Shown in pieces: positions 1 to 64,000 of a stretch of DNA of 64,000 bases. The notes beneath the pieces were generated by a model. It searched no databases. It was not told where the DNA came from and worked only from the letters and a program-made list of their open reading frames with translations. This DNA comes from an uncultured delta proteobacterium (GTDB lineage Bacteria; Desulfobacterota; Desulfobaccia; Desulfobaccales; 0-14-0-80-60-11): contig CAWETI010000003.1 of assembly GCA_963812015.1 (NCBI GenBank), forward strand, positions 704,001-768,000, in the 5' to 3' direction. Both the position numbers and the translations under genes were made by a program. Each line of letters starts with the position of its first letter. Position 1 is the stretch's first letter.

Positions 1-2520
1 GCCATTGAGCATGAGCAGCAACGCCAGATTGAGGAGCTTGAAGTGGGGTCGGTCATCCTGGCCCCGGGCTTCAAGACATTTGACCCCAGCGGCATAGTCA
101 CCTACGGTTACGGCAAGCACCCTAATGTCTATACCAGTATAGAATTCGAGCGCATCCTCAGTCCCGGCGGCCCGTTCCAAGGGCATGTGAAGCGGCGCTC
201 CGACGGCAAAGAGCCTCAAAAGATCGCCTGGATCCAGTGCGTCGGCATGCGGAGTGACCGGGAAGGTGAACACCCCTATTGCTCCAATTTTTGCTGCATG
301 GCCTCCCTCAAACAGGCGGTCATTGCCCGGGAGCACCTTGGCCCCGATCTGGATATGGCCCTGTTCTATATGGACATCCGCACGCCCCGCAAGGACTTTG
401 AAAAATACATGGTGCGCATCAAGGACCAGGGGGCCCGCCTCATCCGTTCCCGGGTGCACAGCATAAACCCGGTGGGCCATGACGGCGATCTGGAGATCCG
501 GTACGTCACCGAAGCGGGGGAGGTTGCAGACGAAATTTTTGACATGGTGGTCCTTTCGGTGGGGATGGTGATTCCCCCGGCCACCGTGGAATTGGCCAAG
601 AAATTACAGGTCCCCCTGGGTCCCAATAACTTTGTGCAAACCAGCTGTTTTGCGCCGACGACCACGTTGCAGGAGGGGATCTACTCTTGCGGCGCTTTCA
701 ACGGCCCCAAGGACATCCCCCAGTCGGTGATGGAGGGGAGCGCCGCCGCGGCCGCGGCCGCCCAGCCCCTGACTGCGGCCCGGGGCAGCCTGATCAAAGC
801 GAAGGAATATCCGCCGGAAAAGGCGGTGAGCGGGGAAGAGCCCCGCATCGGGGTGTTTGTCTGCAACTGCGGCCTCAACATCGGGGGGGTGGCCGATGTC
901 CCGGCCATCGTGGAATACGCCCGGAATATCCCCAATGTGGAGTATGTCCAGGATAACCTTTTTAGCTGCTCCCAGGATTCCCAGGCCCAGATGGTGGAAA
1001 AAATCGCCGAGCATAACCTGAACCGGGTGGTGGTGGCGGCCTGCAGCCCCTCTACCCATCAGCCTATCTTCCAGGATATGCTCCGCAGCGCCGGCCTCAA
1101 CAAGTATCTCTTTGAGATGGCCAATATTCGCAACCAGTGCACCTGGGTGCACCAGAACGAACCGGATCGGGCCACGGCGAAATGTCAGGACCTGGTGAAC
1201 ATGGGCGTGGCCAAAGCCCGCCTGCTCCAGCCGTTGGAGTACATCACGGTGGGGGTCAATCACCGGGCCCTGGTGATCGGCGGCGGCGTCAGCGGCATGA
1301 CCTCCGCCCTGAACCTGGCGAATCAGGGTTATGAGGTGCACCTGGTGGAACGCAAGTACCGCCTGGGGGGCAACGCCCTGAAACTGCACACCACCTGGCG
1401 TGGCGGCCTGGTGCGGCCCCGCCTGGACGCTTTGATCGACAAGATCACCACCCACGACAACATCATCATCCATTTCAATGCCATGGTCACCGGGGTTTCC
1501 GGGGTGGTGGGAAACTTCACCACGACCCTCTCCACCGGTCAGGCAATTGAGCACGGCATCGTGGTTATCGCCATCGGCGCCGTACCCTTCCAGCCGGAAG
1601 GTCAATACCTTTATAAACAGAACCCCAACGTCCTGCTTTCCCTGGACATGGATACGGAGATCACCGGGGAGACCGAGCGGCTTAAGAAGTCCCAGGCGGT
1701 GGCATTCATCCAGTGCGTCGGTTCCCGGATCCCGGAGCGCCCCTATTGTAACAAGGTGTGCTGCGCCCAATCTGTAGAAAATGCCATCAAGCTGAAAGTG
1801 ATGAACCCGGAGAGGGAGGTGTATATCCTCTACCGGGATATGCGCACCTATGGCGAACGGGAGATGCTGTACCAGCGGGCCCGGGAATTGGGGGTGATCT
1901 TCATCCGTTACATCGTGTCAGAACCGCCCCGGGTGGAAGAAGCGGATGGCCGCCTGAAAATCACGGTGAAGGACCAGGTCCTGGGGAGGCCGGTGAGCTT
2001 CATGGTGGACCTCCTCACCCTGGCCACCGCCATCATCCCCCACCAGAATGCGCCCCTGGCGGAACTCTACAAGATCCCCCTGAACGCCGAGGGCTTTTTC
2101 ACCGAGGCCCACGCCAAGATCAAACCGGTGGAGGCTCCCACCGACGGCATCTACCTGGCCGGGCTCTGTCATTACCCCAAGCCCATCCAGGAATCCATCG
2201 CCGAGTCCCTGGCCTGCGCTTCCCGGGCCACCACCGTGCTGTCCAAGGACTTCTTGCTGATGGATTCCATCATTTCCAATCCCATCGATGAGAACTGCGA
2301 CGGCTGCGCCTTCTGCGTGGACGCCTGCCCGTTTAAGGCCATCACCCTTCTGGAATACATGAAAGAAGGCAACCTCAGGAAGACCGTGGAAGTCAACGCC
2401 ACCCAGTGCAAGGGCTGCGGCTCCTGTATGGCGACTTGTCCCAAGGCGGGCATCTACGTGGCCGGGTTCACCCCGGAACAGCTGGAAGCCCAGGTGGATG
2501 CGGCTTTGGGGCTGATTTAG
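1..2520 (+). CDS. hdrA: HdrA-like FAD/Fe-S heterodisulfide reductase subunit A (large HdrA/HdrL type), 5'-truncated by window edge
   Basis: Frame is open from base 1. Contains two IQCVG..R..YC..xCC HdrA clusters, the VIGGGVSG FAD motif, VVVAACSP, and C-terminal ferredoxin motifs CDGCAFC...CP and CKGCGSC...CP. Adjacent to mvhDGA. Confidence 0.93.
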   Translation, partial: AIEHEQQRQIEELEVGSVILAPGFKTFDPSGIVTYGYGKHPNVYTSIEFERILSPGGPFQGHVKRRSDGKEPQKIAWIQCVGMRSDREGEHPYCSNFCCMASLKQAVIAREHLGPDLDMALFYMDIRTPRKDFEKYMVRIKDQGARLIRSRVHSINPVGHDGDLEIRYVTEAGEVADEIFDMVVLSVGMVIPPATVELAKKLQVPLGPNNFVQTSCFAPTTTLQEGIYSCGAFNGPKDIPQSVMEGSAAAAAAAQPLTAARGSLIKAKEYPPEKAVSGEEPRIGVFVCNCGLNIGGVADVPAIVEYARNIPNVEYVQDNLFSCSQDSQAQMVEKIAEHNLNRVVVAACSPSTHQPIFQDMLRSAGLNKYLFEMANIRNQCTWVHQNEPDRATAKCQDLVNMGVAKARLLQPLEYITVGVNHRALVIGGGVSGMTSALNLANQGYEVHLVERKYRLGGNALKLHTTWRGGLVRPRLDALIDKITTHDNIIIHFNAMVTGVSGVVGNFTTTLSTGQAIEHGIVVIAIGAVPFQPEGQYLYKQNPNVLLSLDMDTEITGETERLKKSQAVAFIQCVGSRIPERPYCNKVCCAQSVENAIKLKVMNPEREVYILYRDMRTYGEREMLYQRARELGVIFIRYIVSEPPRVEEADGRLKITVKDQVLGRPVSFMVDLLTLATAIIPHQNAPLAELYKIPLNAEGFFTEAHAKIKPVEAPTDGIYLAGLCHYPKPIQESIAESLACASRATTVLSKDFLLMDSIISNPIDENCDGCAFCVDACPFKAITLLEYMKEGNLRKTVEVNATQCKGCGSCMATCPKAGIYVAGFTPEQLEAQVDAALGLI

Positions 2521-2686
2521 CAGTAAGCCGCGAGCAGTGAGCAGAGGCGAGGCGGCCATGCCCCACTGCTTCTCCAGGAAAAAGGAGATTTGGATGTGCT
2601 CCCGTCCCCGCGTTGTAGTGGGGAGCCGGGAAGAAGTGAGGCTTTTGGTTTAAAAAGCCGACCGCTGACAGCCAAGGGGTTTTAAC

Positions 2687-3106
2687 ATGGAAGACCAGTA
2701 CGAACCGCTGATTGTCGCTTTCTGCTGCAACTGGTGCTCTTACGCCGGGGCCGACCTGGCCGGGGTCTCCCGGATTCAGTATCCCGCCAACGGTCGCATC
2801 ATCCGGGTGATGTGCTCGGGGATGGTCCACCCCAACCTGGTGATCAACGCCCTCACCAAAGGCGCCGACGGCGTCCTGGTGTGCGGGTGACACCTGGGCG
2901 AATGTCATTACCTGGAAGGTAATAAAAAAGCCCAAGACCGAGCGGAAGGAATTGATTTAATGCTGGAAGACTTCGGCCTGGAGCCGGAGCGGTTCCGGAT
3001 CGAGTGGATTGCGTCCGCGGAAGCCCAGAAATTCGCGGACGTGATGACGGAGATGACCGAAGCCTTACGGATGCTGGGCCCCAGCCCATACAGCACCAGG
3101 GCATGA
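2687..3106 (+). CDS. mvhD: MvhD [2Fe-2S] hydrogenase subunit, selenoprotein (TGA 2888-2890 = Sec68)
   Basis: [12 protein letters not shown] and RVMCSG motifs. [19 protein letters not shown] continues in frame with [16 protein letters not shown] to TGA at 3104-3106. The internal TGA occupies the conserved Cys of GCHxGxCHY. Confidence 0.93.
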
Positions 3107-3242
3107 TGCAGAGAAACCGGCGAAGCGGGCACAAGGGGGACCGGGAATGGAACAGGGAAGGCTCAGGCTTTCTCTCCCATGTCGCCGCGTCGCCTTTGGC
3201 CTGATTCGCTTCTTTTTTTTAGCTTAGGAAGGAGATACGCTC

Positions 3243-3440
3243 ATGGACATCCCCTTGGCCAGAAAGGTCAACGGCAAAAAATTCATGTGGGACGGCGTCG
3301 TCTACGAGAGTGACGAGCAGGCCCAACAGGTTATGGAGGACTATGCCAAAGACGGATTCGAGGTAGAAAAGGTGGTCGAGGACGGCCAGTTCCTGGTGTA
3401 CAACCGCAGGGTCGCGGAAGCCGCACCAGCGAATAGTTAA
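3243..3440 (+). CDS. small hypothetical protein (65 aa) inside the hdr/mvh operon
   Basis: AAGGAG RBS, operon position, natural-looking sequence KKFMWDG..Y. Confidence 0.75.
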   Translation: MDIPLARKVNGKKFMWDGVVYESDEQAQQVMEDYAKDGFEVEKVVEDGQFLVYNRRVAEAAPANS

Positions 3441-3521
3441 CCGGAAGGGCCAGGGTGCGGGCGGCAGCTAGTCGGACACCGAAAAGCTGACTGCTGGGCA
3501 CTTACCAAAGGAGGGCACACC

Positions 3522-4466
3522 ATGCCGGTAAATGTAGTGTCAGAGTGGTTGAATGCCTGCTCCGGTTGTGAGATCTCCATTCTCAACACCGGGGAGGCGT
3601 TGTTGGACCTGTTACCCCATCTCAATTTTGTCCACATCCCCGCTTTAGTAGATCATAAGTATTATGGTCAACTGGGGGATGGGGCGACCCTGGAGATCCC
3701 CGAGGCCGTAGTGGGTATCGTCTCCGGTGGCGTCCGCAACACCGAGCACGAGCACGTTTTGAAAGCGGTAAGGGAGAAGGTGAAATTCCTCATTGCCCTG
3801 GGCAGTTGTGCGGGCTTTGGGGGCGTGCCGGCCGAGGCCAACATGTGGAAGGGCGAGGAAGTCTTCGACAAAGTCTTCCGCCATTGCGTCACCACCGAGC
3901 CGTCCGCGGACCCCAAAGACCCCAATGTGCCCGTGTGGACGCCCAGCTGCAAGGCCCTGGACGAAGTGGTCAAGGTGGATATCACCATTCCCGGCTGTCC
4001 GCCCCACCCGGATTGGATTGCCGAGGCCCTCACCGCCTTGCTGGAAGGCAAGACGGCCTGGGCCCTGCCGGAGCGGAGCGTGTGCGACACCTGTCCGGTC
4101 ATCCGGGAGAAGAAATCTGGCGGCGGCCCCATCAAACGGGGTTTGACCAACATCGATTTCAACCCCGAAGAAGGCCTGGAGAAGATGCGCTGCATCAATG
4201 AGCAGGGCTTTTTCTGTATGGGGCCGGTAACCCTGGCGGGCTGCGCCGGCAAGACCGGGGTGCCTCGCTGCGTGCAGGCCCGGACTCCGTGCCGGGGTTG
4301 TTTCGGCCCCATCCGCAAGGGGGCCCGGCCCATGGTGGACATGATGGGCGCCCTGACCTCGGTGGGTCTGGATCCCAAAACCTTGATAGACCGTCGGGCC
4401 ATCATGAATCGCTATATCGGCGCGCATGGCTTCCTGACACCGCTGCCGGCCCGGCCGGCACGATAG
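3522..4466 (+). CDS. mvhG: group 3c [NiFe]-hydrogenase small subunit MvhG
   Basis: CSGCEIS, GSCAGFGG, PGCPPHP, CDTC, CMGPVT, CRGCFGP motifs. Confidence 0.93.
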   Translation: MPVNVVSEWLNACSGCEISILNTGEALLDLLPHLNFVHIPALVDHKYYGQLGDGATLEIPEAVVGIVSGGVRNTEHEHVLKAVREKVKFLIALGSCAGFGGVPAEANMWKGEEVFDKVFRHCVTTEPSADPKDPNVPVWTPSCKALDEVVKVDITIPGCPPHPDWIAEALTALLEGKTAWALPERSVCDTCPVIREKKSGGGPIKRGLTNIDFNPEEGLEKMRCINEQGFFCMGPVTLAGCAGKTGVPRCVQARTPCRGCFGPIRKGARPMVDMMGALTSVGLDPKTLIDRRAIMNRYIGAHGFLTPLPARPAR

Positions 4467-4478
4467 GGGGTGAGGACT

Positions 4479-5921
4479 ATGGGAAAAGTAATCAATATTC
4501 AACCGGTTACCCGGATCGAAGGCCACGCCAAGGTGGCCATCACGCTGGATGATGCAGGCAACGTCACCGATACCAAGGTGCACGTCCAGGCGCTGCGCGG
4601 CTTTGAAAAATTCTGCGAAGGCCGCCCGGTGGAGGAAATGCCCCGGATCGTCTGCCACATCTGCGGCATCTGTCCCTGGGCCCATCACCTGGCTTCCAGC
4701 AAGGCGGCCGACGCCTGCCTGGGAGTGACGCCGCCCCCCGCGGCGGTGAAACTGCGCCGGCTGATGCAAAGTATCGCCTACGTCAGCGACAAGATCCTCC
4801 ACTTCTACTTCCTGGCGGCGCCGGACTTCGTCATCGGCCCCGACGCCGACTACTCGGTGCGCAACGTAGTGGGCATTATCCAGGCGGCTCCGGACATCGC
4901 CAAGAAGGTGGTGCAGATGCGCCACATGGGGGCCCAGATGCTGGAGCACTTCGCGGGCCGAGCCATCCATCCCACCTTCTCCCAGGCCGGCGGGGTCAGC
5001 AAGCCCATGACCGAAACCGAGCGGAAGGAGATGCTGCCCCTGGCCAATGAACTGCTGGAGTTCTCCAAGTTCTCCATCAACTTCGCCAAGGAAAACGTCT
5101 TTCCCAAGTACCTGGATGCCATCAAATCCATCGGGGTCATCAAGGTAGGGTGTATGGGCACCGTCACGGACGACGGCGCCCTGGACTTCTACGACGGCAA
5201 ACTGCGGCTGATGAAGCCCGACGGCACCTACGATGATTTCGCCTACGATCAGTACGTGGACTACATCGGGGAGTGGGTGGAGCCCTGGTCCTACCAGAAG
5301 TTCCCCTATGCCAAGAAGTGGGGCAAACTCGACATGTCCCTGGACCACCCCGTGGGCGTCTACCGCACCAACTGTTTGGCCCGGATCAACGTGGCCGACA
5401 AGATGAAAACGCCTTTGGCCCAGGCGGAGTTGGAGGAGTTCCGGGCGGCATTTGGCCGGCCGGCCCACTTCACCCTGCTGTACCACTACGCCCGCCTCAT
5501 CGAACTGGTGCAGGCGGCGGAGACCGCGGTGCAGCTGTTGAACGACCCGGAGATCACCAGCCCGGACATCCGGGCGAAGGTCGAACCCAAAGCCGGCCGG
5601 GGCATCGGCTGCGTGGAAGCCCCCCGGGGCACGTTGATCCACGACTACACCTGTGACGACAATGGCCTGATCACCAACGTCAACCTGATTGTGGGCACCA
5701 CTCACAACAACGCCGCCATCAACATGTCGGTCAACCAGGCGGCCAAGACCTTCATCAAGGACGGCAAGTATGACCAGGGAATCCTGAACAAGGTGGAAAT
5801 GGCCATACGCGCCTACGACCCGTGACTGAGCTGCGCCACTCACCGCCTGGATGGCGGTGTCGCTGTGGAAGTCACCTTCTTGAATCAGAAACAAGAGGTG
5901 ATCGACCAGCTCAGGAACTAA
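4479..5921 (+). CDS. mvhA: group 3c [NiFeSe]-hydrogenase large subunit MvhA, selenoprotein (TGA 5823-5825)
   Basis: PVTRIEGH and L1 motif [12 protein letters not shown]2 motif reads RAYDP-TGA-LSCATH (DPUxxCxxH), followed by a 25-aa C-terminal extension to TAA 5919-5921. ATG 4479 follows GGGGTGAGG. Confidence 0.94.
5841..5859 (+). promoter_or_regulatory. putative bacterial SECIS hairpin of mvhA
   Basis: Perfect stem CACCGCC-tggat-GGCGGTG starting 15 nt after the Sec TGA. Confidence 0.7.
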
Positions 5922-5950
5922 GTAAGCGGTCAGTTATCAGCAAAAAAATG

Positions 5951-5990
5951 GAGCCACAGGGAATAGCCAAAGCCCTGTGGCTCTATTTTT
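5951..5990. terminator. bidirectional intrinsic terminator
   Basis: GAGCCACAGGG..CCCTGTGGCTC stem with T-tract after and A-tract before, between convergent genes. Confidence 0.75.
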
Positions 5991-6089
5991 CTCGCTCCTC
6001 AGCCCTGGTGGGGAGCGAAAATATGGCCCAAGCTTTGCTTGGATGCAGTTCGTCAGGGTAAATGACGGCCCGGAGCAGCCGGGCCCAGG

Positions 6090-6644
6090 TCATTTCCCCG
6101 CCTTGCCCCGGGATTTGAATTCCCGGTGGCAGGAGGCCATGCAGTTTTGCAGATCGCGCAATTCATGGAGCATGAATTCCTGCTGGCGGTTGGCCACGGC
6201 GTGCTGCAAGTTGGCCAGGTGGTCCAGATATTCCTGCATGGCCCCCTGCCAGTCCGGCTCGGCCATGGCCGCAAAAGCCTGGGAGCTGGCCACGAAGTCT
6301 TCCAAGGTTCGGGCCTCGGGAAAGGCGCCCTGGCCCACCGCCTGCTGGAGCGCCTTAAAGTCGGCGCCCAGGCGCTTCTTGACGCTTTTCAGGGAGTCCT
6401 GCCAGCGGCTGACTTGGTCCCGACCCCCCCGGTCATAGTCCCCCAATGTGGACCAGGACCAGCTCAGCTTGGCATGTATGCGCCCCTTCTTTTCCTTGAA
6501 CTCCATGCTGACGTCCAGGTCATCCGGCGCGGTCCAGTGGCGCCCCTGGACTTCCAGGCCGCCCCGGCGCAGTTGCTCACTTAAATTTTTCAGATAATCC
6601 GCCAGCACCAGCCGGCTCCAGGTCCGTTCGTCTTTTTCTCCCAT
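6090..6644 (-). CDS. amphi-Trp/XXXCH domain protein (GAK-system type)
   Basis: N-terminal LADYLKNLSEQLRRG...KLSWSW and C-terminal NCMASCHREFK, resembling amphi-Trp plus XXXCH domains. Confidence 0.65.
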   Translation of the reverse strand: MGEKDERTWSRLVLADYLKNLSEQLRRGGLEVQGRHWTAPDDLDVSMEFKEKKGRIHAKLSWSWSTLGDYDRGGRDQVSRWQDSLKSVKKRLGADFKALQQAVGQGAFPEARTLEDFVASSQAFAAMAEPDWQGAMQEYLDHLANLQHAVANRQQEFMLHELRDLQNCMASCHREFKSRGKAGK

Positions 6645-6724
6645 GCCGGGTCACCTCATTGGCGTTAAAAAGTGGGGCTGGATCAGGTGATCGCCATGCC
6701 GATGGCCGAAAGTCGCGGCGGCCA

Positions 6725-8635
6725 TCAGCCGATGACTTCATCCCGCTCGATGAGCCGTGCCATTTCCTCGTCCCGGAGGACCATCTCTTCTCCCCGGAGC
6801 AACCTTCCCACCGCGGTGAGGAGATGCCGGGCGGCCAGTTGATTGGGCAGGTAGACATAGTCAGCCCCGGCGTTATAGAGCGCCAGGGCCCGGGACGGAC
6901 TTTCGGCGGTGACGATGATCCGGGCCTTCGGGGCGGTCTTCTTGATCCGATCAATTAATTTGAGATTATCCGTCCCCACCAGGATCTCATCGGGGATGGT
7001 GGAGATGACGAGCTTGGCCGCTTCAAGGCCGGCGTGGTGCAGAGTTTCCGAGTTGCTGATGTCGCCATAGACGACCTTGACGCCGTGGTGCGGCAATTTC
7101 TGCAATACCCCCGGGTTGAAATCCACCACCACCAGCCGGTCTTTAATATCCACCGCGGCGTCTTCGATTTCCTGAATGAAGGCGCTGGCGACCCGGAAAA
7201 AGCCCAGGATGGCAATGTCTTTATGGACCTCCACCTGGTCCGGGGTATCGCTCTTAAGATCCCGGAAGCCGATAAAACCCAGGCCTTTACTCAAGCAGGC
7301 CTGGAGATTATGATTGTACTTGATCATGTAGGTGGAGGCGACGGAGGTCATCACAAACACAAAGATGATAATGGTTTGAATGTCCGGGACAATATGCCGC
7401 TCTTTGATGCCGATGACGGTGATCACCAGGGCGAACTCGCTGAGCTGGGACAGGTTGATGGAGGTCAGGAGGCTGATCCGGTTGCCGTTTTTTAGGAAAT
7501 AAAGGATGGGAAAGACCGAGAGGAACCGGGAGGCGATGAGAAAGAGGGCCGCGGCCCCCGCCACCAGGAACATCCCCAGGTTGTCCAGGGGATTGGGAAT
7601 TGCCATCCCCAACGCCACAAAAAACAAGGTGATGAAAAAATCCCGGATGTTGACGATTTTGGCAATGATATCAAGGTTGTAAGGAAAGGTGGAGATGGCC
7701 ACCCCGGCAATCAGGGCCCCCATTTCCATGGAGAGGCCGAACGAGCTGGCCAGGCCGGCGATGAGGAAACACCATCCCAGGGAGGCCACCAGGATAAGTT
7801 CCGGGAGTCGGGCAATTTTGCGGAAGATATATCCCAACACGTATTTGCTGAGGACCAGACTGAAGATGACGAGCAGCCCGGCCTCGCCGAACTGCCACAA
7901 GATTTCCAGGAACTGGGGGTTGGCCAGAGTGGACTGGATGCTCAAAAGCACGATGGCCCAGATATCCTGAAAGACTAGGACGCCCAGGGTGAGCCGGCCG
8001 GCCAGGGTGTCCAGTTCGAACTTCTCATAGAGCAGCTTCACCACAATGGTGGTGCTGCTGAGGGCCATACACACGGCTAAATAGAGCAGATCGTATTCGC
8101 CGCCCAGGACCTTGACGCCGAAGATGCGATACTCATAGGGTTCGCCGATGGTGAACCCCAGCAGCATGAAGAAGCCCAGGCCCATGGCGGCGCAGAGAAT
8201 GAACTGGAAAATGCCCGTGGCAATAAGGGATTTGCCCGATTCCTTTAACTTCTTCAGGTCCAACTCCAGCCCGATCATGAACAACAGGAGGATCAGGCCG
8301 ATTTCGGCGATAATCCGGATGTCCGCCTGGCTCTGGACCCAGCCGAAGCCGAAACGGGGGCCGATGGCTGCGCCGGCGGCAATGTAGGCCAGCAACAGCG
8401 GCTGCTTAAACAGGTAGGCCAGATAGGCCAGAACCGTGGCGGCCAGAATGCTGATGCCGATGGCCGACAGCAGGCCGTGGCCGCTGCCGTCAGTGCTGGC
8501 CCAGGCAACTCCGGGGGTCGAGAGCACGAGCGCCGCTAACAGGAGAAGCCTGAATGGCCGATACCTGAACCTGACCAACCGGGCCGAGGTCAACCCCGCC
8601 CTCCTCCTTCCTGATATCCAGAGCCCCATAATCAC
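6725..8635 (-). CDS. CPA2/Kef-type cation:proton antiporter with C-terminal TrkA-N (RCK) domain
   Basis: Many TM helices, LLFMIGLELD, SSTTIVVK, LVFQD and QLSEFA motifs, C-terminal YGD...AGADYV; exact start uncertain. Confidence 0.88.
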   Translation of the reverse strand: MIMGLWISGRRRAGLTSARLVRFRYRPFRLLLLAALVLSTPGVAWASTDGSGHGLLSAIGISILAATVLAYLAYLFKQPLLLAYIAAGAAIGPRFGFGWVQSQADIRIIAEIGLILLLFMIGLELDLKKLKESGKSLIATGIFQFILCAAMGLGFFMLLGFTIGEPYEYRIFGVKVLGGEYDLLYLAVCMALSSTTIVVKLLYEKFELDTLAGRLTLGVLVFQDIWAIVLLSIQSTLANPQFLEILWQFGEAGLLVIFSLVLSKYVLGYIFRKIARLPELILVASLGWCFLIAGLASSFGLSMEMGALIAGVAISTFPYNLDIIAKIVNIRDFFITLFFVALGMAIPNPLDNLGMFLVAGAAALFLIASRFLSVFPILYFLKNGNRISLLTSINLSQLSEFALVITVIGIKERHIVPDIQTIIIFVFVMTSVASTYMIKYNHNLQACLSKGLGFIGFRDLKSDTPDQVEVHKDIAILGFFRVASAFIQEIEDAAVDIKDRLVVVDFNPGVLQKLPHHGVKVVYGDISNSETLHHAGLEAAKLVISTIPDEILVGTDNLKLIDRIKKTAPKARIIVTAESPSRALALYNAGADYVYLPNQLAARHLLTAVGRLLRGEEMVLRDEEMARLIERDEVIG

Positions 8636-8832
8636 CTCTTTCCTCTATGACTTCTTCGGACCAGCCTGAGAAAATAGTTAAGGAGCCGGAGACTATCCGA
8701 GCTAAAAAAACATACCATGGCTGGAAACGAATTTTGCAGGCTCTTAAAAAAAAAGCCCAGGATTTTGGATCCGAGGCCAACGTCCAGCCTGGAGTGGCGA
8801 AGCTGATGAAGAGGCTGATTGATTAAAATAAC

Positions 8833-8883
8833 TGGCGCCCCCGGCCCGACTCGAACGGGCGACACATGGATTATGAATCCATT
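8833..8883 (-). repeat. att direct repeat: copy of tRNA-Arg 3' half (left island boundary)
   Basis: 8833-8883 matches 62876-62926 at 50/51 positions; the single mismatch is 8874 T vs 62917 G. Confidence 0.95.
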
Positions 8884-9009
8884 TCAATATAAGTAGACCG
8901 TAAATCCCTCAAGTTCACACAAGTAGAAAAATCCCTTTACAATCAATAGTTATATATGGTATAGAAGGTGTCAGTAGTAGACAGTAATTAAACTAAGTTC
9001 ACTTATTAA

Positions 9010-9030
9010 GGTTATCCCTTGGTTATCCCT
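9010..9030. promoter_or_regulatory. putative integrase arm-type binding sites (left)
   Basis: GGTTATCCCT twice with 11-bp period (9010, 9021); identical tandem at 62789 and 62800. Confidence 0.75.
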
Positions 9031-9045
9031 TGGGCGGAGGCGGTC

Positions 9046-10215
9046 ATGGCGAAGAAAATATCTGTCAAGAAATATGCCGGGGTTTATTACACGGAATCTG
9101 TCGCGAAGAAGTGGCGGGAACGCGCCGACCGTATCTACTGGGTAGCCTTCAAGGACGCCAAGACCAATAAGCTGCGCTGGGAGCGGTGCGGCTGGGCCTC
9201 TGAGGGCTGGACTCCGGAAGCTGCACAAAGGCGCCGGCATGAACTTTTAGAGCAGGACAGAGCGGGAGACTATAAGCCCAAGCAGGAGCGCAAGTCCGAT
9301 CAACTGACTTTCGGGGAACTCATGGAAAAGCATTATCTCGCATGGGCAAAAGAACACAAGGGGCATTCCTTAGGTGATTTTTCTCGTTATACCCATTGGC
9401 TCAAGCCCCGGTTTGCCACCAAAGCCTTGAAGGATATTTCACCCCTGGATCTGGAACGCCTGAAAAGGGAAATGCGGGAGGCAGGGAAAAGCGAAGCCAC
9501 GGTAAGGCACGTGCTCTGCATAGTCCGTCAGGGTTTCAACAAGGCTGTGGTCTGGCGGTTGTGGTCAGGTGAGAACCCTTGTAAGGGAGTGTCGTTTCCC
9601 TCCCCCAATAATGCCCGGCAAAGGTTTTTGAGCCAGGAAGAAGCGGCCAAAGTTCTTGAATCTTTGCGGCGTCGTAGTGATCAAGTGGCCCGGATCGCTA
9701 CCTTGTCGCTTTATGGTGGCTTGCGCTTGGGGGAAGTTCTGGGACTCAGATGGTCCAACGTGGATCTCAAGAACGGGATCATATTCGTGCAAGACAGCAA
9801 AAACCGAGAATCCAGACCCATTTTCATCACCGAACCCATAAAGCAGGTTTTGGGTGAATTAACCCCTGGGGCCCCGGATGAACTCCTATTCAAGACCAAA
9901 GCCGGTAATCCCGTTCAACAGTTGAGCAAGTCTTTTGCTATCACGGTGAACGAACTCAAATTAAACGAAGGCGTCTCGGACCCCCGAGAGCGTGTCAGCT
10001 TTCACACCTTGCGGCACACCTATGCTTCTTGGGCAGTTATGGCTGGCGTACCCATCTACATCGTGGGGAAATCCATCGGCCACAAGACAATGGCCATGAC
10101 CCAGCGTTATGCTCACTTGGCCCCCGAGAGCCACAGGGCAGCTTTTGAGGCCGTAGCTCAAAGCGGCAAGGTGAACGGCAATAACCTCCAGGTGGTGAAC
10201 CTGGAGGATAAATAA
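9046..10215 (+). CDS. tyrosine recombinase / phage-type integrase
   Basis: GLRLGEVLGLRW, K (DSKN), FHTLRHTYAS, GHKT..MTQRY catalytic residues; GGAGG RBS before ATG 9046. Confidence 0.95.
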   Translation: MAKKISVKKYAGVYYTESVAKKWRERADRIYWVAFKDAKTNKLRWERCGWASEGWTPEAAQRRRHELLEQDRAGDYKPKQERKSDQLTFGELMEKHYLAWAKEHKGHSLGDFSRYTHWLKPRFATKALKDISPLDLERLKREMREAGKSEATVRHVLCIVRQGFNKAVVWRLWSGENPCKGVSFPSPNNARQRFLSQEEAAKVLESLRRRSDQVARIATLSLYGGLRLGEVLGLRWSNVDLKNGIIFVQDSKNRESRPIFITEPIKQVLGELTPGAPDELLFKTKAGNPVQQLSKSFAITVNELKLNEGVSDPRERVSFHTLRHTYASWAVMAGVPIYIVGKSIGHKTMAMTQRYAHLAPESHRAAFEAVAQSGKVNGNNLQVVNLEDK

Positions 10216-10296
10216 ACGGGCCGGCCCGAGTGCGGAGACACCCAGACCGGCCTTAACCACCCCACAAACCTATCAAGGAGATTCATGTCATGGCTG
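10210..10296 (-). ncRNA. putative SymR-like cis-antisense RNA (copy 1)
   Basis: Extended -10 TGGTAAACT on the minus strand at about 10303-10311. Covers the RBS/ATG of ORF 10290 and ends in a GGCCGG..CCGGCC hairpin plus T-rich tail. Homologous to copies at 34407 and 59813. Confidence 0.55.
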
Positions 10297-10601
10297 AAGA
10301 TCAGTTTACCACAGGCGCGGAAGTGAGTGAAGGGCAGACCTCACCTGCTGAGGCCAAAGAGGATGATAATTCGGAGAGCTTTTGGGGGGATGATTACACC
10401 GAAATTATCATGAGCCTAGACCAGATAAAAGCCCTCGGCGATGTGTTGACGACCGCAATTGGCGATGCCATGAGACACTATGAAGGTAAAGGCTATACCC
10501 CCTTTAATTTGGACGATAAAAGTTTGATAAGCATAGGCCATCTGATTCAGGAAAAAACCACCAGGATAAAGGCTCTGGTGGGAGAAGTAATGGTATTATA
10601 G
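10290..10601 (+). CDS. hypothetical protein (103 aa) downstream of the integrase
   Basis: AAGGAG RBS; followed by a hairpin at 10611-10641. Confidence 0.65.
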   Translation: MAEDQFTTGAEVSEGQTSPAEAKEDDNSESFWGDDYTEIIMSLDQIKALGDVLTTAIGDAMRHYEGKGYTPFNLDDKSLISIGHLIQEKTTRIKALVGEVMVL

Positions 10602-10610
10602 TTGTCGGCT

Positions 10611-10641
10611 ATGGGAGGGCGCCCCAGGCGTCCTCCCATTT
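10611..10641 (+). terminator. hairpin/terminator after ORF 10290
   Basis: ATGGGAGGGCGCC-cca-GGCGTCCTCCCAT followed by TT. Confidence 0.55.
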
Positions 10642-11335
10642 CAGTAAACTCAAAATTCAGGGAATAAGGGCCGGCTGATCCCCAGCCCCGACAAGGCGGA
10701 TTTCCTGGGCCGCCTTCCCCGAATAATTACCAGGATCATCACCAGGTTTCCCCTGCCAACTCAGGATTTGGCTTAAAAGAACCCGGAGCAGCAGCCCGGG
10801 CCAAGAGCAGCGACAATATCTCTTTCACAAAATAGGGCCAGGGTTTCTCCCTGGTCCTATCGTTTGTCCCTCGGTTACACGTTATCGAACACCGTCATGC
10901 TCCCCTGCCGGTCCCAAAACAGTTTTCTTCAATGAATCAGCCTTCATTTTTTCCTGCTTAGTAAGACGCCATTTTATTATTGGCTCCATCCAGTAATATT
11001 GTAGACGATCAGCACTAAAGCAGTTCAAAAGTGGGATAATTATTGAGGGAGAGAGTGATATTGGGGGAACAAATGGAATAAAAAAAGTTATTATCGAGAG
11101 TAATTCCGTCAGAAACCACTATATCTTCGCATGAGCATCCCACCTAATACGGCTCTTTTGGTAACTCATTAATTTAATTAAGAATAAAAAATTACTCTTT
11201 TTTCATTTTGGCCCTGGACATTGTTAAACAGGCGTGTATCATGGTAGTCAACATATTGATTCTATTGTCAGATTTGTCAAACAGATGTCGTGAAACGTTG
11301 ATGGTAACAGGGCTTTTGTTGTTTAGGGGGTAAAA

Positions 11336-11551
11336 ATGCGATCTATATTTATCGCTTTCCGTGTCACCAAAGTTGAGAAAAAAAATGTTGAAAGATTGGC
11401 GCGGCAGTTCGGGTGCGGATCATTGTCTGATTTCATTCGACTGGTCATACGGCTGGCCGATCCTAAGACCAATCAGGCCGCGGATCGGATGAACTATGCA
11501 CGGCATAAAAAAACCCCGGGGGATGAGGCCCGGGGGCAAGACCAAATATAA
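11336..11551 (+). CDS. small ribbon-helix-helix/MobC-like DNA-binding protein
   Basis: IAFRVTKVEK..LA...SLSDFIR pattern typical of RHH proteins. Confidence 0.55.
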   Translation: MRSIFIAFRVTKVEKKNVERLARQFGCGSLSDFIRLVIRLADPKTNQAADRMNYARHKKTPGDEARGQDQI

Positions 11552-11772
11552 TGAGGTTCACAATGATTACTCGGTTAGAGCTGGCAAAACGTTGGAAGTG
11601 CTCCGCCCGAAAGGTTGACCGGATGAGAAAAGAGGGGCTACTCCCATGGGTTGACCTATCCCAAGGCCGGGGGGCGCGGCCTTGTGTGCGGTTCCGATTG
11701 GTCGATATTGAAACCTTAGAAGCACGCATGGTCAAGGGGCCGGTCATGGAAGCCCGGCCAGAGGCTTTATGA
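11551..11772 (+). CDS. excisionase/AlpA-like helix-turn-helix protein
   Basis: ITRLELAKRWKCSARKVDRMRKEGLLP...VRFRLVDIE. Confidence 0.75.
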   Translation: MRFTMITRLELAKRWKCSARKVDRMRKEGLLPWVDLSQGRGARPCVRFRLVDIETLEARMVKGPVMEARPEAL

Positions 11773-11986
11773 AATCAAATGCCCCTGGTGGGCGGGGACC
11801 ATGCCAGGGGCGACGGGCGGTGAACTCTTGATCATGCGGAGATTCTACTATGGAAACCATATTCTATTTTGAACTAAAATTCAATGGATTAGTGTGGCCG
11901 TTCTTCCTGCAACTTCATATCCCTGCCCATTTAGCTCAGTTATCCCTTGCCCTGGATAGGGCTTCGGTTGATTTCGAGGGGGCGGG

Positions 11987-14539
11987 ATGAACCTTGAGCA
12001 GCTTCTAACCCCGAAAACCCTTGCGACCCCGCACGTTCAAGACTTGAAGAGATCCAAGATAAGTCGGGAGGCGGCCCAGGAAGCGGGGATTTCGACCGTT
12101 CCCCCTGACATGATTTCAAAGGTTTTGGGAATGTGTAATTACGGGTGGGCTGCCCCCAAGGTTGACTCAATGCTGGCCTTCCTTTACCGGCCCCTCAATG
12201 GCAGCGGAGATCATGATTATTTCCGGGTTAAGGTATATCCCCCGATTAAGACAAAGAAGGGAACCGCTAAATATTTACAACCTGAGGGGAGCGTTAATCA
12301 CGTTTACTGTCCGTCCGGTGTTGAGCCCCAGGGAAATGACACCCTTTATATTACGGAAGGGGAGAAAAAGGCGGTGTGTCTTACCTTGCAAGGCTTCCCT
12401 TGTATTGGATTAGGCGGGGTGAACGGCTACCGAACAAAAGATGCTGAAGGTAATTCACGGGTAATTCCTGATTTCGATTTAATCAACTGGCATAAGCGTG
12501 ATGTGGTGATAGTTTTCGATGCTGACATAGCCGTCAATGAGATGGTGGAACAAGCCGAAACCAAATTAGCAGAGGAACTACTCTCCCGTAAGGCCAGAGT
12601 ATTCATTAAGCGGCTACCTTATGGCCCGGGGTGCGCTAAAGGGGCGGATGACTATCTAGTTACCCATGGGGCGGAAGCATTTAAAAAACTCCCTGCTAAG
12701 ACGGTAAAGCCGAAAAGAAAAGTGCCGGCCCAGGCCCAGGGAACCGAGCCGGAACCGGCTGAATCCCCCCGAGTGGCTATGTGCGGCCACCTGTATTTCA
12801 TTGACCGGGGGCGGTTGTGCCTGGAAACGGTGGACCGGGAGGGCAAGCCAAAGCTTACCATCCTGGCCAATTTTCAGGCCCAGATAGAAGAGGAAGTGAC
12901 CCGAGACGACGGCTTGAGGCCTTCAAAAGAATTTCATATTGCCGGAAGCCTGGACACCGGGCGGCTTCTCCCCCGGGCCCGCATAATGGCAAAAGAATAT
13001 GATTCCCTCAACTGGATACCCCGAGAGTGGGGGGCGGCGGCGGCGGTTGCCCCCGGCCGGTCCCTTGGCGCCCACCTGGTGAATGCTATTCAAGCTCATT
13101 CCCAGGGGTTCAAGAGGCGCACCGTCTATGCTCACACCGGCTGGCAAAAAATAGGGCTCGTTTGGCGATACCTGCATGGTGGGGGAGCTATCGGCCAGGG
13201 CGATCCGGTAGAGGTTGACCTTGGGGAGAACCTGAGTAACTACAGCTTGCCCGAGCCCGGGGGGATTGAGGCGGCTCAGGCCAGTTTGAGATTTTTGGAT
13301 ATTGGCCCCTGGAAAATCACAGCCCCCTTGCTTGCCTGTGTTTACCTGGCCCCGTTTGCGGACCTGTGCAATGTAGATTTTTCTCTCTGGTTCCACGGTC
13401 CCACGGGGGGGCTAAAATCCACCCTGGCGGCCCTGGCCCTCTGTCACTTCGGGAACTTCTCTCGGACTACCTTACCCGGATCATGGTTTTCAACCGTCAA
13501 CAGCCTGGAAAAGCTCTGCTTTGTGCTGAAAGATAGCCTGCTGGTGATTGATGATTTCATGCCGGCGGCGAACTCAAAGGAATCGCACCGAATGGCGGAG
13601 AGTGCGGCTCGGCTGATTTACCAGGCCGGCAATCGTTCAGGCCGTGGGCGGCTGACGGCGGACCTGAGCGCCCGGCCCGATCATCGCCCCCGTTGCCTAA
13701 TTATCTCTACGGGGGAAATGCTGCTACCCGGCCAGAGACAGAGTGCCACGGCCCGTTACCTGGGGGTTGAGTTTGACCCGGAAAAGACCCCGATAGACAT
13801 GGCCCGGCTGACGGCGGCCCAAAGGGAGCAGGCCCTTTACCCTCAAGCGATGGCGGCCTATCTTGAGCCCCTGGCCCCCCACCTGGATGATACCTTGACC
13901 CAGATTCAGGAGCTCTGGGGAGACTTCCGGGGGGCCTTTCAAAGGACGGCCCATTTGCGGATACCCGAAATTCAGGCCTGGTTAGCTGTGGGGTTCGAGC
14001 TCTTCCTGAGATTTCAAACCATCATGGGGGCAATTACCCAGGACGTCGCGGTTGATCTGCATGACCGCGCCTGGCGAGTGTTTGAAGCCCTGGGGGAAAA
14101 GCATTCCCGGATAATCGAGGGGGAGCGGCCTACCCTGAAATTCTTGGCGATCTTGCGGGAACTCTTCTACCAGTCGCGGGTTTATGTGGAATCGGCTACC
14201 GTGGCGGGTGCACCCCCACAGGAACGAGGAGCCTTGGGGTGGGAAGGAACCGAACCCGCAAAACATGCTGAGCTTGTGGGGTGGGCAGGCGATGGGGTTC
14301 TTTATCTTATGCCGGAAATGACCCTCAAGGTGATACACGAAACGATCCGCCGGCAAGGGGATTTCTTATCCTTGGGGAAAAATGACCTCTTTGCAGCCCT
14401 GGCACGGGAGGGGTTCATTGAGCCGGCCAGGGGCGAAAACACGCAAATAAAGTGGATTCAGGGGGCTTCAAAACGGGTTATCTGTTTACCCCTGGTGAAG
14501 TTGGCCGATGATGAGGCTATGGAAAATGAGAGGACATAA
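11987..14539 (+). CDS. primase-helicase fusion (DUF3854/TOPRIM N-terminus, P-loop helicase C-terminus)
   Basis: KYLQP, YITEGEKKA, VFDAD, KGADDYL TOPRIM motifs; GPTGGLKSTL Walker A-like and LVIDDF Walker B. Confidence 0.85.
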   Translation: MNLEQLLTPKTLATPHVQDLKRSKISREAAQEAGISTVPPDMISKVLGMCNYGWAAPKVDSMLAFLYRPLNGSGDHDYFRVKVYPPIKTKKGTAKYLQPEGSVNHVYCPSGVEPQGNDTLYITEGEKKAVCLTLQGFPCIGLGGVNGYRTKDAEGNSRVIPDFDLINWHKRDVVIVFDADIAVNEMVEQAETKLAEELLSRKARVFIKRLPYGPGCAKGADDYLVTHGAEAFKKLPAKTVKPKRKVPAQAQGTEPEPAESPRVAMCGHLYFIDRGRLCLETVDREGKPKLTILANFQAQIEEEVTRDDGLRPSKEFHIAGSLDTGRLLPRARIMAKEYDSLNWIPREWGAAAAVAPGRSLGAHLVNAIQAHSQGFKRRTVYAHTGWQKIGLVWRYLHGGGAIGQGDPVEVDLGENLSNYSLPEPGGIEAAQASLRFLDIGPWKITAPLLACVYLAPFADLCNVDFSLWFHGPTGGLKSTLAALALCHFGNFSRTTLPGSWFSTVNSLEKLCFVLKDSLLVIDDFMPAANSKESHRMAESAARLIYQAGNRSGRGRLTADLSARPDHRPRCLIISTGEMLLPGQRQSATARYLGVEFDPEKTPIDMARLTAAQREQALYPQAMAAYLEPLAPHLDDTLTQIQELWGDFRGAFQRTAHLRIPEIQAWLAVGFELFLRFQTIMGAITQDVAVDLHDRAWRVFEALGEKHSRIIEGERPTLKFLAILRELFYQSRVYVESATVAGAPPQERGALGWEGTEPAKHAELVGWAGDGVLYLMPEMTLKVIHETIRRQGDFLSLGKNDLFAALAREGFIEPARGENTQIKWIQGASKRVICLPLVKLADDEAMENERT

Positions 14540-14549
14540 CCCTCCTGGT

Positions 14550-14835
14550 CTTACGGTCCTTACGGCATCCTTACGGCAATTTTTGGCAAACCGTAAGGGA
14601 GGAAATGCAGGCCAGTAAAGGGGTAGAGGGGTATCCTTACGGAAATTACGGTTTTATTCTCTATAAGACCCTCTTTGTATCTAGAGAGAGAGGGGTAGGC
14701 AGGGTGCAGGAATTATAACATGTAGCTCTACTGGAATAATGCCGTAAGAACCGTAAGGCGGCCTTTTGAGTTAATAACCGCGCGGGTTTCACCCTTACGG
14801 TTATACCGTAAGGATACCGTAAGGGAAGCGTAAGG
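14550..14835. repeat. iteron-like array (CTTACGG/CCGTAAG), putative replication origin of the element
   Basis: About 12 copies in both orientations (14550, 14559, 14570, 14591, 14636, 14647, 14742, 14751, 14794, 14806, 14817, 14829) immediately after the primase-helicase gene. Confidence 0.8.
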
Positions 14836-14838
14836 AAT

Positions 14839-16206
14839 ATGATCACCCTCAGAATTGACAGCCAAGTTCACTTTGGCCCCATGCCCGAGATCCCGGGAGC
14901 AATCCTGAACGAGATCAAGCGCCGACTGAGCTTCGAGAATCCGGCCTACCTGGAGGCTAAGAAGCGGGGTTTTTACACCGGGAATATTGCCCAACAGATT
15001 CGCGGCTATGAGATCGAAGGCGACCGGTTGATCATCCCCCGGGGTTTCACCCGGCAACTGGTGGAGATGCTTCACCGTGCGGGCGTCCAGTATCGCATCG
15101 AGGACCGACGGCGGACCCTGCCAGAGGAGGTCTTTCAATTCCTTGGTTTCCCCTACGACTTCCAGGCTGAGGCCGTGGAAGCCATGGCAGCGCGGGATTT
15201 CGGGACCCTGGCGGCGCCCACGGGCTCAGGTAAAACGGTGGTGGCCCTGGCTCTCGTGGCCATGCGGCGGCAACCGGCCCTGGTAGTGGTGCACACCCGG
15301 GAACTCATGGACCAATGGATTTCGAGGGTTGAAACCTTCCTGGGAATCCCGGCCCGAGAGGTGGGTATCATCGGCGGCGGCAAAATGAAGATGGGGGACA
15401 AGATCACCGTGGCCATGGTGCAGACCCTTTGCAAGTGCGCCCCCGAGGTTGCCCCTTTCATCGGAAATTTGATAGTTGACGAGGCCCACAGATGCCCCTC
15501 CCGGACCTTCACAGAGGCGGTGACGGCCTTTGATTCATGGTACATGACCGGCCTGAGTGCAACCCCTTGGCGGCGTGACGGCCTCTCCCGGCTGATTTAC
15601 TGGTATGTGGGGGATAAGGTCCATGAGATTGACAAGGCCGCCCTGGTGAAAGCTGGCCACGTCCTCCAGGCTGAGGTGGTCTGGAGAGAAACCGATTTCG
15701 AGCCCACCTTTGACCCCTCAGAGGAATATAGCCGGATGCTGTCAGAGCTTACCCAGGACCCGGCCAGAAATGACTTGATTGCCGCGGACGTGGCCCGGGA
15801 AGCCCAAGGCAACGGCGGCGGGGTATGTCTGGTGCTCAGTGACCGGAAAAGCCACGTCGAAACTCTGGCGGGGCTCCTGGAGGTTCGGGGGATAGAGGCG
15901 GCAATACTTACCGGGGATCTGAGCAACGGAGAACGTCAAGCGGTTGTGGCGGCCCTGAACGCCGGTAAGGTCAAGGTCCTGGTGGCCACAGGGCAGTTGA
16001 TCGGTGAGGGCTTCGATTGCCGGGACCTCAGCACCTTGTTTCTTGGCACGCCCATCCGATTCTCCGGTCGGCTCCTGCAATACCTGGGGCGGGTGCTCCG
16101 GCCGGCACCTGGGAAGAGTCGAGCGGTTGTGGTCGATTATCAGGATGTAAATGTGCCTGTTTTGATGAATGCGGCCAGGGGGCGCCAACGGGTTTATGGC
16201 GAATAA
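14839..16206 (+). CDS. SF2 DEAD/DEAH-box helicase (ResIII-like)
   Basis: APTGSGKT, IVDEAH, GLSATP, GEGFD, QYLGRVLR. Confidence 0.92.
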   Translation: MITLRIDSQVHFGPMPEIPGAILNEIKRRLSFENPAYLEAKKRGFYTGNIAQQIRGYEIEGDRLIIPRGFTRQLVEMLHRAGVQYRIEDRRRTLPEEVFQFLGFPYDFQAEAVEAMAARDFGTLAAPTGSGKTVVALALVAMRRQPALVVVHTRELMDQWISRVETFLGIPAREVGIIGGGKMKMGDKITVAMVQTLCKCAPEVAPFIGNLIVDEAHRCPSRTFTEAVTAFDSWYMTGLSATPWRRDGLSRLIYWYVGDKVHEIDKAALVKAGHVLQAEVVWRETDFEPTFDPSEEYSRMLSELTQDPARNDLIAADVAREAQGNGGGVCLVLSDRKSHVETLAGLLEVRGIEAAILTGDLSNGERQAVVAALNAGKVKVLVATGQLIGEGFDCRDLSTLFLGTPIRFSGRLLQYLGRVLRPAPGKSRAVVVDYQDVNVPVLMNAARGRQRVYGE

Positions 16207-16339
16207 CCTCTAAACTTTTTCAGCATGGCGGATAAATGCCTCGTGAGGTTTGACCAGGAGGCCGAATACCCCGCACCCTGAATTTAACACCGTGGGCGGT
16301 TACTTTGGCCCTATCGTGATAATGGTTAAGGGGAATGTT

Positions 16340-16684
16340 ATGGGAAAAGGTCTTTCTTTTTTACAGGAGCAAATCCTTATCCTGGCCTTGCAACGCGGAG
16401 GGACGGTATCCGTGGCCGACATTTTAAATTCGTTGTGGGAACCGGCCGGAGAGAATGGCGCTCAGCCTTTCAGCCGGCGCCATGTCGGGGCAGGGGATTA
16501 TGGCCAAATCCACAGCACCCTATCAAGATCCGTTGAGCGGCTACGCTTTAGAGGTCTAACGCGGACTTTCAAGGATGTAGCCGGAACCCCTGGGACAATC
16601 ATAGCCCTCACAGCTTTCGGAAGACAGATAGCTCAGGAGATTGCAGAGGGAGAAGAGGAAGAAGCGCTGACCCAGCATGAATAA
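16340..16684 (+). CDS. putative winged-helix hypothetical protein
   Basis: MGKGLSFLQEQIL..STLSRSVERLRFRGL; start taken at the internal Met. Confidence 0.5.
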   Translation: MGKGLSFLQEQILILALQRGGTVSVADILNSLWEPAGENGAQPFSRRHVGAGDYGQIHSTLSRSVERLRFRGLTRTFKDVAGTPGTIIALTAFGRQIAQEIAEGEEEEALTQHE

Positions 16685-17289
16685 TTTTTATTTCTTACTA
16701 TTTATGTCAAATTATGAATTACTATCTTTTTCCTATCTATTCAAATCGTGCTTATTGGTGAAAACCCAGGGCTGGTGAGGCTCGCATGACTTCAAGGAAT
16801 TTTCCAGAAATAGCTCGATAAATCCAGAATATTATTAAATCTTTCGAAAATAATATACAGTAACTAATTGATTATTAAAGGTAATCGAGCAATAAATTAT
16901 TAAATAAATTGTTTTAAAGTCCAGATTTGAAAGATTTTCCATATTTTTGCACATACAAGCCAGACTTTTCCTATATAATCCTCCCCCCCATTTCTCCATT
17001 ATCTTTCGGAAGTTTATCGACTCCTGGCCATACCCAGACACCGTCTCCGGTCTCTTGTGTCCCCATCGCCATAAAATCATTTCTCCGGCAATGAAATGAG
17101 CCGCCCAAAAATCCCCCAAAAAGAATTAATGGAATGTCTTCACGTGTGGCATAATACTTTTCGGGTGACCTTCATGAATTTACGGCCCCCTGGCCAACTT
17201 ACTTAACGAGACCGCCAAAGCAGGTCGGACAAGTGCACCCCCCCCGTAGCCAGGGCCATGATGCCCCCATCTTTGAATAGAGGTACACT

Positions 17290-18470
17290 GTGGCAACGAA
17301 TTTACCTACCGTCATCGAAGCCGTTCTCAAGACCTATGCCCAAGAAGTAACGGCCAAGTTTGCTCTCCCCATAGATTTTAACCCGGAGGACCAACTTAAG
17401 ACCCCTATCGATGCCCTCCTTAAAGGTATCGGCGCCGCAATAGGTCTTGCACTCGGGGTCGTAACGGAAGTACATACAGATCAACTCGGGCGCCCCGATA
17501 TGGGCATTGCGGTCAAGGGACTTCTGGCCGGCCACGTGGAGTTGAAGGCGCCCGGCAAGGGCGCCAACCCGGAAAAACTAAAGGGCGGTGACCGGGAGCA
17601 GTGGGAGCGCTTTAAGAATCTCCCCAACCTCATTTACACCGACGGCAACGACTGGGCCCTGTATCGCAACGGCCAACTGGAAGGGAAAATGGTTCGGCTG
17701 GCCGGCGACGTCTCCACTGCCGGCCCGGCCGCCATCGGTCCTGCCGATGCCGAGGCCCTCCTGGCGTTGATGCAAGACTTTCTCCACTGGGAGCCCATTG
17801 TCCCCGCGTCGCCTACCGCGCTGGCAAAAATGCTCGCCCCCCTCTGCCGTCTGCTGCGCGCCGATGTCCTGGCAGCCCTCCAAAATCGCGAGTCAAATCT
17901 TTCTCATCTGGCCGCGGATTGGCGCAAGTACCTTTTTCCCGATGCCGACGATTTCCAGTTCGCCGACGCCTATGCCCAGACACTCACCTACGCCTTGCTC
18001 CTGGCTCGCCTCTCCGGCCCGGGAGCGGGCCTCTCCATCCCCCAAGCCGTGGCCGCCATCCGCACCGGCCATCGCCTGTTGGCCGACGCCCTAAAAATCT
18101 TGGGTGACCCCATGGCCCGGGAGGAGATTGAGACCCCGGTTTCGGTGCTGGAACGGGTGATCGGCGCGGTGGACCCCGCGGTCCTCACCCGCAAGTCAAA
18201 GGGAGATCCCTGGCTCTATTTCTACGAGGACTTCCTGGCCGCCTACGATCCGAAAATGCGCAAGGACCGGGGAGTGTACTACACCCGGTGGAGGTGGTCC
18301 AGGCTCAGGTGCGCCTGGTGGCCCAGTTGCTGGAGGAGCGCTTTGACGCTGACTTTTCCTTTGTGAACGAAAAGGTCATCACCCTGGACCCCGGCGCCGG
18401 CACCGGCACCTATATCCTCGCCGCCCTGCAACACGGCCTGCACCGGGTGGAGCAGGAAAGAGGCCCCAGC
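17290..18470 (+). pseudogene. frameshifted, truncated Type ISP/IIG-like restriction-modification (N6-methylase) gene
   Basis: RPD..ELK nuclease motif, YAQTLTY and YFYEDFLAAYD..RGVYYT. A 1-nt deletion at about 18287 shifts VEVVQ..LDPGAGTGTY into another frame. Homology is lost at about 18470, with no NPPY motif. Confidence 0.8.
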
Positions 18471-18694
18471 CAGCGGCCTATCGCCGTCATTTCTTCCACG
18501 CAGCCTCCACAGGGAACGATATACGCCGCTACTTTCCCACGATTTGCACCCGGTCAGCCTCTGAGAGTGAGAAGTGCAAAGATAAGAAGGCGGGGTGTCG
18601 CCTTTGAGACCCAGGCCCTGCTTCCTGGCCAGAAGCTCCGTAAATCTTAAATACTATACTTTTGTATAGTTGTCAAGCGAGCGTTTTTTGACCC

Positions 18695-18789
18695 CAAGAA
18701 GATCATATATTAACCTCTGACCCAGCCTCGCCCCAGTAACCCCTCAGTCAAAGCGTTAGAACGCCGCAGGAAGCGTGTGACGCTTTTTT
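18695..18789 (+). repeat. cassette-boundary repeat R0 (half palindrome plus 'zeta' arm)
   Basis: AAGAAGATCATATATTAACCTCTGACCC..GAAGCGTGTG..TTTTT; homologous to 33886-34000 and 61996-62090. Confidence 0.8.
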
Positions 18790-19471
18790 AAGGCCTATCT
18801 AAGGGTGGGCCATGGCCATAATTCGGCCGGGGTCAAGTGACCCCACGGACGCGGTTGCGGGTCCCGGACCAGCCGGATTTTTGCTTCAAAATTTTTGGGC
18901 CGTTCCCATCATGGGGGGTGTCTGCTGTTCCTGCCCATGCGAACGAAAAAAGACTCGATCAGTTAGACCTATTTCACTATGCAAACCATATCCGCAACTC
19001 TTTGGAATTTTTGATAAGTCTTGATAGTGGCAAGATATCTGGCTATGACCTGCCTCTCTTCGATCAATTACTCTAAAATAACTTGTGGATTATTTTTTGG
19101 GGGGTAGGTTATTCAGAAGCAAAAATTAGGGATGTCCTAATATAAAATTAAGATTATTTTTGAAATAATTGCGCATAAATTTCTCATGGCCTAAGCTATG
19201 CTCCGCCAGGATCACTGGCTTGACTAAAAAAAGCCGAATTTTCTCACTCAAATTGGTCCAAAAAAAGGGGCAGTTCCAAAAAGGGAGCGGAATCTTGGGC
19301 ACGAGTATGAGATTAAACTGCTTAGATTCATTAATGAAATTTTTTTTCGCCTGAATGCGCCGATCGAAAGCATTTTTGGGGTTAAACCATCAAGGGCCGC
19401 ATATACCGACCTAACACGCCCCGGAGGATACGGTGGCGGGGTCGGCGGGGGTCGGCATGGGGAGGGTTTGA

Positions 19472-20689
19472 TTGAAAAAATGGGCCGTCAACGCCGGGTT
19501 GATAATTCTCAGCATAATGGTGGTGATCACCGGCCTAGAGATGGCCCTTCGATTCACCTCATGCCGCTACCTGCTAACCCGAAACCGCCATCTCCGCTAT
19601 TACTACCATGCCGATCCAGTCAAAGGCTTTGACATTTCCCCCAGTATCAAGCCCAGGCGTGTTTCCGTGGACTACCGGGTGGAGTTCGACATCTGGTCCA
19701 ACGAGCTGGGGTGTTTTGATGAGCCTTACCATGGAGAAAAATCATTCATCCTACTAGTGGGTGATAGTTTCACCCACAGCTTCGCGCCCTTCTCGGATAA
19801 ATGGGGGACCCAGGTAGAAAAGTTGCTGGGCTACCGGGTATTGAAATGCGGGGTTACCGGATATGGGACCTATCAGGAACTTTTGAAGGCTAAAGAGATT
19901 ATCGCCAAGGTCAAAAATCGGCCGCAGCTCATCATCGTGGGCTATTTTTGGAATGACCTTAGCGACGATTACTCCTTCCCCGATCTCACCGTAGTCGATG
20001 GCTTCCTGGTGGAGTCCGGCAAATATAAGGACCCCAAGACTAATGAACTCTTAACGGAAAAATTGACCAAAAGATATACCCTGTGGGAAAAGCTGTTCGG
20101 CGGCGCCTACCCCTTAAATGTGGGCGAGATGATCAGGTACTACCTGGATCAGCATTTCATTGTCATGAACCTGGTGAATGATGCTTTGGCGAGTGTCTCT
20201 CCAGGCCGGCAAAAATATACCCGCCCCGATGAATTTATAGCGTTCGAACCCGAGTCCAAAAATCGGAAGATCTGGCAGCAGCACTTACAGAACGTAGCCG
20301 CATTTAAAGACCTGGCCGTGGCCAATCAGGCCAACCTGCTGATGGTGCTGATCCCCACCAACACCCAGGTCTATCCCTTCCTGGGGGCACACCGGGGTGA
20401 TGATCTAGAAGGTCCTAACAGGATTATGGCGCAGTTCCTGACTGCCCAGGGCATTGATTTTATAGATTTACTCCCCCTCATGAGAACCTATGCCAGTGAA
20501 ACGCCGCGCCGGGCCCTGAACCCGGAAAAGGACCTGTACTGGCGGCATAATTCTCACTGGAGCATCAGAGGCAATCACCTGGCTGGCATGCTGGTGTCCC
20601 GCTATATCCTGGAACACCGGTTGGTGGAGGCGCCGGAACGGGAGGCCAGACTCAGGGAAATAGAGGCTAAATTGCAAGCCTGGCGCTAA
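19472..20689 (+). CDS. SGNH/GDSL hydrolase-like (AlgX/AlgJ-type) membrane-anchored protein
   Basis: N-terminal TM, LLVGDSFT, GYGT.QE, FWND, HWSIRGNH. Confidence 0.8.
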   Translation: MKKWAVNAGLIILSIMVVITGLEMALRFTSCRYLLTRNRHLRYYYHADPVKGFDISPSIKPRRVSVDYRVEFDIWSNELGCFDEPYHGEKSFILLVGDSFTHSFAPFSDKWGTQVEKLLGYRVLKCGVTGYGTYQELLKAKEIIAKVKNRPQLIIVGYFWNDLSDDYSFPDLTVVDGFLVESGKYKDPKTNELLTEKLTKRYTLWEKLFGGAYPLNVGEMIRYYLDQHFIVMNLVNDALASVSPGRQKYTRPDEFIAFEPESKNRKIWQQHLQNVAAFKDLAVANQANLLMVLIPTNTQVYPFLGAHRGDDLEGPNRIMAQFLTAQGIDFIDLLPLMRTYASETPRRALNPEKDLYWRHNSHWSIRGNHLAGMLVSRYILEHRLVEAPEREARLREIEAKLQAWR

Positions 20690-20706
20690 GAGCAACGTTG
20701 ACCTGC

Positions 20707-20773
20707 CTGCCATAATACCGGATTACTCACTTGTGGCCAACCCAAACTACTCGGGTACGATATGGCGATCATA
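20707..20773 (+). repeat. cassette-boundary repeat R1 (interrupted by an intron fragment)
   Basis: CTGCCATAAT..TTACTCAC, then CGATATGGCGATCATA identical to 26132-26147. Confidence 0.75.
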
Positions 20774-20882
20774 GTACGCCACGAACGCACGTAGAGTGCG
20801 GTGCCTTGCAGGAGATGAGGGTTAGGCCCCTTGGAACCGGTCTGCAGAGACAGGTTCAAACCGCCTTAAGCTGCACTGGTTT
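20774..20882 (+). mobile_element. 5' fragment of a group II intron related to the one at 36025-37872
   Basis: GTACGCCACGAACGCACG...GAGATGAGGG..GGTCTGCAG.GACAGGTT..AAACCGCCTTAAGCTGC aligns with the reverse complement of 37765-37872. Confidence 0.88.
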
Positions 20883-21028
20883 CACTGATGCACACCGAAG
20901 GCTGTGGCCCTCTGATCAGCCACCGCAGATAACCCTTTCCGGAATCTCTCACCACTCCAGAACGATACACATCTGCAAGCTGTTTTCTTGACATCTTTCT
21001 CTAAATATGCAATAAATTAATATCCTCC

Positions 21029-21343
21029 ATGTCATCGAGAGCTATCAATGTAGTGAAGCAGATAGTAATGCTTCTCTGCACATTTATCCTGTTGACCGAT
21101 TTAGCCGATGATGGGTGCCTCGGCAAGGCCGCTCCGCTAGTTTTTTATAGTCCAGGGACAGTTACCCTCACCTCTTCACCGGATAACTCGGGTAACGTTG
21201 AGCCCCAAGTTTGGCTCCCGCCAACAGAATTGCTGGGTATCCCCCGCCGATTACAAAACCGGCCAGCATTGGGTAAGGTTGATCATGTTCTTAGAATAAT
21301 CACTCCCTACCTTTTCAGCAGTTCCGGTGGTATCCCCTTATAA
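21029..21343 (+). CDS. hypothetical protein with N-terminal hydrophobic segment
   Basis: 104-aa ORF with a TTGACA..-like promoter just upstream; no recognised family. Confidence 0.45.
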   Translation: MSSRAINVVKQIVMLLCTFILLTDLADDGCLGKAAPLVFYSPGTVTLTSSPDNSGNVEPQVWLPPTELLGIPRRLQNRPALGKVDHVLRIITPYLFSSSGGIPL

Positions 21344-21613
21344 ATATCCCTCCACTCGCCTTTCGTCTTTCAGATCAATAACCAATAAAAGCCATATATA
21401 TCAGTAAGTTATACATCATCAAGGGCACGGCATTTCCGCATTGGGGGCAGCGACTTCAGTCCCAGAACAATATCCATATTCGAACGGCCAATATGGATAT
21501 TCCTGAATCACGGACCATGCTTCATAAAGGAGAAATGATAAGGCAACCACGCCAAACGCACCGTGGCCCCCGATGCAGTTTTTGGGCCGCAATGTTTATA
21601 TAAGGAGTACCCA

Positions 21614-22219
21614 ATGGCTCATTTGCTCTTAAGAATCCTGGTGCTCGGGTTAATCTCGAACCTCGTGGTGGGGGTTGGGGGGGCCTGGGCGGGTCCTCCC
21701 ACTGAAAATGTCAAGAAGTTCATTGAAAGGGCCCTGGATGTTCTCCAAAACCCCGCCTACCAGGGTGAAGAACGGCGCCAGATGGTCAAGCGCATCGTAG
21801 ACCCATATTTTGATTACCGAGAAATGGCCAAGCGCTCCTTGGGAGCCACCTGGGGCAAAATTAGCGCCGGCCAGCGAGATGATTTCGTGCATCTGTTCGC
21901 GCAACTGTTAGAAGCTTCCTATTCCGACAAGATTGAGAAGTATGCCCAGCGTGTGAAGATTGACTACACCGGCGAGATTCTGGACGGCGAATACGCCGAA
22001 GTGCGCACAGTGGTAGTGAAAGCCAATGACCGGATCCCCTTAAACTATCGCCTCCTAAATGAAGCCGGGGGTTGGAAGGTCTACGACGTGGTTATCGAGG
22101 GTGTCAGCTTGGTGAGCAACTACCAGTCCCAGTTCCATCGCATTATCCATGAATCGTCTTACATCGACCTAGTGCAACGCCTCAAGAGCAAGGTGTCCGA
22201 ATTACAGCGGAGCGGATGA
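21614..22219 (+). CDS. MlaC/Ttg2D (HpnM-like) periplasmic lipid-binding protein
   Basis: Signal peptide, FDYREMAKRSLG..W, WKVYDVVIEGVSLVSNYQSQF; AAGGAG RBS. Confidence 0.9.
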   Translation: MAHLLLRILVLGLISNLVVGVGGAWAGPPTENVKKFIERALDVLQNPAYQGEERRQMVKRIVDPYFDYREMAKRSLGATWGKISAGQRDDFVHLFAQLLEASYSDKIEKYAQRVKIDYTGEILDGEYAEVRTVVVKANDRIPLNYRLLNEAGGWKVYDVVIEGVSLVSNYQSQFHRIIHESSYIDLVQRLKSKVSELQRSG

Positions 22220-22474
22220 AAACTCCTCTTCCTGGGAGCTGCGGGAACGAGCCTTAAGCCTGCCCGTTTCCCGATAGGTCCGGCCCTGGGACCCAAACTG
22301 ACCTGGCCCCCCAAAACTGGTCCACATTTTATATTAGATGATGGCGCATTGGAGGGATGCAGGTGCACGACCAGGAAACGTTATCCATTGGAGCAGATAA
22401 ATGGAGTGGTGTCGCAGAAAATATCCCGAACATCTCCAACAACCCGGTTCGAAATTAGATGAAGGAGTGCGGTT

Positions 22475-23743
22475 ATGAGTATTTTGAAACTCGTCAATAA
22501 GCCTAAACAGTTCGAGGACTTCATTTCAAAAAATGGGACGGCTGACATCTTCCAAAAAGTGTATGAATTGGAAGCTGTCCTACAGGAGAGTACCCCTAAA
22601 TATATGGATGGGCTGGGACTTCAGATTCTTTCCCCCGCGGGGCCTCGGGTAAGAATCAAGGAAAAAGACAACCATGACCATGAAGTAATTATGTTGGCGT
22701 CGAATTCCTACCTGTCGTTGACCACGCATCCGAGAGTAATTGCCGCTTGCAAAGCGGCGTGTGACGCATACGGGTTTGGAATGGGTGCTTCTCCCCTGCT
22801 TGCAGGGACAAGCGTCCTGCACCGGCAATTGGAAAAACTCATAACAGAGTTCTATGAAGCCGAAGATGCCATGATCTTTCCCTGCGGGTACTCGGGCAAT
22901 GTCGGCATTATATCAGCTCTATGTGGATCAGGTGATGTGGTCCTGACCGATGCAGCCAATCACGCCTCGATTTTTGATGGGTGTAAGTTGTCAGGGGCTG
23001 AAATCAAGGTGTTTCTTCACCGCAATATAGATCATCTGGAGAAAACTCTTAAGAATCTACCCGAATCCCAGAAAGGCCGTCTTATTGTCACATGTGGAGT
23101 CTTTTCCATGAATGGCGATGTGGCTCCGCTTGATCAGATTGTTGAGTTGGCGCAGCGCTACAATGCACGAGTCATGATAGATGAGGCTCATGCCGTGGGA
23201 GTCGTCGGCCCGACGGGAAGAGGCACACCGGAGAAGTTCAATTGCATGAACCGGGTGGACATCATTTTTGGCACACTGAGCAAAGCACCTGGGGCCATCG
23301 GCGGCTATTGTGCGGGTACCGCATCCCTGATTCGCTATCTTCGATATTATGCACGCCCCTATTTCTTCTCCACCAGTGGTCCCGCTCCTATCATGGCGGG
23401 CCTGATTGAAGTATTTAAACTCATGAAGGAAGATGCCGCCGGCCGGGATAGATTATGGGACAATATTCGCTATATGCTGGCGGGCCTGAAAAGGCTTGGA
23501 TTCGATACCGGCGACACGGAATCCGCCATCATACCGATTATGATCGGGGACGAAGGCAAGCTCGCAAATCTTCACAATGACCTTCGTCACCAAGGTGTTT
23601 TTACTAACCTCGTCACGTATCCTGCCGTTAGACGCAAAGAATGCAGGTTACGGGTGAGTATTATGAACTCGCTGACCAGTGAAGAAATGGACAGGGCGCT
23701 GGGTATATTTGCAGAACTGGGGCGGGAATATGGTGTTATTTGA
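22475..23743 (+). CDS. PLP-dependent alpha-oxoamine synthase (serine palmitoyltransferase/BioF-like)
   Basis: SNSYLSL, NHASIFDG, GVFSMNGD, DEAHA, GTLSKA. Confidence 0.88.
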   Translation: MSILKLVNKPKQFEDFISKNGTADIFQKVYELEAVLQESTPKYMDGLGLQILSPAGPRVRIKEKDNHDHEVIMLASNSYLSLTTHPRVIAACKAACDAYGFGMGASPLLAGTSVLHRQLEKLITEFYEAEDAMIFPCGYSGNVGIISALCGSGDVVLTDAANHASIFDGCKLSGAEIKVFLHRNIDHLEKTLKNLPESQKGRLIVTCGVFSMNGDVAPLDQIVELAQRYNARVMIDEAHAVGVVGPTGRGTPEKFNCMNRVDIIFGTLSKAPGAIGGYCAGTASLIRYLRYYARPYFFSTSGPAPIMAGLIEVFKLMKEDAAGRDRLWDNIRYMLAGLKRLGFDTGDTESAIIPIMIGDEGKLANLHNDLRHQGVFTNLVTYPAVRRKECRLRVSIMNSLTSEEMDRALGIFAELGREYGVI

Positions 23744-23893
23744 TGAAATATCCCTTCATGACAGGATTGGTAGGATTCATAGGATTATACAGGTTCATTA
23801 CTATTAAAATAGTCAACATCAAAATGTCTACTAATAAAGGTTGCAAGATACAAGAGCATGTGGGCTTAATTCGATCAGGGGAGTTTTGAGGCC

Positions 23894-25474
23894 ATGCGCT
23901 CTTTGCTGGTATTTCCCGAATTTCCCCTTTCCTTCTGGAGTTTCCGAAAATCTTGCCGAATCATGGGAAAAGAGGCGGTTCAACCACCATTGGGTCTGCT
24001 GACGGTGGCCGCCTTACTGCCCTCAGAATGGGAACTGCGTCTGGCCGATCTCAATACCAGAAGCCTGACGGAGGAGGATTGGCAGTGGGCCGATCTGATC
24101 TTGATATCGGCGATGTACATTCAGAGGGAGGGCTTGTTGGCCCTGGTGAAAGAAGCCAAGCACCGTGGAAAAATCGTCGTAGTGGGAGGACCCTATCCCA
24201 CTTCACTTCCTGAGGCAGCCCTGGAGGCGGGATGTGATTTTGTGGTACGAGGCGAGGGCGAGAATACGATTCCCCTGCTCCTGGAGGCGATGCGAGGCGG
24301 CCAGACCGGGGTGATCGAAAACCACGAGAAGCCGGATATTACAACTTCGCCAATCCCGCGCCTTGATCTGCTGGGGCTGGCGGATTACCAGGAACTGACA
24401 ATTCAGACTTCCCGTGGATGCCCTTTTGATTGCGAATTTTGCGATGTGGTGAACCTCTTGGGAAGAAAACCCCGTTACAAGACCCCGCAGCAGGTCTTAG
24501 CCGAACTGGAGACCCTCTACCGCCTCGGGGCCGAAGGCATGGTGTTCATCTGCGACGATAACTTCATCGGGAGCAAGAAGCACGCCCGGGCCCTCCTGCA
24601 AGAACTCACCCCCTGGTCGAAGAATCGGGGCGAGCCCTTCGTCTTCAATACGCAGGCCTCGGTTAACCTGGGGCAAGATCCGGAAATGATCGACCTCATG
24701 ACCAAGGCCAACCTGAAGGAAGTCTTTATCGGGATCGAGTCTCCGGATGAGAAGGTGCTTGAAACCAGCCGCAAATATCACAACATCCAGAATCCGCTCC
24801 TGGAATCTCTCAACAATATCAAGCAGCAAGGTATAATGGTTATAGGCAGTTTCATTATCGGCCTTGACGGGGAAACGAAAGGGGCCGGCCAGAGAATCTG
24901 CTCATTCATGGAACAGACTGCCATACCGATGGCTATGCTTGGTGTCCTTCAGGCCCCGCCGCATACCAGCCTGTGGAATCGACTGGAGAGAGAAGGGAGG
25001 CTGCGCCGGGATGTCGGAAACGACGGGGGAACCTTCTCAGCGATAAACTACGAACCTGATCGACCGGAAGCTGAGATCATGCAGGAATACGCCGATGCCT
25101 GGGATTATCTGTATGAACCATCCCGTTATTTGGCGAGGGCCTACCGCTATTATCTGGCTATGCGACCGGCTTGCCGGGATAAAGCGATGGCAGCAGAGGG
25201 ACCCCTGCGCCGGGAAAACGTCCCCGACCGGGGTATGATTTGGCGTCGGTCGATCCGGGCTATTATCACAATTTTCTGGCAGCAAGGGGTCCGTGCGTCG
25301 TACCGGCGTCAATTCTGGACCCAGTTGATCGGGATGGGGTGGCAAAACCCGAGCAGATTAGAGCAATATCTCACGGCCTGCGTCATGGGAGAGGATCTTT
25401 CCTATATGCGGCAGGTTGTGCGGGAAAAGGTCACGGCTATCATCAAGGAGCTGGGAATAGGGGTTCCCGCTTGA
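23894..25474 (+). CDS. B12-binding class B radical SAM protein (HpnP/DUF4070-like)
   Basis: PPLGLLTVAALLP, GGPYPT, SRGCPFDCEFC, DDNFIG, GIES. Confidence 0.88.
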   Translation: MRSLLVFPEFPLSFWSFRKSCRIMGKEAVQPPLGLLTVAALLPSEWELRLADLNTRSLTEEDWQWADLILISAMYIQREGLLALVKEAKHRGKIVVVGGPYPTSLPEAALEAGCDFVVRGEGENTIPLLLEAMRGGQTGVIENHEKPDITTSPIPRLDLLGLADYQELTIQTSRGCPFDCEFCDVVNLLGRKPRYKTPQQVLAELETLYRLGAEGMVFICDDNFIGSKKHARALLQELTPWSKNRGEPFVFNTQASVNLGQDPEMIDLMTKANLKEVFIGIESPDEKVLETSRKYHNIQNPLLESLNNIKQQGIMVIGSFIIGLDGETKGAGQRICSFMEQTAIPMAMLGVLQAPPHTSLWNRLEREGRLRRDVGNDGGTFSAINYEPDRPEAEIMQEYADAWDYLYEPSRYLARAYRYYLAMRPACRDKAMAAEGPLRRENVPDRGMIWRRSIRAIITIFWQQGVRASYRRQFWTQLIGMGWQNPSRLEQYLTACVMGEDLSYMRQVVREKVTAIIKELGIGVPA

Positions 25475-25571
25475 ACATGCTATCTACTGTTAAGACTGGA
25501 AACCGCGTAAAGACAGACCGGCAGGACGGCTGCAAGCTGATCCCGACGTCTGCAGACTTTCCCGCGATTCA

Positions 25572-25890
25572 TCAAAAGGCAGCGCTGAACATCAATTGCC
25601 TGCCTGACGGAGTGGCTTTTGCGCCGAACTCCTCGTAATAACTCAAAGTAAAATAGCCATACTTGGTCAGGGCACTGATCCCCGGTCCAGCCGCATAGAT
25701 CTGCGACCTGCTATTTTCCACCCGATTCATCACTGAATTCTCGACTCCGTTTGCCGGCGTGAAATGTATCTGGTTGTTGGTTACCTGCCACTGCGCATAG
25801 CCTACGGCGCCAATGGTGATCTGCTTTAGAATGTCATTGTTAAAATTAAAGGTCTTTCCCGCACCCCACTCGAAAGGAACCACATCACCA
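25572..25890 (-). pseudogene. 3' fragment of a SphA/MetA-pathway outer-membrane transporter
   Basis: EWGAGK, GAVGYAQWQVT, AAGP and terminal Phe; 5' part absent. Confidence 0.6.
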
Positions 25891-26060
25891 AGTCGTTCAA
25901 ATTTGAGGCTTGAGAGGGCACTTTACCAAGGGAATTTCAACTCTGGCGACGCCGGTAGAGGCATGTAATTTTCCGCCTTAAAGACGAACATGTTGCAGTT
26001 GAGCGATATGGCGGGACTCCTATGAAGCCCCCTTTGTTTCGAACCCTCGTCCTGTTCCTG

Positions 26061-26203
26061 AGCATGGCCTGCATCTAATGCCTTAAAGCGGGCCAGCCTT
26101 AAGTCCGGAACCCTGACCGTATCCCTTGTTGCGATATGGCGATCATATCTTCATCTCTCTGGAATTTTTGAGAAGCTTTGCTAGTGGCAAGTTATGTGGC
26201 ACC
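26061..26203 (+). repeat. cassette-boundary repeat R2 (intron-free twin of R3)
   Basis: Near-identical to 35951-36024 joined to 37873-37936; central CGATATGGCGATCATATCT at 26132-26150. Confidence 0.92.
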
Positions 26204-26372
26204 CAGCCAATCTGCTTTAGTTTGTCAAGAGGAGTGGTTAGTTGAAAAGCTCCTCCGATGCTGGGGTATCCCTTTCCCTGACTGCCCTATGAACTATAAA
26301 GATCAAATGGAAAAAAACCACTGCCCCCGGACAGCACGAATGTTACCTTTGATGTTAGCGACCATCTTAGAA

Positions 26373-26942
26373 TTAATCCTCGCTATAATATGCTTTGCGC
26401 TTGCGCCAGAGGGTGGAGGGATCGATACCCAAAATATGGGCGGCCTCGTCAAGGGTTGAAGTGCGGGCCATGGTCCGAAGAATATGCTCCCGCTCGATCT
26501 GCTCCAAGGAATAATCCCCGCCCAGCGCCGGCACATCCGACAGGCGCGCCGCCAGGCTGTTGAGGAAGTCCCGGATTTGCTCCAGGGTGAACGGTTTGGG
26601 CAGATAATCCATCGCTCCTCGTTTGATGGCCTCTACCGCAGTCTCTATGGTGGCATAGGCGGTAATTATCACTATGTGGAGATGAGGGCTGATGGACAGG
26701 AGCTTGGGAATCAGGTCCAGGCCGCTCATTTCCTTCAGGCGCAGGTCCAGGAAGGCCAGATCAAAGGGCTGGTGCTCCAGGACAGCCAAGGCCTCGGAGG
26801 CCGAGGCTATTGCCGTGACCCGGCAGCCCATGGTCTCGAGGCAGGCTGATAAGGTAATTCGGAGGTTCTTCTCGTCATCAATTATCAGGACCCTAAAGGG
26901 ACCAACCTTGGATAGTTCAAGGGAAGCCACGCTATTCATATC
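26373..26942 (-). CDS. response regulator: receiver plus Fis-type HTH, no AAA+ domain
   Basis: LIIDDE, FLDLRL, ITAY, DYLPKPF, then SLEQIEREHI..AAHILGIDPSTLWRK. Confidence 0.85.
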   Translation of the reverse strand, partial: DMNSVASLELSKVGPFRVLIIDDEKNLRITLSACLETMGCRVTAIASASEALAVLEHQPFDLAFLDLRLKEMSGLDLIPKLLSISPHLHIVIITAYATIETAVEAIKRGAMDYLPKPFTLEQIRDFLNSLAARLSDVPALGGDYSLEQIEREHILRTMARTSTLDEAAHILGIDPSTLWRKRKAYYSED

Positions 26943-27092
26943 CCAACCCCTCCAGTCTTCCTGCACCGGGGCGCTCAATTCCGGCGCAGGAAGCTAAGGG
27001 CTTTTCAACTCCCATGGGATTCGTTGGAAAGCAAATACGGGTTAAGGCCATGGCACTTGACCCTGGATCAACCCTCTCATCCCGCCATAGGT

Positions 27093-28112
27093 TTAGGACG
27101 ATGGGGCTCCATAGTGCTTACGCAGTTCGAGATTCATTTCCAGCACGTTCACAAATTTCTCGCCCGCCAGCCCTCCCCAGGGCGCCGAGGCGTTTTTCTG
27201 TAAGATCCGTTTGATCTCCTGCCGTACTTCTTCCGGCTGGCGCTTTAAATTACCAGCCCATTTGGAGGCCACCCGCTCGAGCTGAAACTCGGCGTTCTGC
27301 AGCGTGATATGCGGATCGAGCCCGGAACCGGAAGCGGTGACCAAGTCGCCGGGGACGTCCGGGAAATTGACATTAGGATGCTCCTCTCGCCACATCAAGA
27401 AGAAAATCGACTGAATGTCCGAGCCCTCATTGACCGGTTCGATCACCTTTTCCTCCTTGCCGTCGGCCCCTTTGTGGGTGACGGCTGAGGGGAATTTCCC
27501 GGGGTGTGCCTCGGAGAAGTTTTTGAAGAACACCATGGCCAGGTCTTCGCGCTTGGGCTTCGGAGTGCCGGGGTTGTCCTTGATAAACTGAGCCACCATC
27601 TCGGGATGCGTCTTGGCCCAATTTTCCACGTAGGCGCCGTTGGCCGGGTCCGCCTTGACCCAGGCCTGGGCCAGGGAGTTGTGTTGGTCCGCCCATTGGG
27701 CCACCAGGTGCGGGTTGCCCTGGTACTTATCCTGCTGGAACCATTTTTCCACATCCGGCGCCACCGGCTGTCCGGCCTTGGGGCCGCCGCGATAGGTCAC
27801 AATGGGACCCAGGCTACGGGCCACCCGGTCACGCAGCGCATAGTTGGAGGCCGCCAGGCTCGATGAAGCCGAGGCCGAGGCGTCGTAGGACGCAGCCGAG
27901 GGGCGGGGCTGAAAATATTCGTCCTTGGTAAACGGCTGGGCAATGAGCCTCGAGCCCACCGGTTTGCCGTCGGGACCTGCCACTATGCTGCCGTTGGCCT
28001 GGAAGGGAAAGAACGCCTGTCCCACCGCCAATAATGCCAACGGGTAAAAGACGCAGATAATAAGCACCGAGACCGACAATAACAAGATGCTCTTGGAAAG
28101 GTATCGCCACAT
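27093..28112 (-). CDS. kdpC: K+-transporting ATPase subunit C (long variant, 339 aa)
   Basis: QANGS, GSRLIAQPF..YFQPRPSA, DLVTASGSGLDPHI, VNVLEMNLEL. Confidence 0.92.
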   Translation of the reverse strand: MWRYLSKSILLLSVSVLIICVFYPLALLAVGQAFFPFQANGSIVAGPDGKPVGSRLIAQPFTKDEYFQPRPSAASYDASASASSSLAASNYALRDRVARSLGPIVTYRGGPKAGQPVAPDVEKWFQQDKYQGNPHLVAQWADQHNSLAQAWVKADPANGAYVENWAKTHPEMVAQFIKDNPGTPKPKREDLAMVFFKNFSEAHPGKFPSAVTHKGADGKEEKVIEPVNEGSDIQSIFFLMWREEHPNVNFPDVPGDLVTASGSGLDPHITLQNAEFQLERVASKWAGNLKRQPEEVRQEIKRILQKNASAPWGGLAGEKFVNVLEMNLELRKHYGAPSS

Positions 28113-28140
28113 GATAATGTCTCCTTGATTCACTCAAACG

Positions 28141-30303
28141 TCAGCTGACTAAATGCATGCCAACCAAGACGAGGTCGATCAATTTGATGCCGATGAAGGG
28201 TATGACCACGCCGCCCAATCCCCAGATCAACAAATTCCTCCGCAACAGGGCATCAGCACCCATTGGCCGGTAGCGGACTCCCTTGAGCGCCACCGGGATG
28301 AGCAGCGGGATAATGATCGCGTTGAAGATCACCGCCGACAGAATCGCCGAGGTCGGTGAATGGAGATGCATGATGTCGATCACCTTCAGCCACGGTAAAG
28401 TGCCAGCAAATAGGGCCGGAATAATCGCGAAGTATTTTGCCACGTCATTGGCGATGGAAAAGGTCGTCAGGGAGCCGCGGGTCACCAAAAGCTGCTTGCC
28501 GATTTCCACGACTTCGATCAGCTTGGTGGGGTCACTGTCCAAATCCACCATGTTGGCCGCTTCTTTAGCCGCCTGGGTGCCGGCGTTCATGGCTAAACCC
28601 ACGTCTGCCTGGGCCAGAGCCGGGGCGTCATTGGTGCCGTCCCCCATCATGGCCACCAATTTCCCTTCGGCCTGCGCTTGCCGAATGTAGGCAAGCTTGG
28701 TTTCCGGCGTGGCCTGGGCGAGAAAGTCATCGACTCCCGCCTGTTCGGCAATGGCGGCGGCCGTTAGCGGATTATCGCCGGTGATCATGACGGTGCGCAG
28801 CCCCATCTTTCTCAGCCGCTCAAACCGCTGCGCCATGTGAGGTTTCAAAATATCCTCAAGCACCACCAAGCCCGCGATCTGGGCGTCATCAGCGACGAGT
28901 AGAGGGGTCGCGCCTTGGGAGGCGACGGGATCGATTAAGGCGCTGAGCTCACCCGGCATGCTGCCATGGTTTTCTGCGACGAATTTGACAATGGCGTCCG
29001 GGGCTCCTTTCCGGATGCGCTTGCCTTCGGGAAGATCGATGCCGCTCATGCGCGTTTGGGCGCTAAACGGCACAAACTTTGCTTCCGGCGGCACGCTGAC
29101 CGGGGTGTTGCTTTGCTCCTCGAACAACTTCACGATACTCTTGCCCTCGGGCGTAGGATCTGCCTCGGACGCCATCGCAGCCAGCCGCCCCACGTCGGCA
29201 GCCGTATATTTGCCGATGGGCAAAAACTTGGTCGCTTGTCGGTTCCCTATGGTGATCGTGCCCGTCTTGTCCAGCATCACCACGTCGATGTCACCCGCCA
29301 ACTCCACCGCCTTGCCGCTCTTGGAGATTATGTTGGCCTGGAGGGCGCGATCCATGCCGGCGATGCCGATGGCGGCAAGCAAAGCGCCGATGGTGGTGGG
29401 AATCAGGCAGACCAGGAGCGCAATAAGGGTCGGCACATCGGTGCCGAGACTGCGCAAGGGTTCTTTGATGCCGAGATAGCCCATCATGTATTGCTCGGCG
29501 TTCCAGGCCATGGGCCACAGGGGAATCACCACGATCAAGAAGACCAGGGTAAAGGCGGAAAGCACCAGGGTCAGGGCGATCTCATTGGGAGACCTCTGCC
29601 GGATGGCGCCCTCCACCAGGGCGATCATCTTGTCCAGGAACGAGTCACCGGCACCATGGGTGATCTCAACGACAATCCGGTCGGATAGTACCACAGTTCC
29701 CCCGGTCACCCCGGAGCGGTCGCCGCCCGCATCGCGAATGACCGGGGCCGATTCGCCTGTGATTGCCGATTCGTCCACGGAGGCGATCCCTTCGGTGATC
29801 TCGCCGTCGCCAGGAATCGTTTGTCCCGCCTCTACAACCACCTGGTCCCCTGGTTTCAAAGCCGATGAGGAGACCTCTTCGATGACCCCCGCCGCTTTCA
29901 AGCGATAGGCCACGGTGTCGTGACGGGCCCGCCGGAGCGAATCAGCCTGAGCCTTACCCCGGGCCTCGGCCAGGGCCGTGGCGAAGTTGGCGAACAGCAC
30001 GGTCAAGAAGAGCCAGGCGTCTACCCAGATAAAATAGCTGATGGGCACTTCACTGGTTGCGCCACCCCAGGCCGCTTGGATAACGTACAACAGGGTCAGG
30101 AAGGCGCCGACCTCGACCACGAACATCACCGGATTTTTCCACTGGGTATCCGGGCGCAGCATGACGAACGCCTGCTTCAACGCCGCCATCGCGGTTCCCG
30201 CCTCCAGCAGTCGTTGCGGTTTCACCCGGCGTGGCGCCTGCGCCAGCTCCGAATGCAAATGGGGCTCCCGCGTAGGTTCCGTTATATTGGGTACTTTATT
30301 CAT
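28141..30303 (-). CDS. kdpB: K+-transporting ATPase subunit B
   Basis: [35 protein letters not shown]. Confidence 0.97.
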
Positions 30304-30391
30304 GTCGCACTCCTTTGTGCACTTTACTCATCTCGCAATGCTTCGTTAGGACCACAAGTAGTTGCCACAGGTGATGGTCCAGGGTTTCCGG

Positions 30392-32221
30392 TCAGCCACC
30401 GAACGGGAAAGGCCCGAAGTGCTCCGCCACCGGTCCGAGTACGGCCACCGGCAGGAAGAGCAGGGCCCCGATGATAACTATCGTCCCGAACAAGAGGACG
30501 CCAAAGGTGAGGGTGTCCGTACGGAGAGTCCCCAGGCCAAACGGGCTCGATTTCTTCTCCCCCAGATAAGCCGCCATGGCGATGGGCGCTACAATCGGCA
30601 GATAGCGGCTGAAGACCATCACCAGGCCCGCCGCGATGTTCCAGGGGATGGCGGTGGGCGAGATGCTCGGGTTGCTTAACAACCCGTAGGTAACCCCCAA
30701 GCCGTCGAAGGCCGAGCCGTTATTGGCAGAGGCCGAGGAGAAATTGTACAACATTTGGGAAAAACCATGCGCCCCCGGATTGCTGGCGGCCAGGAGTCCC
30801 CAGCTCGTCGCCGCGAAGAGCCCGGTGGGGATGAGAATCATGAAGGGATGCACCAGCAGGGCGATCACCGCCAGCTTCACCTCCCGGGCCCCGATCTTCT
30901 TGCCCAGATACTCGGGGGTCCGTCCCACCATCATGCCGGCCACGAAGATGCCGACGATGATATACAGCAGCATGTTGATCATGCCCACGCCCTTGCCCCC
31001 GAAGATGCAGTTCACCCACATGCCCCACATGGGCGCTAGGGCGGCAAGCGGGTTGAGGCTGTCCTCTTCAGCGTTGACCGCTCCACAGGTCACGTCTGTC
31101 GTCACGGAGTCGAAGGTGGCCCCAGCCGAAGTCCCGAAGCGTAATTCCTTGCCCTCGAGATTGCCCAGGTGCTGGTCCACCGGCAGGCCCGGGACCGCCG
31201 GCAGATTAACTGCCCGTTTGCCACCCGGCGCCGTGGCGCTGGGAACTTCAAAGGTTTGGGCCTGGGGATGCGCGGTCAATCCCGGGTTCGGTTGCAGCGT
31301 GTCATAATAAACCGCCCAGACGATGGTGCCGGCCATCAACGTCAGCATCACCGAAAAAATGACGTAAGCATGGCGCATCCGACCGAGCATCCGGCCGTAC
31401 ATCAGCACGAGGGCAAACGGGAAGACCATCATGGCCAGGGTGTTGAAGAAGTTTGTCAAGCCGGTGGGATTTTCAAAGGGGTGCGCCGAGTTCATCCCGA
31501 AATATCCGCCGCCATTGGTCCCCAGCATCTTGATGGACTCAAAGGCCGCCACCGGTCCCACGTTGATAGTCTGCGGCTTCGCCTCGCCTTTATCCGTGGT
31601 TCCCATAGCCGCAGGTTCGAGGGTCGAGACCTGGGTCGAGGCTTGTAAGGTCATGGGGCTGCCTTGCACCAGAAACACGAGGCTGACGACAAAGGCGATG
31701 GGCACGAACATGTAAACCAACACCCGCCACATGTCCAGGAAATAGTTGCCCACCGTGGAATCGCTGCGCAAAGCCCGGATGACCGCGCAGAGGGCGCTTA
31801 AGCCGACGGCCGCCGACAAGAAAAGATTGGCGATGGCAAAGAAGATCTGGCTAAAGATCGATAAAGTCTGCTCGCCGGAATAGTGCTGGAGGTCCGTGTT
31901 CGTCATGAACGAGGTCACGGCTTGAAAGATGGTGCTGGGGAAAATCATCCCCTTGCCATCCGGATTGAGGGGCGTCCATGGCTGGAGCGTCAGCACCAGA
32001 TAGCCGAAGACGAACAGCACGATGTTGAAAATGAGCAGAGAGGCGGTATACTGCTTCCAGTTCTGGGGGCCGCTGTCCATGCGTTTTTCGAACCAGCCCA
32101 GAACCGGCAGGGGCCGGTATTTCCCCTCCATGATCCACGTCATATAGCGGCTTAAGGGGAAGGCGACGAGGGTCGCCGTGGCCATAAGCGCCAAAGGAAG
32201 TAACCAGGTTTGGATAAACAT
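30392..32221 (-). CDS. kdpA: K+-transporting ATPase subunit A
   Basis: SFMTNT, LGTNGGG, SAHPFENP, EGKELRFG, GRTPEYLGKK, SASANNGS. Confidence 0.97.
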   Translation of the reverse strand: MFIQTWLLPLALMATATLVAFPLSRYMTWIMEGKYRPLPVLGWFEKRMDSGPQNWKQYTASLLIFNIVLFVFGYLVLTLQPWTPLNPDGKGMIFPSTIFQAVTSFMTNTDLQHYSGEQTLSIFSQIFFAIANLFLSAAVGLSALCAVIRALRSDSTVGNYFLDMWRVLVYMFVPIAFVVSLVFLVQGSPMTLQASTQVSTLEPAAMGTTDKGEAKPQTINVGPVAAFESIKMLGTNGGGYFGMNSAHPFENPTGLTNFFNTLAMMVFPFALVLMYGRMLGRMRHAYVIFSVMLTLMAGTIVWAVYYDTLQPNPGLTAHPQAQTFEVPSATAPGGKRAVNLPAVPGLPVDQHLGNLEGKELRFGTSAGATFDSVTTDVTCGAVNAEEDSLNPLAALAPMWGMWVNCIFGGKGVGMINMLLYIIVGIFVAGMMVGRTPEYLGKKIGAREVKLAVIALLVHPFMILIPTGLFAATSWGLLAASNPGAHGFSQMLYNFSSASANNGSAFDGLGVTYGLLSNPSISPTAIPWNIAAGLVMVFSRYLPIVAPIAMAAYLGEKKSSPFGLGTLRTDTLTFGVLLFGTIVIIGALLFLPVAVLGPVAEHFGPFPFGG

Positions 32222-32264
32222 ATCTTAAGCTCCTTAGATATTGCAGGATTGCCGTTGCCCTAGC

Positions 32265-32354
32265 TCAGAACCATTCCGGCCGGACCAGGGCCACCACCAG
32301 GTAAACGAACAAGAAGGCCGCCACCGCGGCGGTCACATAGATCATCATTGCCAT
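32265..32354 (-). CDS. kdpF: KdpF membrane peptide (MAMMIYVTAAVAAFLFVYLVVALVRPEWF)
   Basis: Own translation; hallmark YL..AL.RPE.F C-terminus directly upstream of kdpA. Confidence 0.9.
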   Translation of the reverse strand: MAMMIYVTAAVAAFLFVYLVVALVRPEWF

Positions 32355-32367
32355 TACCTCATCGGGT

Positions 32368-32463
32368 TTAAATTTTCTCGCAAGCTTTGAGGAACAGGTA
32401 ACATAATCCCATCGCGACCAGGCCTAAGAGAAACATCGCGACCAGCCAGGCAAAAAGGTTCAT
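32368..32463 (-). CDS. 31-aa hydrophobic peptide upstream of kdpF (MNLFAWLVAMFLLGLVAMGLCYLFLKACEKI)
   Basis: Own translation; strong AAGGAGG RBS; single TM ending in CEKI. Confidence 0.7.
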   Translation of the reverse strand: MNLFAWLVAMFLLGLVAMGLCYLFLKACEKI

Positions 32464-32513
32464 TTGAAGATTCCTCCTTCAATTTTCTTTAATCCTTGAT
32501 TCATTACGGCGGA

Positions 32514-33548
32514 TCAAAAATTATAAAGTGCGGTCAACATGGGGGTGTATTTTTGGACCCCATTTTTCCCCGCCAGGTCAAAGGAGCACCCCAGAGCGAA
32601 GGACATTTTGTCCGTGGCCAGGAATTCAAGCGCCGGCAGGAGTCCGATGACCGTTTCTGGGGTTTGGTAACCCTGGACCGTATTGAGGTTGTTCCAGGTC
32701 CAGTTGCTGTACATTTCCAACAGGGCGACAAAGCGTTTGCTGAGCGGCAATTCCGCCGCCAGGTTGAAGGTCACGTATTCCCGGGAACGGACGTTACGGG
32801 TGGGATCAGATCCCGTCGGATACAGGTTAATCGGACTGTTTATCCAGATATTGCTATACAGCAGGAAGGGCTTCAGCCATTTATACAGGTTGACGCCGCT
32901 GGTGAAGGTTAAGGCCCCGGTGCCGACGGCATCCTGACCCAAGAACGCCGGGTTGAGGTGGGACGCATGACCCGTGGGAATACTGGCAAACCCCGCCACC
33001 CCGGACACGGCCGGCCGCCAATCGGTTTCCGGCAGGAGATTGTACTTGACGATGGCCGTGATATCTCCGATGCCGCTGTAATTGGCGGAGGTTTCGCCAT
33101 TGGGGCCGGGAACCGTCGCACTATTAACCCAGTTATGGATAAAGGGGACTATGACATACATCTCCATGTCCTTGGTGGGGCCATAGGTGAACTTGACCGG
33201 CATATAGAAGGTATGAAAATTCCCCCCAGCGTTCACCGACCGCCAGTTTTGGTTGAATACTCCCGGGTAATTGGACAAGGCCCACCAGACCTGCATGGAA
33301 TACTTGCCGGCCTCAATGGGGATACAGGTATCGCTAATCATGGGGCCGCAAGTGGTCGGAGCTTCCTCTTTTTTCTCTTCCGCGGGTGACGCCGGTTGCT
33401 CCAAAACCGGCGGACCGGCTACCTGAGCCAGTGCCGGTATAACGAGAGATAGCCAACTCCCTCCGCCTACCAGAACCAACATGGTCGTAAGGCCTACAAT
33501 CAACCCCATGACCATGAACTGTTTACTCTTCACCCCTAAAATCTCCAT
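32514..33548 (-). CDS. outer-membrane beta-barrel transporter (SphA/MetA-pathway-like), first gene of the kdp operon
   Basis: Signal peptide, SGIGDI, PTG, G.GA, terminal YNF. Confidence 0.7.
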   Translation of the reverse strand: MEILGVKSKQFMVMGLIVGLTTMLVLVGGGSWLSLVIPALAQVAGPPVLEQPASPAEEKKEEAPTTCGPMISDTCIPIEAGKYSMQVWWALSNYPGVFNQNWRSVNAGGNFHTFYMPVKFTYGPTKDMEMYVIVPFIHNWVNSATVPGPNGETSANYSGIGDITAIVKYNLLPETDWRPAVSGVAGFASIPTGHASHLNPAFLGQDAVGTGALTFTSGVNLYKWLKPFLLYSNIWINSPINLYPTGSDPTRNVRSREYVTFNLAAELPLSKRFVALLEMYSNWTWNNLNTVQGYQTPETVIGLLPALEFLATDKMSFALGCSFDLAGKNGVQKYTPMLTALYNF

Positions 33549-33612
33549 GCCACGTTCTCCTTAATGGGTTGAATGTGAGGCACATCTTTGTTTCTCCTTT
33601 TGCAGATTATGG

Positions 33613-33628
33613 AGCATAGTCCATGCCA
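33613..33628 (-). promoter_or_regulatory. putative sigma-54 (-24/-12) promoter of the porin-kdp operon
   Basis: Minus strand TGGCATGGACTATGCT = GG-N10-GC, about 65 nt upstream of the ATG. Confidence 0.6.
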
Positions 33629-33847
33629 CTCCGCGAGTATGCTAATTATTATGTAAGTTCAGTTAGTTATAATTGACAGGCCGGGAGGAAATGGTTTTGA
33701 GTATTACAAAATGCAAGGTAGGGCCACTTCTGAGGATGTTAATTGAAATGCAGGTTGCCATTCCGGCAAGTCACCGCTGCAATCGCAGGAAATAAGCCCT
33801 AAGGCTTCGACCTGTTCAAGTCGGCCTTGGAGTTGCCGAGTCGATAG

Positions 33848-34000
33848 CTGCTCTATCTGGCTCCCATATCCCAATATAAAAGTATCAATAAGAAGATCAT
33901 ATATTGACCTCTGACCCAACGTCGCCTTTCTTCTTCTACGCTATGGAGAACCCCTTGGTCGAAGCGTGATCACGCCGTAGAAGCGTGTAGGCGCTTTTTT
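33848..34000 (+). repeat. cassette-boundary repeat R12 (zeta arm)
   Basis: AAGAAGATCATATATTGACCTCTGACCC..GTCGAAGCGT..GAAGCGTGT..TTTTTT, as at 18695 and 62000. Confidence 0.75.
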
Positions 34001-34406
34001 AGAGCCATTGCGGGGGTCTATCCCTCGGCTTATCCCCCCGACAAAAATCGGTTTGAAATTCTCGGTCCTGGGTCCCATCACCCCGGGTGTGTCTTTTGCC
34101 GGGTTCTCCCCGGGAAACAAAAACGGTATTGGCGAAAATTTTGATATGGCATCCAAGGCAGGCATAACGAGTAGGGGGGAGGGAGTCCCACTCTCCGGGT
34201 TTCTGTTCTTCGACTTTCACCCTGGGCAGGAATCCCAGGCACGGGTCCCCCAGGCCAGGGGCGTAGCGGGGGGAGGCAGGGGTAGGCGGCGGCTTCATGG
34301 CCGATGCTATATCGTGAGGAAAAGCCGCTGCCCCCCATGATTTGTGGTTATGCGTTCTTTTCCGGCAGAATGCACTTTTGGTCGTTATTTGTGGTAGAAT
34401 CTTGCT

Positions 34407-34492
34407 CAGTCATGACATGAACCTCCCAGGTTGTGTTGTGGTTAGGGCCGGTACGGGGTGAGTGGGTACACCCTGGCCGGCTTGCTTATTTT
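34407..34492 (+). ncRNA. putative SymR-like antisense RNA (copy 2)
   Basis: TGGTAGAAT -10 at 34392-34400; AGTCATGACATGAACCTCC..GTGGTTAGGGCCGG..CCGGC..TTATTTT. Confidence 0.55.
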
Positions 34493-34637
34493 CTGGTTCG
34501 CTTCAAATACTCTTCGACGTCTGTCCACTGGGGTGGTATGCAGAAGTGCCGGCGGCGCGCGGGGGGGAGTAGTCAGGGTATGGGGTGATGACAGGGGAAC
34601 GCGGGGGGCGCTCCAAGGAGGCTCTGTAACTCTCAAT

Positions 34638-35675
34638 CTACCAGAGGCTCATTTGGGGTTTAGCTTTCGGCGTGGGCTCAGGTATAAGCTTTTCGGCAAT
34701 GACTTGGGCAATCAAAGGAGCGTTGCCACCGGCCCGATTATTGATGATCAAATTTACCGACACACCTTTCTCAATGGCTGTCTGGATAATTTCAACCGTC
34801 TCCAGGACCATCTCCGGGTGCAGCATACCTGCCACAAGCTTGCTAAAAGGATGCGCTTTCGCATAAGCTTCTTCGTACCGCATGTTTAAAGGCGTCATGA
34901 TCCGGATCACACATTCCTTCCCTGCATTGAAAAATCTGCCGTCAGCTTTGGCCAACTGTTTTCTCAAGGGAGGCAGCCAGGTCCAGTGAGATAAAACTTG
35001 CCCGATGCCGTGTTTTGCTAAGACTTCAAAAACTTGATCCCTTAGATAGAGTTCGGTTCTCAATTCCACATGATATCGGGGATCCGTGGGGATCTGGCTG
35101 AAAAATCTGTCCAAGGCCTGGGCCATCTCGTTCACAGGAGCCCGATCTTCCTTGCGCTGATATTCCTGTTCAAAGATGAAGCCAGAGAGGATGGGCCCAA
35201 GCAGATTGACGGCCGGTTCATAGAATTGCTTGGTGAAAATTCCAGGGTTTAGGTAGGCTTCGTTCTTGATGTGCAGATCACTTTGCCTGATCTTTTGCGC
35301 CGTAATCATCTGTGGCACTTTGAGAAGGATGGGGTCGTCCTCTTTTAAGTGCCGGGCATAACTCTGCAACACCTGATAGTTCTGGGTGGGCTGGTAATTA
35401 TGGTCCAAGAGCGGTCGGTAGAAAGTGAAATCGATTTCCAGGACTGGGAAATGTTCGAAATACTCTTCCACGCTGTCGACGGGAAGCACTTCTTCGATGA
35501 ATGGTTTTCCGCCTATGATTTTAGTGCGTTTGGTTATTCGCCCAGCATAGCGGTCCTGGGAATAAATTTGTCCGATCCAGCCGGCATACCGATCACTGGC
35601 AGTCCCGACGAAGACCTTGGGATGCATGGCGCGGAAATGGAAGGTTTTCAGATTGCATTCCTGGTCAATGGGCAT
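34638..35675 (-). CDS. DUF72 family protein
   Basis: VGTAS..YAGWIGQIY, LEIDFTFYRP, LKVPQMIT, HVELR, INNRAGGNAP. Confidence 0.85.
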   Translation of the reverse strand: MPIDQECNLKTFHFRAMHPKVFVGTASDRYAGWIGQIYSQDRYAGRITKRTKIIGGKPFIEEVLPVDSVEEYFEHFPVLEIDFTFYRPLLDHNYQPTQNYQVLQSYARHLKEDDPILLKVPQMITAQKIRQSDLHIKNEAYLNPGIFTKQFYEPAVNLLGPILSGFIFEQEYQRKEDRAPVNEMAQALDRFFSQIPTDPRYHVELRTELYLRDQVFEVLAKHGIGQVLSHWTWLPPLRKQLAKADGRFFNAGKECVIRIMTPLNMRYEEAYAKAHPFSKLVAGMLHPEMVLETVEIIQTAIEKGVSVNLIINNRAGGNAPLIAQVIAEKLIPEPTPKAKPQMSLW

Positions 35676-36024
35676 GGTTCCAGTTTAATGGAAAAAGGGA
35701 CATAGCCCAACTGCATAGTGGAGGTTAATGGAGAGGTTCCGGTATGCATATTACCATTGCTAAATGGCCCTGAAACGCCCCCAGAAGGCTTGAAGAGCAC
35801 CAACCCTTACTTCTGGCCATTAGTCGGTTGGCTTGCGTTGAAATTTGGGCCGAAAAAAGGACCGTACGTTGCTGTTTTTGACCATCGCCGCCATCGACCT
35901 GAACGCTTCCTATGAGGCTTCCTTTGTTTAGAGCCACTACCCTGCTATTAAGCATGGCCTGCATCTAATGCCTTAAAGCGGGCCAGCCTTAAGTCTGGAA
36001 CCCTGACCGTATCCCTCGTTGCGA

Positions 36025-37872
36025 GTCGAGTAGCGCAGGGGAATCTCACCCCCACGCCCTCACAGATCCGGACGTGAACCTCTCAGCTCATCCGGCTCCT
36101 CTTATCCAGCCGCCGGCCGCACTCCCAGTCGCCAGTGAGCGAATAAATTCGACTCACGCCGGGCAATGCGTCCTAACCAATGGGTTGACTGACGCTGATG
36201 GCCACGCAGCTTCTTAAACTTACGCATGGCCCAACGGGTCAGAGCGCGATTCAGTTGGCGCAAAATCGGGTAAAGTGCAGACTTGTAGTAGCTGCCATAG
36301 TAGTTAATCTAGCCCCGAAGGACTGGATTGAACATCCGGGACAAGTCGTCGAGAGCCTTATCGCTCCTCAGGTGGAGTCGCCAACTACGCATGGTGCGGC
36401 GCATCGTCTTTGCGGCTTTATCGCTCACTGCCGGGCTGAAGCTGATGAAGAACTTGCCCCAGCGATTCTTCGATCTCCGGGGACGAAACGTGAATCCCAG
36501 AAAATCAAACTTCTCGTTGAGGTAGTGGCCTCTCCGATCATCATCCTTGCAATAGACTATCTTGGTCTTTTCAGGATGAAGCTCCAGTTTGCATTGAGCC
36601 AGCCTTCCGGCAATCGCCTTCCTCAATGCCCCAGCTTCCGATTCTGTCTGGCAGTGGACCACCACATCATCGGCATATCTCGCAAAAGGATTCTGTGGAT
36701 AAGTCTTCCGCATCCATTCATCAAAAGCATAGCGCAGGAACAGGTTGGCGAGCAGAGGGCTGATCACCCCGCCTTGCGGCGTGCCCTTCTGCCGGAGCAC
36801 TAAAGTCCCTTCAGCAAGTTGGGCTGGGGCGGTAAGCCACCTTTCGATGTAGAGCAGCATCCATGAACAGTCGGTGTGCTTACGCACCGCCCGCATGAGA
36901 AGGTCATGGTCCAGGTTGTCAAAGAATCCCTTGATATCCAAATCGATCACCCAGTCGTAGCGCCAGCACCTTTTCCGGGTTACTCCAACGGCTTCAATCG
37001 CCGACTTCCCATGTCGATATCCATAGGAGTCTGGATGAAAGCATGGCTCCACCAACGGTTCCAGGTAAATCTTGACTACCATCTGGGCAATCCGATCTAA
37101 TACCGTCGGGATTCCCAAACTTCTCTGGCCGCCACCGGCCTTGGGTATGGTTACCGTACGCACTGGTGGCGGGAAATAGCTCCCCGAGGACATGAGATTC
37201 CAGACCTTGTAAAGGTTGTTCTTCAACCCCTTCTCAAAATCTGCAATCGACTCCGTGTCTACTCCGGCCGCTCCCTGGTTTGCTTTTACCCTTTGAAACG
37301 CCTTCCAGACCACCCATTTTGAAATCTCAAACGGCTTTGCTTTATTCACCGGTTCCTCCCATTTCTGGTTGACCAAGCCATAAAGCTGAATGAGACAACC
37401 CCTTCACTCCATCCCCATTACGGGACTTCTTCGCTACTACGGGTTGTTCCGCCCCTGTGCCCCGCCTCGGTACTCTCACTCTCATGGGTCCTCCACTTGA
37501 GTTTCTCCCTTCACATCGGAGCGACAGGTTCCCACGTTCCACGCAAGAGCCTGAGTCAAGATCATGCCACCTTCATGCCGGACACCACCCAAGCAATAAG
37601 CAGGCTCCCCTTGGGCTTATACTGGGACCACCATACCCCCCAGTTTTGACGTCGTCCTTATGATTTCGACACGTCATCAGTGGTTCGCTTGCGCTCATCT
37701 TCTTGACCCATACCTGACGCAGTTGCTCTGCGCCTTTTCCTTAACGCTCACCACCCTGACTCTTAACCAGCGCAGCTTAAGGCGGTTTGGAACCTGTCCC
37801 TGCAGACCGATTCCGAGGGGCCTACCCTCATCTCTTGCGCAACACCGCACTCAGCGTGCGTTCGTGGCGCAC
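36025..37872 (-). mobile_element. group II intron (RmInt1-like, class D-type), 1848 nt, inserted in repeat R3
   Basis: 5' GTGCG at 37872 and 3' ..CTACTCGAC at 36025. Domain V GAGCCGGATGAGCTGAGAGGTTCACGTCCGGATC. Removing the intron restores the sequence of R2. Confidence 0.95.
36102..37376 (-). pseudogene. ltrA: group II intron RT/maturase with premature TAG (36309-36311) in domain X
   Basis: GAAGVD, LGIPTV.DR, GTPQGG, RYADD. LRG-TAG-INYYG replaces conserved RGWINYY; the frame continues to TAA at 36102-36104. No endonuclease domain. Confidence 0.88.
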
Positions 37873-38074
37873 TATGGCGATCATATCTTCATCTCTCTGG
37901 AATTTTTGAGAAGCTTTGCTAGTGGCAAGCTAGTGGCCTCTTCCTAAATACTTCTTAGAGAATGCCCTTTGGAAAAAATTATGTGCAAATTTACAGAGTA
38001 TATGGAGAATCTTAATCTTAAGAAAAGCTTTAAGAATAATTACCCTATATATTGAACTGTAAAGGAGAAACACC

Positions 38075-38608
38075 ATGAACCGGTCTATTGGGAAAGTGGC
38101 GATGGTTCTGCTGGTGGTTGCTGTTCTTTCGGGTGGGATGCTGTCCGGAGCTTCGGGTGTCTGGGCCAAGGAGAAGCCCGGCACTTTGGCGAAGCAGGTC
38201 CAGGGAAGCTGGACCCTGGTCTCCATATACGTCGAGCAGGACGGCAAGAAGATCGAGCCCTTCGGTTCACAACCGAGGGGTTTGATAACCCTGACTCCAG
38301 ACGGCCGTTTCTCGTATATCATGTTGAAGGCAAGCCTTCCGAAGATTGCTGCCGACAACCGCCTGAAGGGTACCGCCGAGGAGAATCAGGCTATTGTCCA
38401 GGGATCTTTAGCCGCCTACGGCACTTATAAGGTGGTGAATGAAAAAGAACATGCCGTGCAGGTGCACATAGAGGGGAGCACCTTCCCCAACTGGGATGGT
38501 CAAGATCAGAAACGGACTTGGACCGTCAAAGGAGACGAGCTGACTATCACCAACCCTTATGCGTCAGTGGGTGGGATTGCCTACCTCGTCTGGAAACGGG
38601 CCAAGTAG
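38075..38608 (+). CDS. exported lipocalin-like domain protein
   Basis: Signal peptide, GSWTLVS, FG..PRG..DG, AYGTY, STFPNW.G..QKR, VWKR. Confidence 0.85.
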   Translation: MNRSIGKVAMVLLVVAVLSGGMLSGASGVWAKEKPGTLAKQVQGSWTLVSIYVEQDGKKIEPFGSQPRGLITLTPDGRFSYIMLKASLPKIAADNRLKGTAEENQAIVQGSLAAYGTYKVVNEKEHAVQVHIEGSTFPNWDGQDQKRTWTVKGDELTITNPYASVGGIAYLVWKRAK

Positions 38609-38621
38609 TCGGGGCGCGAGT

Positions 38622-38660
38622 CAAAGGGGGTTGAGGAACAACCTTTACTCACCCCCTTTG
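38622..38660 (+). terminator. hairpin after the lipocalin gene
   Basis: CAAAGGGGG..CCCCCTTTG inverted repeat. Confidence 0.55.
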
Positions 38661-38670
38661 GTGTCAGTTA

Positions 38671-38783
38671 CTGCTATTTATGTGCCCATCAAGGAGACTT
38701 AGAAGGTTTTCGCTATACAGATCATATCTTCAACTATTAAGCATTTCGGAGAATGGGCTGATAGTGGCAAGTTATGCGGCACC
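38671..38783 (+). repeat. cassette-boundary repeat R4
   Basis: CTGCTAT.., GCTATACAGATCATATCTTCA, ..TAGTGGCAAGTTATGCGGCACC (right arm as in R2). Confidence 0.8.
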
Positions 38784-39024
38784 AATTCCATCGCTCAAAG
38801 CCGGATAAGACGAGCAGTTCATGCCTCATTCTGGGAAGGCGCAGGGGGTCATCCTCGCACCTAAGATGAAACCAAAATCCCAAGGCGCGGTGCACCATAA
38901 TTTATCGATTACAGCTTGACTAAGCAAAGACAATAATTACTTTTCGGGAGAACCACTTTAAACCACAAAGCGGAGAGCACTATATCCATAGCAGCACAGC
39001 GCATAAGATCAGATAACGAAATGA

Positions 39025-41244
<2,220 letters not shown>

Positions 41245-41363
41245 CCGTAGCATAAACGTCTTCGAGGGCTTCTGAAGCGTATGCTGAACTGCAATTCGGA
41301 TGAGCAGAAGGCTATAACCGCCGCGAGCTGACGGATGTTTTGAACGATCAACAGAGGCTATAG

Positions 41364-41861
41364 CAACATCACAACACGCACCTCCACCGGCTGGGGTCCA
41401 ATTATCACCTGATTCCGGTAAACGCGCCCAAATTCGCCCCGGGGACGAATTACCAACGGGATGGCTCTATACGAGTGGATGACAACGGCGAGGACGGCCC
41501 CAACTACTGGCCCAACAGCTTCGGCGGGCCGGCCCCGGACCCCGTCAAGGGGGAGCCGTCCTTTAAGGTGTCGGGTCTGGCGGGGCGCCACCCCTTCAAA
41601 TTCCCCAATGACGACTTCGTGCAGGCGGGCAACCTTTACCGGAAGGTCATGACAGACCAGGACCGGGCCAACCTCATCGGCAACATCGTGGCCCATCTGG
41701 GGAACGCCTTGCAGGGGATCCAGTTCCGCCAGGCGGCCATCTTCTTCAAGGCAGACAAAGATTATGGCAGTCGCGTAGCTCAGGGCCTGGGGCTCGACGT
41801 CAAGGAAGCGGAACGCCTGGCCGGCATGACCCAGGAAGAGCGGGCAAAAGCTACAGACTAA
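41364..41861 (+). pseudogene. 3' remnant of a monofunctional heme catalase
   Basis: THLHRLGSNYHLIPVNAPK..NYQRDG..PNYWPNSFGGP..DDFVQAGNLYR; the 5' two-thirds are absent. Confidence 0.85.
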
Positions 41862-41903
41862 CACTTAGTGCCTTGAATCGATAAGGACGGGGAGAAAAGT
41901 GAC

Positions 41904-42080
41904 ATGAACCCATAGGAAGCACAAGCACACTGGCGTTGCAGCAACTGCAGCTTTACCCTCCAGGCGGCCAAACCGTCGGACATCTGCCCGATGTGTTGCG
42001 GTCAATGTGAGTTTAAGGATGTGAGCTGTTACCTGCCAGAGTGCGGAGGCACTGGCCAGGTTGATCCGCGTTTGAAGTAA
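41904..42080 (+). pseudogene. small rubredoxin-like Cys-rich protein with in-frame TAG at codon 4
   Basis: Own translation MNP*EAQAHWRCSNCSFTLQAAKPSDICPMCCGQCEFKDVSCYLPECGGTGQVDPRLK; GGAG RBS. Confidence 0.65.
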
Positions 42081-42252
42081 GCAGTCCGGTCTCTTGTCGC
42101 CCTTAACCTTTCAGAGGGGCCTCCCAAGAGAGGGGGCCCCTTCTTCCCTTGGAGCTTGAAGAAGTTGCCAGCCGGTTTATTATATAAACGGCAATAACCT
42201 CCTGATGGATACCGGCAAAATCAAGATGCATAAAATGAGGAGAGATTAGGCG

Positions 42253-42690
42253 ATGCAACTTCCTGAATACGTCACGGTCCAAGAAGTTCAGAGAGTTTGC
42301 CAGGAACTGGGCCTGCGTGACTGGTCCCAAATGACGGAGCCCAAAGTCAGCCCGGAAGAAGCCCGGATAATCCTTGCAGAAGTGAATACCCAGGGCATGG
42401 ATATTCCCCTGGAAGACTTTTGTGCCGGGCTGGAAGTGGAATTGGAGCATGGCACCCAGTTCAAAGATGCCAACGTGACCAACAACCACCCGATTCTCAC
42501 GGGGAAAATCGTCCTGGCGCACCTCAAGGAGTCCATGGACTATCACAAGCGGCTGGAGGTGGCCGAAATCGAGGGCGATATCCTCAAGGCCCTGGTGGCC
42601 AAAAACCTGGCCAAAGTGGAAGCTCTCCACAAAAAGCTGGCTCAGGCGAAATTGGCCCTTCACCAAGCGGAATCAAGACAATTAGGGTAG
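42253..42690 (+). CDS. DUF5661-like protein
   Basis: GLEVELEHG..NVTNNHPILTGKIVLAHLKE..DY..RL. Confidence 0.75.
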   Translation: MQLPEYVTVQEVQRVCQELGLRDWSQMTEPKVSPEEARIILAEVNTQGMDIPLEDFCAGLEVELEHGTQFKDANVTNNHPILTGKIVLAHLKESMDYHKRLEVAEIEGDILKALVAKNLAKVEALHKKLAQAKLALHQAESRQLG

Positions 42691-42736
42691 TCCATCTCTT
42701 TTTTCTTCTTTAATAATTCCGGGAGGAGAACTGTTC

Positions 42737-43372
42737 GTGAGGTGTATGAGACTCTACAAGATAGCCCTCAGCCTCCTGTTGCTCTCCGCCTTTTTTCTGG
42801 GATCGAGGACCGCCATGGCTTTAGAAGAAGCCAAATACAAGGTGCTTGAACGTGCAGAGGATTTTGAGCTCAGGCAATATGAACCCCGAATCGAGGCAGA
42901 GACTTTGGTGGAGGGTGACTTCAAAGACGTGGGCAACGAAGGTTTCCGGCGTTTATATGACTATATCTCCGGGAAGAACCGCAAGCAGCAAACCATCCCC
43001 ATGACGGCTCCAGTGTCCCAGGAGGCCTCTTCTGAAAAGATCCCCATGACCGCACCTGTCAATCAGGCACAAGTGGGAGGAAAATGGCGGATCACCTTCC
43101 TGATGCCTTCTCAATATTCGATGGAAACTCTCCCGCAACCCTTGGACCCGAGAGTGCAGTTGACCAAGGTTCCGGGACTGCTCATGGCTGCCCTCAGTTA
43201 CTCCGGCACCTGGAGCAGGGGGCGCTATGAGGGAAAGGAGAACCGGCTGAAGGAACTCATTCGACAAAAGGGCCTCAAAATGGTGGGTGACCCGGTTTTT
43301 GCCAGGTACAATCCACCTTTTATGCCCTGGTTTTTGCGCCGCAACGAGGTGCTGATCCCAGTAGCGCGTTAG
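42737..43372 (+). CDS. SOUL heme-binding protein
   Basis: EEAKYKV, FELRQY, GFRRL.DYISG.N, IPMTAPV, ARYNPP..PWFLRRNEV. Confidence 0.92.
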   Translation: MRCMRLYKIALSLLLLSAFFLGSRTAMALEEAKYKVLERAEDFELRQYEPRIEAETLVEGDFKDVGNEGFRRLYDYISGKNRKQQTIPMTAPVSQEASSEKIPMTAPVNQAQVGGKWRITFLMPSQYSMETLPQPLDPRVQLTKVPGLLMAALSYSGTWSRGRYEGKENRLKELIRQKGLKMVGDPVFARYNPPFMPWFLRRNEVLIPVAR

Positions 43373-43415
43373 GACAGGATATGGTTGCTCTGAAGGGTTT
43401 TCACAGGGGTATCTG

Positions 43416-44939
43416 ATGACGACCAAACCTGTGCTGGTCACCGGATCAACGGGATATGTGGGGGGTAGGCTGGCACCCAAATTATTGGACTTGGGCTACC
43501 GGGTGCGGGCCCTGGGCAGATCAATCGCTAAGTTGCAGGCCCGGCCCTGGGCCAGACACCCCCTGGTGGAGTTGGCCCGAGGCGATGTCCTGGACTACGA
43601 ATCCTTGTTGGCAGCGGCGCAGGGCTGCCGGGCGGCCTTTTATCTAGTCCATTCCATGGTGGCCGACCCCAAGGGGTTTACCGAGACCGACCGCACGGCG
43701 GCCCAAAATATGGCACGCGCCGCGGCCGCGGCCGGATTGGAACATGTCATCTATTTGGGCGGACTGGGTAGCACCGAGGACCCCCACCTGAGCCAGCATC
43801 TCCGCTCCCGCCATGAGGTGGCGGAGATCCTGCAATCAGGCCCAGTGCCGGTCACCTTCCTCCGGGCGGCGATGATCCTGGGGTCGGGAAGTGCTTCTTT
43901 TGAGATACTGCGCTATCTGGTGGACCGCCTACCGGTCATGATAACCCCCCGCTGGGTGCACAACCCGGTGCAACCCATTGCCATCCGCAATGTCCTCAAT
44001 TATCTGCAAGGCTGCCTGGAACATGAAGAAACCTGGGGGGAAACCTTCGACATCGGCGGCCCGGAGGTGTTGACCTACCGGCAATTATTCGACATTTATG
44101 CCGAAGAAGCCCATATTCGACGACGTCTCATCATCCCGGTGCCGGTCCTGACGCCCACCTTGAGCTCTTACTGGATCCATCTGGTCACCCCGGTCCCGGC
44201 GAGCATCGCCAGGCCCCTGGCCGAGGGGCTGAGCAACCCGGTAGTCTGCAAGGACAATCGCATCCGGGCCATCATTCCCCAAGAGCTTTTGGATTGCCGC
44301 CAAACCATCCGGCTGGCGCTGGAGCGGGTGAAGCAGCAGCGAATCGACACCTGTTGGATGGATGCCGGCGGCGCCGTTACTCCGGAATGGACCTACTGTG
44401 GAGACACCAGTTATGCCGGCGGCACCGTTTTAGAGTGCGGCTACTCTGTCCAGGTCCAGGCGACTCCCGAAGAAGTCTGGCAGCCCATCATCAGGATGGG
44501 AGGAGAGACCGGCTATTATTTCGGCAACTCTTTGTGGCGGCTGCGGGGCTGGATAGATCGACTCCGGGGGGGGATCGGGTTTCGAGGCGGCCGACGCCAT
44601 CCCCTGGAACTCCAGGCGGGAGATGCCCTGGATTTTTGGCGGGTTCTGGATATCGAGCCCCCCCATCGCCTCCTGTTGTTGGCCGAAATGAAACTGCCGG
44701 GGGAGGCCGTCCTGGAGTTTCACCTTACCCCCCAAGGAGATGGCAAGGTGGAACTTAAACAAACCGCAAGATTTTTGCCCCGGGGCCTGGCGGGCATCGT
44801 TTATTGGTACAGTCTGCTTCCCTTCCACCACTGGATTTATCGGGGCATGTTGGCAGCCATGGCCGCGGTGGCGGGAAAACCAGTGGTGAAAGGGCCGGAA
44901 CCGTATGGCCGCGGCACCCGCAAGTCGGCCAGGAAATAA
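43416..44939 (+). CDS. atypical SDR (NAD-binding) plus DUF2867, YbjT-like
   Basis: VTGSTGYVGGRL, YLVHSM, SHLRSR-like, GSGSASFE, DFWRV, AEMKLPG, PRGLAG..YWY. Confidence 0.9.
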   Translation: MTTKPVLVTGSTGYVGGRLAPKLLDLGYRVRALGRSIAKLQARPWARHPLVELARGDVLDYESLLAAAQGCRAAFYLVHSMVADPKGFTETDRTAAQNMARAAAAAGLEHVIYLGGLGSTEDPHLSQHLRSRHEVAEILQSGPVPVTFLRAAMILGSGSASFEILRYLVDRLPVMITPRWVHNPVQPIAIRNVLNYLQGCLEHEETWGETFDIGGPEVLTYRQLFDIYAEEAHIRRRLIIPVPVLTPTLSSYWIHLVTPVPASIARPLAEGLSNPVVCKDNRIRAIIPQELLDCRQTIRLALERVKQQRIDTCWMDAGGAVTPEWTYCGDTSYAGGTVLECGYSVQVQATPEEVWQPIIRMGGETGYYFGNSLWRLRGWIDRLRGGIGFRGGRRHPLELQAGDALDFWRVLDIEPPHRLLLLAEMKLPGEAVLEFHLTPQGDGKVELKQTARFLPRGLAGIVYWYSLLPFHHWIYRGMLAAMAAVAGKPVVKGPEPYGRGTRKSARK

Positions 44940-44957
44940 CCATTATCCACTGTCGCC

Positions 44958-46298
44958 ATGAACCCCAAACGCGTGAGAACCTTGAAGCCGGGAAACCTCA
45001 AGAAAGGACCGGTGATTTACTGGATGAGCCGGGACCAACGCACACGGGATAATTGGGCTCTCTTGTTCTCCCGGGAATTGTCACAACAGGAAAAAATGCC
45101 GCTGGCAGTGGTTTTCTGCCTGGTGCCCCAGTTCTTGGGAGCCACCTTCCGCCAATACGCCTTCATGATCCAGGGACTTGCCGAAGTCGAACAGAACCTG
45201 GCGGAAAAAAATATCTCCTTTCATCTTCTGGTAGGCTCCCCGGAAGTGAAGCTGCCCGAATTTTTGCGCAAATATGGAGCTGGTTGTCTGGTCACGGATT
45301 TCGATCCCCTGCGCCTGAAAAGGGTTTGGAAGGAGGCGGTGACAAAGAAACTCCATATACCCTTCTTCGAGGTGGATGCTCATAACATTGTCCCTTGTTG
45401 GGTAGCTGCGGATAAAAAGGAATATGGGGCTTATACCCTTCGCCCCAAGATTCTGCGCGCCTTACCGGAATTTTTAGATGAGTTCCCTCCCTTGCATAAA
45501 CAGGAGATGGTGTGGGGAGAACCATCAGCTCCTTTAGATTGGCAGGGGATTCTGGCTGGATTGAGCGTGGATCGCGCCGTGCCCGAAGTCAGTGGGTTTA
45601 AGCCGGGAGAAAGGGCGGCGTGGGCGGTATTGGGGGATTTCTTAGAAAATAAGCTCCCTTTTTACCCCGAAGGTCGCAATGACCCTACCCGGGACGGACA
45701 ATCTAACCTGTCCCCGTACCTGCATTTTGGTCAGATAGCGGCGCAAAGAATTGCCCTGGAAGTGGAAGATTCACCAGCAGGAACAAAGGCGAAAGAGTCT
45801 TTTTTGGAAGAACTGATCGTGCGGCGGGAGCTTGCCGACAATTTCTGCTTTTACAATATCCAATATGATTCCTTTGCTGGTTTTCCCTCGTGGGCACAGA
45901 AGACCCTCGATGAGCATCGCCGCGATCCCAGGGAATACCTTTATACCCTGGCGCAGTTCGAACAGGCTCAGACCCACGACAACCTCTGGAACGCGGCGCA
46001 GTTGGAGATGGTGCAGACCGGCAAGATGCATGGCTACATGAGGATGTATTGGGCCAAGAAAATCTTGGAATGGACCAGATCTCCGGAAGAGGCAACGCAG
46101 ATCGCCATTTATCTCAATGACCGCTATGAGCTGGACGGCCGGGACCCGAATGGTTATACCGGCATCGCCTGGAGCCTGGGCGGAGTCCACGACCGGGCCT
46201 GGGGGGAACGCCAGGTCTTCGGCAAAATCCGTTATATGAGCTACAATGGCTGTAAATCAAAGTTTAACGTGAACGCGTATATGAAAAAATATCTTTAG
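44958..46298 (+). CDS. phrB: class II CPD photolyase
   Basis: YWMSRDQR..DNWAL, EVDAHN, SNLSPYLHFGQ, RRELADNF, GKMHGYMRMYWAKKILEW, DGRDPNGY. Confidence 0.95.
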   Translation: MNPKRVRTLKPGNLKKGPVIYWMSRDQRTRDNWALLFSRELSQQEKMPLAVVFCLVPQFLGATFRQYAFMIQGLAEVEQNLAEKNISFHLLVGSPEVKLPEFLRKYGAGCLVTDFDPLRLKRVWKEAVTKKLHIPFFEVDAHNIVPCWVAADKKEYGAYTLRPKILRALPEFLDEFPPLHKQEMVWGEPSAPLDWQGILAGLSVDRAVPEVSGFKPGERAAWAVLGDFLENKLPFYPEGRNDPTRDGQSNLSPYLHFGQIAAQRIALEVEDSPAGTKAKESFLEELIVRRELADNFCFYNIQYDSFAGFPSWAQKTLDEHRRDPREYLYTLAQFEQAQTHDNLWNAAQLEMVQTGKMHGYMRMYWAKKILEWTRSPEEATQIAIYLNDRYELDGRDPNGYTGIAWSLGGVHDRAWGERQVFGKIRYMSYNGCKSKFNVNAYMKKYL

Positions 46299-46301
46299 CC
46301 T

Positions 46302-47258
46302 ATGTCTATGCTTACGAAAATTCGATTGGGAATCAGCGCCTGCCTGCTAGGTGAGAAAGTCCGCTTTGACGGCGGGCATAAGTGGGATCGTTTCATTACC
46401 GAGACCCTGGGGAAGTTTGTGGAGTTTGTTCCGGTCTGCCCGGAAGTGGAGTGCGGCCTGGGCATTCCCCGGGAAGCCATGCACCTGGTGGCGGCTCCCG
46501 AGGGCCCCCGGCTTGTTACCGTCCGCACCCAGGTGGATTACACGGAGCGCATGCTGGCCTGGGCCCGGAAACGTGTCGTGGAGTTGGAGCAGAAAGATCT
46601 GTGTGGCTTTATTTTTAAAAGCGACTCCCCCAGCAGCGGCATGGAGAGGGTAAAAATTTACTCTGGCAAGGGAGGGCCGGCCAAGACCGGGGTGGGGATG
46701 TTCGCCCGGGAATTTATGCAGCATTTTCCCCTGTTACCCGTGGAAGAGGAAGGGCGCCTGCATGACCCCGGCCTGCGGGAAAACTTCCTGGAACGTCTTT
46801 TTTCCTTAAAGCGTTGGCGGGACACCCTTGCTCTAGGTCCCAAGCCGGGACATCTGGTGGATTTTCACACCCGCCACAAGTTGCTCATCATGTCTCACAG
46901 TCCGAAACACTACCAAACCCTGGGAAAGCTTGTGGCACAGATGAAAGAATTGCCCCTGGCCAAAATCTACGAGCAATACCAGTCACTGCTCATGGAAGCC
47001 CTGCGCCTCAAGACCACTTGCAAAAAAAACGTCAATGTCCTGCTCCATGTGATGGGCTACTTCAAGAAAAATCTGTCATCCGCCGAAAAAGAAGAATTAT
47101 TGCAAATTATCAACAATTACCGGCAGGGCTATATTCCCCTGATTGTTCCGATAACCCTCCTCAATCATTTCGTGCGCAAATATGACCAGGCTTACCTGCA
47201 GAGCCAGTATTATTTAGATCCCCACCCCTTGGAGTTGAAATTACGCAACCACGTCTGA
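46302..47258 (+). CDS. DUF523 + DUF1722 (YbgA-like) protein
   Basis: GISACLLGEKVRFDGGHK, CPEVECGLGIPRE, SPSSG, EEEGRL, FHTRHK. Confidence 0.92.
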   Translation: MSMLTKIRLGISACLLGEKVRFDGGHKWDRFITETLGKFVEFVPVCPEVECGLGIPREAMHLVAAPEGPRLVTVRTQVDYTERMLAWARKRVVELEQKDLCGFIFKSDSPSSGMERVKIYSGKGGPAKTGVGMFAREFMQHFPLLPVEEEGRLHDPGLRENFLERLFSLKRWRDTLALGPKPGHLVDFHTRHKLLIMSHSPKHYQTLGKLVAQMKELPLAKIYEQYQSLLMEALRLKTTCKKNVNVLLHVMGYFKKNLSSAEKEELLQIINNYRQGYIPLIVPITLLNHFVRKYDQAYLQSQYYLDPHPLELKLRNHV

Positions 47259-47292
47259 AGATTCCAGAATTGAGTGCTGTCCGCCCTACGCA

Positions 47293-47790
47293 TTAACGCC
47301 TGGTCAGCACTTGATAGACCGTAAGCAGCAAGGCGCTCCACCACCCGGCAAAGGAAAGCACGAAAGCGAGGGCGATCTTCTTTTGCATTTCCGGAGGTAA
47401 AAGCTCCGAGGCCTGCCCCTCGCGTTCTCGCCTTAGAAGAAACGGGCTTACTTTGAAAGAAAGGAAAAAGCCGTTCATGATCAGCACGATGGCAATTACT
47501 GCTTGTAAGGCTAAACAAAAAGTCCAGCCATGATGACTATGAAAAATCCAGGCTCCCAAGATGGCCAGGGTTATTCCCAGCCAGATCAAGGGCTTGGTTA
47601 CCTTGTGGGTGCGAGTAGTGGCTTCGGTCCAATACGCTGATTTTCTTCCCAGAAAGCCGTGCAGGTCAATGACCGTGACCGCTCCCAAGCCGATGACAAA
47701 TCCTGCCAGGTGAATAAAGAGGCCAAAGAATTCCTTCCAGGTGTAACTTTCCATACAGCCAAGCTCCTCTGCGGTCTTTGCCCACCACAA
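47293..47790 (-). CDS. 4-TM hypothetical membrane protein
   Basis: Hydrophobic helices, HLAGFVIGLGAV; start uncertain. Confidence 0.65.
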   Translation of the reverse strand: MWWAKTAEELGCMESYTWKEFFGLFIHLAGFVIGLGAVTVIDLHGFLGRKSAYWTEATTRTHKVTKPLIWLGITLAILGAWIFHSHHGWTFCLALQAVIAIVLIMNGFFLSFKVSPFLLRREREGQASELLPPEMQKKIALAFVLSFAGWWSALLLTVYQVLTRR

Positions 47791-47841
47791 TCCACGCCGT
47801 GTAAATCAGCCCGCCTACCCCTGCAATTATAGGATAGCCGG

Positions 47842-48363
47842 TCACTTGGCCGGATTGTAGGTCGGGGCGGTGGCTGGCGCCTTGCCTTTGAGAAACTCCT
47901 GATAATACCGGTAGGTAAGGGGCCGGCCCTCCTTTAGAACTTCAGCATTCACTGTATCCCCAATAAAGATGGTATGGGTGCCCAGATCAATCTGGTCGAT
48001 AACCTTTGCCTCCAAAACCGACAGCGCATGCTCCACAACCAGGGGGCAGCCGGTAATCCCGATCTTATAATTCACCTTGCTGAGCTTGTCCACATCCCGA
48101 CCCGACCGGAAACCGAAAGGTCCCAGGAAGGTCATGGGGGCCGACTCATCCAGCACGGAGACCCCAAACAGCCCACTTTTTGAAATAAATTCGTGGGTCA
48201 GGTTCTGCTTATTGACGATTACCGCCACCCTGGCCGGGTCGGAAGTGACCTGGATAACGGTGTTGACAATCTGACCGTTCAACCGGTCTCCATCCAACGA
48301 AGTAACGATATAGAGACCATAACTTAAATCTCGGAAAGCCCTGCGGTCGAATTCCGGACTCAT
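47842..48363 (-). CDS. flavin reductase family protein (high-MW rubredoxin N-domain-like)
   Basis: LSYGLYIV, NGQIVNTVIQVT, FGFRSGRDVDK, GTHTIFIG, PLTY.YY. Confidence 0.9.
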   Translation of the reverse strand: MSPEFDRRAFRDLSYGLYIVTSLDGDRLNGQIVNTVIQVTSDPARVAVIVNKQNLTHEFISKSGLFGVSVLDESAPMTFLGPFGFRSGRDVDKLSKVNYKIGITGCPLVVEHALSVLEAKVIDQIDLGTHTIFIGDTVNAEVLKEGRPLTYRYYQEFLKGKAPATAPTYNPAK

Positions 48364-48410
48364 AGCTTACCTCTCCTTTACCTACTCTGTTAGCTTATCG
48401 CCATGTTCTG

Positions 48411-48740
48411 TCACGGGTTGGCGGCGACAACCGGGAACCCGGCCTGTTGCCAGGCTGCCACTCCGCCCAGAAGCGCCCTGGCGTTCACGTATCCTTGCTG
48501 GTTGAACTCTGCTGCCACCCGGGCAGAGGTATGCTCACTGCTTCAGACACAGTAAAAAACAATTTCCTGATCCTTGGACAGAGAAGGAAGCTTTGCCCGG
48601 AACTCGGGGAGGGAGATGGCCCCTTCCAATCGCAGGCTCTTGAACTGCTCTTCGCTGTCATAGGCGCAGACGAGCAGAGCGTTTTCCACTCGCAGCTTCT
48701 GATAGGTTTCCTCTGGAGTTATGCGGCTCACCTTGGTCAT
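48411..48740 (-). CDS. rhodanese-like selenoprotein (CxU; TGA 48543-48545)
   Basis: IVFYCV-TGA-SSEHTSARVAAEFNQQGYVNARALLGGVAAWQQAGFP completes the rhodanese fold; hairpin CTGCC-cgggt-GGCAG downstream of the TGA. Confidence 0.88.
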
Positions 48741-48784
48741 AGGTCGTTCCTTATTGATAGCTGTGGGGTCCTGTTTCCGAAAAA

Positions 48785-49183
48785 TCAGGGAGCGGTTGAG
48801 CCCTCGCCTGCCCCAATCAGCGGTAGAATTTTGTCCACTTGAAAGAACACCAGGAAACGGGGCCCCGGCTTCTCTTGTCCGGGAGGATAGGTCCGCCGGC
48901 GCAGGGAGCGCAAGAGTTCGGTATCCTGTTCTTCCTTTATTTTGGTCAGGTAAAGTCTCTTGCCTTTATAACTCGGGCCGTCTTCCATGAAGAGATAGGC
49001 CGCGTGGGGTCTGGATTGGAGGTTGCTGTGAGTCAGACGCTGGGGCATGATGAAAGCTATGGTCTGGTCGTCAAAGACGTGGGGCCTAGAGAAAATCGCC
49101 ATATTCACCCGGCCTTGATCGTCAGAAGTGGCCAAAACCCCATGCCCTTTGGCATTGTCGAAATAATTGCGCAAATCCATCAT
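48785..49183 (-). CDS. pyridoxamine 5'-phosphate oxidase-like FMN-binding protein
   Basis: GVLAT..G.VN.A..SRPH, THSNLQ.P.A.YLF, LPLIG. Confidence 0.85.
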   Translation of the reverse strand: MMDLRNYFDNAKGHGVLATSDDQGRVNMAIFSRPHVFDDQTIAFIMPQRLTHSNLQSRPHAAYLFMEDGPSYKGKRLYLTKIKEEQDTELLRSLRRRTYPPGQEKPGPRFLVFFQVDKILPLIGAGEGSTAP

Positions 49184-49240
49184 TGACCTCCGAGGCACCA
49201 TTTCACATTAGACCTGTCTTTCCAGTGATAAGTCAGGAGT

Positions 49241-49399
49241 TCACTCACTCTCGAACATATCTTTGCCCGCGCCGCAGACGGGGCAGACCCAGGAGTCAGG
49301 CAGATTTTCAAAAGCTGTCCCGGGGGCAACGCCGGCGTCAGGGTCCCCCGCCGCTGGATCATAAACATAACCACAGGCCTGGCAGGTAAATTGTTTCAT
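49241..49399 (-). CDS. rubredoxin (52 aa)
   Basis: Own translation [60 protein letters not shown]. Confidence 0.95.
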
Positions 49400-49444
49400 T
49401 CTTTAACTCCTTTCAAGATAAAAGACTTGAGCAAATTTATCTCC

Positions 49445-49786
49445 TCAGCCGCCCTTTGCCAGTTCCTTGAGGTACTCCTCGGCGGGCTGGAAACCAGCGA
49501 ACCGGTGCTTCTCTTCCCCATCTGGAGAGAAGAGGATGGTGGTGGGCGCACCTGTGACCTGGAACTGCCGAACTAAGTCCATGTGTGCGCGCCCCTCAAG
49601 GCGTATGGGGATGAAGCGTTCATTCAGGGCCTGAACCACGGCGGGATCTTGGTGGGTCTCACGGACCAACCGGCCGCAGTGTGGTCATCCCTCCATAAAG
49701 AATTCCAGTGCGAGAGGACGATTAACTTTTTTCGCCTCGTCCAACGCCTCCTGCCAGTCCATATGCCACTGTATCAAATCTGGCAT
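49445..49786 (-). CDS. thioredoxin-like selenoprotein (UxxC; TGA 49685-49687 = Sec34)
   Basis: MPDLIQWHMDWQEALDEAKKVNRPLALEFFMEG-TGA-PHC, continuing into the tracked ORF with cis-Pro APT; AGGAG RBS. Confidence 0.9.
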
Positions 49787-49895
49787 GTCGATGATCTCCT
49801 ATCTGCCTTTCTCTTAAGCAGCGCAGGGTATAATGGGATTAATGATTTGCCCCATTTTCCTGGGAGACAGCCTCGCCGAGGCCGCGATTTCTCTG

Positions 49896-50060
49896 TCAGC
49901 AGCCAGGCTCCCCGGGATGGCCGCAGCAATTTTGCAAATATTTCAGTTTCAGCCAATTGTTCCGCAGCAGCAGCCGGAGTTTCCTAGTCAAGGGCTCTGG
50001 GCCGGCCAAATTGGTAAAAAAGGCCCTGGGGCTGGGGCGGGTTTTCTCTTCCTCACACAT
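49896..50060 (-). CDS. 54-aa protein ending CCGHPGEPGC
   Basis: Own translation MCEEEKTRPSPRAFFTNLAGPEPLTRKLRLLLRNNWLKLKYLQNCCGHPGEPGC; GGAGG RBS. Confidence 0.7.
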   Translation of the reverse strand: MCEEEKTRPSPRAFFTNLAGPEPLTRKLRLLLRNNWLKLKYLQNCCGHPGEPGC

Positions 50061-50078
50061 GGCCGCTGCTTCCTCCGC

Positions 50079-50261
50079 CTATCGCTCGGCCTCTATGTCC
50101 CCGGCGGTGTGGGTGACGACGTCCAATTCCACGCAATCGTCCAGCTCTTCCGGGGTGGTGTCCTTGGCTTTTTTTAGCGCGTCCAGGGGGCACAGCTATT
50201 CATTGCCGGAGCTATCCTTTACCTTCACAAACCGTTTGCCGCGTACTGCCGATTCATCCAT
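50079..50261 (-). pseudogene. small conserved-looking protein with in-frame TAG (50196-50198)
   Basis: MDESAVRGKRFVKVKDSSGNE*LCPLDALKKAKDTTPEELDDCVELDVVTHTAGDIEAER. Confidence 0.6.
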
Positions 50262-50321
50262 TAGAAAGTCCTTTTCCGCCAGTTTCCCCTCGAGGTTTTA
50301 ATCAATTTTAATGAAATGTTA

Positions 50322-50340
50322 TTAACTGATAATCATTATT
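50322..50340. promoter_or_regulatory. Fur/PerR-like box in a divergent promoter
   Basis: TTAACTGATAATCATTATT, 14/19 to GATAATGATAATCATTATC. Confidence 0.6.
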
Positions 50341-50447
50341 TTATAGGTGGCAAGTTTTCCGGAACCAAAATTTTGGTAAAATCTGGTTAATGACGGGGAA
50401 TCACGCTCTGATCTTGAGTATCTTTTTAGTATACTTCAAGGTGACCT

Positions 50448-50900
50448 ATGATTGACACGGCAGAGATGAAAGAGATCGTCCAGAGTCTTCTGACCAGCCA
50501 ACGTCTGGCGGTGCTGTCCACCCAGATGTCCGGCCGGCCTTACAGCAACCTGATAGCCTTTGCCGCCACCGAAGACTTGAAATATATCTTCTTCGCCACC
50601 AGCCGGGCTACCCGTAAGTATGCCAACCTGACAGCGGAGCCTTGGGTGTCCCTGCTCATTGATAACCGCAGCAACCAAGAAAAGGATTTTGATGAGGCCT
50701 CGGCCGTGACGGTCCTGGGAACCGCTGAAGAGGCCCTCGACTCAGACCGGGAAAAATATCTACAGCTCTACCTGAAAAAGCATCCCTATCTTGAGGAGTT
50801 CGTCACCGCACCCACCTGCGCCCTCATCCGGGTCAAGGTGGAAAAATTCATTATGGTGACCCGGTTCCAGGAAGTGCGGGAGATCTATCCGGCCTCTTGA
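50448..50900 (+). CDS. pyridoxamine 5'-phosphate oxidase-like protein
   Basis: LAVLST..G.PY.NL, FAT...TRKY.NL...P.VSLLIDNR. Confidence 0.88.
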   Translation: MIDTAEMKEIVQSLLTSQRLAVLSTQMSGRPYSNLIAFAATEDLKYIFFATSRATRKYANLTAEPWVSLLIDNRSNQEKDFDEASAVTVLGTAEEALDSDREKYLQLYLKKHPYLEEFVTAPTCALIRVKVEKFIMVTRFQEVREIYPAS

Positions 50901-51100
50901 ACCCCATGATGTGCCTCTTTAATATTGGCTCTTAACAGCGCCGGTTCGTGGGCAGCAAGTGATTTTCCCTATCTCTCCTGGCGGCGCAAAACGGCCTACA
51001 AGGGTGCGCCACCAAATACATCTTCGCGTCTTATGATTGAGGCTGAGCTAAACCTTATATCAAATGCCTGGTCGGCGCAGCTGGGTAAATGTGACGCTAG

Positions 51101-51158
51101 CTGCTATGATTCGACACTTATCACGAAGCCAAAACCTTTCCATATCCAGTCCATATCT
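51101..51158 (+). repeat. cassette-boundary repeat R5 (alpha left arm)
   Basis: CTGCTATGATTCGACACTTATCACGAAGCCAAAACC..CCATATCCAGTCCATATCT. Confidence 0.85.
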
Positions 51159-51256
51159 ATACTTCTTGGCCTGAAAAACTCCTGCCGTTCCCGCCGGTAA
51201 CCTGGGGTTCCCCTATCACCGACATCTTAAATCTTCCTCTCCACAGATGTCCGTGC

Positions 51257-51324
51257 CAGATATGAAGATCATATCTGCAATTTCTCCGACGCATTCGATA
51301 ATTGCTGGTCCTGGCAAGTTATCA
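51257..51324 (+). repeat. cassette-boundary repeat R6 (perfect palindrome plus gamma arm)
   Basis: CAGATATG-aagat-CATATCTG, CAATTTCTCCGACGCATTCGATAATTGC..GGCAAGTTATC. Confidence 0.85.
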
Positions 51325-51622
51325 ACTGTTTCCATTTTTAATTCCCGCCTGAAAAAAAAAATGGCCATCGCCGATCCTGTCTGAAGCGCACCTTTGACTA
51401 AGGAAATGTCAAGCAGAAAAGGACCGCGGCCGTTCCCGTAACGCTAGGCAATCGCTCTAAGGGAAATTTCTGTAGAACTTTATCAATTTAAACCCACCTG
51501 GTATATCCTTAGCGAATGGCCGGACCCCGTTGCCACACCTTTCGAGGTGCTTATATTAATAGAAATTGGATTAGTTCAACAAGCGGAGTGGGGTGGCCAT
51601 GCGACTCGGGGCGAGATCCTCA

Positions 51623-52351
51623 ATGAAACCATACCTTGGAGTGTTGTTTTTCCTGTGCTATCCGGGGATATTCTTTTCCCCAGGCTTTGCACTTTGCGAC
51701 GGCACTCAGTCTGATCTGGACCACAAATTAGCCGCGGGGGAGATCATTGTCTCTTCTAAAGAAGTTCCTGGAAAATCCCTCAAATGCGCCGAGATGGTGG
51801 GAGTTGTTGATGCCCCACCGGAGATCGTTTGGCAGGTGATCACTGATGTTAATAATGCTAAGAATTTCATGCCACGAATTCGTAATAGTATGGCCGTTGC
51901 TCCGGAGAAAATTCCCGTGATTTTGCAAAGTAGAGCGACCCGAGCTGAAGAGGTGGAGCAATTACTCGGCCCTATCCCAGCAGACCCGGATAGTTATCGC
52001 ATTCCTGGGGGAACATATACCGTGTATTCATATAGCAATGTTGATTTACCGTGGCCTCTTAATAACAGATGGCATATCACCAAAGGGTTAAGGGATGAGA
52101 CTCGGGCTGCCCAACATTGCTATCACAACTCGTGGTCTCTCGTAACCGGTAACATCCGAGAAAATGCTGGTGAATGGATTTTGGAACCATTTGGCTCTGC
52201 TAAAACAAAGGCTACCTACAGGCTTTGTACCGATCCCGGTGGCGTCATTCCACAGTTCCTTGTCACGCAAGGTACTGATACAACCATGCCCCAAATCATT
52301 AAAGCGGTCAGGGAACGGGCTGCTAAGCTTTTGGGACAGCCATTATCTTGA
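51623..52351 (+). CDS. SRPBCC/START-domain exported protein
   Basis: VDAPPEIVWQVITD...FMP, LPWPL.NRW, GEWILEP, DPGG.IP. Confidence 0.8.
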   Translation: MKPYLGVLFFLCYPGIFFSPGFALCDGTQSDLDHKLAAGEIIVSSKEVPGKSLKCAEMVGVVDAPPEIVWQVITDVNNAKNFMPRIRNSMAVAPEKIPVILQSRATRAEEVEQLLGPIPADPDSYRIPGGTYTVYSYSNVDLPWPLNNRWHITKGLRDETRAAQHCYHNSWSLVTGNIRENAGEWILEPFGSAKTKATYRLCTDPGGVIPQFLVTQGTDTTMPQIIKAVRERAAKLLGQPLS

Positions 52352-52414
52352 AATTCTAAAAGGCTCAATAAGTTAAAAGGAACGGTATTGAGGTACTGAA
52401 GAAGCTCAAGGCAT

Positions 52415-52520
52415 CTGCTATGATCCAAAAATTATCACGAAGCCCAAAACCTCACTTATCCAGATCATATCTGCAATTTCCCCGACGCATTCGATAATTG
52501 CTGCTCCCTGGCAAGCTATA
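52415..52520 (+). repeat. cassette-boundary repeat R7 (complete alpha + gamma)
   Basis: CTGCTATGATCC..TTATCACGAAGCCCAAAACC..CAGATCATATCTGCAATTTC..GACGCATTCGATAATTGC..TGGCAAG. Confidence 0.9.
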
Positions 52521-52575
52521 TTGAATTCCAATATCTAATAAATCTTTTGGGTCCTCCTTAGCGGATCCTGCCTGC

Positions 52576-53220
52576 TTAATCTTCCCGCTTACCCCATCTC
52601 GGCAAAAACCGGGGCACCCGGCGGCAATACTCCTCGTAGGCCGCGCCGTAGCGCTCCAGGAGTTCCTTCTCCTCTAACCGGGCAATGATGCAAATTCCCG
52701 GCAACCAGAGGGCTGCCACCACGTAGGCGGCCGGGTAGTTGGCAATCAGGGCATAGCCCCAGATGAGAAGGACGATCTGGACATAGCGGGGGTGACGCAT
52801 CCGGGTGTAAATGCCGCCGGTAATTAACCCGATCGGATACTTATTCGGGGCCAATTCGGGCAGCCCCAGCATTGTGCTCAGGGCCAGGTACCGGTGTAAC
52901 AACACCCACAGCCAGATGGCGGCCACTTCAGCCAAGACCCCCAAGGCTATCAGGAAGTAGTTCGTCCCGAACTCCACGGCCAGCAGGCTCTTCCGGACCT
53001 GAAAAAGCCCCCCTCCTCCCATGCCCATGACCGTCCATACCAGGCCGTAGGTTAAGGCCGGGCCCAGCCGCCGCCAAAAGTGGATAAAAGGGTGAATTAC
53101 CAGCCAATGCAGCAGCGTCGGTGGCAATGTGACCACCAGGACCAAGGCGATATAATAACGGATCGCGTCCACTTTTTTCTTCTCATCAAAAGGTGCGGGG
53201 TCACTTCCAGCCCACCTCAT
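52576..53220 (-). CDS. isoprenylcysteine carboxyl methyltransferase/PEMT-family membrane protein
   Basis: LITGGIY..MRHPRY, EEKEL.ERYG..YEEY.RRVPRFLP; start uncertain. Confidence 0.88.
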   Translation of the reverse strand: MRWAGSDPAPFDEKKKVDAIRYYIALVLVVTLPPTLLHWLVIHPFIHFWRRLGPALTYGLVWTVMGMGGGGLFQVRKSLLAVEFGTNYFLIALGVLAEVAAIWLWVLLHRYLALSTMLGLPELAPNKYPIGLITGGIYTRMRHPRYVQIVLLIWGYALIANYPAAYVVAALWLPGICIIARLEEKELLERYGAAYEEYCRRVPRFLPRWGKRED

Positions 53221-53223
53221 TAT

Positions 53224-53289
53224 TTATATCTACATCATATCTGGAATTTTTCCCACACAAGCGATAATTCCCGATGCTGGCAAGTTATC
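53224..53289 (+). repeat. cassette-boundary repeat R8 (delta arm)
   Basis: ATCATATCTGGAATTTTTCCCAC..CGATAATT..CTGGCAAGTTATC. Confidence 0.8.
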
Positions 53290-53321
53290 AAAAGATAGGT
53301 GATTTTCTTTCACCAGATTTA

Positions 53322-56300
53322 CTAGTGCTGGGTATGGGACTCTATCATTAGAAAGATGGTCACCCGGGTACCCTTTTGCGGCTCGCTCTCGATGGTGATT
53401 TCTCCCTGATGCGCTTCGATGATCTTCTGGGAGATGGCCAGGCCCAACCCGCTGCCTTTGGGCTTGGAAGAAAAGAACGGCTGGAAGATCTTTTCTAAAA
53501 TCTCGGGAGGGATTCCCTTCCCCGTGTCGAGTATTTGCACGAATACCCGATCTGCATGGCGACCGGTGGCAACCGTCAAGGTCCCCCCAGTGTCCATGGC
53601 CTCGATGCCATTCTTGGCGATATTCAAGATCACCTGGCGCAGATGCCCCGGGTCAAATTGAATCTCCGGGAGATCGGGGTCCAGTTTCAATACCAGTTCG
53701 AGATTACTTTCCCGGAGACTCGGTTCCAGCCGCTGGCAGGTTTCCTGGATCAAGGCATTGAGATCCCCCGGGCGCTTTTGGGGCTCGGAAAATTTGGCAT
53801 AGCTACCGACCTCAACGAGGAAGTCTTCTAACCGCTTGACTTCATCCACGATGATCTGGAGCTTTTCCAGGTTTTTTTGCGGATCTTGAGCAACATCTTT
53901 CAGCACCTGGCGGGCAAACCCCCCGATGAGCATCAGGGGGTTCTTGATTTCGTGGCTGATATGGGCCGCCATCTTGCCCAGGACGGCCAGGCGCTCACTC
54001 CGCAAGAGTTCCTCCTCCATGCGTTTCCGTTCCCGCAGGTCTTTAAAATGGCCGATCATGCCGATCTCCCGATCGTTTTCGTAAAGCACCCGGGCAGAAA
54101 GCCAGATGGGCACCGGAGTGCCATTCTTAGGTATCATCCAGGTTTCATAGTTCTCTAAAATATCCACTCCACCGTAATCAGGACTATGGATTTTAGCATC
54201 AATTTTCTGCAGTTGACCCGGCGCATAGAGATCTTTGACATTCATTTTGCCGAGGACTTCTTCCGGTTCATAGCCAAGGATTTTAGCCGCGGTTTCATTA
54301 AAGGTGCGAATGGTGCCTTCCACATCGTTGGCCACAATGCCATCCATGCAGGTATGAATGAGGAGCTTCTGGAAGTAAATGCCCCGCTCCACCTCGGCGG
54401 TTAATTCCTCTTCGGCCCGCTGGCGCTTGATCTGCCACCACATGCCGTTCATTAATAAAGTCAGCTGATGGACATCCGATTCATCATATTCCTCTTCCTT
54501 GTTGCCCACGCCGGCCACCGCCACGATGCGGTCACCATCAAATACCGGAATATTCAGGTGACGCCGGACTTCCACATGGCCCTCAGGATAGCCTTTCTTA
54601 AAAGGGTTGGGTGCGGCATAGTCATTGGTAATAATGGGCCGCCGGTGGCGAACGGCTTCACCCCAGAGCCCGGTGGTCTCCATTGGATAGACAATGGGTT
54701 TATCAATGATAGCGCATTGGTCCATGGCAGTCTTAGACCAGGAGTGCATCGTAAGTACTGTTTCGTCCTCGTTCATGAAAGCCAGGTAACCGATCTTGCT
54801 TTTGGTGAGCCGGACTCCTTCTTCCAAGGCGAAATCGGTAATCTCTTGCAGCGTGGCCTTGGTCATCTGGCTGAGTTGCCAGACCGCCTCGAGGCGGGAT
54901 TCATCCAGGCGCAGCGCCTCCTCCATGTTGGCAGTGCGCACTGCCAATCCCAAATGCCCGGCCAGCGATTGAAAGAACCGAATGTGTTCCTTGGTAAAAA
55001 ACCCCTTCTGACTGCTGGCCGCGGTCAATACCCCCAGGGTCAGGGTTTCTGCAGTGATGGGGGCCAATACTAGGGAATTCAAAGCTTCTTCTTCCACCAG
55101 TCCCTGGAGGCGATCAGCCACTGCGGTGGAATCCGGCACCGAAATTACCTGGGAGGTCGACAAGCATTCCCCCAGAAGGGAGGCGGAATCGGGCTTTCCC
55201 ACCTGTGCCCGAGCCTCAGGCGGAAGGCCTCGGAAGGCTTTGATATGCAGGAAGCCATCTTCGTCCAAAAGCCGCACGGCACATTTTTCTACGCCTAATT
55301 TCTCCACCAGCACCCCCAGCACTCCATCCAGGATTTCCGGAAAATAGAGGGTGGAGGCCAGGCGGCGGGCCGCTTCGTAGAGCACCGAGAGTTCACTTAC
55401 CCGTATCTTTAATTGCTGTTCGCTTTCCTCCAGGGAGCTGGAGATCCGGCCGAAAAGGTCAAAAACGTCCTCCATCTTGGAGCCCAGTGAGGAGAGGTAG
55501 CCTTCAACTACTACCTGGGCCGCCGCAGGTCCGATGGAACCGGCAATGGTGCGTTCAATAAAATCCGCCAACTGGAGCTTTTCCCGGTCACCCCACTCGG
55601 CTTCGGGAATCGTCACCTCCCGGAGAAAGGCTCGTCGCGCCTGGGCGGCCTTCCGGGGGCCGATGATCTTCTCCATAAATTCCGTCAACTGCTCCAGGCT
55701 TGGTAAATACGTTAAGCGCTTCTCAATAGGCCTTCCCCGTTCACGTTCAAACACCCCAACAAACCGTCGTGCCTGTTCCTCTTCCAACGGACTGGGCACC
55801 GTGAGCAAGGAGACGGTGACAAAGGTGCCGGTATTGAAAAACAAGGACCAGAAAAAGGCATTGGAGAGTCGATCCAGGCCGGCAAGCCCTAAGAAAGCGT
55901 TGGGCTTAAGAAAAGCCAGAGCGAAGGGGCCCTCCGATAAAATACTGACTGAAAACCAACCCGCCTCGATCAGATAAGGAAAGACCAGGGTGTAGGCCCA
56001 AAGAAGAAAACCCGAGGCCAACCCCGCCATTGCCCCCCACCTTGTGGCGTCCCTCCAGTACAAGGCCCCTATCATGGCCGGCGCCAACTGCATCACCCCG
56101 CAAAAGGCGATCAGTCCTATGTCCACCAGCATGACAGTAGGAAATACTAAGTGATAGCCAAAGTATCCCAAAAGGATCAGAAAGAGGATGCCGGCCCGCT
56201 TGATGGTCAAAAGATGGGGGGTGATACGTTCTTGCAGTTTTAGCCGAGTGGTCAGGGGCATCACCAGACTATTGAGGAGCATGGTGGTGACGGAGATGGA

Positions 56301-57362
56301 GGCCACCGCCACCATGGCGGTGGAGGCCGACAGTCCCCCCATAAAGACCAGCAGAGCGAGATAGGGATGTCCGGTTTGCAAGGGAATGCGCAGGACAAAG
56401 GTATCGGCCTGTTCCCGGGGCAAGCCTATCAACAGTCCCCCGAAAGCGATGGGCATGACAAACAGGCTAATCAACAATAGATACACCGGAAAGAGCCAGA
56501 CTGCCGTCAGGATATGCCGTTCATCGGTATTTTCCACTACCGCCATGTGGAACATCCGGGGAAGAAAGTGGATGGCCCCCATAGCCAGGAGAGTCAGCAC
56601 CATAAGAAGGGTATAATTGTTGTGAGGCCCGGTGTTCACCAGGAGAAGCTGTTGAAATTCGGGGCTCTGCCGGATACGCGCGAAGATTTCTCCCCAGCCC
56701 GGGAAGAGGCCAAACGTCACCAGGATACCCAGGCTAAAAAAAGCCAGGAGTTCGATCAGGGACCCGAACACCACTACTCCCACTAACCCTTCGTGACGCT
56801 CGGTGGGGTCCAGATGGCGAGCCCCAAACAGAATACCGAACATGGCCAGAAGCAAGGCCACATAAAAGGCGGTGTCTTGATAAACCGGGATGGTGCCGGG
56901 ATGACAAACTTCTTTACATACTAGGATATTAAACGTATCGGAAATTGACTTGAGCTGTAGGCCGATATAGGGGGTTATGGCCAGGAGCACCCCCACGCTA
57001 GCGAGGACCCCCAGAAAGGCCCCTTTGCCATAGCGTAGCGTCAGGAAATCTGACATAGTGGTCAGGTTGTTTTCCTTGCAGATGCGCAGGAGCTTGCGCA
57101 AACCGAACCACCAGGAAAAAGCGATGATGGAGGGACCCAGGTAGATGGTGAGAAAGGTCACGCCTGAGGTGGCCGCCTTGCCGACGCTGCCGAAAAAAGT
57201 CCAGGCGGTGCAATAAACCGATAGAGAAAGGGCATAGATATAGGGATTGGCAATAATGCTCTTGCCCAGGGCCCGTTGCCGGTCCCCATAATAGGCGATG
57301 GCAAAGAGCAGCAAGAGATAGCTAAAGGCGGTTACTGCTACCAGGCCGTTACTGAGCCTCAT
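53322..57362 (-). CDS. SLC5 (Na+/solute symporter)-fused sensor histidine kinase (CbrA/CrbS-like) with GAF, GAF and PAS domains
   Basis: YALSL.VYCTAWTFFGSVG, PYIGLQLK, FLPRMFH, GSIG.A.A, HEIKNPL, NGIEAM, DTGKGI, GSGLGL. Confidence 0.92.
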   Translation of the reverse strand: MRLSNGLVAVTAFSYLLLLFAIAYYGDRQRALGKSIIANPYIYALSLSVYCTAWTFFGSVGKAATSGVTFLTIYLGPSIIAFSWWFGLRKLLRICKENNLTTMSDFLTLRYGKGAFLGVLASVGVLLAITPYIGLQLKSISDTFNILVCKEVCHPGTIPVYQDTAFYVALLLAMFGILFGARHLDPTERHEGLVGVVVFGSLIELLAFFSLGILVTFGLFPGWGEIFARIRQSPEFQQLLLVNTGPHNNYTLLMVLTLLAMGAIHFLPRMFHMAVVENTDERHILTAVWLFPVYLLLISLFVMPIAFGGLLIGLPREQADTFVLRIPLQTGHPYLALLVFMGGLSASTAMVAVASISVTTMLLNSLVMPLTTRLKLQERITPHLLTIKRAGILFLILLGYFGYHLVFPTVMLVDIGLIAFCGVMQLAPAMIGALYWRDATRWGAMAGLASGFLLWAYTLVFPYLIEAGWFSVSILSEGPFALAFLKPNAFLGLAGLDRLSNAFFWSLFFNTGTFVTVSLLTVPSPLEEEQARRFVGVFERERGRPIEKRLTYLPSLEQLTEFMEKIIGPRKAAQARRAFLREVTIPEAEWGDREKLQLADFIERTIAGSIGPAAAQVVVEGYLSSLGSKMEDVFDLFGRISSSLEESEQQLKIRVSELSVLYEAARRLASTLYFPEILDGVLGVLVEKLGVEKCAVRLLDEDGFLHIKAFRGLPPEARAQVGKPDSASLLGECLSTSQVISVPDSTAVADRLQGLVEEEALNSLVLAPITAETLTLGVLTAASSQKGFFTKEHIRFFQSLAGHLGLAVRTANMEEALRLDESRLEAVWQLSQMTKATLQEITDFALEEGVRLTKSKIGYLAFMNEDETVLTMHSWSKTAMDQCAIIDKPIVYPMETTGLWGEAVRHRRPIITNDYAAPNPFKKGYPEGHVEVRRHLNIPVFDGDRIVAVAGVGNKEEEYDESDVHQLTLLMNGMWWQIKRQRAEEELTAEVERGIYFQKLLIHTCMDGIVANDVEGTIRTFNETAAKILGYEPEEVLGKMNVKDLYAPGQLQKIDAKIHSPDYGGVDILENYETWMIPKNGTPVPIWLSARVLYENDREIGMIGHFKDLRERKRMEEELLRSERLAVLGKMAAHISHEIKNPLMLIGGFARQVLKDVAQDPQKNLEKLQIIVDEVKRLEDFLVEVGSYAKFSEPQKRPGDLNALIQETCQRLEPSLRESNLELVLKLDPDLPEIQFDPGHLRQVILNIAKNGIEAMDTGGTLTVATGRHADRVFVQILDTGKGIPPEILEKIFQPFFSSKPKGSGLGLAISQKIIEAHQGEITIESEPQKGTRVTIFLMIESHTQH

Positions 57363-57592
57363 TCCTTTGATTCCTCCTGGGCCGGCGGTTCATGGGCAGT
57401 GAGCCGGCGACTCAATGCATAGAGCCCAGTGATGGCCAAGATCCAAACCCCAAACAGGTAGAAAACCAGAAGTGGATTCCCTGCCACTAAGGTGTCGCGA
57501 TTAAAAATTTGCAACAAAGGATAGTTTAAGAGGAGAAAATCTAGAATCCCCAGGAGGGCCAAGAGCTTTTCTCTTTTCGTCGTAGGGAGCAT
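57359..57592 (-). CDS. small 2-TM protein overlapping the kinase start
   Basis: LLNYPLLQIFN...G.PLLVFYLFGVW; ATGA coupling to the kinase. Confidence 0.75.
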   Translation of the reverse strand: MLPTTKREKLLALLGILDFLLLNYPLLQIFNRDTLVAGNPLLVFYLFGVWILAITGLYALSRRLTAHEPPAQEESKE

Positions 57593-57894
57593 TATTTTAT
57601 CTCCTGCTCTCACCTGCTCAGGTCAATTAATTTCATCCGGCCCCCGAAAGCTATCTATTAGATAAGGGCCGGGTGAGGTCCGCACCGATCTCCCCAAGAC
57701 TGTTACTCTTTAAAGCAAACGGGGACAGTACGTAACGCAATTAAGGTGAAGTCTGGAAAATCTCATTTTACCGGTGCTTCAGACCTGCTGGTTATATCCT
57801 TCCCTTCATTTTGGTTGGAACAGACCAGAGATTTTTTGTTCCCACTTCGGGCAAGGGGCCTCTCACATTTGTTTGATGACTGCATCGATAGAGA

Positions 57895-58464
57895 TCAAAA
57901 ATCTTCCTCCTCCTTCAAGAAGTTCCGCATCATCAATGCCACATCATAAGTTTTTCCTTTCATGTCCCTAAAGTAGTCTTCGAAGTTGGCTCTGACCTTA
58001 AAGCCTCTGGACTGAAAGGCTTTGATGACGTGCTTCAATTCGGTAACCACCTCCACTTTCAGCCAATGGAGCTTTTCTTGTGAGGCAAGGTCAATCAATT
58101 CATTTAAAATCAACGAGCCTAACCCCAAACCCTGGAAAGGTCTGGCCAAGAAGATTTGCTGGATCTCGCCGACATTTAGGGCGGCATTTTGACCCCGATA
58201 GAGATTGAGGGTGGCAACTGGCTGTTTAGTTTCCATATCTTCCGCCACTAAGGCCATTATTCTGTGAGAATTTTCCGGGTTCATCCAATAATCGACCACC
58301 TTCGAGTTCTTAACATCTTCTTTACAAAACTGGACGTCTTCTTGGGGAGCTTGCTGGAAAAGCTTGATGAGGCCATCCCGATCTCGTCCATTGAGGAACC
58401 GGATCACCACCGTTTTCCCGTTGGTCAAGGTGGCGAACTTGCGGTAAGCACAATAATTTTGCAT
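57895..58464 (-). CDS. GNAT family acetyltransferase
   Basis: LTNGKTVVIR, FQGLGLGS, AFQSRGF. Confidence 0.85.
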   Translation of the reverse strand: MQNYCAYRKFATLTNGKTVVIRFLNGRDRDGLIKLFQQAPQEDVQFCKEDVKNSKVVDYWMNPENSHRIMALVAEDMETKQPVATLNLYRGQNAALNVGEIQQIFLARPFQGLGLGSLILNELIDLASQEKLHWLKVEVVTELKHVIKAFQSRGFKVRANFEDYFRDMKGKTYDVALMMRNFLKEEEDF

Positions 58465-59083
58465 GGCCCACCCCCTTACTCAAGAAGTTTATAGCCTTAC
58501 TTTTTTATAGGTTTTTCCTTCTTGGTGGCGATTATCGGATAGGCAGCAAACGCAGCCGTATCCTCTCAATTTGCAGTTTAGGCGCTTAATGCATGACCAG
58601 TGAAAAATCTAAAAAGCGGGGAGCCCCTCTCGGGAGGAACGAATTAAAGCTTGGAGGATGAAGTAGGAAGATGAGAAAGGCAACCCGGGTATGTCAGCCT
58701 TTTTTTCCTTCATTAACTCACCTCCCTCACCTCAGAAAATAATGGGAGAGAAATTTACTTATAATTTAAGTATTCTTTAAACTTTTGTCAATGAGCCTGG
58801 GGCGCGGGTATTCAGTGTCACTATCAAAAAGCTGCAAGGCTGCCTTGAGCCAATACCGCTAAGCCATTCCGGGCGTCCGATGGTGGGCGGGGCTTACTCG
58901 AATTGAGCATGACGATAAAAATCCAGCCCTAAAGGGGGGATAGGCCTTCCATATGGACGGCAGAATCCCCCCTTAACCTCATATCTATCTACAGTATCAG
59001 CTCGGATCCTCCGGACTGTAGTCCAGTGGCGCAAGAGGCCCACACCAAACCCGGGAGTTGGTTCCTGATGTAATTCTTATGGT

Positions 59084-59137
59084 TATACACCGGAGCAGGT
59101 CATTGGGAAGCTGCGGGAAGCCGAAGTGGCGTTATCT
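59084..59137 (+). mobile_element. tiny IS3-family orfA remnant
   Basis: YTPEQVIGKLREAEVALS resembles an IS3-family OrfA N-terminus; it stops at repeat R9. Confidence 0.55.
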
Positions 59138-59198
59138 GCTATGATCCGACACTTATCACGGAGCCAAAAAGCTCGCATATAGAACATATCTTTAAATT
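59136..59198 (+). repeat. cassette-boundary repeat R9 (alpha arm)
   Basis: CTGCTATGATCCGACACTTATCACGGAGCCAAAA..GCATATAGAACATATCT. Confidence 0.85.
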
Positions 59199-59273
59199 TT
59201 CGCCACCCCCCCAAGCCCAGAGTCGCCCATTAATTTCGTCCTTGCACTCGTCAGCTTATGTCTCCCTGCCCCG

Positions 59274-59819
59274 TCACTTCGGGTTCGCCGCCAGGTAGTC
59301 GTTGATGAACTGGTCGACTTGGTCCCCCACTAAATTTCGGATTTGAGTTATGTTGGTTATCTTGCATGTTCCTGCGTATCCCGTCGTATGCCATACCACA
59401 CCAGGGATTTTAAAACCACTTTCGATGGCAACTTTCTTCTTTAATTGCACCTTGATTGAATACGCACAGAAAGTAGAGCCAGGCTTGGTGACGGCATTTA
59501 CGTTCACATAAAGGTACGGCATCCCCGGCGTCCCTTGGCTTTCCTTCTCCGTGAGAACCCTGGCTCCGGCCTTGCGTAGTCTCATCTCGACGTCCGTCTG
59601 TATCTGGTCTCTGATCAAGCCCAAGCGCTCGATTTCTGGCTTAAGGTTCTCGACCAAAACGTGCACCCCTTTCAGCCCGACAAGAGCCTTTTGCTCATCA
59701 GTAAGGGCATGAGAGACAGCCGGAAGCAGCAAAAGTACCACCACCAGGGCCATTACCCTCTTTTCCAGGCTCAGGATGCATTTTTTGTCGGTACTTATGG
59801 TAGAATTTTGTTCAGCCAT
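59274..59819 (-). CDS. hypothetical exported protein
   Basis: GGAGG RBS before MAEQNST; internal signal-like MALVVVLLLLPAVSHA; C-terminal VDQFINDYLAANPK. Confidence 0.7.
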   Translation of the reverse strand: MAEQNSTISTDKKCILSLEKRVMALVVVLLLLPAVSHALTDEQKALVGLKGVHVLVENLKPEIERLGLIRDQIQTDVEMRLRKAGARVLTEKESQGTPGMPYLYVNVNAVTKPGSTFCAYSIKVQLKKKVAIESGFKIPGVVWHTTGYAGTCKITNITQIRNLVGDQVDQFINDYLAANPK

Positions 59820-59899
59820 GACATGAACCTCCCCGACAGGTTTGGTTGTGGTTAGGGCCGGTCCGGTGATGCCCATGCTCCAGGCCGGCCTGCTTATTT
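59813..59899 (+). ncRNA. putative SymR-like antisense RNA (copy 3)
   Basis: TGGTAGAAT -10 at 59798-59806; homologous to 34407-34492. Confidence 0.55.
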
Positions 59900-60070
59900 C
59901 CTGGTTCGCTTCAAATACTCTTCCACGTCTGCCCACCTGATACGCACGGCTCGCCCCAGCTTATGATGAGGCAATACACCTTCACGAACCCGCCGCCATA
60001 TAGTGTCTTTTGATAGGCCGAGCTTTTCGGCTATTTCCTTGACCGAAAAAAACTCTCGTTCTCCCGTCAT
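59894..60070 (-). CDS. excisionase-family HTH protein (58 aa, below the ORF-track cutoff)
   Basis: Own translation MTGEREFFSVKEIAEKLGLSKDTIWRRVREGVLPHHKLGRAVRIRWADVEEYLKRTRK. Confidence 0.85.
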   Translation of the reverse strand: MTGEREFFSVKEIAEKLGLSKDTIWRRVREGVLPHHKLGRAVRIRWADVEEYLKRTRK

Positions 60071-60447
60071 TCCATTACCCCCAAACCATTCGAGTGATTA
60101 TTTTAATTATAAAATACTTTGATATGCATGTAAGTGCAGCTGTATGCAATATTAGGGATAAAATATATAGGATTTTGCAAATTGCATCGGCTCTATCCTT
60201 TGCCCCGCCATGCCCAGGCTGCCCATTTATTGCCGCGACTGTTATCGCTGGCGGATGGCTATCCTACCCCTCATCGGATTGCTTAATGAAGGACTTTTTC
60301 CGGGTAGTCGATGGTCTTGTTCCAAACCGATATGGATGGATGATCTGCGCGCCAAAAATGATCCAAAGATTATGCTGAAGTAGTGTCACGAAGGGAGGCA
60401 AAGAGATCTGGCGTAGCTGATATGTGATGGCTATAAACATTTACTAG

Positions 60448-60550
60448 CTGCTATGATCCGACACTTATCACAGGGTCCAAAACCTTCCATATTCAGACGA
60501 TATCTGGAATTTTTACCACTTAGATGATAAGAGATTAGAATGGAAGCTCG
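60448..60550 (+). repeat. cassette-boundary repeat R10 (alpha + delta)
   Basis: CTGCTATGATCCGACACTTATCAC..AAAACCTTCCATATTCAGACGATATCTGGAATTTTTACCAC..TGATAA. Confidence 0.85.
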
Positions 60551-60583
60551 TGAAGAGGTACCTCCTGGATGGAGCAAGGCGGC

Positions 60584-60748
60584 ATGGGTAATAAGCAGAT
60601 AATTGGTATATCGGTGGGCGCGTTGGCGGGATTTCTGATTGGATATCTTGGCCGCTGTGCGGGAGGCACAGCTTGAAGACTGACCTCCAATCCCTGGTCA
60701 GGGATGATCGTAGGCGCGCTGGTGGGATTTCTGGTAACCCGTCATTAG
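60584..60748 (+). CDS. small membrane selenoprotein, DUF6132-like (TGA 60674-60676 = Sec31)
   Basis: Own translation MGNKQIIGISVGALAGFLIGYLGRCAGGTA-TGA-RLTSNPWSGMIVGALVGFLVTRH; hairpin ATCCCT-ggtc-AGGGAT about 13 nt after the TGA. Confidence 0.75.
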
Positions 60749-60822
60749 TTAGTCAAAGTTTCGCTTGATTTCTGCTAAGGCTTGCAACACCAAAGACTGG
60801 TATCCAGATGGGGATGCAAAGA

Positions 60823-61860
60823 ATGAAAAGATTTGGAATTTTGTTAATCGCAGCAATGATGGGTTTGGTGCTTGCCTGTGGCAGCCAGGAAGCGAAAGCT
60901 CCCGCCAAACCGGCTGCCCTGCCGGGAAAGGCCGAGAAGGCAGCGCCCCAAGCCCTACCGGCGCAGGTCGCGCGTATGGAGATTCACTCGTTTCCGTCCA
61001 TGACGTTGACGGATCAGCAATTCCTGACCGGTCGCAAGGAAGGCAAACCGGTCACCATCGCGGGCGAGCTTCGCCTGCCTCGCCCGGGAAATGATCGCCT
61101 ACCGGTAGTCGTCCTTATACATGGCTCGGGTGGAGTGTCAGGTTCTGTCCTGGATTGGGAACAGGATCTCAATGCAATGGGCGTGGCAACCTTCGTCCTC
61201 GACAGCTTCACCGGGCGCGGCATCGTGAATACCAACTACGATCAGTCACAACTTGGGCGCTTAGCGATGATCGTCGATGTCTATCGCGCCCTCGATGTCC
61301 TGGCGAAACACCCAAGGATCGATCCCACCCGGATTGCCCTCATGGGGTTTTCGCGGGGTGGCCAGGCCGCGCTCTACGCGAGCCTGAAGCGATTTCAGCG
61401 CCTGCACGGTCCTGTGGGTCAGGAGTTTGCAGCCTACATCGTCTTCTACCCGGATTGTAACACGGCATACCGCGACGACGAGGACGTGGCGGACAAGCCG
61501 ATCCGGATCTTTCATGGCAGCGCCGATGACTATGACCCGATTGCGCCGTGTCAGGCCTATGTTGAGCGGCTGAAGGCGAAGGGCAAGAATGTCCAGCTGA
61601 TTGAATATGCCGGTGCAGGGCACAATTTCGATAATCGGGGGCTTAAGACGCCTCTAAAGCTTGAGAGAGCGCAGACGACCAGACGATGCGAATTGGCAGA
61701 GGCAGAGAATGGCATGATCGTCAATGTCAAAACCAAGCAGCCGTTCACCTACGCCGATCCTTGCGTGGAATATGGGCCGACGCTGGCTTATAACGAGAAG
61801 GCTTCTACCGAGGCTAGAAGGGCAGTCAAGGACTTCGTTACAACTACACTTAAGCTGTGA
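60823..61860 (+). CDS. dienelactone hydrolase-family alpha/beta hydrolase, lipoprotein
   Basis: Lipobox VLAC, HGSGG, GFSRGG nucleophile elbow, HGSADD, GHNFD. Confidence 0.9.
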   Translation: MKRFGILLIAAMMGLVLACGSQEAKAPAKPAALPGKAEKAAPQALPAQVARMEIHSFPSMTLTDQQFLTGRKEGKPVTIAGELRLPRPGNDRLPVVVLIHGSGGVSGSVLDWEQDLNAMGVATFVLDSFTGRGIVNTNYDQSQLGRLAMIVDVYRALDVLAKHPRIDPTRIALMGFSRGGQAALYASLKRFQRLHGPVGQEFAAYIVFYPDCNTAYRDDEDVADKPIRIFHGSADDYDPIAPCQAYVERLKAKGKNVQLIEYAGAGHNFDNRGLKTPLKLERAQTTRRCELAEAENGMIVNVKTKQPFTYADPCVEYGPTLAYNEKASTEARRAVKDFVTTTLKL

Positions 61861-61953
61861 CCCGAGTTTTCAGAATGATGGCCTGCCTGTTGAGGCGCGG
61901 AAATGAAATCGGCGCTTAACCTTCAGCAGCGGCGTTATCCGCATGAAAGATAA

Positions 61954-62090
61954 CTGCTATCTCTCCGCACCTCTCCTCCCGGCATTTGGCTTGCTGATAT
62001 GCTTACCATATTGACCGCTGACCAAACCTCGCCCCAGTAACCCCTCAGTCGAAGCGTTAGAACGCCACAGGAAGCGTGTGGCGGTTTTTT
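61954..62090 (+). repeat. cassette-boundary repeat R11 (zeta arm)
   Basis: CTGCTAT.., GATATG-cttac-CATATT, then GACCGCTGACC..CCTCGCCCCAGTAACCCCTCAGTCGAAGCGTTAGAACGCC.CAGGAAGCGTGTG, nearly identical to 18712-18789. Confidence 0.85.
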
Positions 62091-62788
62091 AGGGGGTATT
62101 TGTGGGCCGGTCATAGACGGGTTTTTAAGTTAAAATTTTTGGGGTTTTGAAAGGAAGGGGGGGTACTTGTCAAAATTGTCAAGAGGGAAAAGGGGGGAAA
62201 TTTGTGAGAGGGTCATTGCATCACAGGGGGGGTATGGGACCCGTCCCGGGGTTTGCCTTTGGGGCCGAAAAACTGATGAGGGTAGGGGCGGCACCGGAGC
62301 ACGCAGGCCGGGTGACCGTGCTGGCCGCGGTGGGGTTGCTTGCGCACCACAGGGGCAGGTGGTGGACGGTCACACCGGGCCAGGCGCATTGATAACCCCT
62401 TACAGCATCGGCAAGGATTTATCTGCCTGGGTAGAAAAGCTCTTCGAGACGAGTATCCCGGCAGAAACCCTTAAAACCCGGGCGGCAAGGATTCAAAAGC
62501 AAATCGGTTCAAATGAACCGACTGCCCCAACCTCCTGCAATACCTCAGAAATTCCAGAAAAACCGCAAAGTCAACCAGTTCGGGGTAAGTCGGGTAAGTT
62601 TGAAAAGGGCACAGCCCCGGGACCCGGCCGGCCACGGAGGCGTACCGCCCCGAAACCAACCCCACCACCTCCAGAGGCGGCGGCAGGAGCAGCCCCCAAA
62701 GGCGAGCGATTCTCATTTTCCCCTGCATGATTCCCAGGCACACCTTGCAACCATGAGCACCCCTCAGTATCGGCAAAATCTGCACTCT

Positions 62789-62809
62789 GGTTATCCCTGG
62801 GTTATCCCT
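62789..62809. promoter_or_regulatory. putative integrase arm-type sites (right)
   Basis: GGTTATCCCT twice with 11-bp period, same as 9010-9030. Confidence 0.75.
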
Positions 62810-62825
62810 GCCCACTCTGAAAGGG

Positions 62826-62859
62826 AAAAGAGGTTGACCAATTTCGGACAACCCCTTTT
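62826..62859 (-). terminator. terminator downstream of tRNA-Arg, supplied by the island
   Basis: AAAAGAGGTTG..CAACCCCTTTT inverted repeat. Confidence 0.65.
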
Positions 62860-62875
62860 ATTTATTGCTTATAAT

Positions 62876-62954
62876 TGGCGCCCCCGGCCCGACTCGAACG
62901 GGCGACACATGGATTAGGAATCCATTGCTCTATCCATAACTGAGCTACGGGGGC
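62876..62954 (-). tRNA. tRNA-Arg (anticodon CCT)
   Basis: Minus strand GCCCCCG TA GCTC..GAGC A ATGGA-TTCCTAA-TCCAT..GCCCG TTCGAGT CGGGC CGGGGGC G CCA. Confidence 0.96.
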
Positions 62955-63418
62955 GCAAAGGAATTTAGCGGAGTCGGGTGCGTTGCTTCGCCAAGATTGT
63001 TACCGAGACCTCCCGGAACCTGGTCTTCCTGGAGTGTCGGGCTCGGGGCGTGAGTTCGGCAACCCGCCGGTGGCGCCGCCTGAAAGGGAGGGGCCAATCC
63101 GGGCGCTTTTGGCTATAATATGCCAACTTTCCCTTTGGCGCAAGGCCTGACGGCCGGGTTAATCGCCCGGCCCCGGAGAGGAAGCCGGCGAGGGAGAAAG
63201 GACTTATTCCTGCGAATTTCAGATCATTATGGCCTCGTCAAGCCATCTGAATAGCGTGTGAATCTGACCATTCCCACCAGAACCCTCGGGTTCGAGACGC
63301 CGACTCTCCCAACCGATAATCGCCCTGGGTCCGGAGATTCTTCCGCTTGGCTGCCTTGAAAGAGCAGGTGGCCTATGGTATGATGCGACGATTTTGAACG
63401 GACTTTCAGGAGTTGGCG

Positions 63419-64000
63419 GTGGCGCGTTATTTGATCCCGATCCTGTGGTGCCTGATCTTCCTCATGAGCGTGGGGAGCGCCGGAGCGGCTACAGAGATGG
63501 ACCTGTTCAAGCATGAACGCTTCGAGGGGGGGCCTTGGCGGCTCCGGGCCGACACGGCCACCTATGATGCCACCAATCATGTCTATGCCGCGGCAGGGCA
63601 TGTGGAGATTCGCCAAGGAGACCGCCGCATAACCGCGGACCAGGCGGAGGTCAATGAGGTCACCAAAGTAGCCCGGCTCAAGGGGAATGTGGTCCTGGTT
63701 TTAGGAGAGGATATCTTTGCCGGCCAGGAAGGCCAATTCAACCTGGCGACCCGGTGCGGCGAAATGCAGGGGGCCCGGCTTTTTCTGAATAAAAATCACT
63801 TCCACGTGGACAGCCCCCTGATGCGCAAGACCGGCGATAACACCTATGACGCCGAAGAGGCCAAGGTAACCACGTGTGACGCCGACCGGCCGGTGTGGAG
63901 CTTTTCAGCCCGCAAGCTCGCGGTGGTCACGGAGGGTTATGCCACTGGCCGGGATGGCTTTTTCCGTCTGGCCGGGGTGCCGGTACTTTACCTGCCGGTG
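63419..64000 (+). CDS. lptD: LPS-assembly protein LptD, 3'-truncated by window edge
   Basis: Own translation from GTG after AGGAG: signal peptide, LRAD...A.GHVEI...ITAD, TTCD..PVW, GVPVLYLP. Confidence 0.85.
   Translation, partial: MARYLIPILWCLIFLMSVGSAGAATEMDLFKHERFEGGPWRLRADTATYDATNHVYAAAGHVEIRQGDRRITADQAEVNEVTKVARLKGNVVLVLGEDIFAGQEGQFNLATRCGEMQGARLFLNKNHFHVDSPLMRKTGDNTYDAEEAKVTTCDADRPVWSFSARKLAVVTEGYATGRDGFFRLAGVPVLYLPV

What the first reader, a model, noticed from the sequence alone, without database searches (positions are those of the whole stretch)
18695..62090. Integron-like cargo array: ~13 co-oriented tripartite sites with a GATATG-N5-CATATC core divide the island into gene modules
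Seen in sequence: related intergenic sites, all in the same orientation, at about 18695, 20707, 26061, 33848, 35951/37873, 38671, 51101, 51257, 52415, 53224, 59136, 60448 and 61954. A full site has three inverted-pair subsites: A (CTGCTATGATCCGACACTTATCAC), B (AGATATG-N5-CATATCT) and C (CGATAATTGC-N8-GCAAGTTATC). Several copies are partial or degenerate. The sites bracket functionally coherent modules of 0.7-12 kb in either gene orientation: SGNH | mlaC-SPT-radical SAM | kdp | DUF72 | lipocalin | oxidative-stress cluster | SRPBCC | ICMT | SLC5 kinase-GNAT | Xis-hypothetical | selenoprotein-hydrolase. None was seen in the host flanks. Inference: a site-specific recombination cassette system distinct from attC integrons and pdif modules. 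The recombinase is unknown; the tRNA integrase's att core does not resemble B, so the enzyme may act in trans.
Basis: partly seen in the sequence, partly recalled or inferred. Interest (0 to 1): 0.92.

Follow-up and report, generated by a model that had tools for sequence, protein, structure and literature searches.

The report
Relics of a small recombinase transposon
The repeated sites between the island's genes are worn, gene-less copies and single ends of a one-kilobase jumping element that elsewhere carries its own Xer-like recombinase gene, so they are recombinase-linked scars rather than a proven integron-like gene-cassette system.

Summary
The repeats are real and far beyond chance. All copies in the window lie on the + strand between 18.7 and 62.1 kb, inside a tRNA-Arg island. 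The exact GATATG-N5-CATATC core is present only 2-3 times.

They are not special to this island. The genome holds about 82 copies on both large contigs, and most genomes of the genus have them.

I tested a lead from two earlier notes of this scan on other windows of this genome, and it held. A+B and B+C are the left and right ends of a ~1.05-kb element with imperfect terminal inverted repeats. Its only gene, on the opposite strand, encodes a Xer-like tyrosine recombinase. The recombinase is 80-100% identical across 21 loci in Desulfobacterota MAGs, each in a different context.

- Window copies are short (A-B-C) or long (A-B'-linker-B-C) MITE-like forms, single ends, and three B-like pieces fused to an unexplained terminator module (T).
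- One copy is split by a group II intron.
- This genome's only cognate recombinase gene carries a stop codon.
- Copies are clustered and co-oriented: 31 of 31 neighbours within 5 kb.
- Ends of duplicated blocks fall on them about 25 times more often than chance.
- Movement of gene modules as cassettes is not shown.
- Integron and pdif membership tests fail.

The parts
8828..8890 (.). Direct repeat of the 3' part of tRNA-Arg; left edge of the island that holds all the sites
   Evidence: 92% identical over 63 nt to 62871-62933 (family D9)
9019..10215 (+). Island integrase (398 aa). It is only a remote relative of the element's recombinase
   Evidence: PF00589 1e-25; 27% identity over 135 aa to the element's recombinase
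18681..18827 (+). T-type copy: right half of B (GATCATAT) fused to a ~110-nt module that ends in a hairpin plus T run
   Evidence: nhmmer t profile 5e-43; alignment of 9 genome copies
18961..19043 (+). Single right end (B + C, ending TGGCAAG)
   Evidence: bc profile 4e-18
20707..20881 (+). Degenerate A plus B (GATATGGCGATCATA), followed from 20770 by a 112-nt 5' fragment of a group II intron
   Evidence: Sequence read; 88% identity to intron positions 25-136. The ab/bc profiles did not detect it
26018..26201 (+). Right end with about 110 nt of extra upstream sequence (X), then B and C
   Evidence: bc profile 8e-19; 26018-26134 is 86% identical to 35908-36024 (D5)
33877..34022 (+). T-type copy
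   Evidence: t profile 1e-33
35908..36024 (+). Left part (X) of a right-end copy that a group II intron split inside B
   Evidence: (D5)
36025..37870 (-). Group II intron with a reverse transcriptase/maturase ORF (36309-37376), inserted in B
   Evidence: RF00029 and RF01999; RVT_1 1e-40
37863..37937 (+). Right part (B right half + C) of the split copy
   Evidence: bc profile 1e-17; 98% identical to 26135-26194 (D4)
38671..38781 (+). Short complete copy with a degenerate A (A'-B-C)
   Evidence: bc profile 1e-16; A' read
51091..51325 (+). Long MITE-like copy: A - B' - ~95-nt linker - B - C
   Evidence: ab 5e-21 and bc 3e-18, 76 nt apart. The same ab/bc pairing at gaps of 76-92 nt occurs at ten places in the genome, this one included
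52406..52524 (+). Short MITE-like copy: A - B - C (about 120 nt)
   Evidence: Overlapping ab 9e-20 and bc 4e-15
53219..53291 (+). Single right end (B + C)
   Evidence: bc 3e-13
59126..59207 (+). Single left end (A + B')
   Evidence: ab 9e-21
60442..60531 (+). Single left end (A + B') with a weak trace of C
   Evidence: ab 7e-21; bc E 0.29
61954..62129 (+). A''-B-T copy: CTGCTAT tip, GATATGCTTACCATAT, then module T
   Evidence: t profile 3e-42. The same A''-B-T arrangement is at C2:310970, 810076 and 1665386
62876..62954 (-). tRNA-Arg (CCT); right edge of the island

Best explanation
The sites are non-autonomous copies (MITE-like short and long forms, single left ends, single right ends) of a ~1.05-kb insertion-sequence-like element.

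The autonomous form reads as follows:
- Left inverted repeat: TAnCTGCTATGAty.GAAACTTATCA (= A).
- Dyad B'.
- A hairpin.
- One gene on the opposite strand for a Xer-like tyrosine recombinase of about 290 aa.
- Dyad B, just upstream of that gene's start.
- Right inverted repeat: GATAAGTTTC...TGGCAAGnTA (= C).

Shown: the architecture, the terminal inverted repeats, spread of the whole A-to-C unit into unrelated contexts in many Desulfobacterota genomes, and clustering and co-orientation in this genome.

Inferred:
- The recombinase excises the unit as a circle whose abutted tips form a core site, then integrates it into weakly similar targets.
- Resident ends are preferred targets, which would give co-oriented arrays in accessory DNA.
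- The short form arose by deletion between B' and B.

In this genome the family is old and probably immobile. Its copies now act mainly as break and join points for rearrangements, and as landing pads for a group II intron and an IS110-type element.
For: (1) Ends flank the recombinase gene. The C-terminal 143 aa of the broken recombinase gene next to an A+B copy (C2:302405-303407) matched 21 of 61 genomes of the family at E<=1e-20, with 73-100% identity over the aligned parts. In those loci A+B lies about 50 nt beyond the stop codon and B+C about 120 nt upstream of the ORF, at fixed distances. Both ends were detected in 7 of 25 loci and no end in 2 of 25.

(2) Wider sample. Of 21 loci with at least 80% identity, 8 had both ends, 9 had B+C only, 4 had A+B only and none had neither.

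(3) The unit that moves. Copies in G041 (two) and G057 match L041 only over 1384/1388-2430. For 20 copies there are 20 different contexts beyond C and 16 beyond A.

(4) Terminal inverted repeats. The left end against the reverse complement of the right end scores 29, against shuffles at 14.3 +/- 2.9; 0 of 1000 shuffles reach it.

(5) Enzyme. PF00589 at 5.5e-22. Best solved relatives are a XerC-like protein (4a8e, 1e-15), XerA and XerD.

(6) This genome. There are 82 elements, and 64 have a neighbour within 10 kb, against a random mean of 28 and maximum of 46. Neighbours share orientation in 31 of 31 cases within 5 kb and 48 of 52 within 15 kb.

(7) Other mobile DNA targets the copies. A group II intron sits in B at 37870, with a fragment at 20770. 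Seven short intron 3'-end remnants lie elsewhere in the genome; four lie within about 90-290 nt of bc hits listed, and two more lie within 90 nt of hits too weak for my E<=0.01 list. A 99.9%-identical IS110-type copy ends 41 nt from a B anchor, at the A tip.
Against: - No empty site was found, so excision, the exact ends and any target duplication are not shown. Only TA next to each tip carries information.
- Random transposition does not predict 31 of 31 co-orientation. My explanation, integration at resident ends, rests only on a weak likeness of right flanks to the left tip (3.67 against 2.76 +/- 0.11 matches, with non-independent copies). The left flanks show barely any likeness (3.34 against 3.02 +/- 0.18).
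- Nearest copies differ by 15-30%, and the only cognate recombinase gene here has a stop codon. Activity cannot be tested in this genome.
- Three window sites (T type) have no counterpart next to any recombinase gene I fetched.
- Four autonomous-type copies lack A and are joined at B' to another conserved block. So B' is sometimes a junction, which fits a recombination-site reading.
- The end profiles were built from this window and missed the ends of 16 of 18 more distant (<80%) relatives.
Confidence: 0.68

Rival explanations
1. A true cassette or translocatable-unit system. The recombinase, supplied in trans, recombines co-oriented copies at B or at the tips. Gene modules are excised as circles together with one copy and re-inserted at other copies, building co-oriented cargo arrays. 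This would resemble IS26 translocatable units or integron cassettes in logic.
For: - Strict local co-orientation, whatever the gene direction: 31 of 31 neighbours. The gene downstream of B+C runs the same way in 49 of 73 cases and the opposite way in 24 of 73.
- 16 of 148 ends of non-IS duplicated segments lie within 90 nt of a B anchor, against 0.42% at random.
- A 4.1-kb ArsP block (94% identical) ends exactly at CATATCG in B.
- A 1.5-kb block (99.7% identical) ends at CTGCTATGA, with unlike copies beyond it.
- The SRPBCC gene of G008 (91% identical) matches from TGGCAA to CTGCTAT, in different surroundings.
- The left and right halves of 23 complete copies are barely correlated: Mantel r 0.15, p 0.08, and 0 of 23 share a nearest neighbour.
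- Other arrays carry paralogous cargo such as GDSL, MlaC-SPT, DUF72, katG and flavin reductase.
Against: - Break points lie at three different places in the site. A single crossover point is expected.
- In most duplicated blocks only one end touches a copy.
- Across 17 genomes of the genus the window's genes recur singly, not as site-bounded modules.
- Copies are old and the cognate recombinase gene is dead here.
- Homologous or illegitimate recombination at repeats could give the same enrichment.
- The half-site signal rests on 56-60 nt and is noisy.
Confidence: 0.2
2. A regulatory element. B and B' would be operator or enhancer sites, and the C end (TGGCAAG-N4-YYGCT) a sigma-54-type promoter of a large regulon.
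For: - 21 of 69 right ends keep the GG-N10-GC spacing, against about 8% for GC at a fixed place.
- The downstream gene is co-directional in 49 of 73 cases.
- B is a 17-bp dyad of the kind bound by dimeric regulators; this last point is from my own knowledge.
Against: - Only 1 of 7 window copies keeps the spacing.
- 24 of 73 copies face the 3' end of a convergent gene.
- The same sequences are the ends of a mobile unit that encodes a recombinase.
- TGGCAAG read on the other strand is a TTGCCA box upstream of the recombinase gene. That reading is my inference.
Confidence: 0.07

Closest known systems
Insertion sequences with their MITE derivatives (and solo ends)
   Same: - A ~1-kb unit with imperfect terminal inverted repeats and one gene for its own enzyme.
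- Many gene-less 120-240-nt derivatives that keep both ends.
- Unrelated flanks at each copy.
- A homopolymer (A8) early in the gene that puts the N-terminus out of frame in most copies. As I recall, some IS families use frameshift or slippage control in this way.
   Different: - The enzyme is a Xer-like tyrosine recombinase, not a DDE, DEDD, HUH or serine transposase.
- No target duplication was shown.
- Copies are co-oriented in arrays.
- Two searches of the paper library (listings and abstracts only) turned up no paper whose title or abstract start describes a bacterial ~1-kb tyrosine-recombinase IS with MITEs.
IS26 translocatable units / arrays of co-oriented IS26 with cargo between them
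   Same: Co-oriented copies of one small element are interleaved with accessory genes. Block ends lie at the element's ends.
   Different: IS26 uses a DDE transposase and a targeted conservative reaction; this comparison is recalled, not tested. Here no unit of 'one copy plus adjacent block' was seen twice with both ends at copies.
Integron attC cassette arrays
   Same: Both use a tyrosine recombinase, and both have repeated, co-oriented sites between accessory genes.
   Different: - No IntI-type gene or attI lies next to the array.
- The sites do not fold as single-strand hairpins (z 0.3-1.2).
- Modules reach 12 kb, hold several genes and run in both directions.
- The sites are dispersed genome-wide.
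pdif modules / Xer-exploiting elements (IMEX)
   Same: The recombinase is of the Xer type.
   Different: - pdif modules are bounded by inversely oriented XerC/D sites and use the host XerCD; this is recalled.
- Here the copies are co-oriented and the element carries its own recombinase.
- Likeness to the host dif site was not tested.
REPIN/RAYT systems
   Same: A dispersed short repeat family is tied to one enzyme gene that is present in one or a few copies per genome.
   Different: RAYTs are HUH Y1 enzymes, and REPINs are paired palindromes. The three weak Y1_Tnp matches in this genome lie well away from every repeat copy listed.

Membership tests
Integron | IntI-type integrase gene with attI and promoter directly beside the cassette array | tested here: not met
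   The only PF00589 match in the window is the tRNA-island integrase at 9019-10215. Small recombinases beside other arrays score 63-78 bits on the integron-integrase model, whose cut-off is 265. The element's own recombinase best matches Xer structures; it was not run against NCBIfam.
Integron | attC sites that fold as imperfect single-strand hairpins | tested here: not met
   Two complete copies were folded as ssDNA on both strands. Energies were -6.9 to -9.2 kcal/mol and z-scores 0.28 to 1.15; 111 to 177 of 200 shuffles folded at least as well.
Integron | Cassettes are mostly single, promoterless, co-oriented ORFs | tested here: not met
   Blocks between sites run from 0.7 to about 12 kb. 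They hold operons (kdp, the katG cluster) and lie in both directions.
pdif modules | Modules flanked by inversely oriented XerC/XerD-binding dif-like sites | tested here: not met
   All window copies are on the + strand. Neighbours within 5 kb share orientation in 31 of 31 cases. Sequence likeness to dif was not tested.
Insertion sequence / MITE | Terminal inverted repeats | tested here: met
   Consensus left end against the reverse complement of the right end: score 29 against 14.3 +/- 2.9 for shuffles, 0 of 1000 reaching it.
Insertion sequence / MITE | Autonomous copy encodes the enzyme between the same ends that the short copies carry | tested here: met
   8 of 21 loci with at least 80% identity show both ends at fixed distances, 13 show one end and none shows neither.
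Insertion sequence / MITE | Multiple copies in unrelated contexts | tested here: met
   82 elements in this genome. For 20 autonomous-type copies there are 20 contexts beyond C and 16 beyond A.
Insertion sequence / MITE | Target-site duplication and empty-site polymorphism | tested here: inconclusive
   Only TA beside each tip carries information (1.2-1.3 bits). No empty site was found in relatives or in laid contigs.
Insertion sequence / MITE | Transposase of a recognised IS class (DDE, DEDD, HUH, serine) | tested here: not met
   The only domain at or above Pfam's own cut-off is Phage_integrase, PF00589. For this reason I file the element as a variant, not a member, of the known IS families.
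Sigma-54 promoter | TGGCAC-N5-TTGC, that is GG-N10-GC spacing, upstream of a co-directional gene | tested here: inconclusive
   21 of 69 copies genome-wide and 1 of 7 in the window keep the spacing. The downstream gene is co-directional in 49 of 73 cases.

The most novel reading that the evidence does not exclude
Desulfobacterota carry an undescribed class of tyrosine-recombinase insertion sequence. Its gene-less copies would serve as docking and exchange points. With the recombinase supplied in trans from a rare autonomous copy, whole gene blocks lying between co-oriented copies would be excised with one copy and re-inserted at other copies. This would be an IS26-like or integron-like cargo-shuffling system built on a Xer-type enzyme, switched by slippage at an A8 tract.
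Probability: 0.2. Interest if true: 0.8.

Novelty: new variant of a known kind. Interest (0 to 1): 0.55.

Why it matters
If the reading holds, this is an insertion-sequence-like family whose only enzyme is a simple Xer-type tyrosine recombinase, complete with MITE-like offspring. That combination is missing from the usual IS classes as I recall them, and from the listings of my two paper searches.

Its copies make up a visible share of the intergenic DNA of accessory regions in a whole family of uncultured sulfate-reducer relatives. They mark where blocks have been joined and attract other mobile DNA.

For annotation, it explains dozens of 'recombination-like' sites in this genome in one stroke. 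It also warns against calling such arrays integron-like from co-orientation alone.

The scan had already met the same family on two other windows of this genome (e1-7687253, e1-7817862).

Tried and rejected
- **Promoter-only reading.** Rejected because 24 of 73 right ends face a convergent gene and only 1 of 7 window copies keeps sigma-54 spacing.
- **Structured RNA.** Rfam at gathering score finds only the intron and the tRNA. At E<=1 nothing is found on 61900-62200 or 51050-52560.
- **REP/RAYT.** There are three weak Y1_Tnp matches, all well away from the repeat copies listed.
- **Orientation set by replication.** Orientation agrees with the local GC skew in 34 of 43 cases on C3 but only 15 of 39 on C2.
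- **Small recombinases beside three other arrays as the missing enzyme.** These are 196-206 aa and hold the catalytic domain only. They are just 26-29% identical to the element's recombinase and 27% to each other. The 206-aa one sits in a 3.8-kb duplicated block that ends at a C tip. Its role is open.
- **The 220-aa ORF at 59274-59936, which occupies the recombinase's place after an A+B end.** It has no Pfam or NCBIfam match, and by eye it looks like a secreted protein. I took it for cargo.
- **Empty sites or modules in relatives.** Searches gave only single genes or repeat copies.
- **Public runs.** One run holds the stretch and is probably its source. All four laid runs are contigs. The joints at 51158>51296 and 52479>53278 carry other letters between their sides, so I read them as other copies of the repeat, not deletions. 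There is no usable evidence on excision.
- **BLAST of window copies against a full element.** It found only one of 14, so it was too insensitive. I relied on the profiles instead.
- **Module T next to recombinase genes in other genomes.** Not found in any fetched locus.

Full report
**1. The observation**

The window holds a tRNA-Arg(CCT) gene at 62876-62954 on the - strand. Its 3' part is repeated at 8828-8890 (92% over 63 nt, D9). A 398-aa integrase gene lies at 9019-10215. All the reported sites therefore lie inside one tRNA island of about 54 kb.

The repeats are real.
- The repeat finder groups 51097/52411/59132/60444 (A+B).
- It groups 18972/26129/37867/38708/51260/52456/53226 (B+C).
- It groups 18696/33890/61997 (a B half plus a ~110-nt module that I call T).
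- The A motif is found 4 times at up to 3 mismatches, with 0 expected.
- The exact GATATG-N5-CATATC core is rarer than the title suggests: 2 exact matches and 1 with one mismatch, against 0.10 expected.

Profiles built from the window copies give 14 hits at 13 places, all on the + strand, from 18681 to 62129.

Two 'sites' need correction. 35951 and 37873 are one copy split by a group II intron at 36025-~37870 on the - strand (Rfam RF00029 and RF01999; RT ORF). 20707 is a degenerate A plus B, followed by a 112-nt 5' fragment of the same intron family.

**2. The sites are not special to this island**

At E<=0.01 the same profiles find 115 hits in the 3.96-Mb genome. These reduce to 92 B-anchored sites, or 82 elements. 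They lie on both large contigs and in both orientations.

A 2.3-kb query that spans three window copies matched 25 of 41 genomes, the window's own included. That covers 16 of 17 relatives in the genus, and two genomes of another family at 85% over 143 nt.

The copies are nevertheless far from random.
- 64 of 82 have a neighbour within 10 kb, against a random mean of 28 and a maximum of 46 in 1000 trials.
- Neighbours share orientation in 31 of 31 cases within 5 kb and 48 of 52 within 15 kb.
- By my tally of the distances, ten of thirteen clusters have a tyrosine-recombinase gene within about 10 kb.
- Other clusters carry paralogues of the window's cargo: GDSL, MlaC-SPT, DUF72, katG and flavin reductase.

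**3. What the sites are**

Two earlier notes of this scan, on other windows of this genome (e1-7687253 and e1-7817862), read the same family as copies of a small element whose full form carries a Xer-like recombinase. I tested this claim.

In this genome a recombinase gene with one in-frame stop lies at C2:302405-303407, ending about 50 nt from an A+B copy. Its C-terminal 143 aa matched 21 of 61 genomes of the family at E<=1e-20, across 6 of 14 genera, with 73-100% identity over the aligned parts.

In those loci A+B lies just beyond the stop codon and B+C just upstream of the start, with the gene on the strand opposite to the repeats. Both ends were detected in 7 of 25 loci, one end in most others, and none in 2.

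A scan of one genome per species found 56 loci in MAGs labelled Desulfobaccales, Syntrophobacterales, Desulfobacterales and others. Of the 21 loci with at least 80% identity, 8 had both ends, 9 had B+C only, 4 had A+B only and none had neither. Of the 18 more distant loci, 16 had no detectable end, which may reflect the limits of window-built profiles. The two sets of loci overlap and are not independent.

An alignment of 20 loci gives the anatomy, listed here from the A side to the C side of the element:
- TAnCTGCTATGAty.GAAACTTATCA (A).
- CCATATCCAGgAAATATC (B').
- A GC-rich hairpin.
- The stop codon of the recombinase gene, which runs on the opposite strand.
- Its start codon and ribosome-binding site.
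- GATATaCAGAGCATATC (B).
- GATAAGTTTC...TGGCAAGnTA (C).

A and C are imperfect inverted repeats: score 29 against 14.3 +/- 2.9 for shuffles, with 0 of 1000 reaching it. Copies in two further genomes match only from A to C (positions 1384/1388-2430 of L041). For 20 copies there are 20 unrelated contexts beyond C and 16 beyond A. So the whole A-to-C unit, about 1.05 kb, is what spreads.

The protein has a Phage_integrase domain (5.5e-22) and is closest to solved XerC-like, XerA and XerD chains. It is only 26-29% identical to the island integrase and to the small recombinases beside other arrays.

**4. Reading the window copies**

| Window position | Form |
|---|---|
| 52406-52524 | short form, A-B-C |
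| 38671-38781 | short form with a degenerate A |
| 51091-51325 | long form, A-B'-linker-B-C |
| 18961, 53219 | single right ends |
| 26018-26201 | right end with extra upstream sequence |
| 35908-36024 + 37863-37937 | right end with extra upstream sequence, split by the intron |
| 59126, 60442 | single left ends |
| 18681, 33877, 61954 | T type |

The same ab/bc pairing, at gaps of 76-92 nt, occurs at ten places in the genome, the window's long form included.

In the long form, by eye, the linker resembles the stretches just inside the two ends of the full element, next to B' and next to B. This is as expected of an internal deletion. I did not score the resemblance.

The B of the short form has the left half of B' and the right half of B. 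This fits a deletion between them, but whether by the recombinase or by slippage cannot be told.

Module T is unexplained. There are nine copies in this genome; four have a CTGCTAT tip and a B-like dyad to their left, and each copy ends in a hairpin followed by a T run. Module T has no Rfam match, and it lies beside no recombinase gene that I fetched.

**5. Do the sites move gene modules?**

For:
- In a self-comparison of the genome, 16 of 148 ends of non-IS duplicated segments lie within 90 nt of a B anchor, against 0.42% of random places.
- A 4.1-kb ArsP block (94% identical) ends exactly in B.
- A 1.5-kb block (99.7% identical) ends at CTGCTATGA, with unlike copies beyond it.
- A 3.8-kb block and a 1.3-kb block end or start at TGGCAAG.
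- The SRPBCC gene of G008 (91% identical) matches from the C tip to the A tip, in different surroundings.
- The two halves of 23 complete copies are barely correlated (Mantel r 0.15, p 0.08).

Against:
- The break points lie at three different places in the site.
- The other end of most blocks touches no copy.
- Across 17 genomes of the genus the window's genes recur singly at 65-90% identity.
- Nearest copies differ by 15-30%.
- The only cognate recombinase gene here is broken.
- Rearrangement at dispersed repeats by host recombination would give the same enrichment.

I conclude that the copies are junction points of the mosaic. Cassette movement at them remains a minority reading, at about 0.2.

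**6. Mechanism**

Shown: the ends, the enzyme class, spread of the unit, the non-autonomous copies, and the clustering and co-orientation.

Inferred:
- Excision gives a circle whose abutted tips (…TCATGGCAAG / CTGCTATGA…) form an inverted-repeat core site of the usual tyrosine-recombinase kind.
- The circle integrates into weakly similar targets.

The flanks carry little information apart from TA next to each tip. Right flanks do resemble the left tip more than random DNA does (3.67 against 2.76 +/- 0.11 matches of 7). Left flanks barely do. This gives weak support to insertion beside resident ends, which would explain the co-oriented arrays.

**7. Rivals and membership**

A sigma-54 promoter reading has partial support: GG-N10-GC spacing in 21 of 69 copies. 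It fails in the window (1 of 7), and 24 of 73 copies face convergent genes.

Integron features fail. There is no IntI or attI. The sites do not fold as attC-like hairpins. The modules are multi-gene and run in both directions. The sites are dispersed. The inverse orientation of pdif sites is not met either.

IS/MITE features are met, except for the enzyme class and a target duplication, which is not shown.

**8. Novelty**

Two full-text searches gave no paper whose title or abstract start describes a bacterial ~1-kb tyrosine-recombinase element with MITE-like copies (listings and abstract starts only, no paper read). This is weak evidence of absence from print. The same family was already noted twice by this scan in this genome.

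Noticed in passing
L068-L121 (recombinase loci of other genomes); in this genome C2:302405-303407: About 21 codons into the recombinase gene, 22 of 34 loci carry an A8 run. In most loci where my script found the ATG, reading from it then stops after about 38 codons. The rest of the protein continues in another frame. Three loci (L079, L095, L096) read through in frame, as ...NSQKNTIRAYG.... This looks like slippage or frameshift control, or on/off variation, of the recombinase. The pattern holds in both short-read and long-read assemblies, as I judge from the contig names.
   Followed up: partly
window 36025-37870 (-), 20770-20881 (+); genome C3:513028, 804568, 825145, 1009649; C2:792087, 1101049: A group II intron family homes into dyad B of the repeat, once in each orientation in the window. 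Short remnants of its 3' end lie elsewhere in the genome. Four lie about 90-290 nt from B+C copies in my E<=0.01 list. Two more lie within 90 nt of hits that were too weak for that list.
   Followed up: partly
genome C3:449829-451549 and C3:890470-892189: Two 99.9%-identical copies of an IS110-type element. One ends 41 nt from a B anchor, at the A tip of a repeat copy. The transposase domains are PF01548 and PF02371.
   Followed up: partly
genome C3:996792-1000613 and C3:453858-457666 (L001, L002): A 3.8-kb block present twice at 94% identity. It holds a 206-aa recombinase with the catalytic domain only (98% identical copies) and three ORFs with no family match (162, 180/207 and 510 aa). It ends exactly at the TGGCAAG tip of a B+C copy and is followed by a repeat array.
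   Followed up: partly
L069, L071, L074, L075 (four MAGs): In these loci the recombinase gene and its B+C end are joined at B' to another conserved block of at least 1.4 kb instead of A, while the DNA beyond C differs in each. The recombinase may have been taken up by a larger mobile element.
   Followed up: partly
window 18681-18827, 33877-34022, 61982-62129; genome C2:309390, 310970, 810076, 1625658, 1665386; C3:1838666: Module T is a ~110-nt conserved stretch ending in an intrinsic-terminator-like hairpin, always to the right of a B-like half site. It has no Rfam match. It could be a small RNA gene or the end of a sister element.
   Followed up: partly
genome C2:1181126-1182582: A frame-shifted tyrosine recombinase gene of another type follows directly on the B' of an A+B copy (C2:1180965). 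This may be a further mobile element inserted at B'. By recall it resembles the integrase genes found with IS91-type elements; I did not test that.
   Followed up: no
window 22436-23922 vs genome C3:1474596-1476075: The serine-palmitoyltransferase-like gene is 91% identical to a paralogue in another array. The neighbouring mlaC genes are only 75-78% identical. This suggests a recent gene-sized exchange with no repeat copy at its ends.
   Followed up: no

Follow-up and report, generated by a model that had tools for sequence, protein, structure and literature searches.

How does a group II intron come to lie inside one copy of a dispersed intergenic repeat, and why is the start of a related intron found in the same palindrome on the opposite DNA strand? 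The question is raised by a stretch of 64,000 nucleotides from an uncultured delta proteobacterium, which is referred to here, at its full length, as the window. An earlier reading, made from the sequence alone, had proposed that an RmInt1-like intron targets the palindrome of a cassette site, that it has hit this palindrome in both orientations, and that it parallels the IIC-attC introns that parasitize integron sites. These proposals are taken up below together with the boundaries of the intron, its protein, its target and its relatives. The features on which the argument rests are listed in Table 1.

The intron and its empty site

Group II introns open with GUGYG, carry a domain V with a catalytic stem and a domain VI with a bulged A, and close with AY. 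The intron in the window, which is complete and comprises 1848 nt, starts with GUGCG and ends in CUACUCGAC. In an Rfam search of the window, the domain I piece RF01999 scores 112.7 bits at 37712-37829 and domains V-VI (RF00029) score 56.2 bits at 36025-36100, against a gathering score of 40; both matches are on the minus strand. On that strand, the 5′ exon ends in GAAGATATGATCGCCATA and the intron follows with GTGCGCC (in a longer reading, GAAGATATGATCGCCATA followed by GTGCGCCACGAACGC). At the other junction, the intron finishes with CTACTCGAC and the 3′ exon continues with TCGCAACG (in a longer reading, GCGCTACTCGAC followed by TCGCAACGAGGG).

The boundaries are fixed by a second, uninterrupted copy of the site. 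A repeat search of the window matches one intron flank, 35908-36024, to 26018-26134 with 86% identity, and the other, 37873-37932, to 26135-26194 with 98% identity. Since the two flanks are directly adjacent in this twin, insertion was exact, with no base gained or lost, which makes the twin a genuine empty site. Thus, the placement of a full minus-strand intron at the site called R3, with the twin as its empty target, holds to the nucleotide. The 3′ exon opens with T, as it does at 11 of the 14 related 3′ junctions listed, the other three having G.

Two RNA libraries, in which DNA may be present as well, have contigs with sequences of related introns. Sequencing runs other than the probable source run yielded parts of related introns only; in these runs, the flanks 35850-35997 and 37996-38050 are absent and 37922-37995 is nearly bare.

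Table 1. Positions of the intron, its pairing elements and its target repeats, counted from the first nucleotide of the window.
Feature	Position	Strand	Evidence and remarks
Group II intron	36025..37872	-	read from 37872 down to 36025; 5′ GUGCG to 3′ CUCGAC; Rfam RF01999 and RF00029, sequence, exact twin flanks
Intron-encoded protein ORF	36103..37376	-	424 codons; reverse transcriptase, maturase, short C-terminal tail; one internal stop
In-frame TAG	36309..36311	-	translation; aligns with Trp of maturase motif RGWxxYYG (RGWIAYYG in relative)
EBS1 (UAUGGUG)	37629..37635	-	loop of CUGGGG/UCCCAG hairpin; consensus fold, co-variation with IBS1
EBS2 (UCAUA), loop GAAAUCAUAAG	37659..37663	-	consensus fold; 5/5 pairs with IBS2; variants follow exon
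5′ exon target	37873..37885	-	IBS2 UAUGA 37881-37885, linker U 37880, IBS1 CGCCAUA 37873-37879
Presumed IBS3, first 3′ exon base (T)	36024..36024	-	sequence
Occupied core (R3)	37871..37933	+	insertion point between core positions 2 and 3; nhmmer E 1.3e-12
Empty twin site	26018..26200	+	core repeat 26133-26195; palindrome GATATGGCGATCATATC at 26133-26149
First 15 nt of core (R1), GATATGGCGATCATA	20759..20773	+	5′ exon of intron fragment; core HMM positions 1-15
5′ fragment of related intron, 108 nt	20774..20881	+	starts GUACG, rest deleted; 87% identity to intron nt 1-108
Empty core	18976..19038	+	nhmmer E 1.2e-14
Empty core	38712..38774	+	nhmmer E 4.9e-11
Empty core	51259..51321	+	nhmmer E 9.1e-13
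Two further empty cores	starts 52455, 53225	+	nhmmer E 5.4e-9, 2.3e-8

The intron protein and the state of this copy

In the product of the intron ORF, a Pfam search finds RVT_1 (1.5e-40) and GIIM (1.7e-17) and no further family, an endonuclease domain included. Over 404 amino acids, the protein is 56% identical to the intron protein of Sinorhizobium medicae WSM419 pSMED01 (locus L177), as against about 32-35% in pairwise comparison with most other plasmid-borne intron proteins. The alignment with the S. medicae protein reaches residue 416 of 424 and thereby includes the C-terminal tail, where LFAHWR faces LFVHWQ. The protein thus has the composition that marks class D, namely reverse transcriptase, maturase and a conserved C-terminal tail, with no DNA-binding or endonuclease domain. 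The RNA gives the same picture, with the S. medicae locus matching RF01999 at 115.1 bits, near the score of the window's intron. Class D (IIB3) takes in RmInt1, RmInt2 and the WSM419 intron Sr.md.I1, and its proteins are described as having no endonuclease domain in the portions available of PMC4615759 and PMC5894124. Assignment of the present intron to this RmInt1-like, IIB-type class, as the sequence-only reading had it, is well supported by these comparisons, if not formally proven, and locus L177 may be Sr.md.I1 itself.

The open reading frame is interrupted by a TAG within a maturase motif. Contigs of related introns that are 3-10% divergent, from three other environmental runs (X2, X3 and X16), have C instead of T at 36310 and so read TGG. 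The stop codon may therefore be private to the copy in the window, or it may be an assembly error, as it is known from one genome only. A tblastn search of the whole genome found no second class D protein; the sole other reverse transcriptase has 32% identity. With a stop codon in its maturase motif and no helper protein in the genome, this copy is probably stranded.

The target repeat

The intron targets a near-palindrome of 17 nt, with which an intergenic repeat of about 63 nt opens at its 5′ end. Iterated nhmmer searches recover 76 copies of the core of this repeat on two large contigs, with the consensus (G)ATATGCAGATCATATCTGCAACTTTT...GATAAGTG...TTTGGCAAGNTA. The first 17 nt of the core read GATATG-N5-CATATC, and the arms are conserved as sequence. 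On a crude ORF map, 72 of the 76 cores are intergenic, and their tendency to be on the same strand as neighboring genes is no more than mild. The earlier idea that the palindrome of a repeated site is the target is supported.

What kind of repeat this is bears directly on the comparison with integrons. The cores could be integron-like cassette recombination sites, in which case the intron would be the functional counterpart of the IIC-attC introns that parasitize attC. Several features are in keeping with such a role: the cores form co-oriented clusters in which they are 0.7 to 12 kb apart, and several different elements are joined at the 3′ end of the core, directly after GGCAAG. A 3.8-kb block with a gene for a 213-aa tyrosine recombinase is duplicated with 94% identity, and the homology stops exactly at this point, which would fit either a recombination site or the end of an element. 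Moreover, introns other than IIC are known in integrons; in particular, IIB introns are recorded in integrons or CALINs in the accessible part of PMC7923331.

Nevertheless, the distinguishing marks of an integron did not appear. Across the whole genome, the best match to the integron-integrase model TIGR02249 reaches 122.2 bits, against a cut-off of 265. When three cores were folded as single-stranded DNA, one of them on both strands, the four folds gave z values of -0.86, 0.01, 0.67 and -2.80, so that three of the four were no better than shuffled sequence. The twin core is predicted to form a 6-bp stem, GATATG with CATATC, on either strand, and the other two cores have stems of 4 bp and 8 bp at this place; nothing recurs in these folds beyond this short palindrome stem (4-8 bp), and none has a long, attC-like hairpin. 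Covariation within the palindrome was considered and rejected, as only 1 of 12 pairs showed a value that was reached in fewer than 50 of 1000 shuffles, and no compensatory change was seen. The genes around the cores in the window are ordinary ones, kdpABC, katG and a photolyase among them, and the intron itself uses EBS2 and encodes a class D-like protein. Taken together, these results make an integron-like origin of the repeats improbable, and the identification of the sites as cassette sites, in the sense used for integrons, is not upheld. A regular partner recombinase for the cores was also considered and rejected: the tyrosine recombinases nearby fall in several unrelated small families.

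Recognition of the target by base pairing

In a consensus fold of 16 homologues, EBS1 and EBS2 both occupy terminal loops of conserved, neighboring hairpins, and in the EBS1 hairpin the stem pair 45-59 is altered on both sides in seven sequences. The loop UAUGGUG, previously proposed as EBS1 and in need of confirmation by folding, is thus placed in a conserved hairpin, and it changes together with IBS1; the same fold locates EBS2. EBS1 pairs with CGCCAUA (-7 to -1) at 7 of 7 positions, with one G-U pair, and with GAUCAUA at 6 of 7. EBS2 pairs with UAUGA (-13 to -9) at all 5 positions, and the base at -8 is unpaired. This spacing is that of RmInt1, for which IBS1 at -1 to -7, IBS2 at -9 to -13 and IBS3 at +1 are given in the part of PMC4075523 available. 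By an arithmetic estimate, 12 allowed pairs out of 12 at fixed positions would arise by chance with a frequency of (6/16) to the power of 12, or 8e-6.

More general evidence comes from relatives, which were gathered from 60 related genomes, from extra regions of these genomes, and by pattern scans of genome and metagenome collections. Pairing was tallied for the 24 distinct copies in which both loops and the exon are known, with mismatched combinations of introns and exons as the control. EBS1 and IBS1 form a mean of 6.25 of 7 pairs, against 4.09 in mismatched combinations, and pair at 7 of 7 positions in 15 of the 24 copies; for EBS2 and IBS2, the mean is 3.83 of 5 pairs against 2.61. Compensatory changes in EBS1 and the exon are found as well, with UAGCUUG opposite CAAGCUA, UAUCUUG opposite CAAGAUA and UAGAUAG opposite CUAUCUA. 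Across the 24 copies, both pairings thus track the exon, as is characteristic of IIB-type recognition. EBS2 pairing is often poor (1 to 3 of 5 pairs in 9 of the 24 copies), and RmInt2 is likewise reported to tolerate mismatch at EBS2 in the part of PMC4615759 available.

A palindromic target might instead be recognized as a DNA hairpin, in the manner in which IIC introns recognize terminator or attC stems, with base pairing in a minor role. The short stems predicted in the cores would suit this explanation, as would the fact that pairing of palindrome columns 2-14, 3-13 and 4-12 is possible in 90% or more of the 76 copies, and a protein lacking an endonuclease probably acts on single-stranded DNA, to judge from what the accessible part of PMC5894124 says of RmInt1. 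By contrast, the point of insertion is within the stem and not behind it, the variable positions of the palindrome do not covary, and, with the spacing of IIB introns, 12 of 13 consecutive bases of the 5′ exon are paired. In addition, a sister subfamily (see below) follows the same rules on a part of the repeat that is not palindromic. Recognition of a hairpin is consequently very unlikely to be what guides these introns, and base pairing with the exon is the preferred reading.

Positions and strands occupied by related introns

The plus-strand 5′ end at 20774, described earlier as a related intron in site R1, proved to be correctly placed. The fragment is preceded by CGATATGGCGATCATA, and the 16 identical nt that R1 has in common with the twin would be expected only about 3e-5 times in 64 kb, again by an arithmetic estimate. 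Copies with the same 5′ end as the intron in the window were grouped as subfamily A, which has 22 distinct members and whose tree is a star.

Half of subfamily A (11 of 22) is inserted in the top strand, where the 5′ exon ends at core position 15 with GCTATCCAGATCATA. These 11 include the fragment at 20774 and a 97%-identical copy in genome G010, in which the intron nucleotides 138-319, the span with the EBS loops, were not found. The top-strand exons match the core model over 15 nt only (E 0.1 to 5.6), and their support comes from the common register and from the upstream arm of the repeat; besides, two 3′ exons in genome G010 hold what is left of the core, oriented as insertion in the top strand predicts. 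Four of the top-strand copies (L039, L159, L164 and L176) have about 60 nt of upstream flank in common and may represent one inherited insertion, in which case the independent top-strand events would number about eight.

On the bottom strand, 4 of the 22 copies (the intron in the window, L157, L165 and L170) end at core position 3 with full-length core matches at E 2e-8 or better, and 3 more have weak core matches. The remaining four lie outside these sites, two of them within reverse transcriptase genes of other introns, at the YADD codons, and two elsewhere. Insertion of introns at mirror positions of the palindrome, on one strand or the other, was first proposed from two cases and is thus found repeatedly.

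One EBS1 can fit both strands because of the palindrome itself, which gives CAUA followed by UC, with the junction between them, on each DNA strand. The two strand groups of subfamily A indeed have the same EBS1, UAUGGUU or UAUGGUG. When the exon-binding sites of the intron in the window are set against the GGCGATC version of the palindrome, the bottom strand gives 12 pairs of 12 and the top strand 11. Bottom-strand pairing at 12 of 12 bases is found in five of the 76 cores, four of them empty, and the same palindromes pair 11 of 12 on the top. The statement that a single EBS1 fits both strands, with 7/7 and 6/7 pairings, is correct, but recognition also uses EBS2, and EBS2 differs with the strand: among the copies in which it is known, it is UCAUA in three bottom-strand copies and GAAUA or GCAUA in six distinct top-strand copies.

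A second group, subfamily B, has a longer first stem. In 11 of its 16 copies, the 5′ exon ends at core positions 60-62, after TGGCAAGMTA, that is, at the 3′ end of the repeat; two others follow CTGCTATCTA. Many copies of this subfamily are mini-introns of about 610 nt that lack an ORF. When the 5′ exons of homologues are tabulated, which had been suggested as a check, palindrome sites are seen in subfamily A, but in sister genomes most relatives, the 11 of subfamily B, lie at the other end of the repeat.

The pattern scans differed in their specificity. On genome contigs, the 18-nt pattern marked five intron ends among 80 of the 100 stretches (L060, L076, L105 and L119 being those named, with L076 the contig of genome G010), and the rest of these 80 are coding sequence of unrelated bacteria. 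In metagenomes, the 26-nt pattern was specific, with introns in 20 of 20 stretches.

Within the genome, blastn and nhmmer together found nine 3′ intron remnants besides the intron in the window. Among these nine, remnants of about 110-130 nt directly follow four full cores and two partial core ends. A search of the genome with RF00029 gave the window's own intron alone among the 150 of 196 candidates that were scored.

That no targeting occurred at all, the repeat or a larger block having been copied with an intron already aboard so that the association was inherited and not chosen, is a very unlikely explanation. R3 and the twin are indeed alike over about 180 nt beyond the core, the 3′ remnants behind cores look homologous over their full length, so that the core and some of these remnants may have been copied as one, and four top-strand copies have long flanks in common. 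However, the firm bottom-strand copies differ clearly from one another in core variant and in flanks, and the twin is empty exactly at the splice junction. In addition, EBS1 and EBS2 vary in step with the exon above the level of mismatched pairings, which nothing but selection for pairing would explain.

A model of homing

Very probably, then, a class D intron retrohomed by base pairing into one copy of a dispersed intergenic repeat, as far as sequence comparison can tell. In this event, EBS2 (UCAUA) and EBS1 (UAUGGUG) would have paired with 12 bases of the 5′ exon, UAUGA-u-CGCCAUA, and a U would have opened the 3′ exon. The EBS2 variant would go with the strand, UCAUA serving the bottom strand and GAAUA or GCAUA the top strand, and the sister subfamily would have specialized on the other end of the repeat, after UGGCAAGMUA. 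By analogy with RmInt1 and RmInt2, as presented in the sections available of PMC5894124 and PMC4615759, a target on both strands would mean that one copy is always on the lagging-strand template.

The orientation of the insertions in this genome can be compared with that expectation. According to GC skew, the plus strand is the leading strand at the window. The full intron thus has the orientation that RmInt1 uses less (leading-strand template), and the fragment at 20774 has the favored one. A hand count of intron pieces on contig C3 gives four in the lagging-strand orientation and three against it, with no clear strand bias. A bias is neither supported nor refuted by these data.

A wider scenario is possible, if doubtful. 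A long joint evolution of this intron lineage with its repeat family is conceivable, in which sister introns have divided among themselves at least three homing positions of a short, mobile repeat, namely both strands of the 5′ palindrome and the 3′ junction after GGCAAGNUA. One ribonucleoprotein could then invade whichever strand serves as the lagging-strand template, and decayed domain V-VI tails would have been absorbed into the repeat and copied with it. The 3′ junction after GGCAAGNUA is also the site of recombination break points and of another small element. If insertion there blocks recombination of the repeat, the element would be held back by its introns, a role that has been proposed for RmInt1 in relation to ISRm2011-2.

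Comparison with known systems

The likeness to IIC-attC introns put forward at first is a loose one. Those introns (PMC3001079, in its accessible part) also exploit a repeated, recombination-type site between genes. They differ, however, in working without EBS2 pairing, and the repeat described here fails both the integrase and the long-hairpin tests. IIC introns are characterized in the portion available of PMC4075523 by the lack of a recognizable EBS2-IBS2 pairing. An IIC-attC intron would have no EBS2, a short IBS1 and an insertion beside the attC stem-loop, whereas here EBS2 covaries with the exon and insertion is inside a 6-bp palindrome arm.

The closest precedent is instead RmInt2 of Sinorhizobium meliloti GR4, a class D intron that sits in both terminal inverted repeats of ISRm17 (PMC4615759, in the part available). 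Both introns belong to class D and lack an endonuclease domain (PMC4615759 and PMC5894124, as far as their available text goes). Both use an inverted, repeated target of the mobile-element type, with one site per replication strand. Both also tolerate EBS2 mismatch and have U at +1, for which a matching A at EBS3 would be expected in the present intron. The two differ in that the RmInt2 sites are at the two ends of an insertion sequence, while here they overlap in a single 17-nt palindrome, and in that EBS2 varies here between copies on the two strands. Moreover, the host in the present case is a short intergenic repeat of unproven mobility.

RmInt1 and Sr.md.I1, which are associated with ISRm2011-2 and related insertion sequences, resemble the intron in the window in homing to a multicopy element and in decaying to fragments, according to the accessible parts of PMC4075523 and PMC5894124. 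They are also alike in protein (56% identity, with the S. medicae WSM419 intron), in the RF01999 domain I and in the positions of IBS1, IBS2 and IBS3. They differ in having a host of another phylum and another target. In the literature surveyed, no intron family specialized on REP-like or MITE-like repeats was found, the nearest item being a table in the available part of PMC1525189 in which two of nine Pseudomonas putida introns are next to REPs.

The intron described here thus adds a further case to a strategy already known, and its mechanism is not a new one. Divergence of target specificity within one multiplying lineage also has a parallel: in Thermosynechococcus elongatus, one group II intron lineage has reportedly multiplied within the genome, diverged in target specificity and given rise to ORF-less derivatives. 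All three of these traits are found in the family described here; the T. elongatus introns are said to belong to another class and to occupy unrelated sites, whereas the diverged lineages here stay on one repeat family.

The present case differs from RmInt2 in combining both sites in one 17-nt palindrome, in having a short intergenic repeat as host, and in the presence of sister lineages on three positions of that repeat. The locus documents with unusual clarity how a group II intron without an endonuclease changes its address in nature, and in this record small changes in EBS1 and EBS2 shift sister lineages among the three repeat positions and between the strands of the palindrome. It also extends the idea formulated for RmInt2, that a two-strand target guarantees a lagging-strand template, to an uncultured sediment lineage and a short intergenic repeat.

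Intron derivatives and other elements at the core repeat

Short 3′ remnants of introns occur nine times in the source genome, each about 60-130 nt long and consisting of the end of the protein gene and domains V-VI. A full copy of the core, the ~63-nt intergenic repeat, lies immediately 5′ of four of the nine, with the junction at ...GGCAAGNTA, while a partial core end precedes two. The apparent homology among these remnants spans their entire length, as if the stub of a subfamily-B intron (the sister group found mostly at the core 3′ end) had been duplicated along with the repeat. In related genomes, the protein gene can be missing altogether: mini-introns of ~610 nt without an ORF (L013-L018 and L038, from G025, G005, G028, G007, G049, and G013) have domains I-III fused to domains V-VI. 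Most of them are located at the core 3′ junction, and presumably they rely on a protein provided in trans.

The GGCAAG junction is common to subfamily-B insertions and to a distinct element of ~110 nt (TAGAAACTTTTGTATCC...GGGGGCAGGTCA), which is joined to cores in the source genome and, in one case, is followed by a tyrosine recombinase gene fragment corresponding to the C-terminal end (C2:788880). In addition, a 3.8-kb block encoding a tyrosine recombinase of 213 aa is present in two inverted copies with 94% identity, and its homology stops precisely at GGCAAG| of one core copy.

Coordinates of features in the window and on contigs C2-C4 of the source genome
Feature	Location	Positions	Strand
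Tyrosine integrase gene match	Window	9625-10125	
DUF3854/DUF927 primase-like protein	Window	11987-14539	
ResIII/DEAD helicase	Window	14839-16206	
Response regulator adjoining kdpABC	Window	26373-26978	minus
Intron 3′ remnants	C2	1101032-1101093; 792096-792157; 783316-783354	
Intron 3′ remnants	C3	1009649-1009703; 825089-825150; 804547-804605; 512963-513023; 1837352-1837410	
Intron 3′ remnant	C4	12137-12169	
~110-nt element, directly after cores	C2	446907; 788772	
~110-nt element, directly after cores	C3	794903; 1000616; 1477041	
3.8-kb block, inverted copies	C3	996792-1000613; 453858-457666	

Orientation of the cores and gene context

Across all 40 cores of contig C3, the sign of the GC skew matches core orientation in 31, and the ten cores past the skew maximum (~1.42 Mb) are all on the minus strand. 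This pattern could stem from the way genes are oriented, or from an insertion mechanism tied to replication.

Upstream of the repeat-rich stretch of the window, the integrase match, primase-like protein, and helicase are grouped within 9625-16206, which looks like an integrated mobile element. The kdpABC-adjacent response regulator combines a receiver domain with a Fis-type HTH, and the sigma-54 ATPase module is absent between them.

Relatives at YADD codons

Two close relatives of the window intron with the same 5′ end (L105 and L162) lie directly 3′ of YADD codons, and their hosts are reverse transcriptase genes of other introns, forming twintrons. The subfamily therefore has members with the known YADD-homing habit.

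What the first reader, a model, noticed from the sequence alone, without database searches (positions are those of the whole stretch)
51101..60550. Left and right arms of the repeats are reassorted at palindrome B, a crossover footprint
Left arm alpha (CTGCTATGAT..TTATCACG.AGCC.AAAACC) is joined to right arm gamma at 52415 but to right arm delta at 60448. Gamma also occurs at 51257 and delta at 53224, each behind a different left arm. Right arm epsilon (..TAGTGGCAAGTTATG.GGCACC) follows different left arms at 26132 and 38711, and arm zeta follows different left flanks at 18695, 33886 and 61996. Homology switches within the N5-7 spacer of B. That is what repeated strand exchange at a tyrosine-recombinase-type core with flanking accessory sites would produce (inference). 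The GATA..TATC half-sites also resemble serine-resolvase res half-sites, so the enzyme class is open.
Basis: partly seen in the sequence, partly recalled or inferred. Interest (0 to 1): 0.8.

Follow-up and report, generated by a model that had tools for sequence, protein, structure and literature searches.

The report
Recombinase repeat modules swapped at palindrome
The repeats are stripped-down copies and half-copies of a small mobile element that carries its own Xer-like recombinase, and their parts really are re-joined at the short palindrome, which looks like that enzyme's crossover site, although strand exchange there is not yet shown.

Summary
Palindrome B (TATnCAGATCATATC) is a genome-wide module junction: 93 matches against 4 in a reversed-sequence control. 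About 96 junctions join left modules (alpha, beta, others) to right modules (R, beta, zeta).

Beta is that gene's deletion remnant.

Recent duplicates break at B:
- A 4.1-kb block of 94% identity ends exactly at B's right edge.
- Most of the 21 near-identical R pairs, by my reading of the printed alignments, have unrelated left flanks that start at or near B.
- Left-arm types swap at B1 in recombinase-bearing copies.

B is not the only junction. The alpha start, the R end and a point about 25 nt left of B2 are junctions too. One cargo gene keeps 91% identity in a relative while both of its arms differ. No excision product was seen, and this genome's recombinase copy is broken.

An attC-like fold is not supported. 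Site-specific exchange at B is therefore the best reading, not a proven one. Two earlier notes of this scan described the same family on other DNA of this genome.

The parts
8828..8890 (.). Copy of the 3' part of tRNA-Arg: one border of a 54-kb island that holds all the window's sites
   Evidence: 63-nt direct repeat, 92% identical to 62871-62933 (family D8). The tRNA itself is at 62876-62954.
9019..10215 (+). Island integrase, 398 aa. It is a different tyrosine recombinase from the one tied to the repeats.
   Evidence: Pfam Phage_integrase, E 1e-25.
18696..18799 (+). B + zeta right module
   Evidence: Alignment A1; zeta nhmmer hit, E 7e-31.
18978..19039 (+). B + R, epsilon-like, behind a unique left flank
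   Evidence: nhmmer R hit, E 1e-13.
20700..20881 (-). Degenerate inverted B site (B about 20760-20773). A group II intron 5' fragment (20775-20881, + strand) abuts it.
   Evidence: by inspection; 20770-20881 is 87.6% identical to 37876-37765.
26018..26196 (+). Intact site of the epsilon subfamily: left arm E 26018-26134, B 26135-26149, R 26150-26196
   Evidence: D4, D5; E 5e-14. R is 100% identical over the R body to C2:464258 and to 37873.
33890..34009 (+). B + zeta right module
   Evidence: E 3e-26.
35908..36024 (+). Left arm E of a site split by the intron
   Evidence: 86% identical to 26018-26134.
36025..37872 (-). Group II intron inserted exactly at the left edge of B
   Evidence: Rfam RF00029 at 36025-36100 and RF01999 at 37712-37829. 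RVT_1 + GIIM open reading frame at 36309-37376.
37873..37932 (+). B + R(epsilon), the right half of the split site
   Evidence: 98% identical to 26135-26194 (D4).
38670..38776 (+). alpha2 left arm + B (38714-38728) + R
   Evidence: The same left arm is seen at C2:118798, C2:786235 and C2:1103022.
51101..51323 (+). Long form: alpha 51101-51142, B1 51143-51157, beta 51158-51260, B2 51261-51275, R(gamma) 51276-51323
   Evidence: Beta holds a ribosome-binding site and start codon on the minus strand, matching the recombinase 5' end.
52415..52519 (+). Short form: alpha 52415-52456, B 52457-52471, R(gamma) 52472-52519
53227..53289 (+). B + R(delta), directly behind the start codon of the minus-strand PEMT-like gene 52576-53220
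59136..59190 (+). alpha + shortened B, followed by unrelated DNA (A|x)
59894..60070 (-). 58-aa HTH_17 (excisionase-type) gene lying between two sites
   Evidence: Pfam HTH_17, E 1.7e-14.
60448..60552 (+). Short form: alpha 60448-60489, B 60490-60504, R(delta) with a decayed end 60505-60552
61950..62100 (+). alpha-like arm (CTGCTATCTC...) + B 61998-62011 + zeta, ending in a terminator-like hairpin at 62063-62083
   Evidence: 93% identical to C2:310937-311058.
62876..62954 (-). tRNA-Arg(CCT), the island's other border
   Evidence: ARAGORN; Rfam tRNA.

Best explanation
The repeats are sites and gene-less derivatives of a roughly 1.05-kb mobile element of Thermodesulfobacteriota. Its layout is alpha - B1 - terminator hairpin - XerA-like tyrosine recombinase (antisense) - ribosome-binding site - B2 - R.

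B is the enzyme's dif-like core: arms AGATAT and ATATCT around a 7-nt spacer ending in GATC. Alpha and R carry mirror-image boxes, TGCTA..TTATC on the left and GATAA..TGGCA on the right, and probably act as accessory arms.

Exchange at B between copies, and between B1 and B2 of one copy, joins any left module to any right module. This yields alpha|R, alpha|beta, beta|R, x|R, alpha|x and x|zeta junctions, and arrays of sites that face the same way.

Shown: the anatomy, the link to the recombinase, and the position of the breakpoints. Inferred: that the recombinase makes them, and that alpha and R are accessory arms.
For: 1. Alpha and R flank a tyrosine recombinase gene in G000 (a pseudogene) and in relatives. 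Homology among the 7 full element copies (G016 is disrupted) runs from B1 to the R end. 53 related loci were recovered, and every alpha, R and beta hit beside them is co-oriented with the element.
2. The enzyme is a simple Xer-like recombinase. NCBIfam XerA gives 104 bits, PDB 4a8e (XerC-like) gives 1.6e-14, and Pfam Phage_integrase matches.
3. B is strongly over-represented: 93 hits against 4 in the control.
4. The left and right signals switch inside B.
5. A 4.1-kb, 93.8% identical duplication ends at the last base of B, with R on one side and beta on the other.
6. Of 21 R pairs at >= 85% identity among 66 R sites, most (about 13 by my reading of the printed alignments) have left flanks near random identity. 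Homology begins between -14 and +5 of B's start.
7. In autonomous copies the alpha and alpha-G left arms swap at B1's left edge. All four combinations of left-arm and R type occur.
8. R nearest neighbours do not predict alpha (rank 0.61, p 0.91), while the two R halves predict each other (rank 0.278, p 0.003; n = 20).
9. Sites are locally co-oriented: 12 of 12 detected by profile in the window, and 7 of 11 clusters of 3 or more elements are uniform.
Against: - Other junctions exist that a crossover at B cannot make. The alpha start, the R end, and the 5'UTR about 25-30 nt left of B2 are all junctions.
- The SRPBCC cargo (51312-52421) is 91% identical in G008 but sits between a different R subtype and a different alpha-like arm.
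- B spacers differ between copies (CCAGATC, GAAGATC, GGCGATC). Classical two-strand exchange tolerates that poorly.
- G000 holds only a broken recombinase copy.
- No circle or excision joint was seen; only contigs were available.
- No clean filled-versus-empty orthologous pair was found.
- The Mantel test is uninformative because its own controls are weak.
Confidence: 0.5

Rival explanations
1. This is transposon decay plus homology-driven exchange. Alpha and R are simply the two ends of an IS-like element, and B1 and B2 are internal subterminal repeats, perhaps binding sites or an operator. The mosaic then arises from internal deletions, truncations, slippage between the 15-20-bp B repeats, and ectopic gene conversion whose tracts stop where homology stops. 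The recombinase does not cross over at B.
For: - Beta is an internal-deletion remnant.
- The short form equals the long form minus the B1-B2 interval.
- Junctions also fall at the alpha start and the R end, where homology between copies ends.
- Arms around one cargo differ between G000 and G008.
- One relative carries a higBA-like cargo inside the element without a second B at the inner junction.
- Earlier scan notes read the family this way.
Against: - The 4.1-kb duplication that ends at B has unrelated R subtypes and flanks beyond it, so it is not a simple B1-B2 deletion.
- The conserved stretches at B and at the R end are 10-20 bp, which is short for RecA-type conversion.
- No terminal inverted repeat longer than 5 nt and no target duplication was seen.
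- Local co-orientation is not expected from random insertion.
Confidence: 0.28
2. These are integron-like folded single-strand sites. The whole alpha-B-R folds like an attC hairpin, with the outer boxes TGCTA/TGGCA and the inner boxes TTATC/GATAA paired and B at the tip. Crossover takes place at the base of the hairpin, so cargo genes are cassettes bounded by the R end and the alpha start.
For: - The boxes are arranged as mirror images.
- Cargo is bounded by the R end and the alpha start in G000 versus G008.
- 61 of 81 elements are co-oriented with the leading strand as judged by GC skew.
- A group II intron has inserted at the B hairpin twice.
Against: - The consensus fold has 10 pairs, none with covariation, at -1.45 kcal/mol.
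- Single-strand DNA folds of 12 strands give z-scores from -1.19 to +0.85; none is below -2.
- The recombinase lacks the integron-integrase insertion. TIGR02249 gives 44 bits against a cut-off of 265, over profile positions 35-179 only.
- The leading-strand bias is borderline at cluster level: 19 of 27, p 0.05.
- R directly followed by alpha is rare: 3 hits in 83 genomes.
Confidence: 0.12
3. This is a regulon signal. B is a palindromic operator and R a promoter, copied upstream of many genes, with no recombination involved.
For: - Three kinds of leftward genes (the recombinase, a DUF72 gene and the PEMT-like gene) start right beside B-R.
- A promoter-like match, TTGATA-16-AATTAT, lies on the bottom strand of R at 51325-51298 and at 53291-53264.
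Against: - Promoter-like matches are not enriched: 12 found against 9.0 +/- 2.8 expected, and they fall in only 2 of 7 sites scanned.
- Flanking genes lie in both orientations.
- This reading does not explain the breakpoints of duplications, the alpha arm or the link to the recombinase.
Confidence: 0.07

Closest known systems
Xer/dif site-specific recombination, including Acinetobacter pdif (dif) modules
   Same: - The enzyme is a simple two-domain tyrosine recombinase.
- The core has short inverted arms around a 6-8-bp spacer. That architecture is described in PMC2958812, of which I read passages.
- Accessory genes are bounded by such sites and appear shuffled. For the dif-module papers PMC13141974 and PMC6449649 I saw only the search listing and the start of each abstract.
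   Different: - There are dozens of sites per chromosome instead of one dif.
- Sites are co-oriented, whereas, as I recall, pdif sites alternate in orientation.
- The sites are about 110 bp with conserved arms.
- The recombinase gene itself sits between two cores.
- NCBIfam XerA scores 104 bits against a cut-off of 220.
Integrons (IntI, attC cassettes, clusters of attC sites without an integrase)
   Same: - Structured repeats lie co-oriented between unrelated accessory genes.
- The enzyme is a tyrosine recombinase.
- A group II intron uses the site as its target. That group IIC-attC introns do this in integrons is recalled, not checked here.
   Different: - There is no integron-integrase insertion.
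- No attC-like fold or covariation was found.
- The main junction lies in the middle of the site rather than at its 3' end.
Insertion sequences with MITE and cargo-carrying derivatives
   Same: - There is one autonomous form plus many internally deleted, gene-less copies.
- The gene needs a slippery A8 run to be read in frame, as in many IS transposase genes. That comparison is recalled.
- This was the verdict of the earlier scan notes.
   Different: - The enzyme is a tyrosine recombinase, not a DDE or HUH transposase.
- No terminal inverted repeats beyond 5 nt and no target duplication were seen.
- Copies are locally co-oriented, and modules are exchanged at fixed internal points.
REP/BIME mosaics and REPIN-RAYT systems
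   Same: Palindrome-bearing intergenic repeats are built from interchangeable modules, with a single enzyme gene flanked by the repeats. This comparison is recalled.
   Different: RAYT is an HUH enzyme and REPs are about 35-nt hairpins. Here the enzyme is Xer-like, and the full site does not fold better than shuffled sequence.

Membership tests
Integron (IntI/attC) | Integrase carrying the IntI-specific additional domain | tested here: not met
   The open reading frame is 249-262 aa. TIGR02249 gives 44.4 bits against a cut-off of 265, covering profile positions 35-179 only; NF011946 gives 31 bits against 435.
Integron (IntI/attC) | attC folds as an imperfect hairpin with paired R and L boxes | tested here: not met
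   The consensus fold has 10 pairs, none covarying, at -1.45 kcal/mol. None of 12 single strands has z < -2.
Integron (IntI/attC) | Array of co-oriented cassettes headed by intI, attI and Pc | tested here: inconclusive
   Sites are co-oriented, but no recombinase of this family lies in the window. The genome's only copy is a pseudogene elsewhere.
Xer/dif | Simple tyrosine recombinase (core-binding and catalytic domains) with the catalytic residues | tested here: met
   Pfam Phage_integrase at residues 94-232. XerA, XerC and XerD models all match, all below their cut-offs. The motifs ARGGMR, HDLRRH, LRH and TQRY are read directly from the translation.
Xer/dif | Core of two inverted arms with a 6-8-bp spacer | tested here: met
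   At 51257-51277 the sequence is AGATATGA-AGA-TCATATCT. The arms are shorter than the 11 bp given in PMC2958812.
Xer/dif | A single site near the replication terminus, used to resolve chromosome dimers | tested here: not met
   93 B matches are spread over two large contigs.
pdif modules | Modules bounded by sites in alternating orientation and acted on by the host XerC/D | tested here: not met
   Sites are co-oriented within clusters, and the element has its own recombinase. The defining feature itself is recalled.
IS with MITEs | An autonomous copy whose ends are shared with the short copies | tested here: met
   Alpha and R flank the recombinase gene in G000, G014, G015 and G016. R alone does so in G010, G006 and G033.
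IS with MITEs | Terminal inverted repeats and target-site duplication | tested here: not met
   Only TGCTA and TGGCA, 5 nt each, are mirrored. The flanks show no constant duplication (by inspection).
Group II intron (the insertion at 36025-37872) | Ribozyme domains plus a reverse transcriptase-maturase gene | tested here: met
   RF01999 at 112.7 bits and RF00029 at 56.2 bits; RVT_1 at E 9.8e-41. The open reading frame looks split.

The most novel reading that the evidence does not exclude
This is a gene-shuffling system analogous to integrons but built differently. A XerA-like simple tyrosine recombinase, itself carried as a cassette between two dif-like cores, recombines roughly 110-bp alpha-B-R sites in the middle of the site. 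In doing so it assembles and reshuffles co-oriented arrays of accessory genes inside the genomic islands of sulfate-reducer relatives.
Probability: 0.25. Interest if true: 0.85.

Novelty: new variant of a known kind. Interest (0 to 1): 0.62.

Why it matters
If the recombinase does cut and re-join at B, this is a widespread way of moving and recombining accessory genes that I did not find described. 53 related loci were found in metagenome-assembled genomes labelled as several Thermodesulfobacteriota orders. The mechanism would be distinct from integrons and from Acinetobacter dif modules.

It also comes with a clean test system: a 15-nt core, two arms, and one small enzyme with a built-in frameshift control.

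Even under the plainer reading, the element combines a tyrosine recombinase with MITE-like copies. Three full-text searches turned up no description of such an element. The sites mark the borders of nearly every duplicated block near them, so they shape how these genomes vary.

Tried and rejected
- **Sigma-54 promoter reading of TGGCAAG..** Rejected by inspection because the spacing is wrong.
- **Mantel test of alpha against R distances.** r = -0.05, but the within-module controls were also weak, so it is uninformative.
- **Public reads.** No RNA holder was listed. All four runs laid were contigs. The joints and loose ends at 51158, 51260-51267, 51319, 52415 and 59130-59180 are other copies of the modules, not excision products.
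- **Search for empty orthologous sites.** Four attempts found flanks that are not syntenic across the genus. G008 has a short form where G000 has the recombinase copy, behind a shared 1.8-kb left flank, but the right flanks are unrelated.
- **R directly followed by alpha, as an empty cassette junction.** 3 hits in 83 genomes.
- **Lone B sites without arms.** 25 extra matches, several of which are weak R copies, against 4 in the control. A platform with many bare B cores is not supported.
- **Promoter scan.** Not enriched.
- **Serine recombinase.** 2 genes in the genome, neither at a site.
- **Sequence comparison of B with archaeal dif.** Not possible, because the sequences are in figures and supplements that are not held.

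Full report
**What is in the window.** The window is G000:C3:704001-768000 of a 3.96-Mb, 58% G+C genome. All the repeats lie inside a 54-kb island.
- The island is bordered by a 63-nt direct repeat, 8828-8890 and 62871-62933, which is the 3' part of tRNA-Arg(CCT) at 62876-62954.
- It carries its own integrase at 9019-10215 and DUF3854/DUF927 and helicase genes.

GATCATATCT with up to one mismatch occurs 10 times, always on the + strand, against 2.72 expected.

**One family, several modules.** Profiles built from the window copies find the following in the genome:
- 69 R copies at E <= 0.02.
- 31 alpha copies at E <= 0.05. Alpha is 42 nt: CTGCTATGATCC..CTTATCAC..CCAAAAAC..CCA, followed by B.
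- 18 copies at E <= 0.01 of a 103-nt module, beta, which lies between two Bs.
- 9 zeta copies.

The 15-nt B pattern gives 93 matches against 4 in reversed sequence. Across the 96 junctions listed, the regrouping gives these combinations:

| Junction | Count |
|---|---|
| alpha\|R | 11 |
| alpha\|beta | 10 |
| beta\|R | 17, plus 6 more that keep only beta's right end |
| other\|R | 32 |
| alpha\|other | 8 |
| other\|beta | 4 |
| other\|zeta | 6 |

The remaining 2 junctions fall in two single-member groups (beta|other and beta-end|beta).

In the window:
- 51101-51323 is a long form, alpha-B1-beta-B2-R.
- 52415-52519 and 60448-60552 are short forms, alpha-B-R.
- 53227, 18978, 26135, 37873 and 38714 are R sites with other left partners.
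- 59136 is alpha-B followed by unrelated DNA.

**The autonomous form.** A lead from earlier notes of this scan was tested here.
- At G000:C2:302.4-303.5 kb, alpha-B and R flank an antisense tyrosine recombinase gene. It is broken into three frames.
- Copies with a 262-aa open frame occur in six related genomes. In the 41 genomes searched, 13 had a match at E <= 1e-10.
- The eight copies were aligned. G016 is disrupted, but among the other seven homology runs from B1 to the end of R and stops there.
- The protein is a simple Xer-like recombinase. NCBIfam XerA gives 104 bits against a cut-off of 220. The XerC, XerD and integron-integrase models score weaker. PDB 4a8e gives 1.6e-14, and Pfam Phage_integrase matches.
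- Beta's right end matches the gene's 5' leader: a ribosome-binding site and then the start codon. Beta is therefore an internal-deletion remnant.
- A wider scan found 53 loci in MAGs labelled Desulfobaccales, Syntrophobacterales, Desulfobacterales and Desulfobulbaceae.
- Every alpha, R and beta hit within 4 kb of those genes is co-oriented with the element.

**Are the arms reassorted at B?** Several lines say yes.
- *Switch map.* With R held fixed, the nucleotide signal that separates alpha-linked from beta-linked sites is strong from -12 to -2 and at B positions 3-4, then vanishes. With alpha held fixed, the signal that separates R from beta starts at positions 15-16. The switch is therefore confined to B positions 5-14 (groups of 11, 17 and 10).
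- *A recent duplication.* A 4.1-kb, 93.8% identical block (C2:1630707-1634800 against C3:1000704-1004798) ends at the last base of B. R follows in one copy and beta in the other, and the R subtypes beyond are unrelated.
- *Near-identical R pairs.* Among 66 R sites, 21 pairs have R bodies at >= 85% identity. By my reading of the printed alignments, about 13 of these have left flanks at near-random identity. Homology begins between -14 and +5 of B's start.
- *Autonomous copies.* Two left-arm types, alpha and a G-rich type, replace each other at B1's left edge. All four combinations with two R types occur.
- *Nearest neighbours.* In 20 elements, the nearest neighbour in R is no closer than random in alpha (mean rank 0.61, p 0.91). 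The two halves of R do predict each other (0.278, p 0.003). The alpha-internal control is weak (0.425, p 0.23), so only one direction of this test carries weight. A Mantel test was uninformative.

**B is not the only junction.**
- For paralogous blocks of >= 300 bp and >= 80% identity around the 96 junctions, 13 end and 11 start in or near a site, and none runs through one. Their ends cluster in three zones: the alpha start (-46 to -33; six of the eight left-block ends there are 100% identical copies, at least one an IS3-family element), B (+10 to +16), and the R end (+47 to +67).
- The SRPBCC cargo between two window sites (51312-52421) is 91% identical in G008. There it lies between an R of another subtype and a different alpha-like arm, so the junctions are the R end and the alpha start.
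- R types in autonomous copies change about 25-30 nt left of B2, just after the ribosome-binding site.
- A crossover at B cannot make these joints.

**Rivals tested.**
- *attC-like fold.* Not supported. The consensus structure has 10 invariant pairs at -1.45 kcal/mol. Twelve single strands fold no better than shuffles, with z from -1.19 to +0.85. The mirror-image order of boxes (TGCTA, TTATC, B, GATAA, TGGCA) is nonetheless real.
- *Orientation.* It follows the leading strand in 61 of 81 elements. At cluster level this is 19 of 27, p 0.05.
- *Promoter signal.* A promoter-like match lies on R's bottom strand at 2 of 7 sites scanned, with no enrichment.
- *Serine recombinases.* Two in the genome, neither at a site.

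**What could not be shown.**
- No excision circle or scar was seen. Only contigs were available, and their joints are other copies of the family.
- Four searches found no clean filled-versus-empty pair.
- The archaeal dif sequences of PMC2958812 are in figures and supplements that I could not see. Only the architecture, 11-bp arms and a 6-bp spacer, was compared.
- PMC8138268 (passages read) places short two-domain recombinases in dimer resolution, integrons and non-conjugative mobile elements.
- Three literature searches returned no description of an element like this one. That is not proof that none exists.

**Verdict.** The enzyme class is tyrosine, and B is the most likely core. The mosaic, however, also reflects deletion derivatives and at least two other junction zones, and catalysis at B remains an inference.

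Noticed in passing
window 8828-62954: A 54-kb integrative island in tRNA-Arg(CCT). It is bordered by a 63-nt direct repeat and has an integrase, a DUF3854/DUF927 primase-like gene and a helicase at one end. Its cargo includes a kdp operon, katG and a photolyase.
   Followed up: partly
window 36025-37872 (-) and 20775-20881 (+): A group II intron is inserted exactly at B's left edge, antisense to the site. A second intron 5' fragment abuts an inverted, decayed B. B therefore appears to serve as an intron homing target. The RT-maturase open reading frame looks split (36309-37376 and 36102-36263).
   Followed up: partly
L016-L054 (recombinase 5' ends), L004/L001 in G000: In 19 of 21 close copies, the first 20 or so codons are one base out of frame with the rest at a conserved A8 run. 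Two copies are in frame: one has A7, and the other has A8 with one C fewer before the run. This points to programmed slippage or frameshifting that controls the recombinase. MAGs from several different studies and assemblies show the same run.
   Followed up: partly
L095:933-1131 (G000:C3:1961132-1961330): A different repeat of about 200 nt lies just beyond an R end. It has many copies in G000, and 15 of the 17 other genomes of the genus had a match to this query, which also includes flanking sequence.
   Followed up: no
G000:C3:1000617-1000703, C3:1477042-1476950 and others: A further module of about 90 nt (TAGAAACTTTTGTATCC...TTGACTTGA...) follows the R end at several sites, including beside two recombinase-bearing copies (L021, L052). 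It contains a sigma-70-like TTGACT-17-TAAAAC.
   Followed up: no
window 59274-60070 (-) and 34356-34528: An HTH_17 excisionase-type gene and a downstream protein of about 180 aa with a hydrophobic N-terminal stretch lie between two sites. An 81% identical fragment of their junction lies at 34356-34528.
   Followed up: partly
window 51160-51228 (-): Beta holds a 22-codon open reading frame behind a good ribosome-binding site (MSVIGEPQVTGGNGRSFSGQEV). Similar peptides can be read in other beta copies. It may be only the relic of the recombinase start.
   Followed up: partly
G000:C2:1179648-1180919, C3:449840-451560: Identical IS copies abut or truncate the alpha start at several sites; at least one is an IS3-family element. 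The site edges seem to attract other mobile elements.
   Followed up: partly
window 27093-28133 (-): The kdpC gene is 346 aa, with two KdpC matches. That is about twice the usual length as I recall it, so it may be a duplication or a fusion.
   Followed up: no
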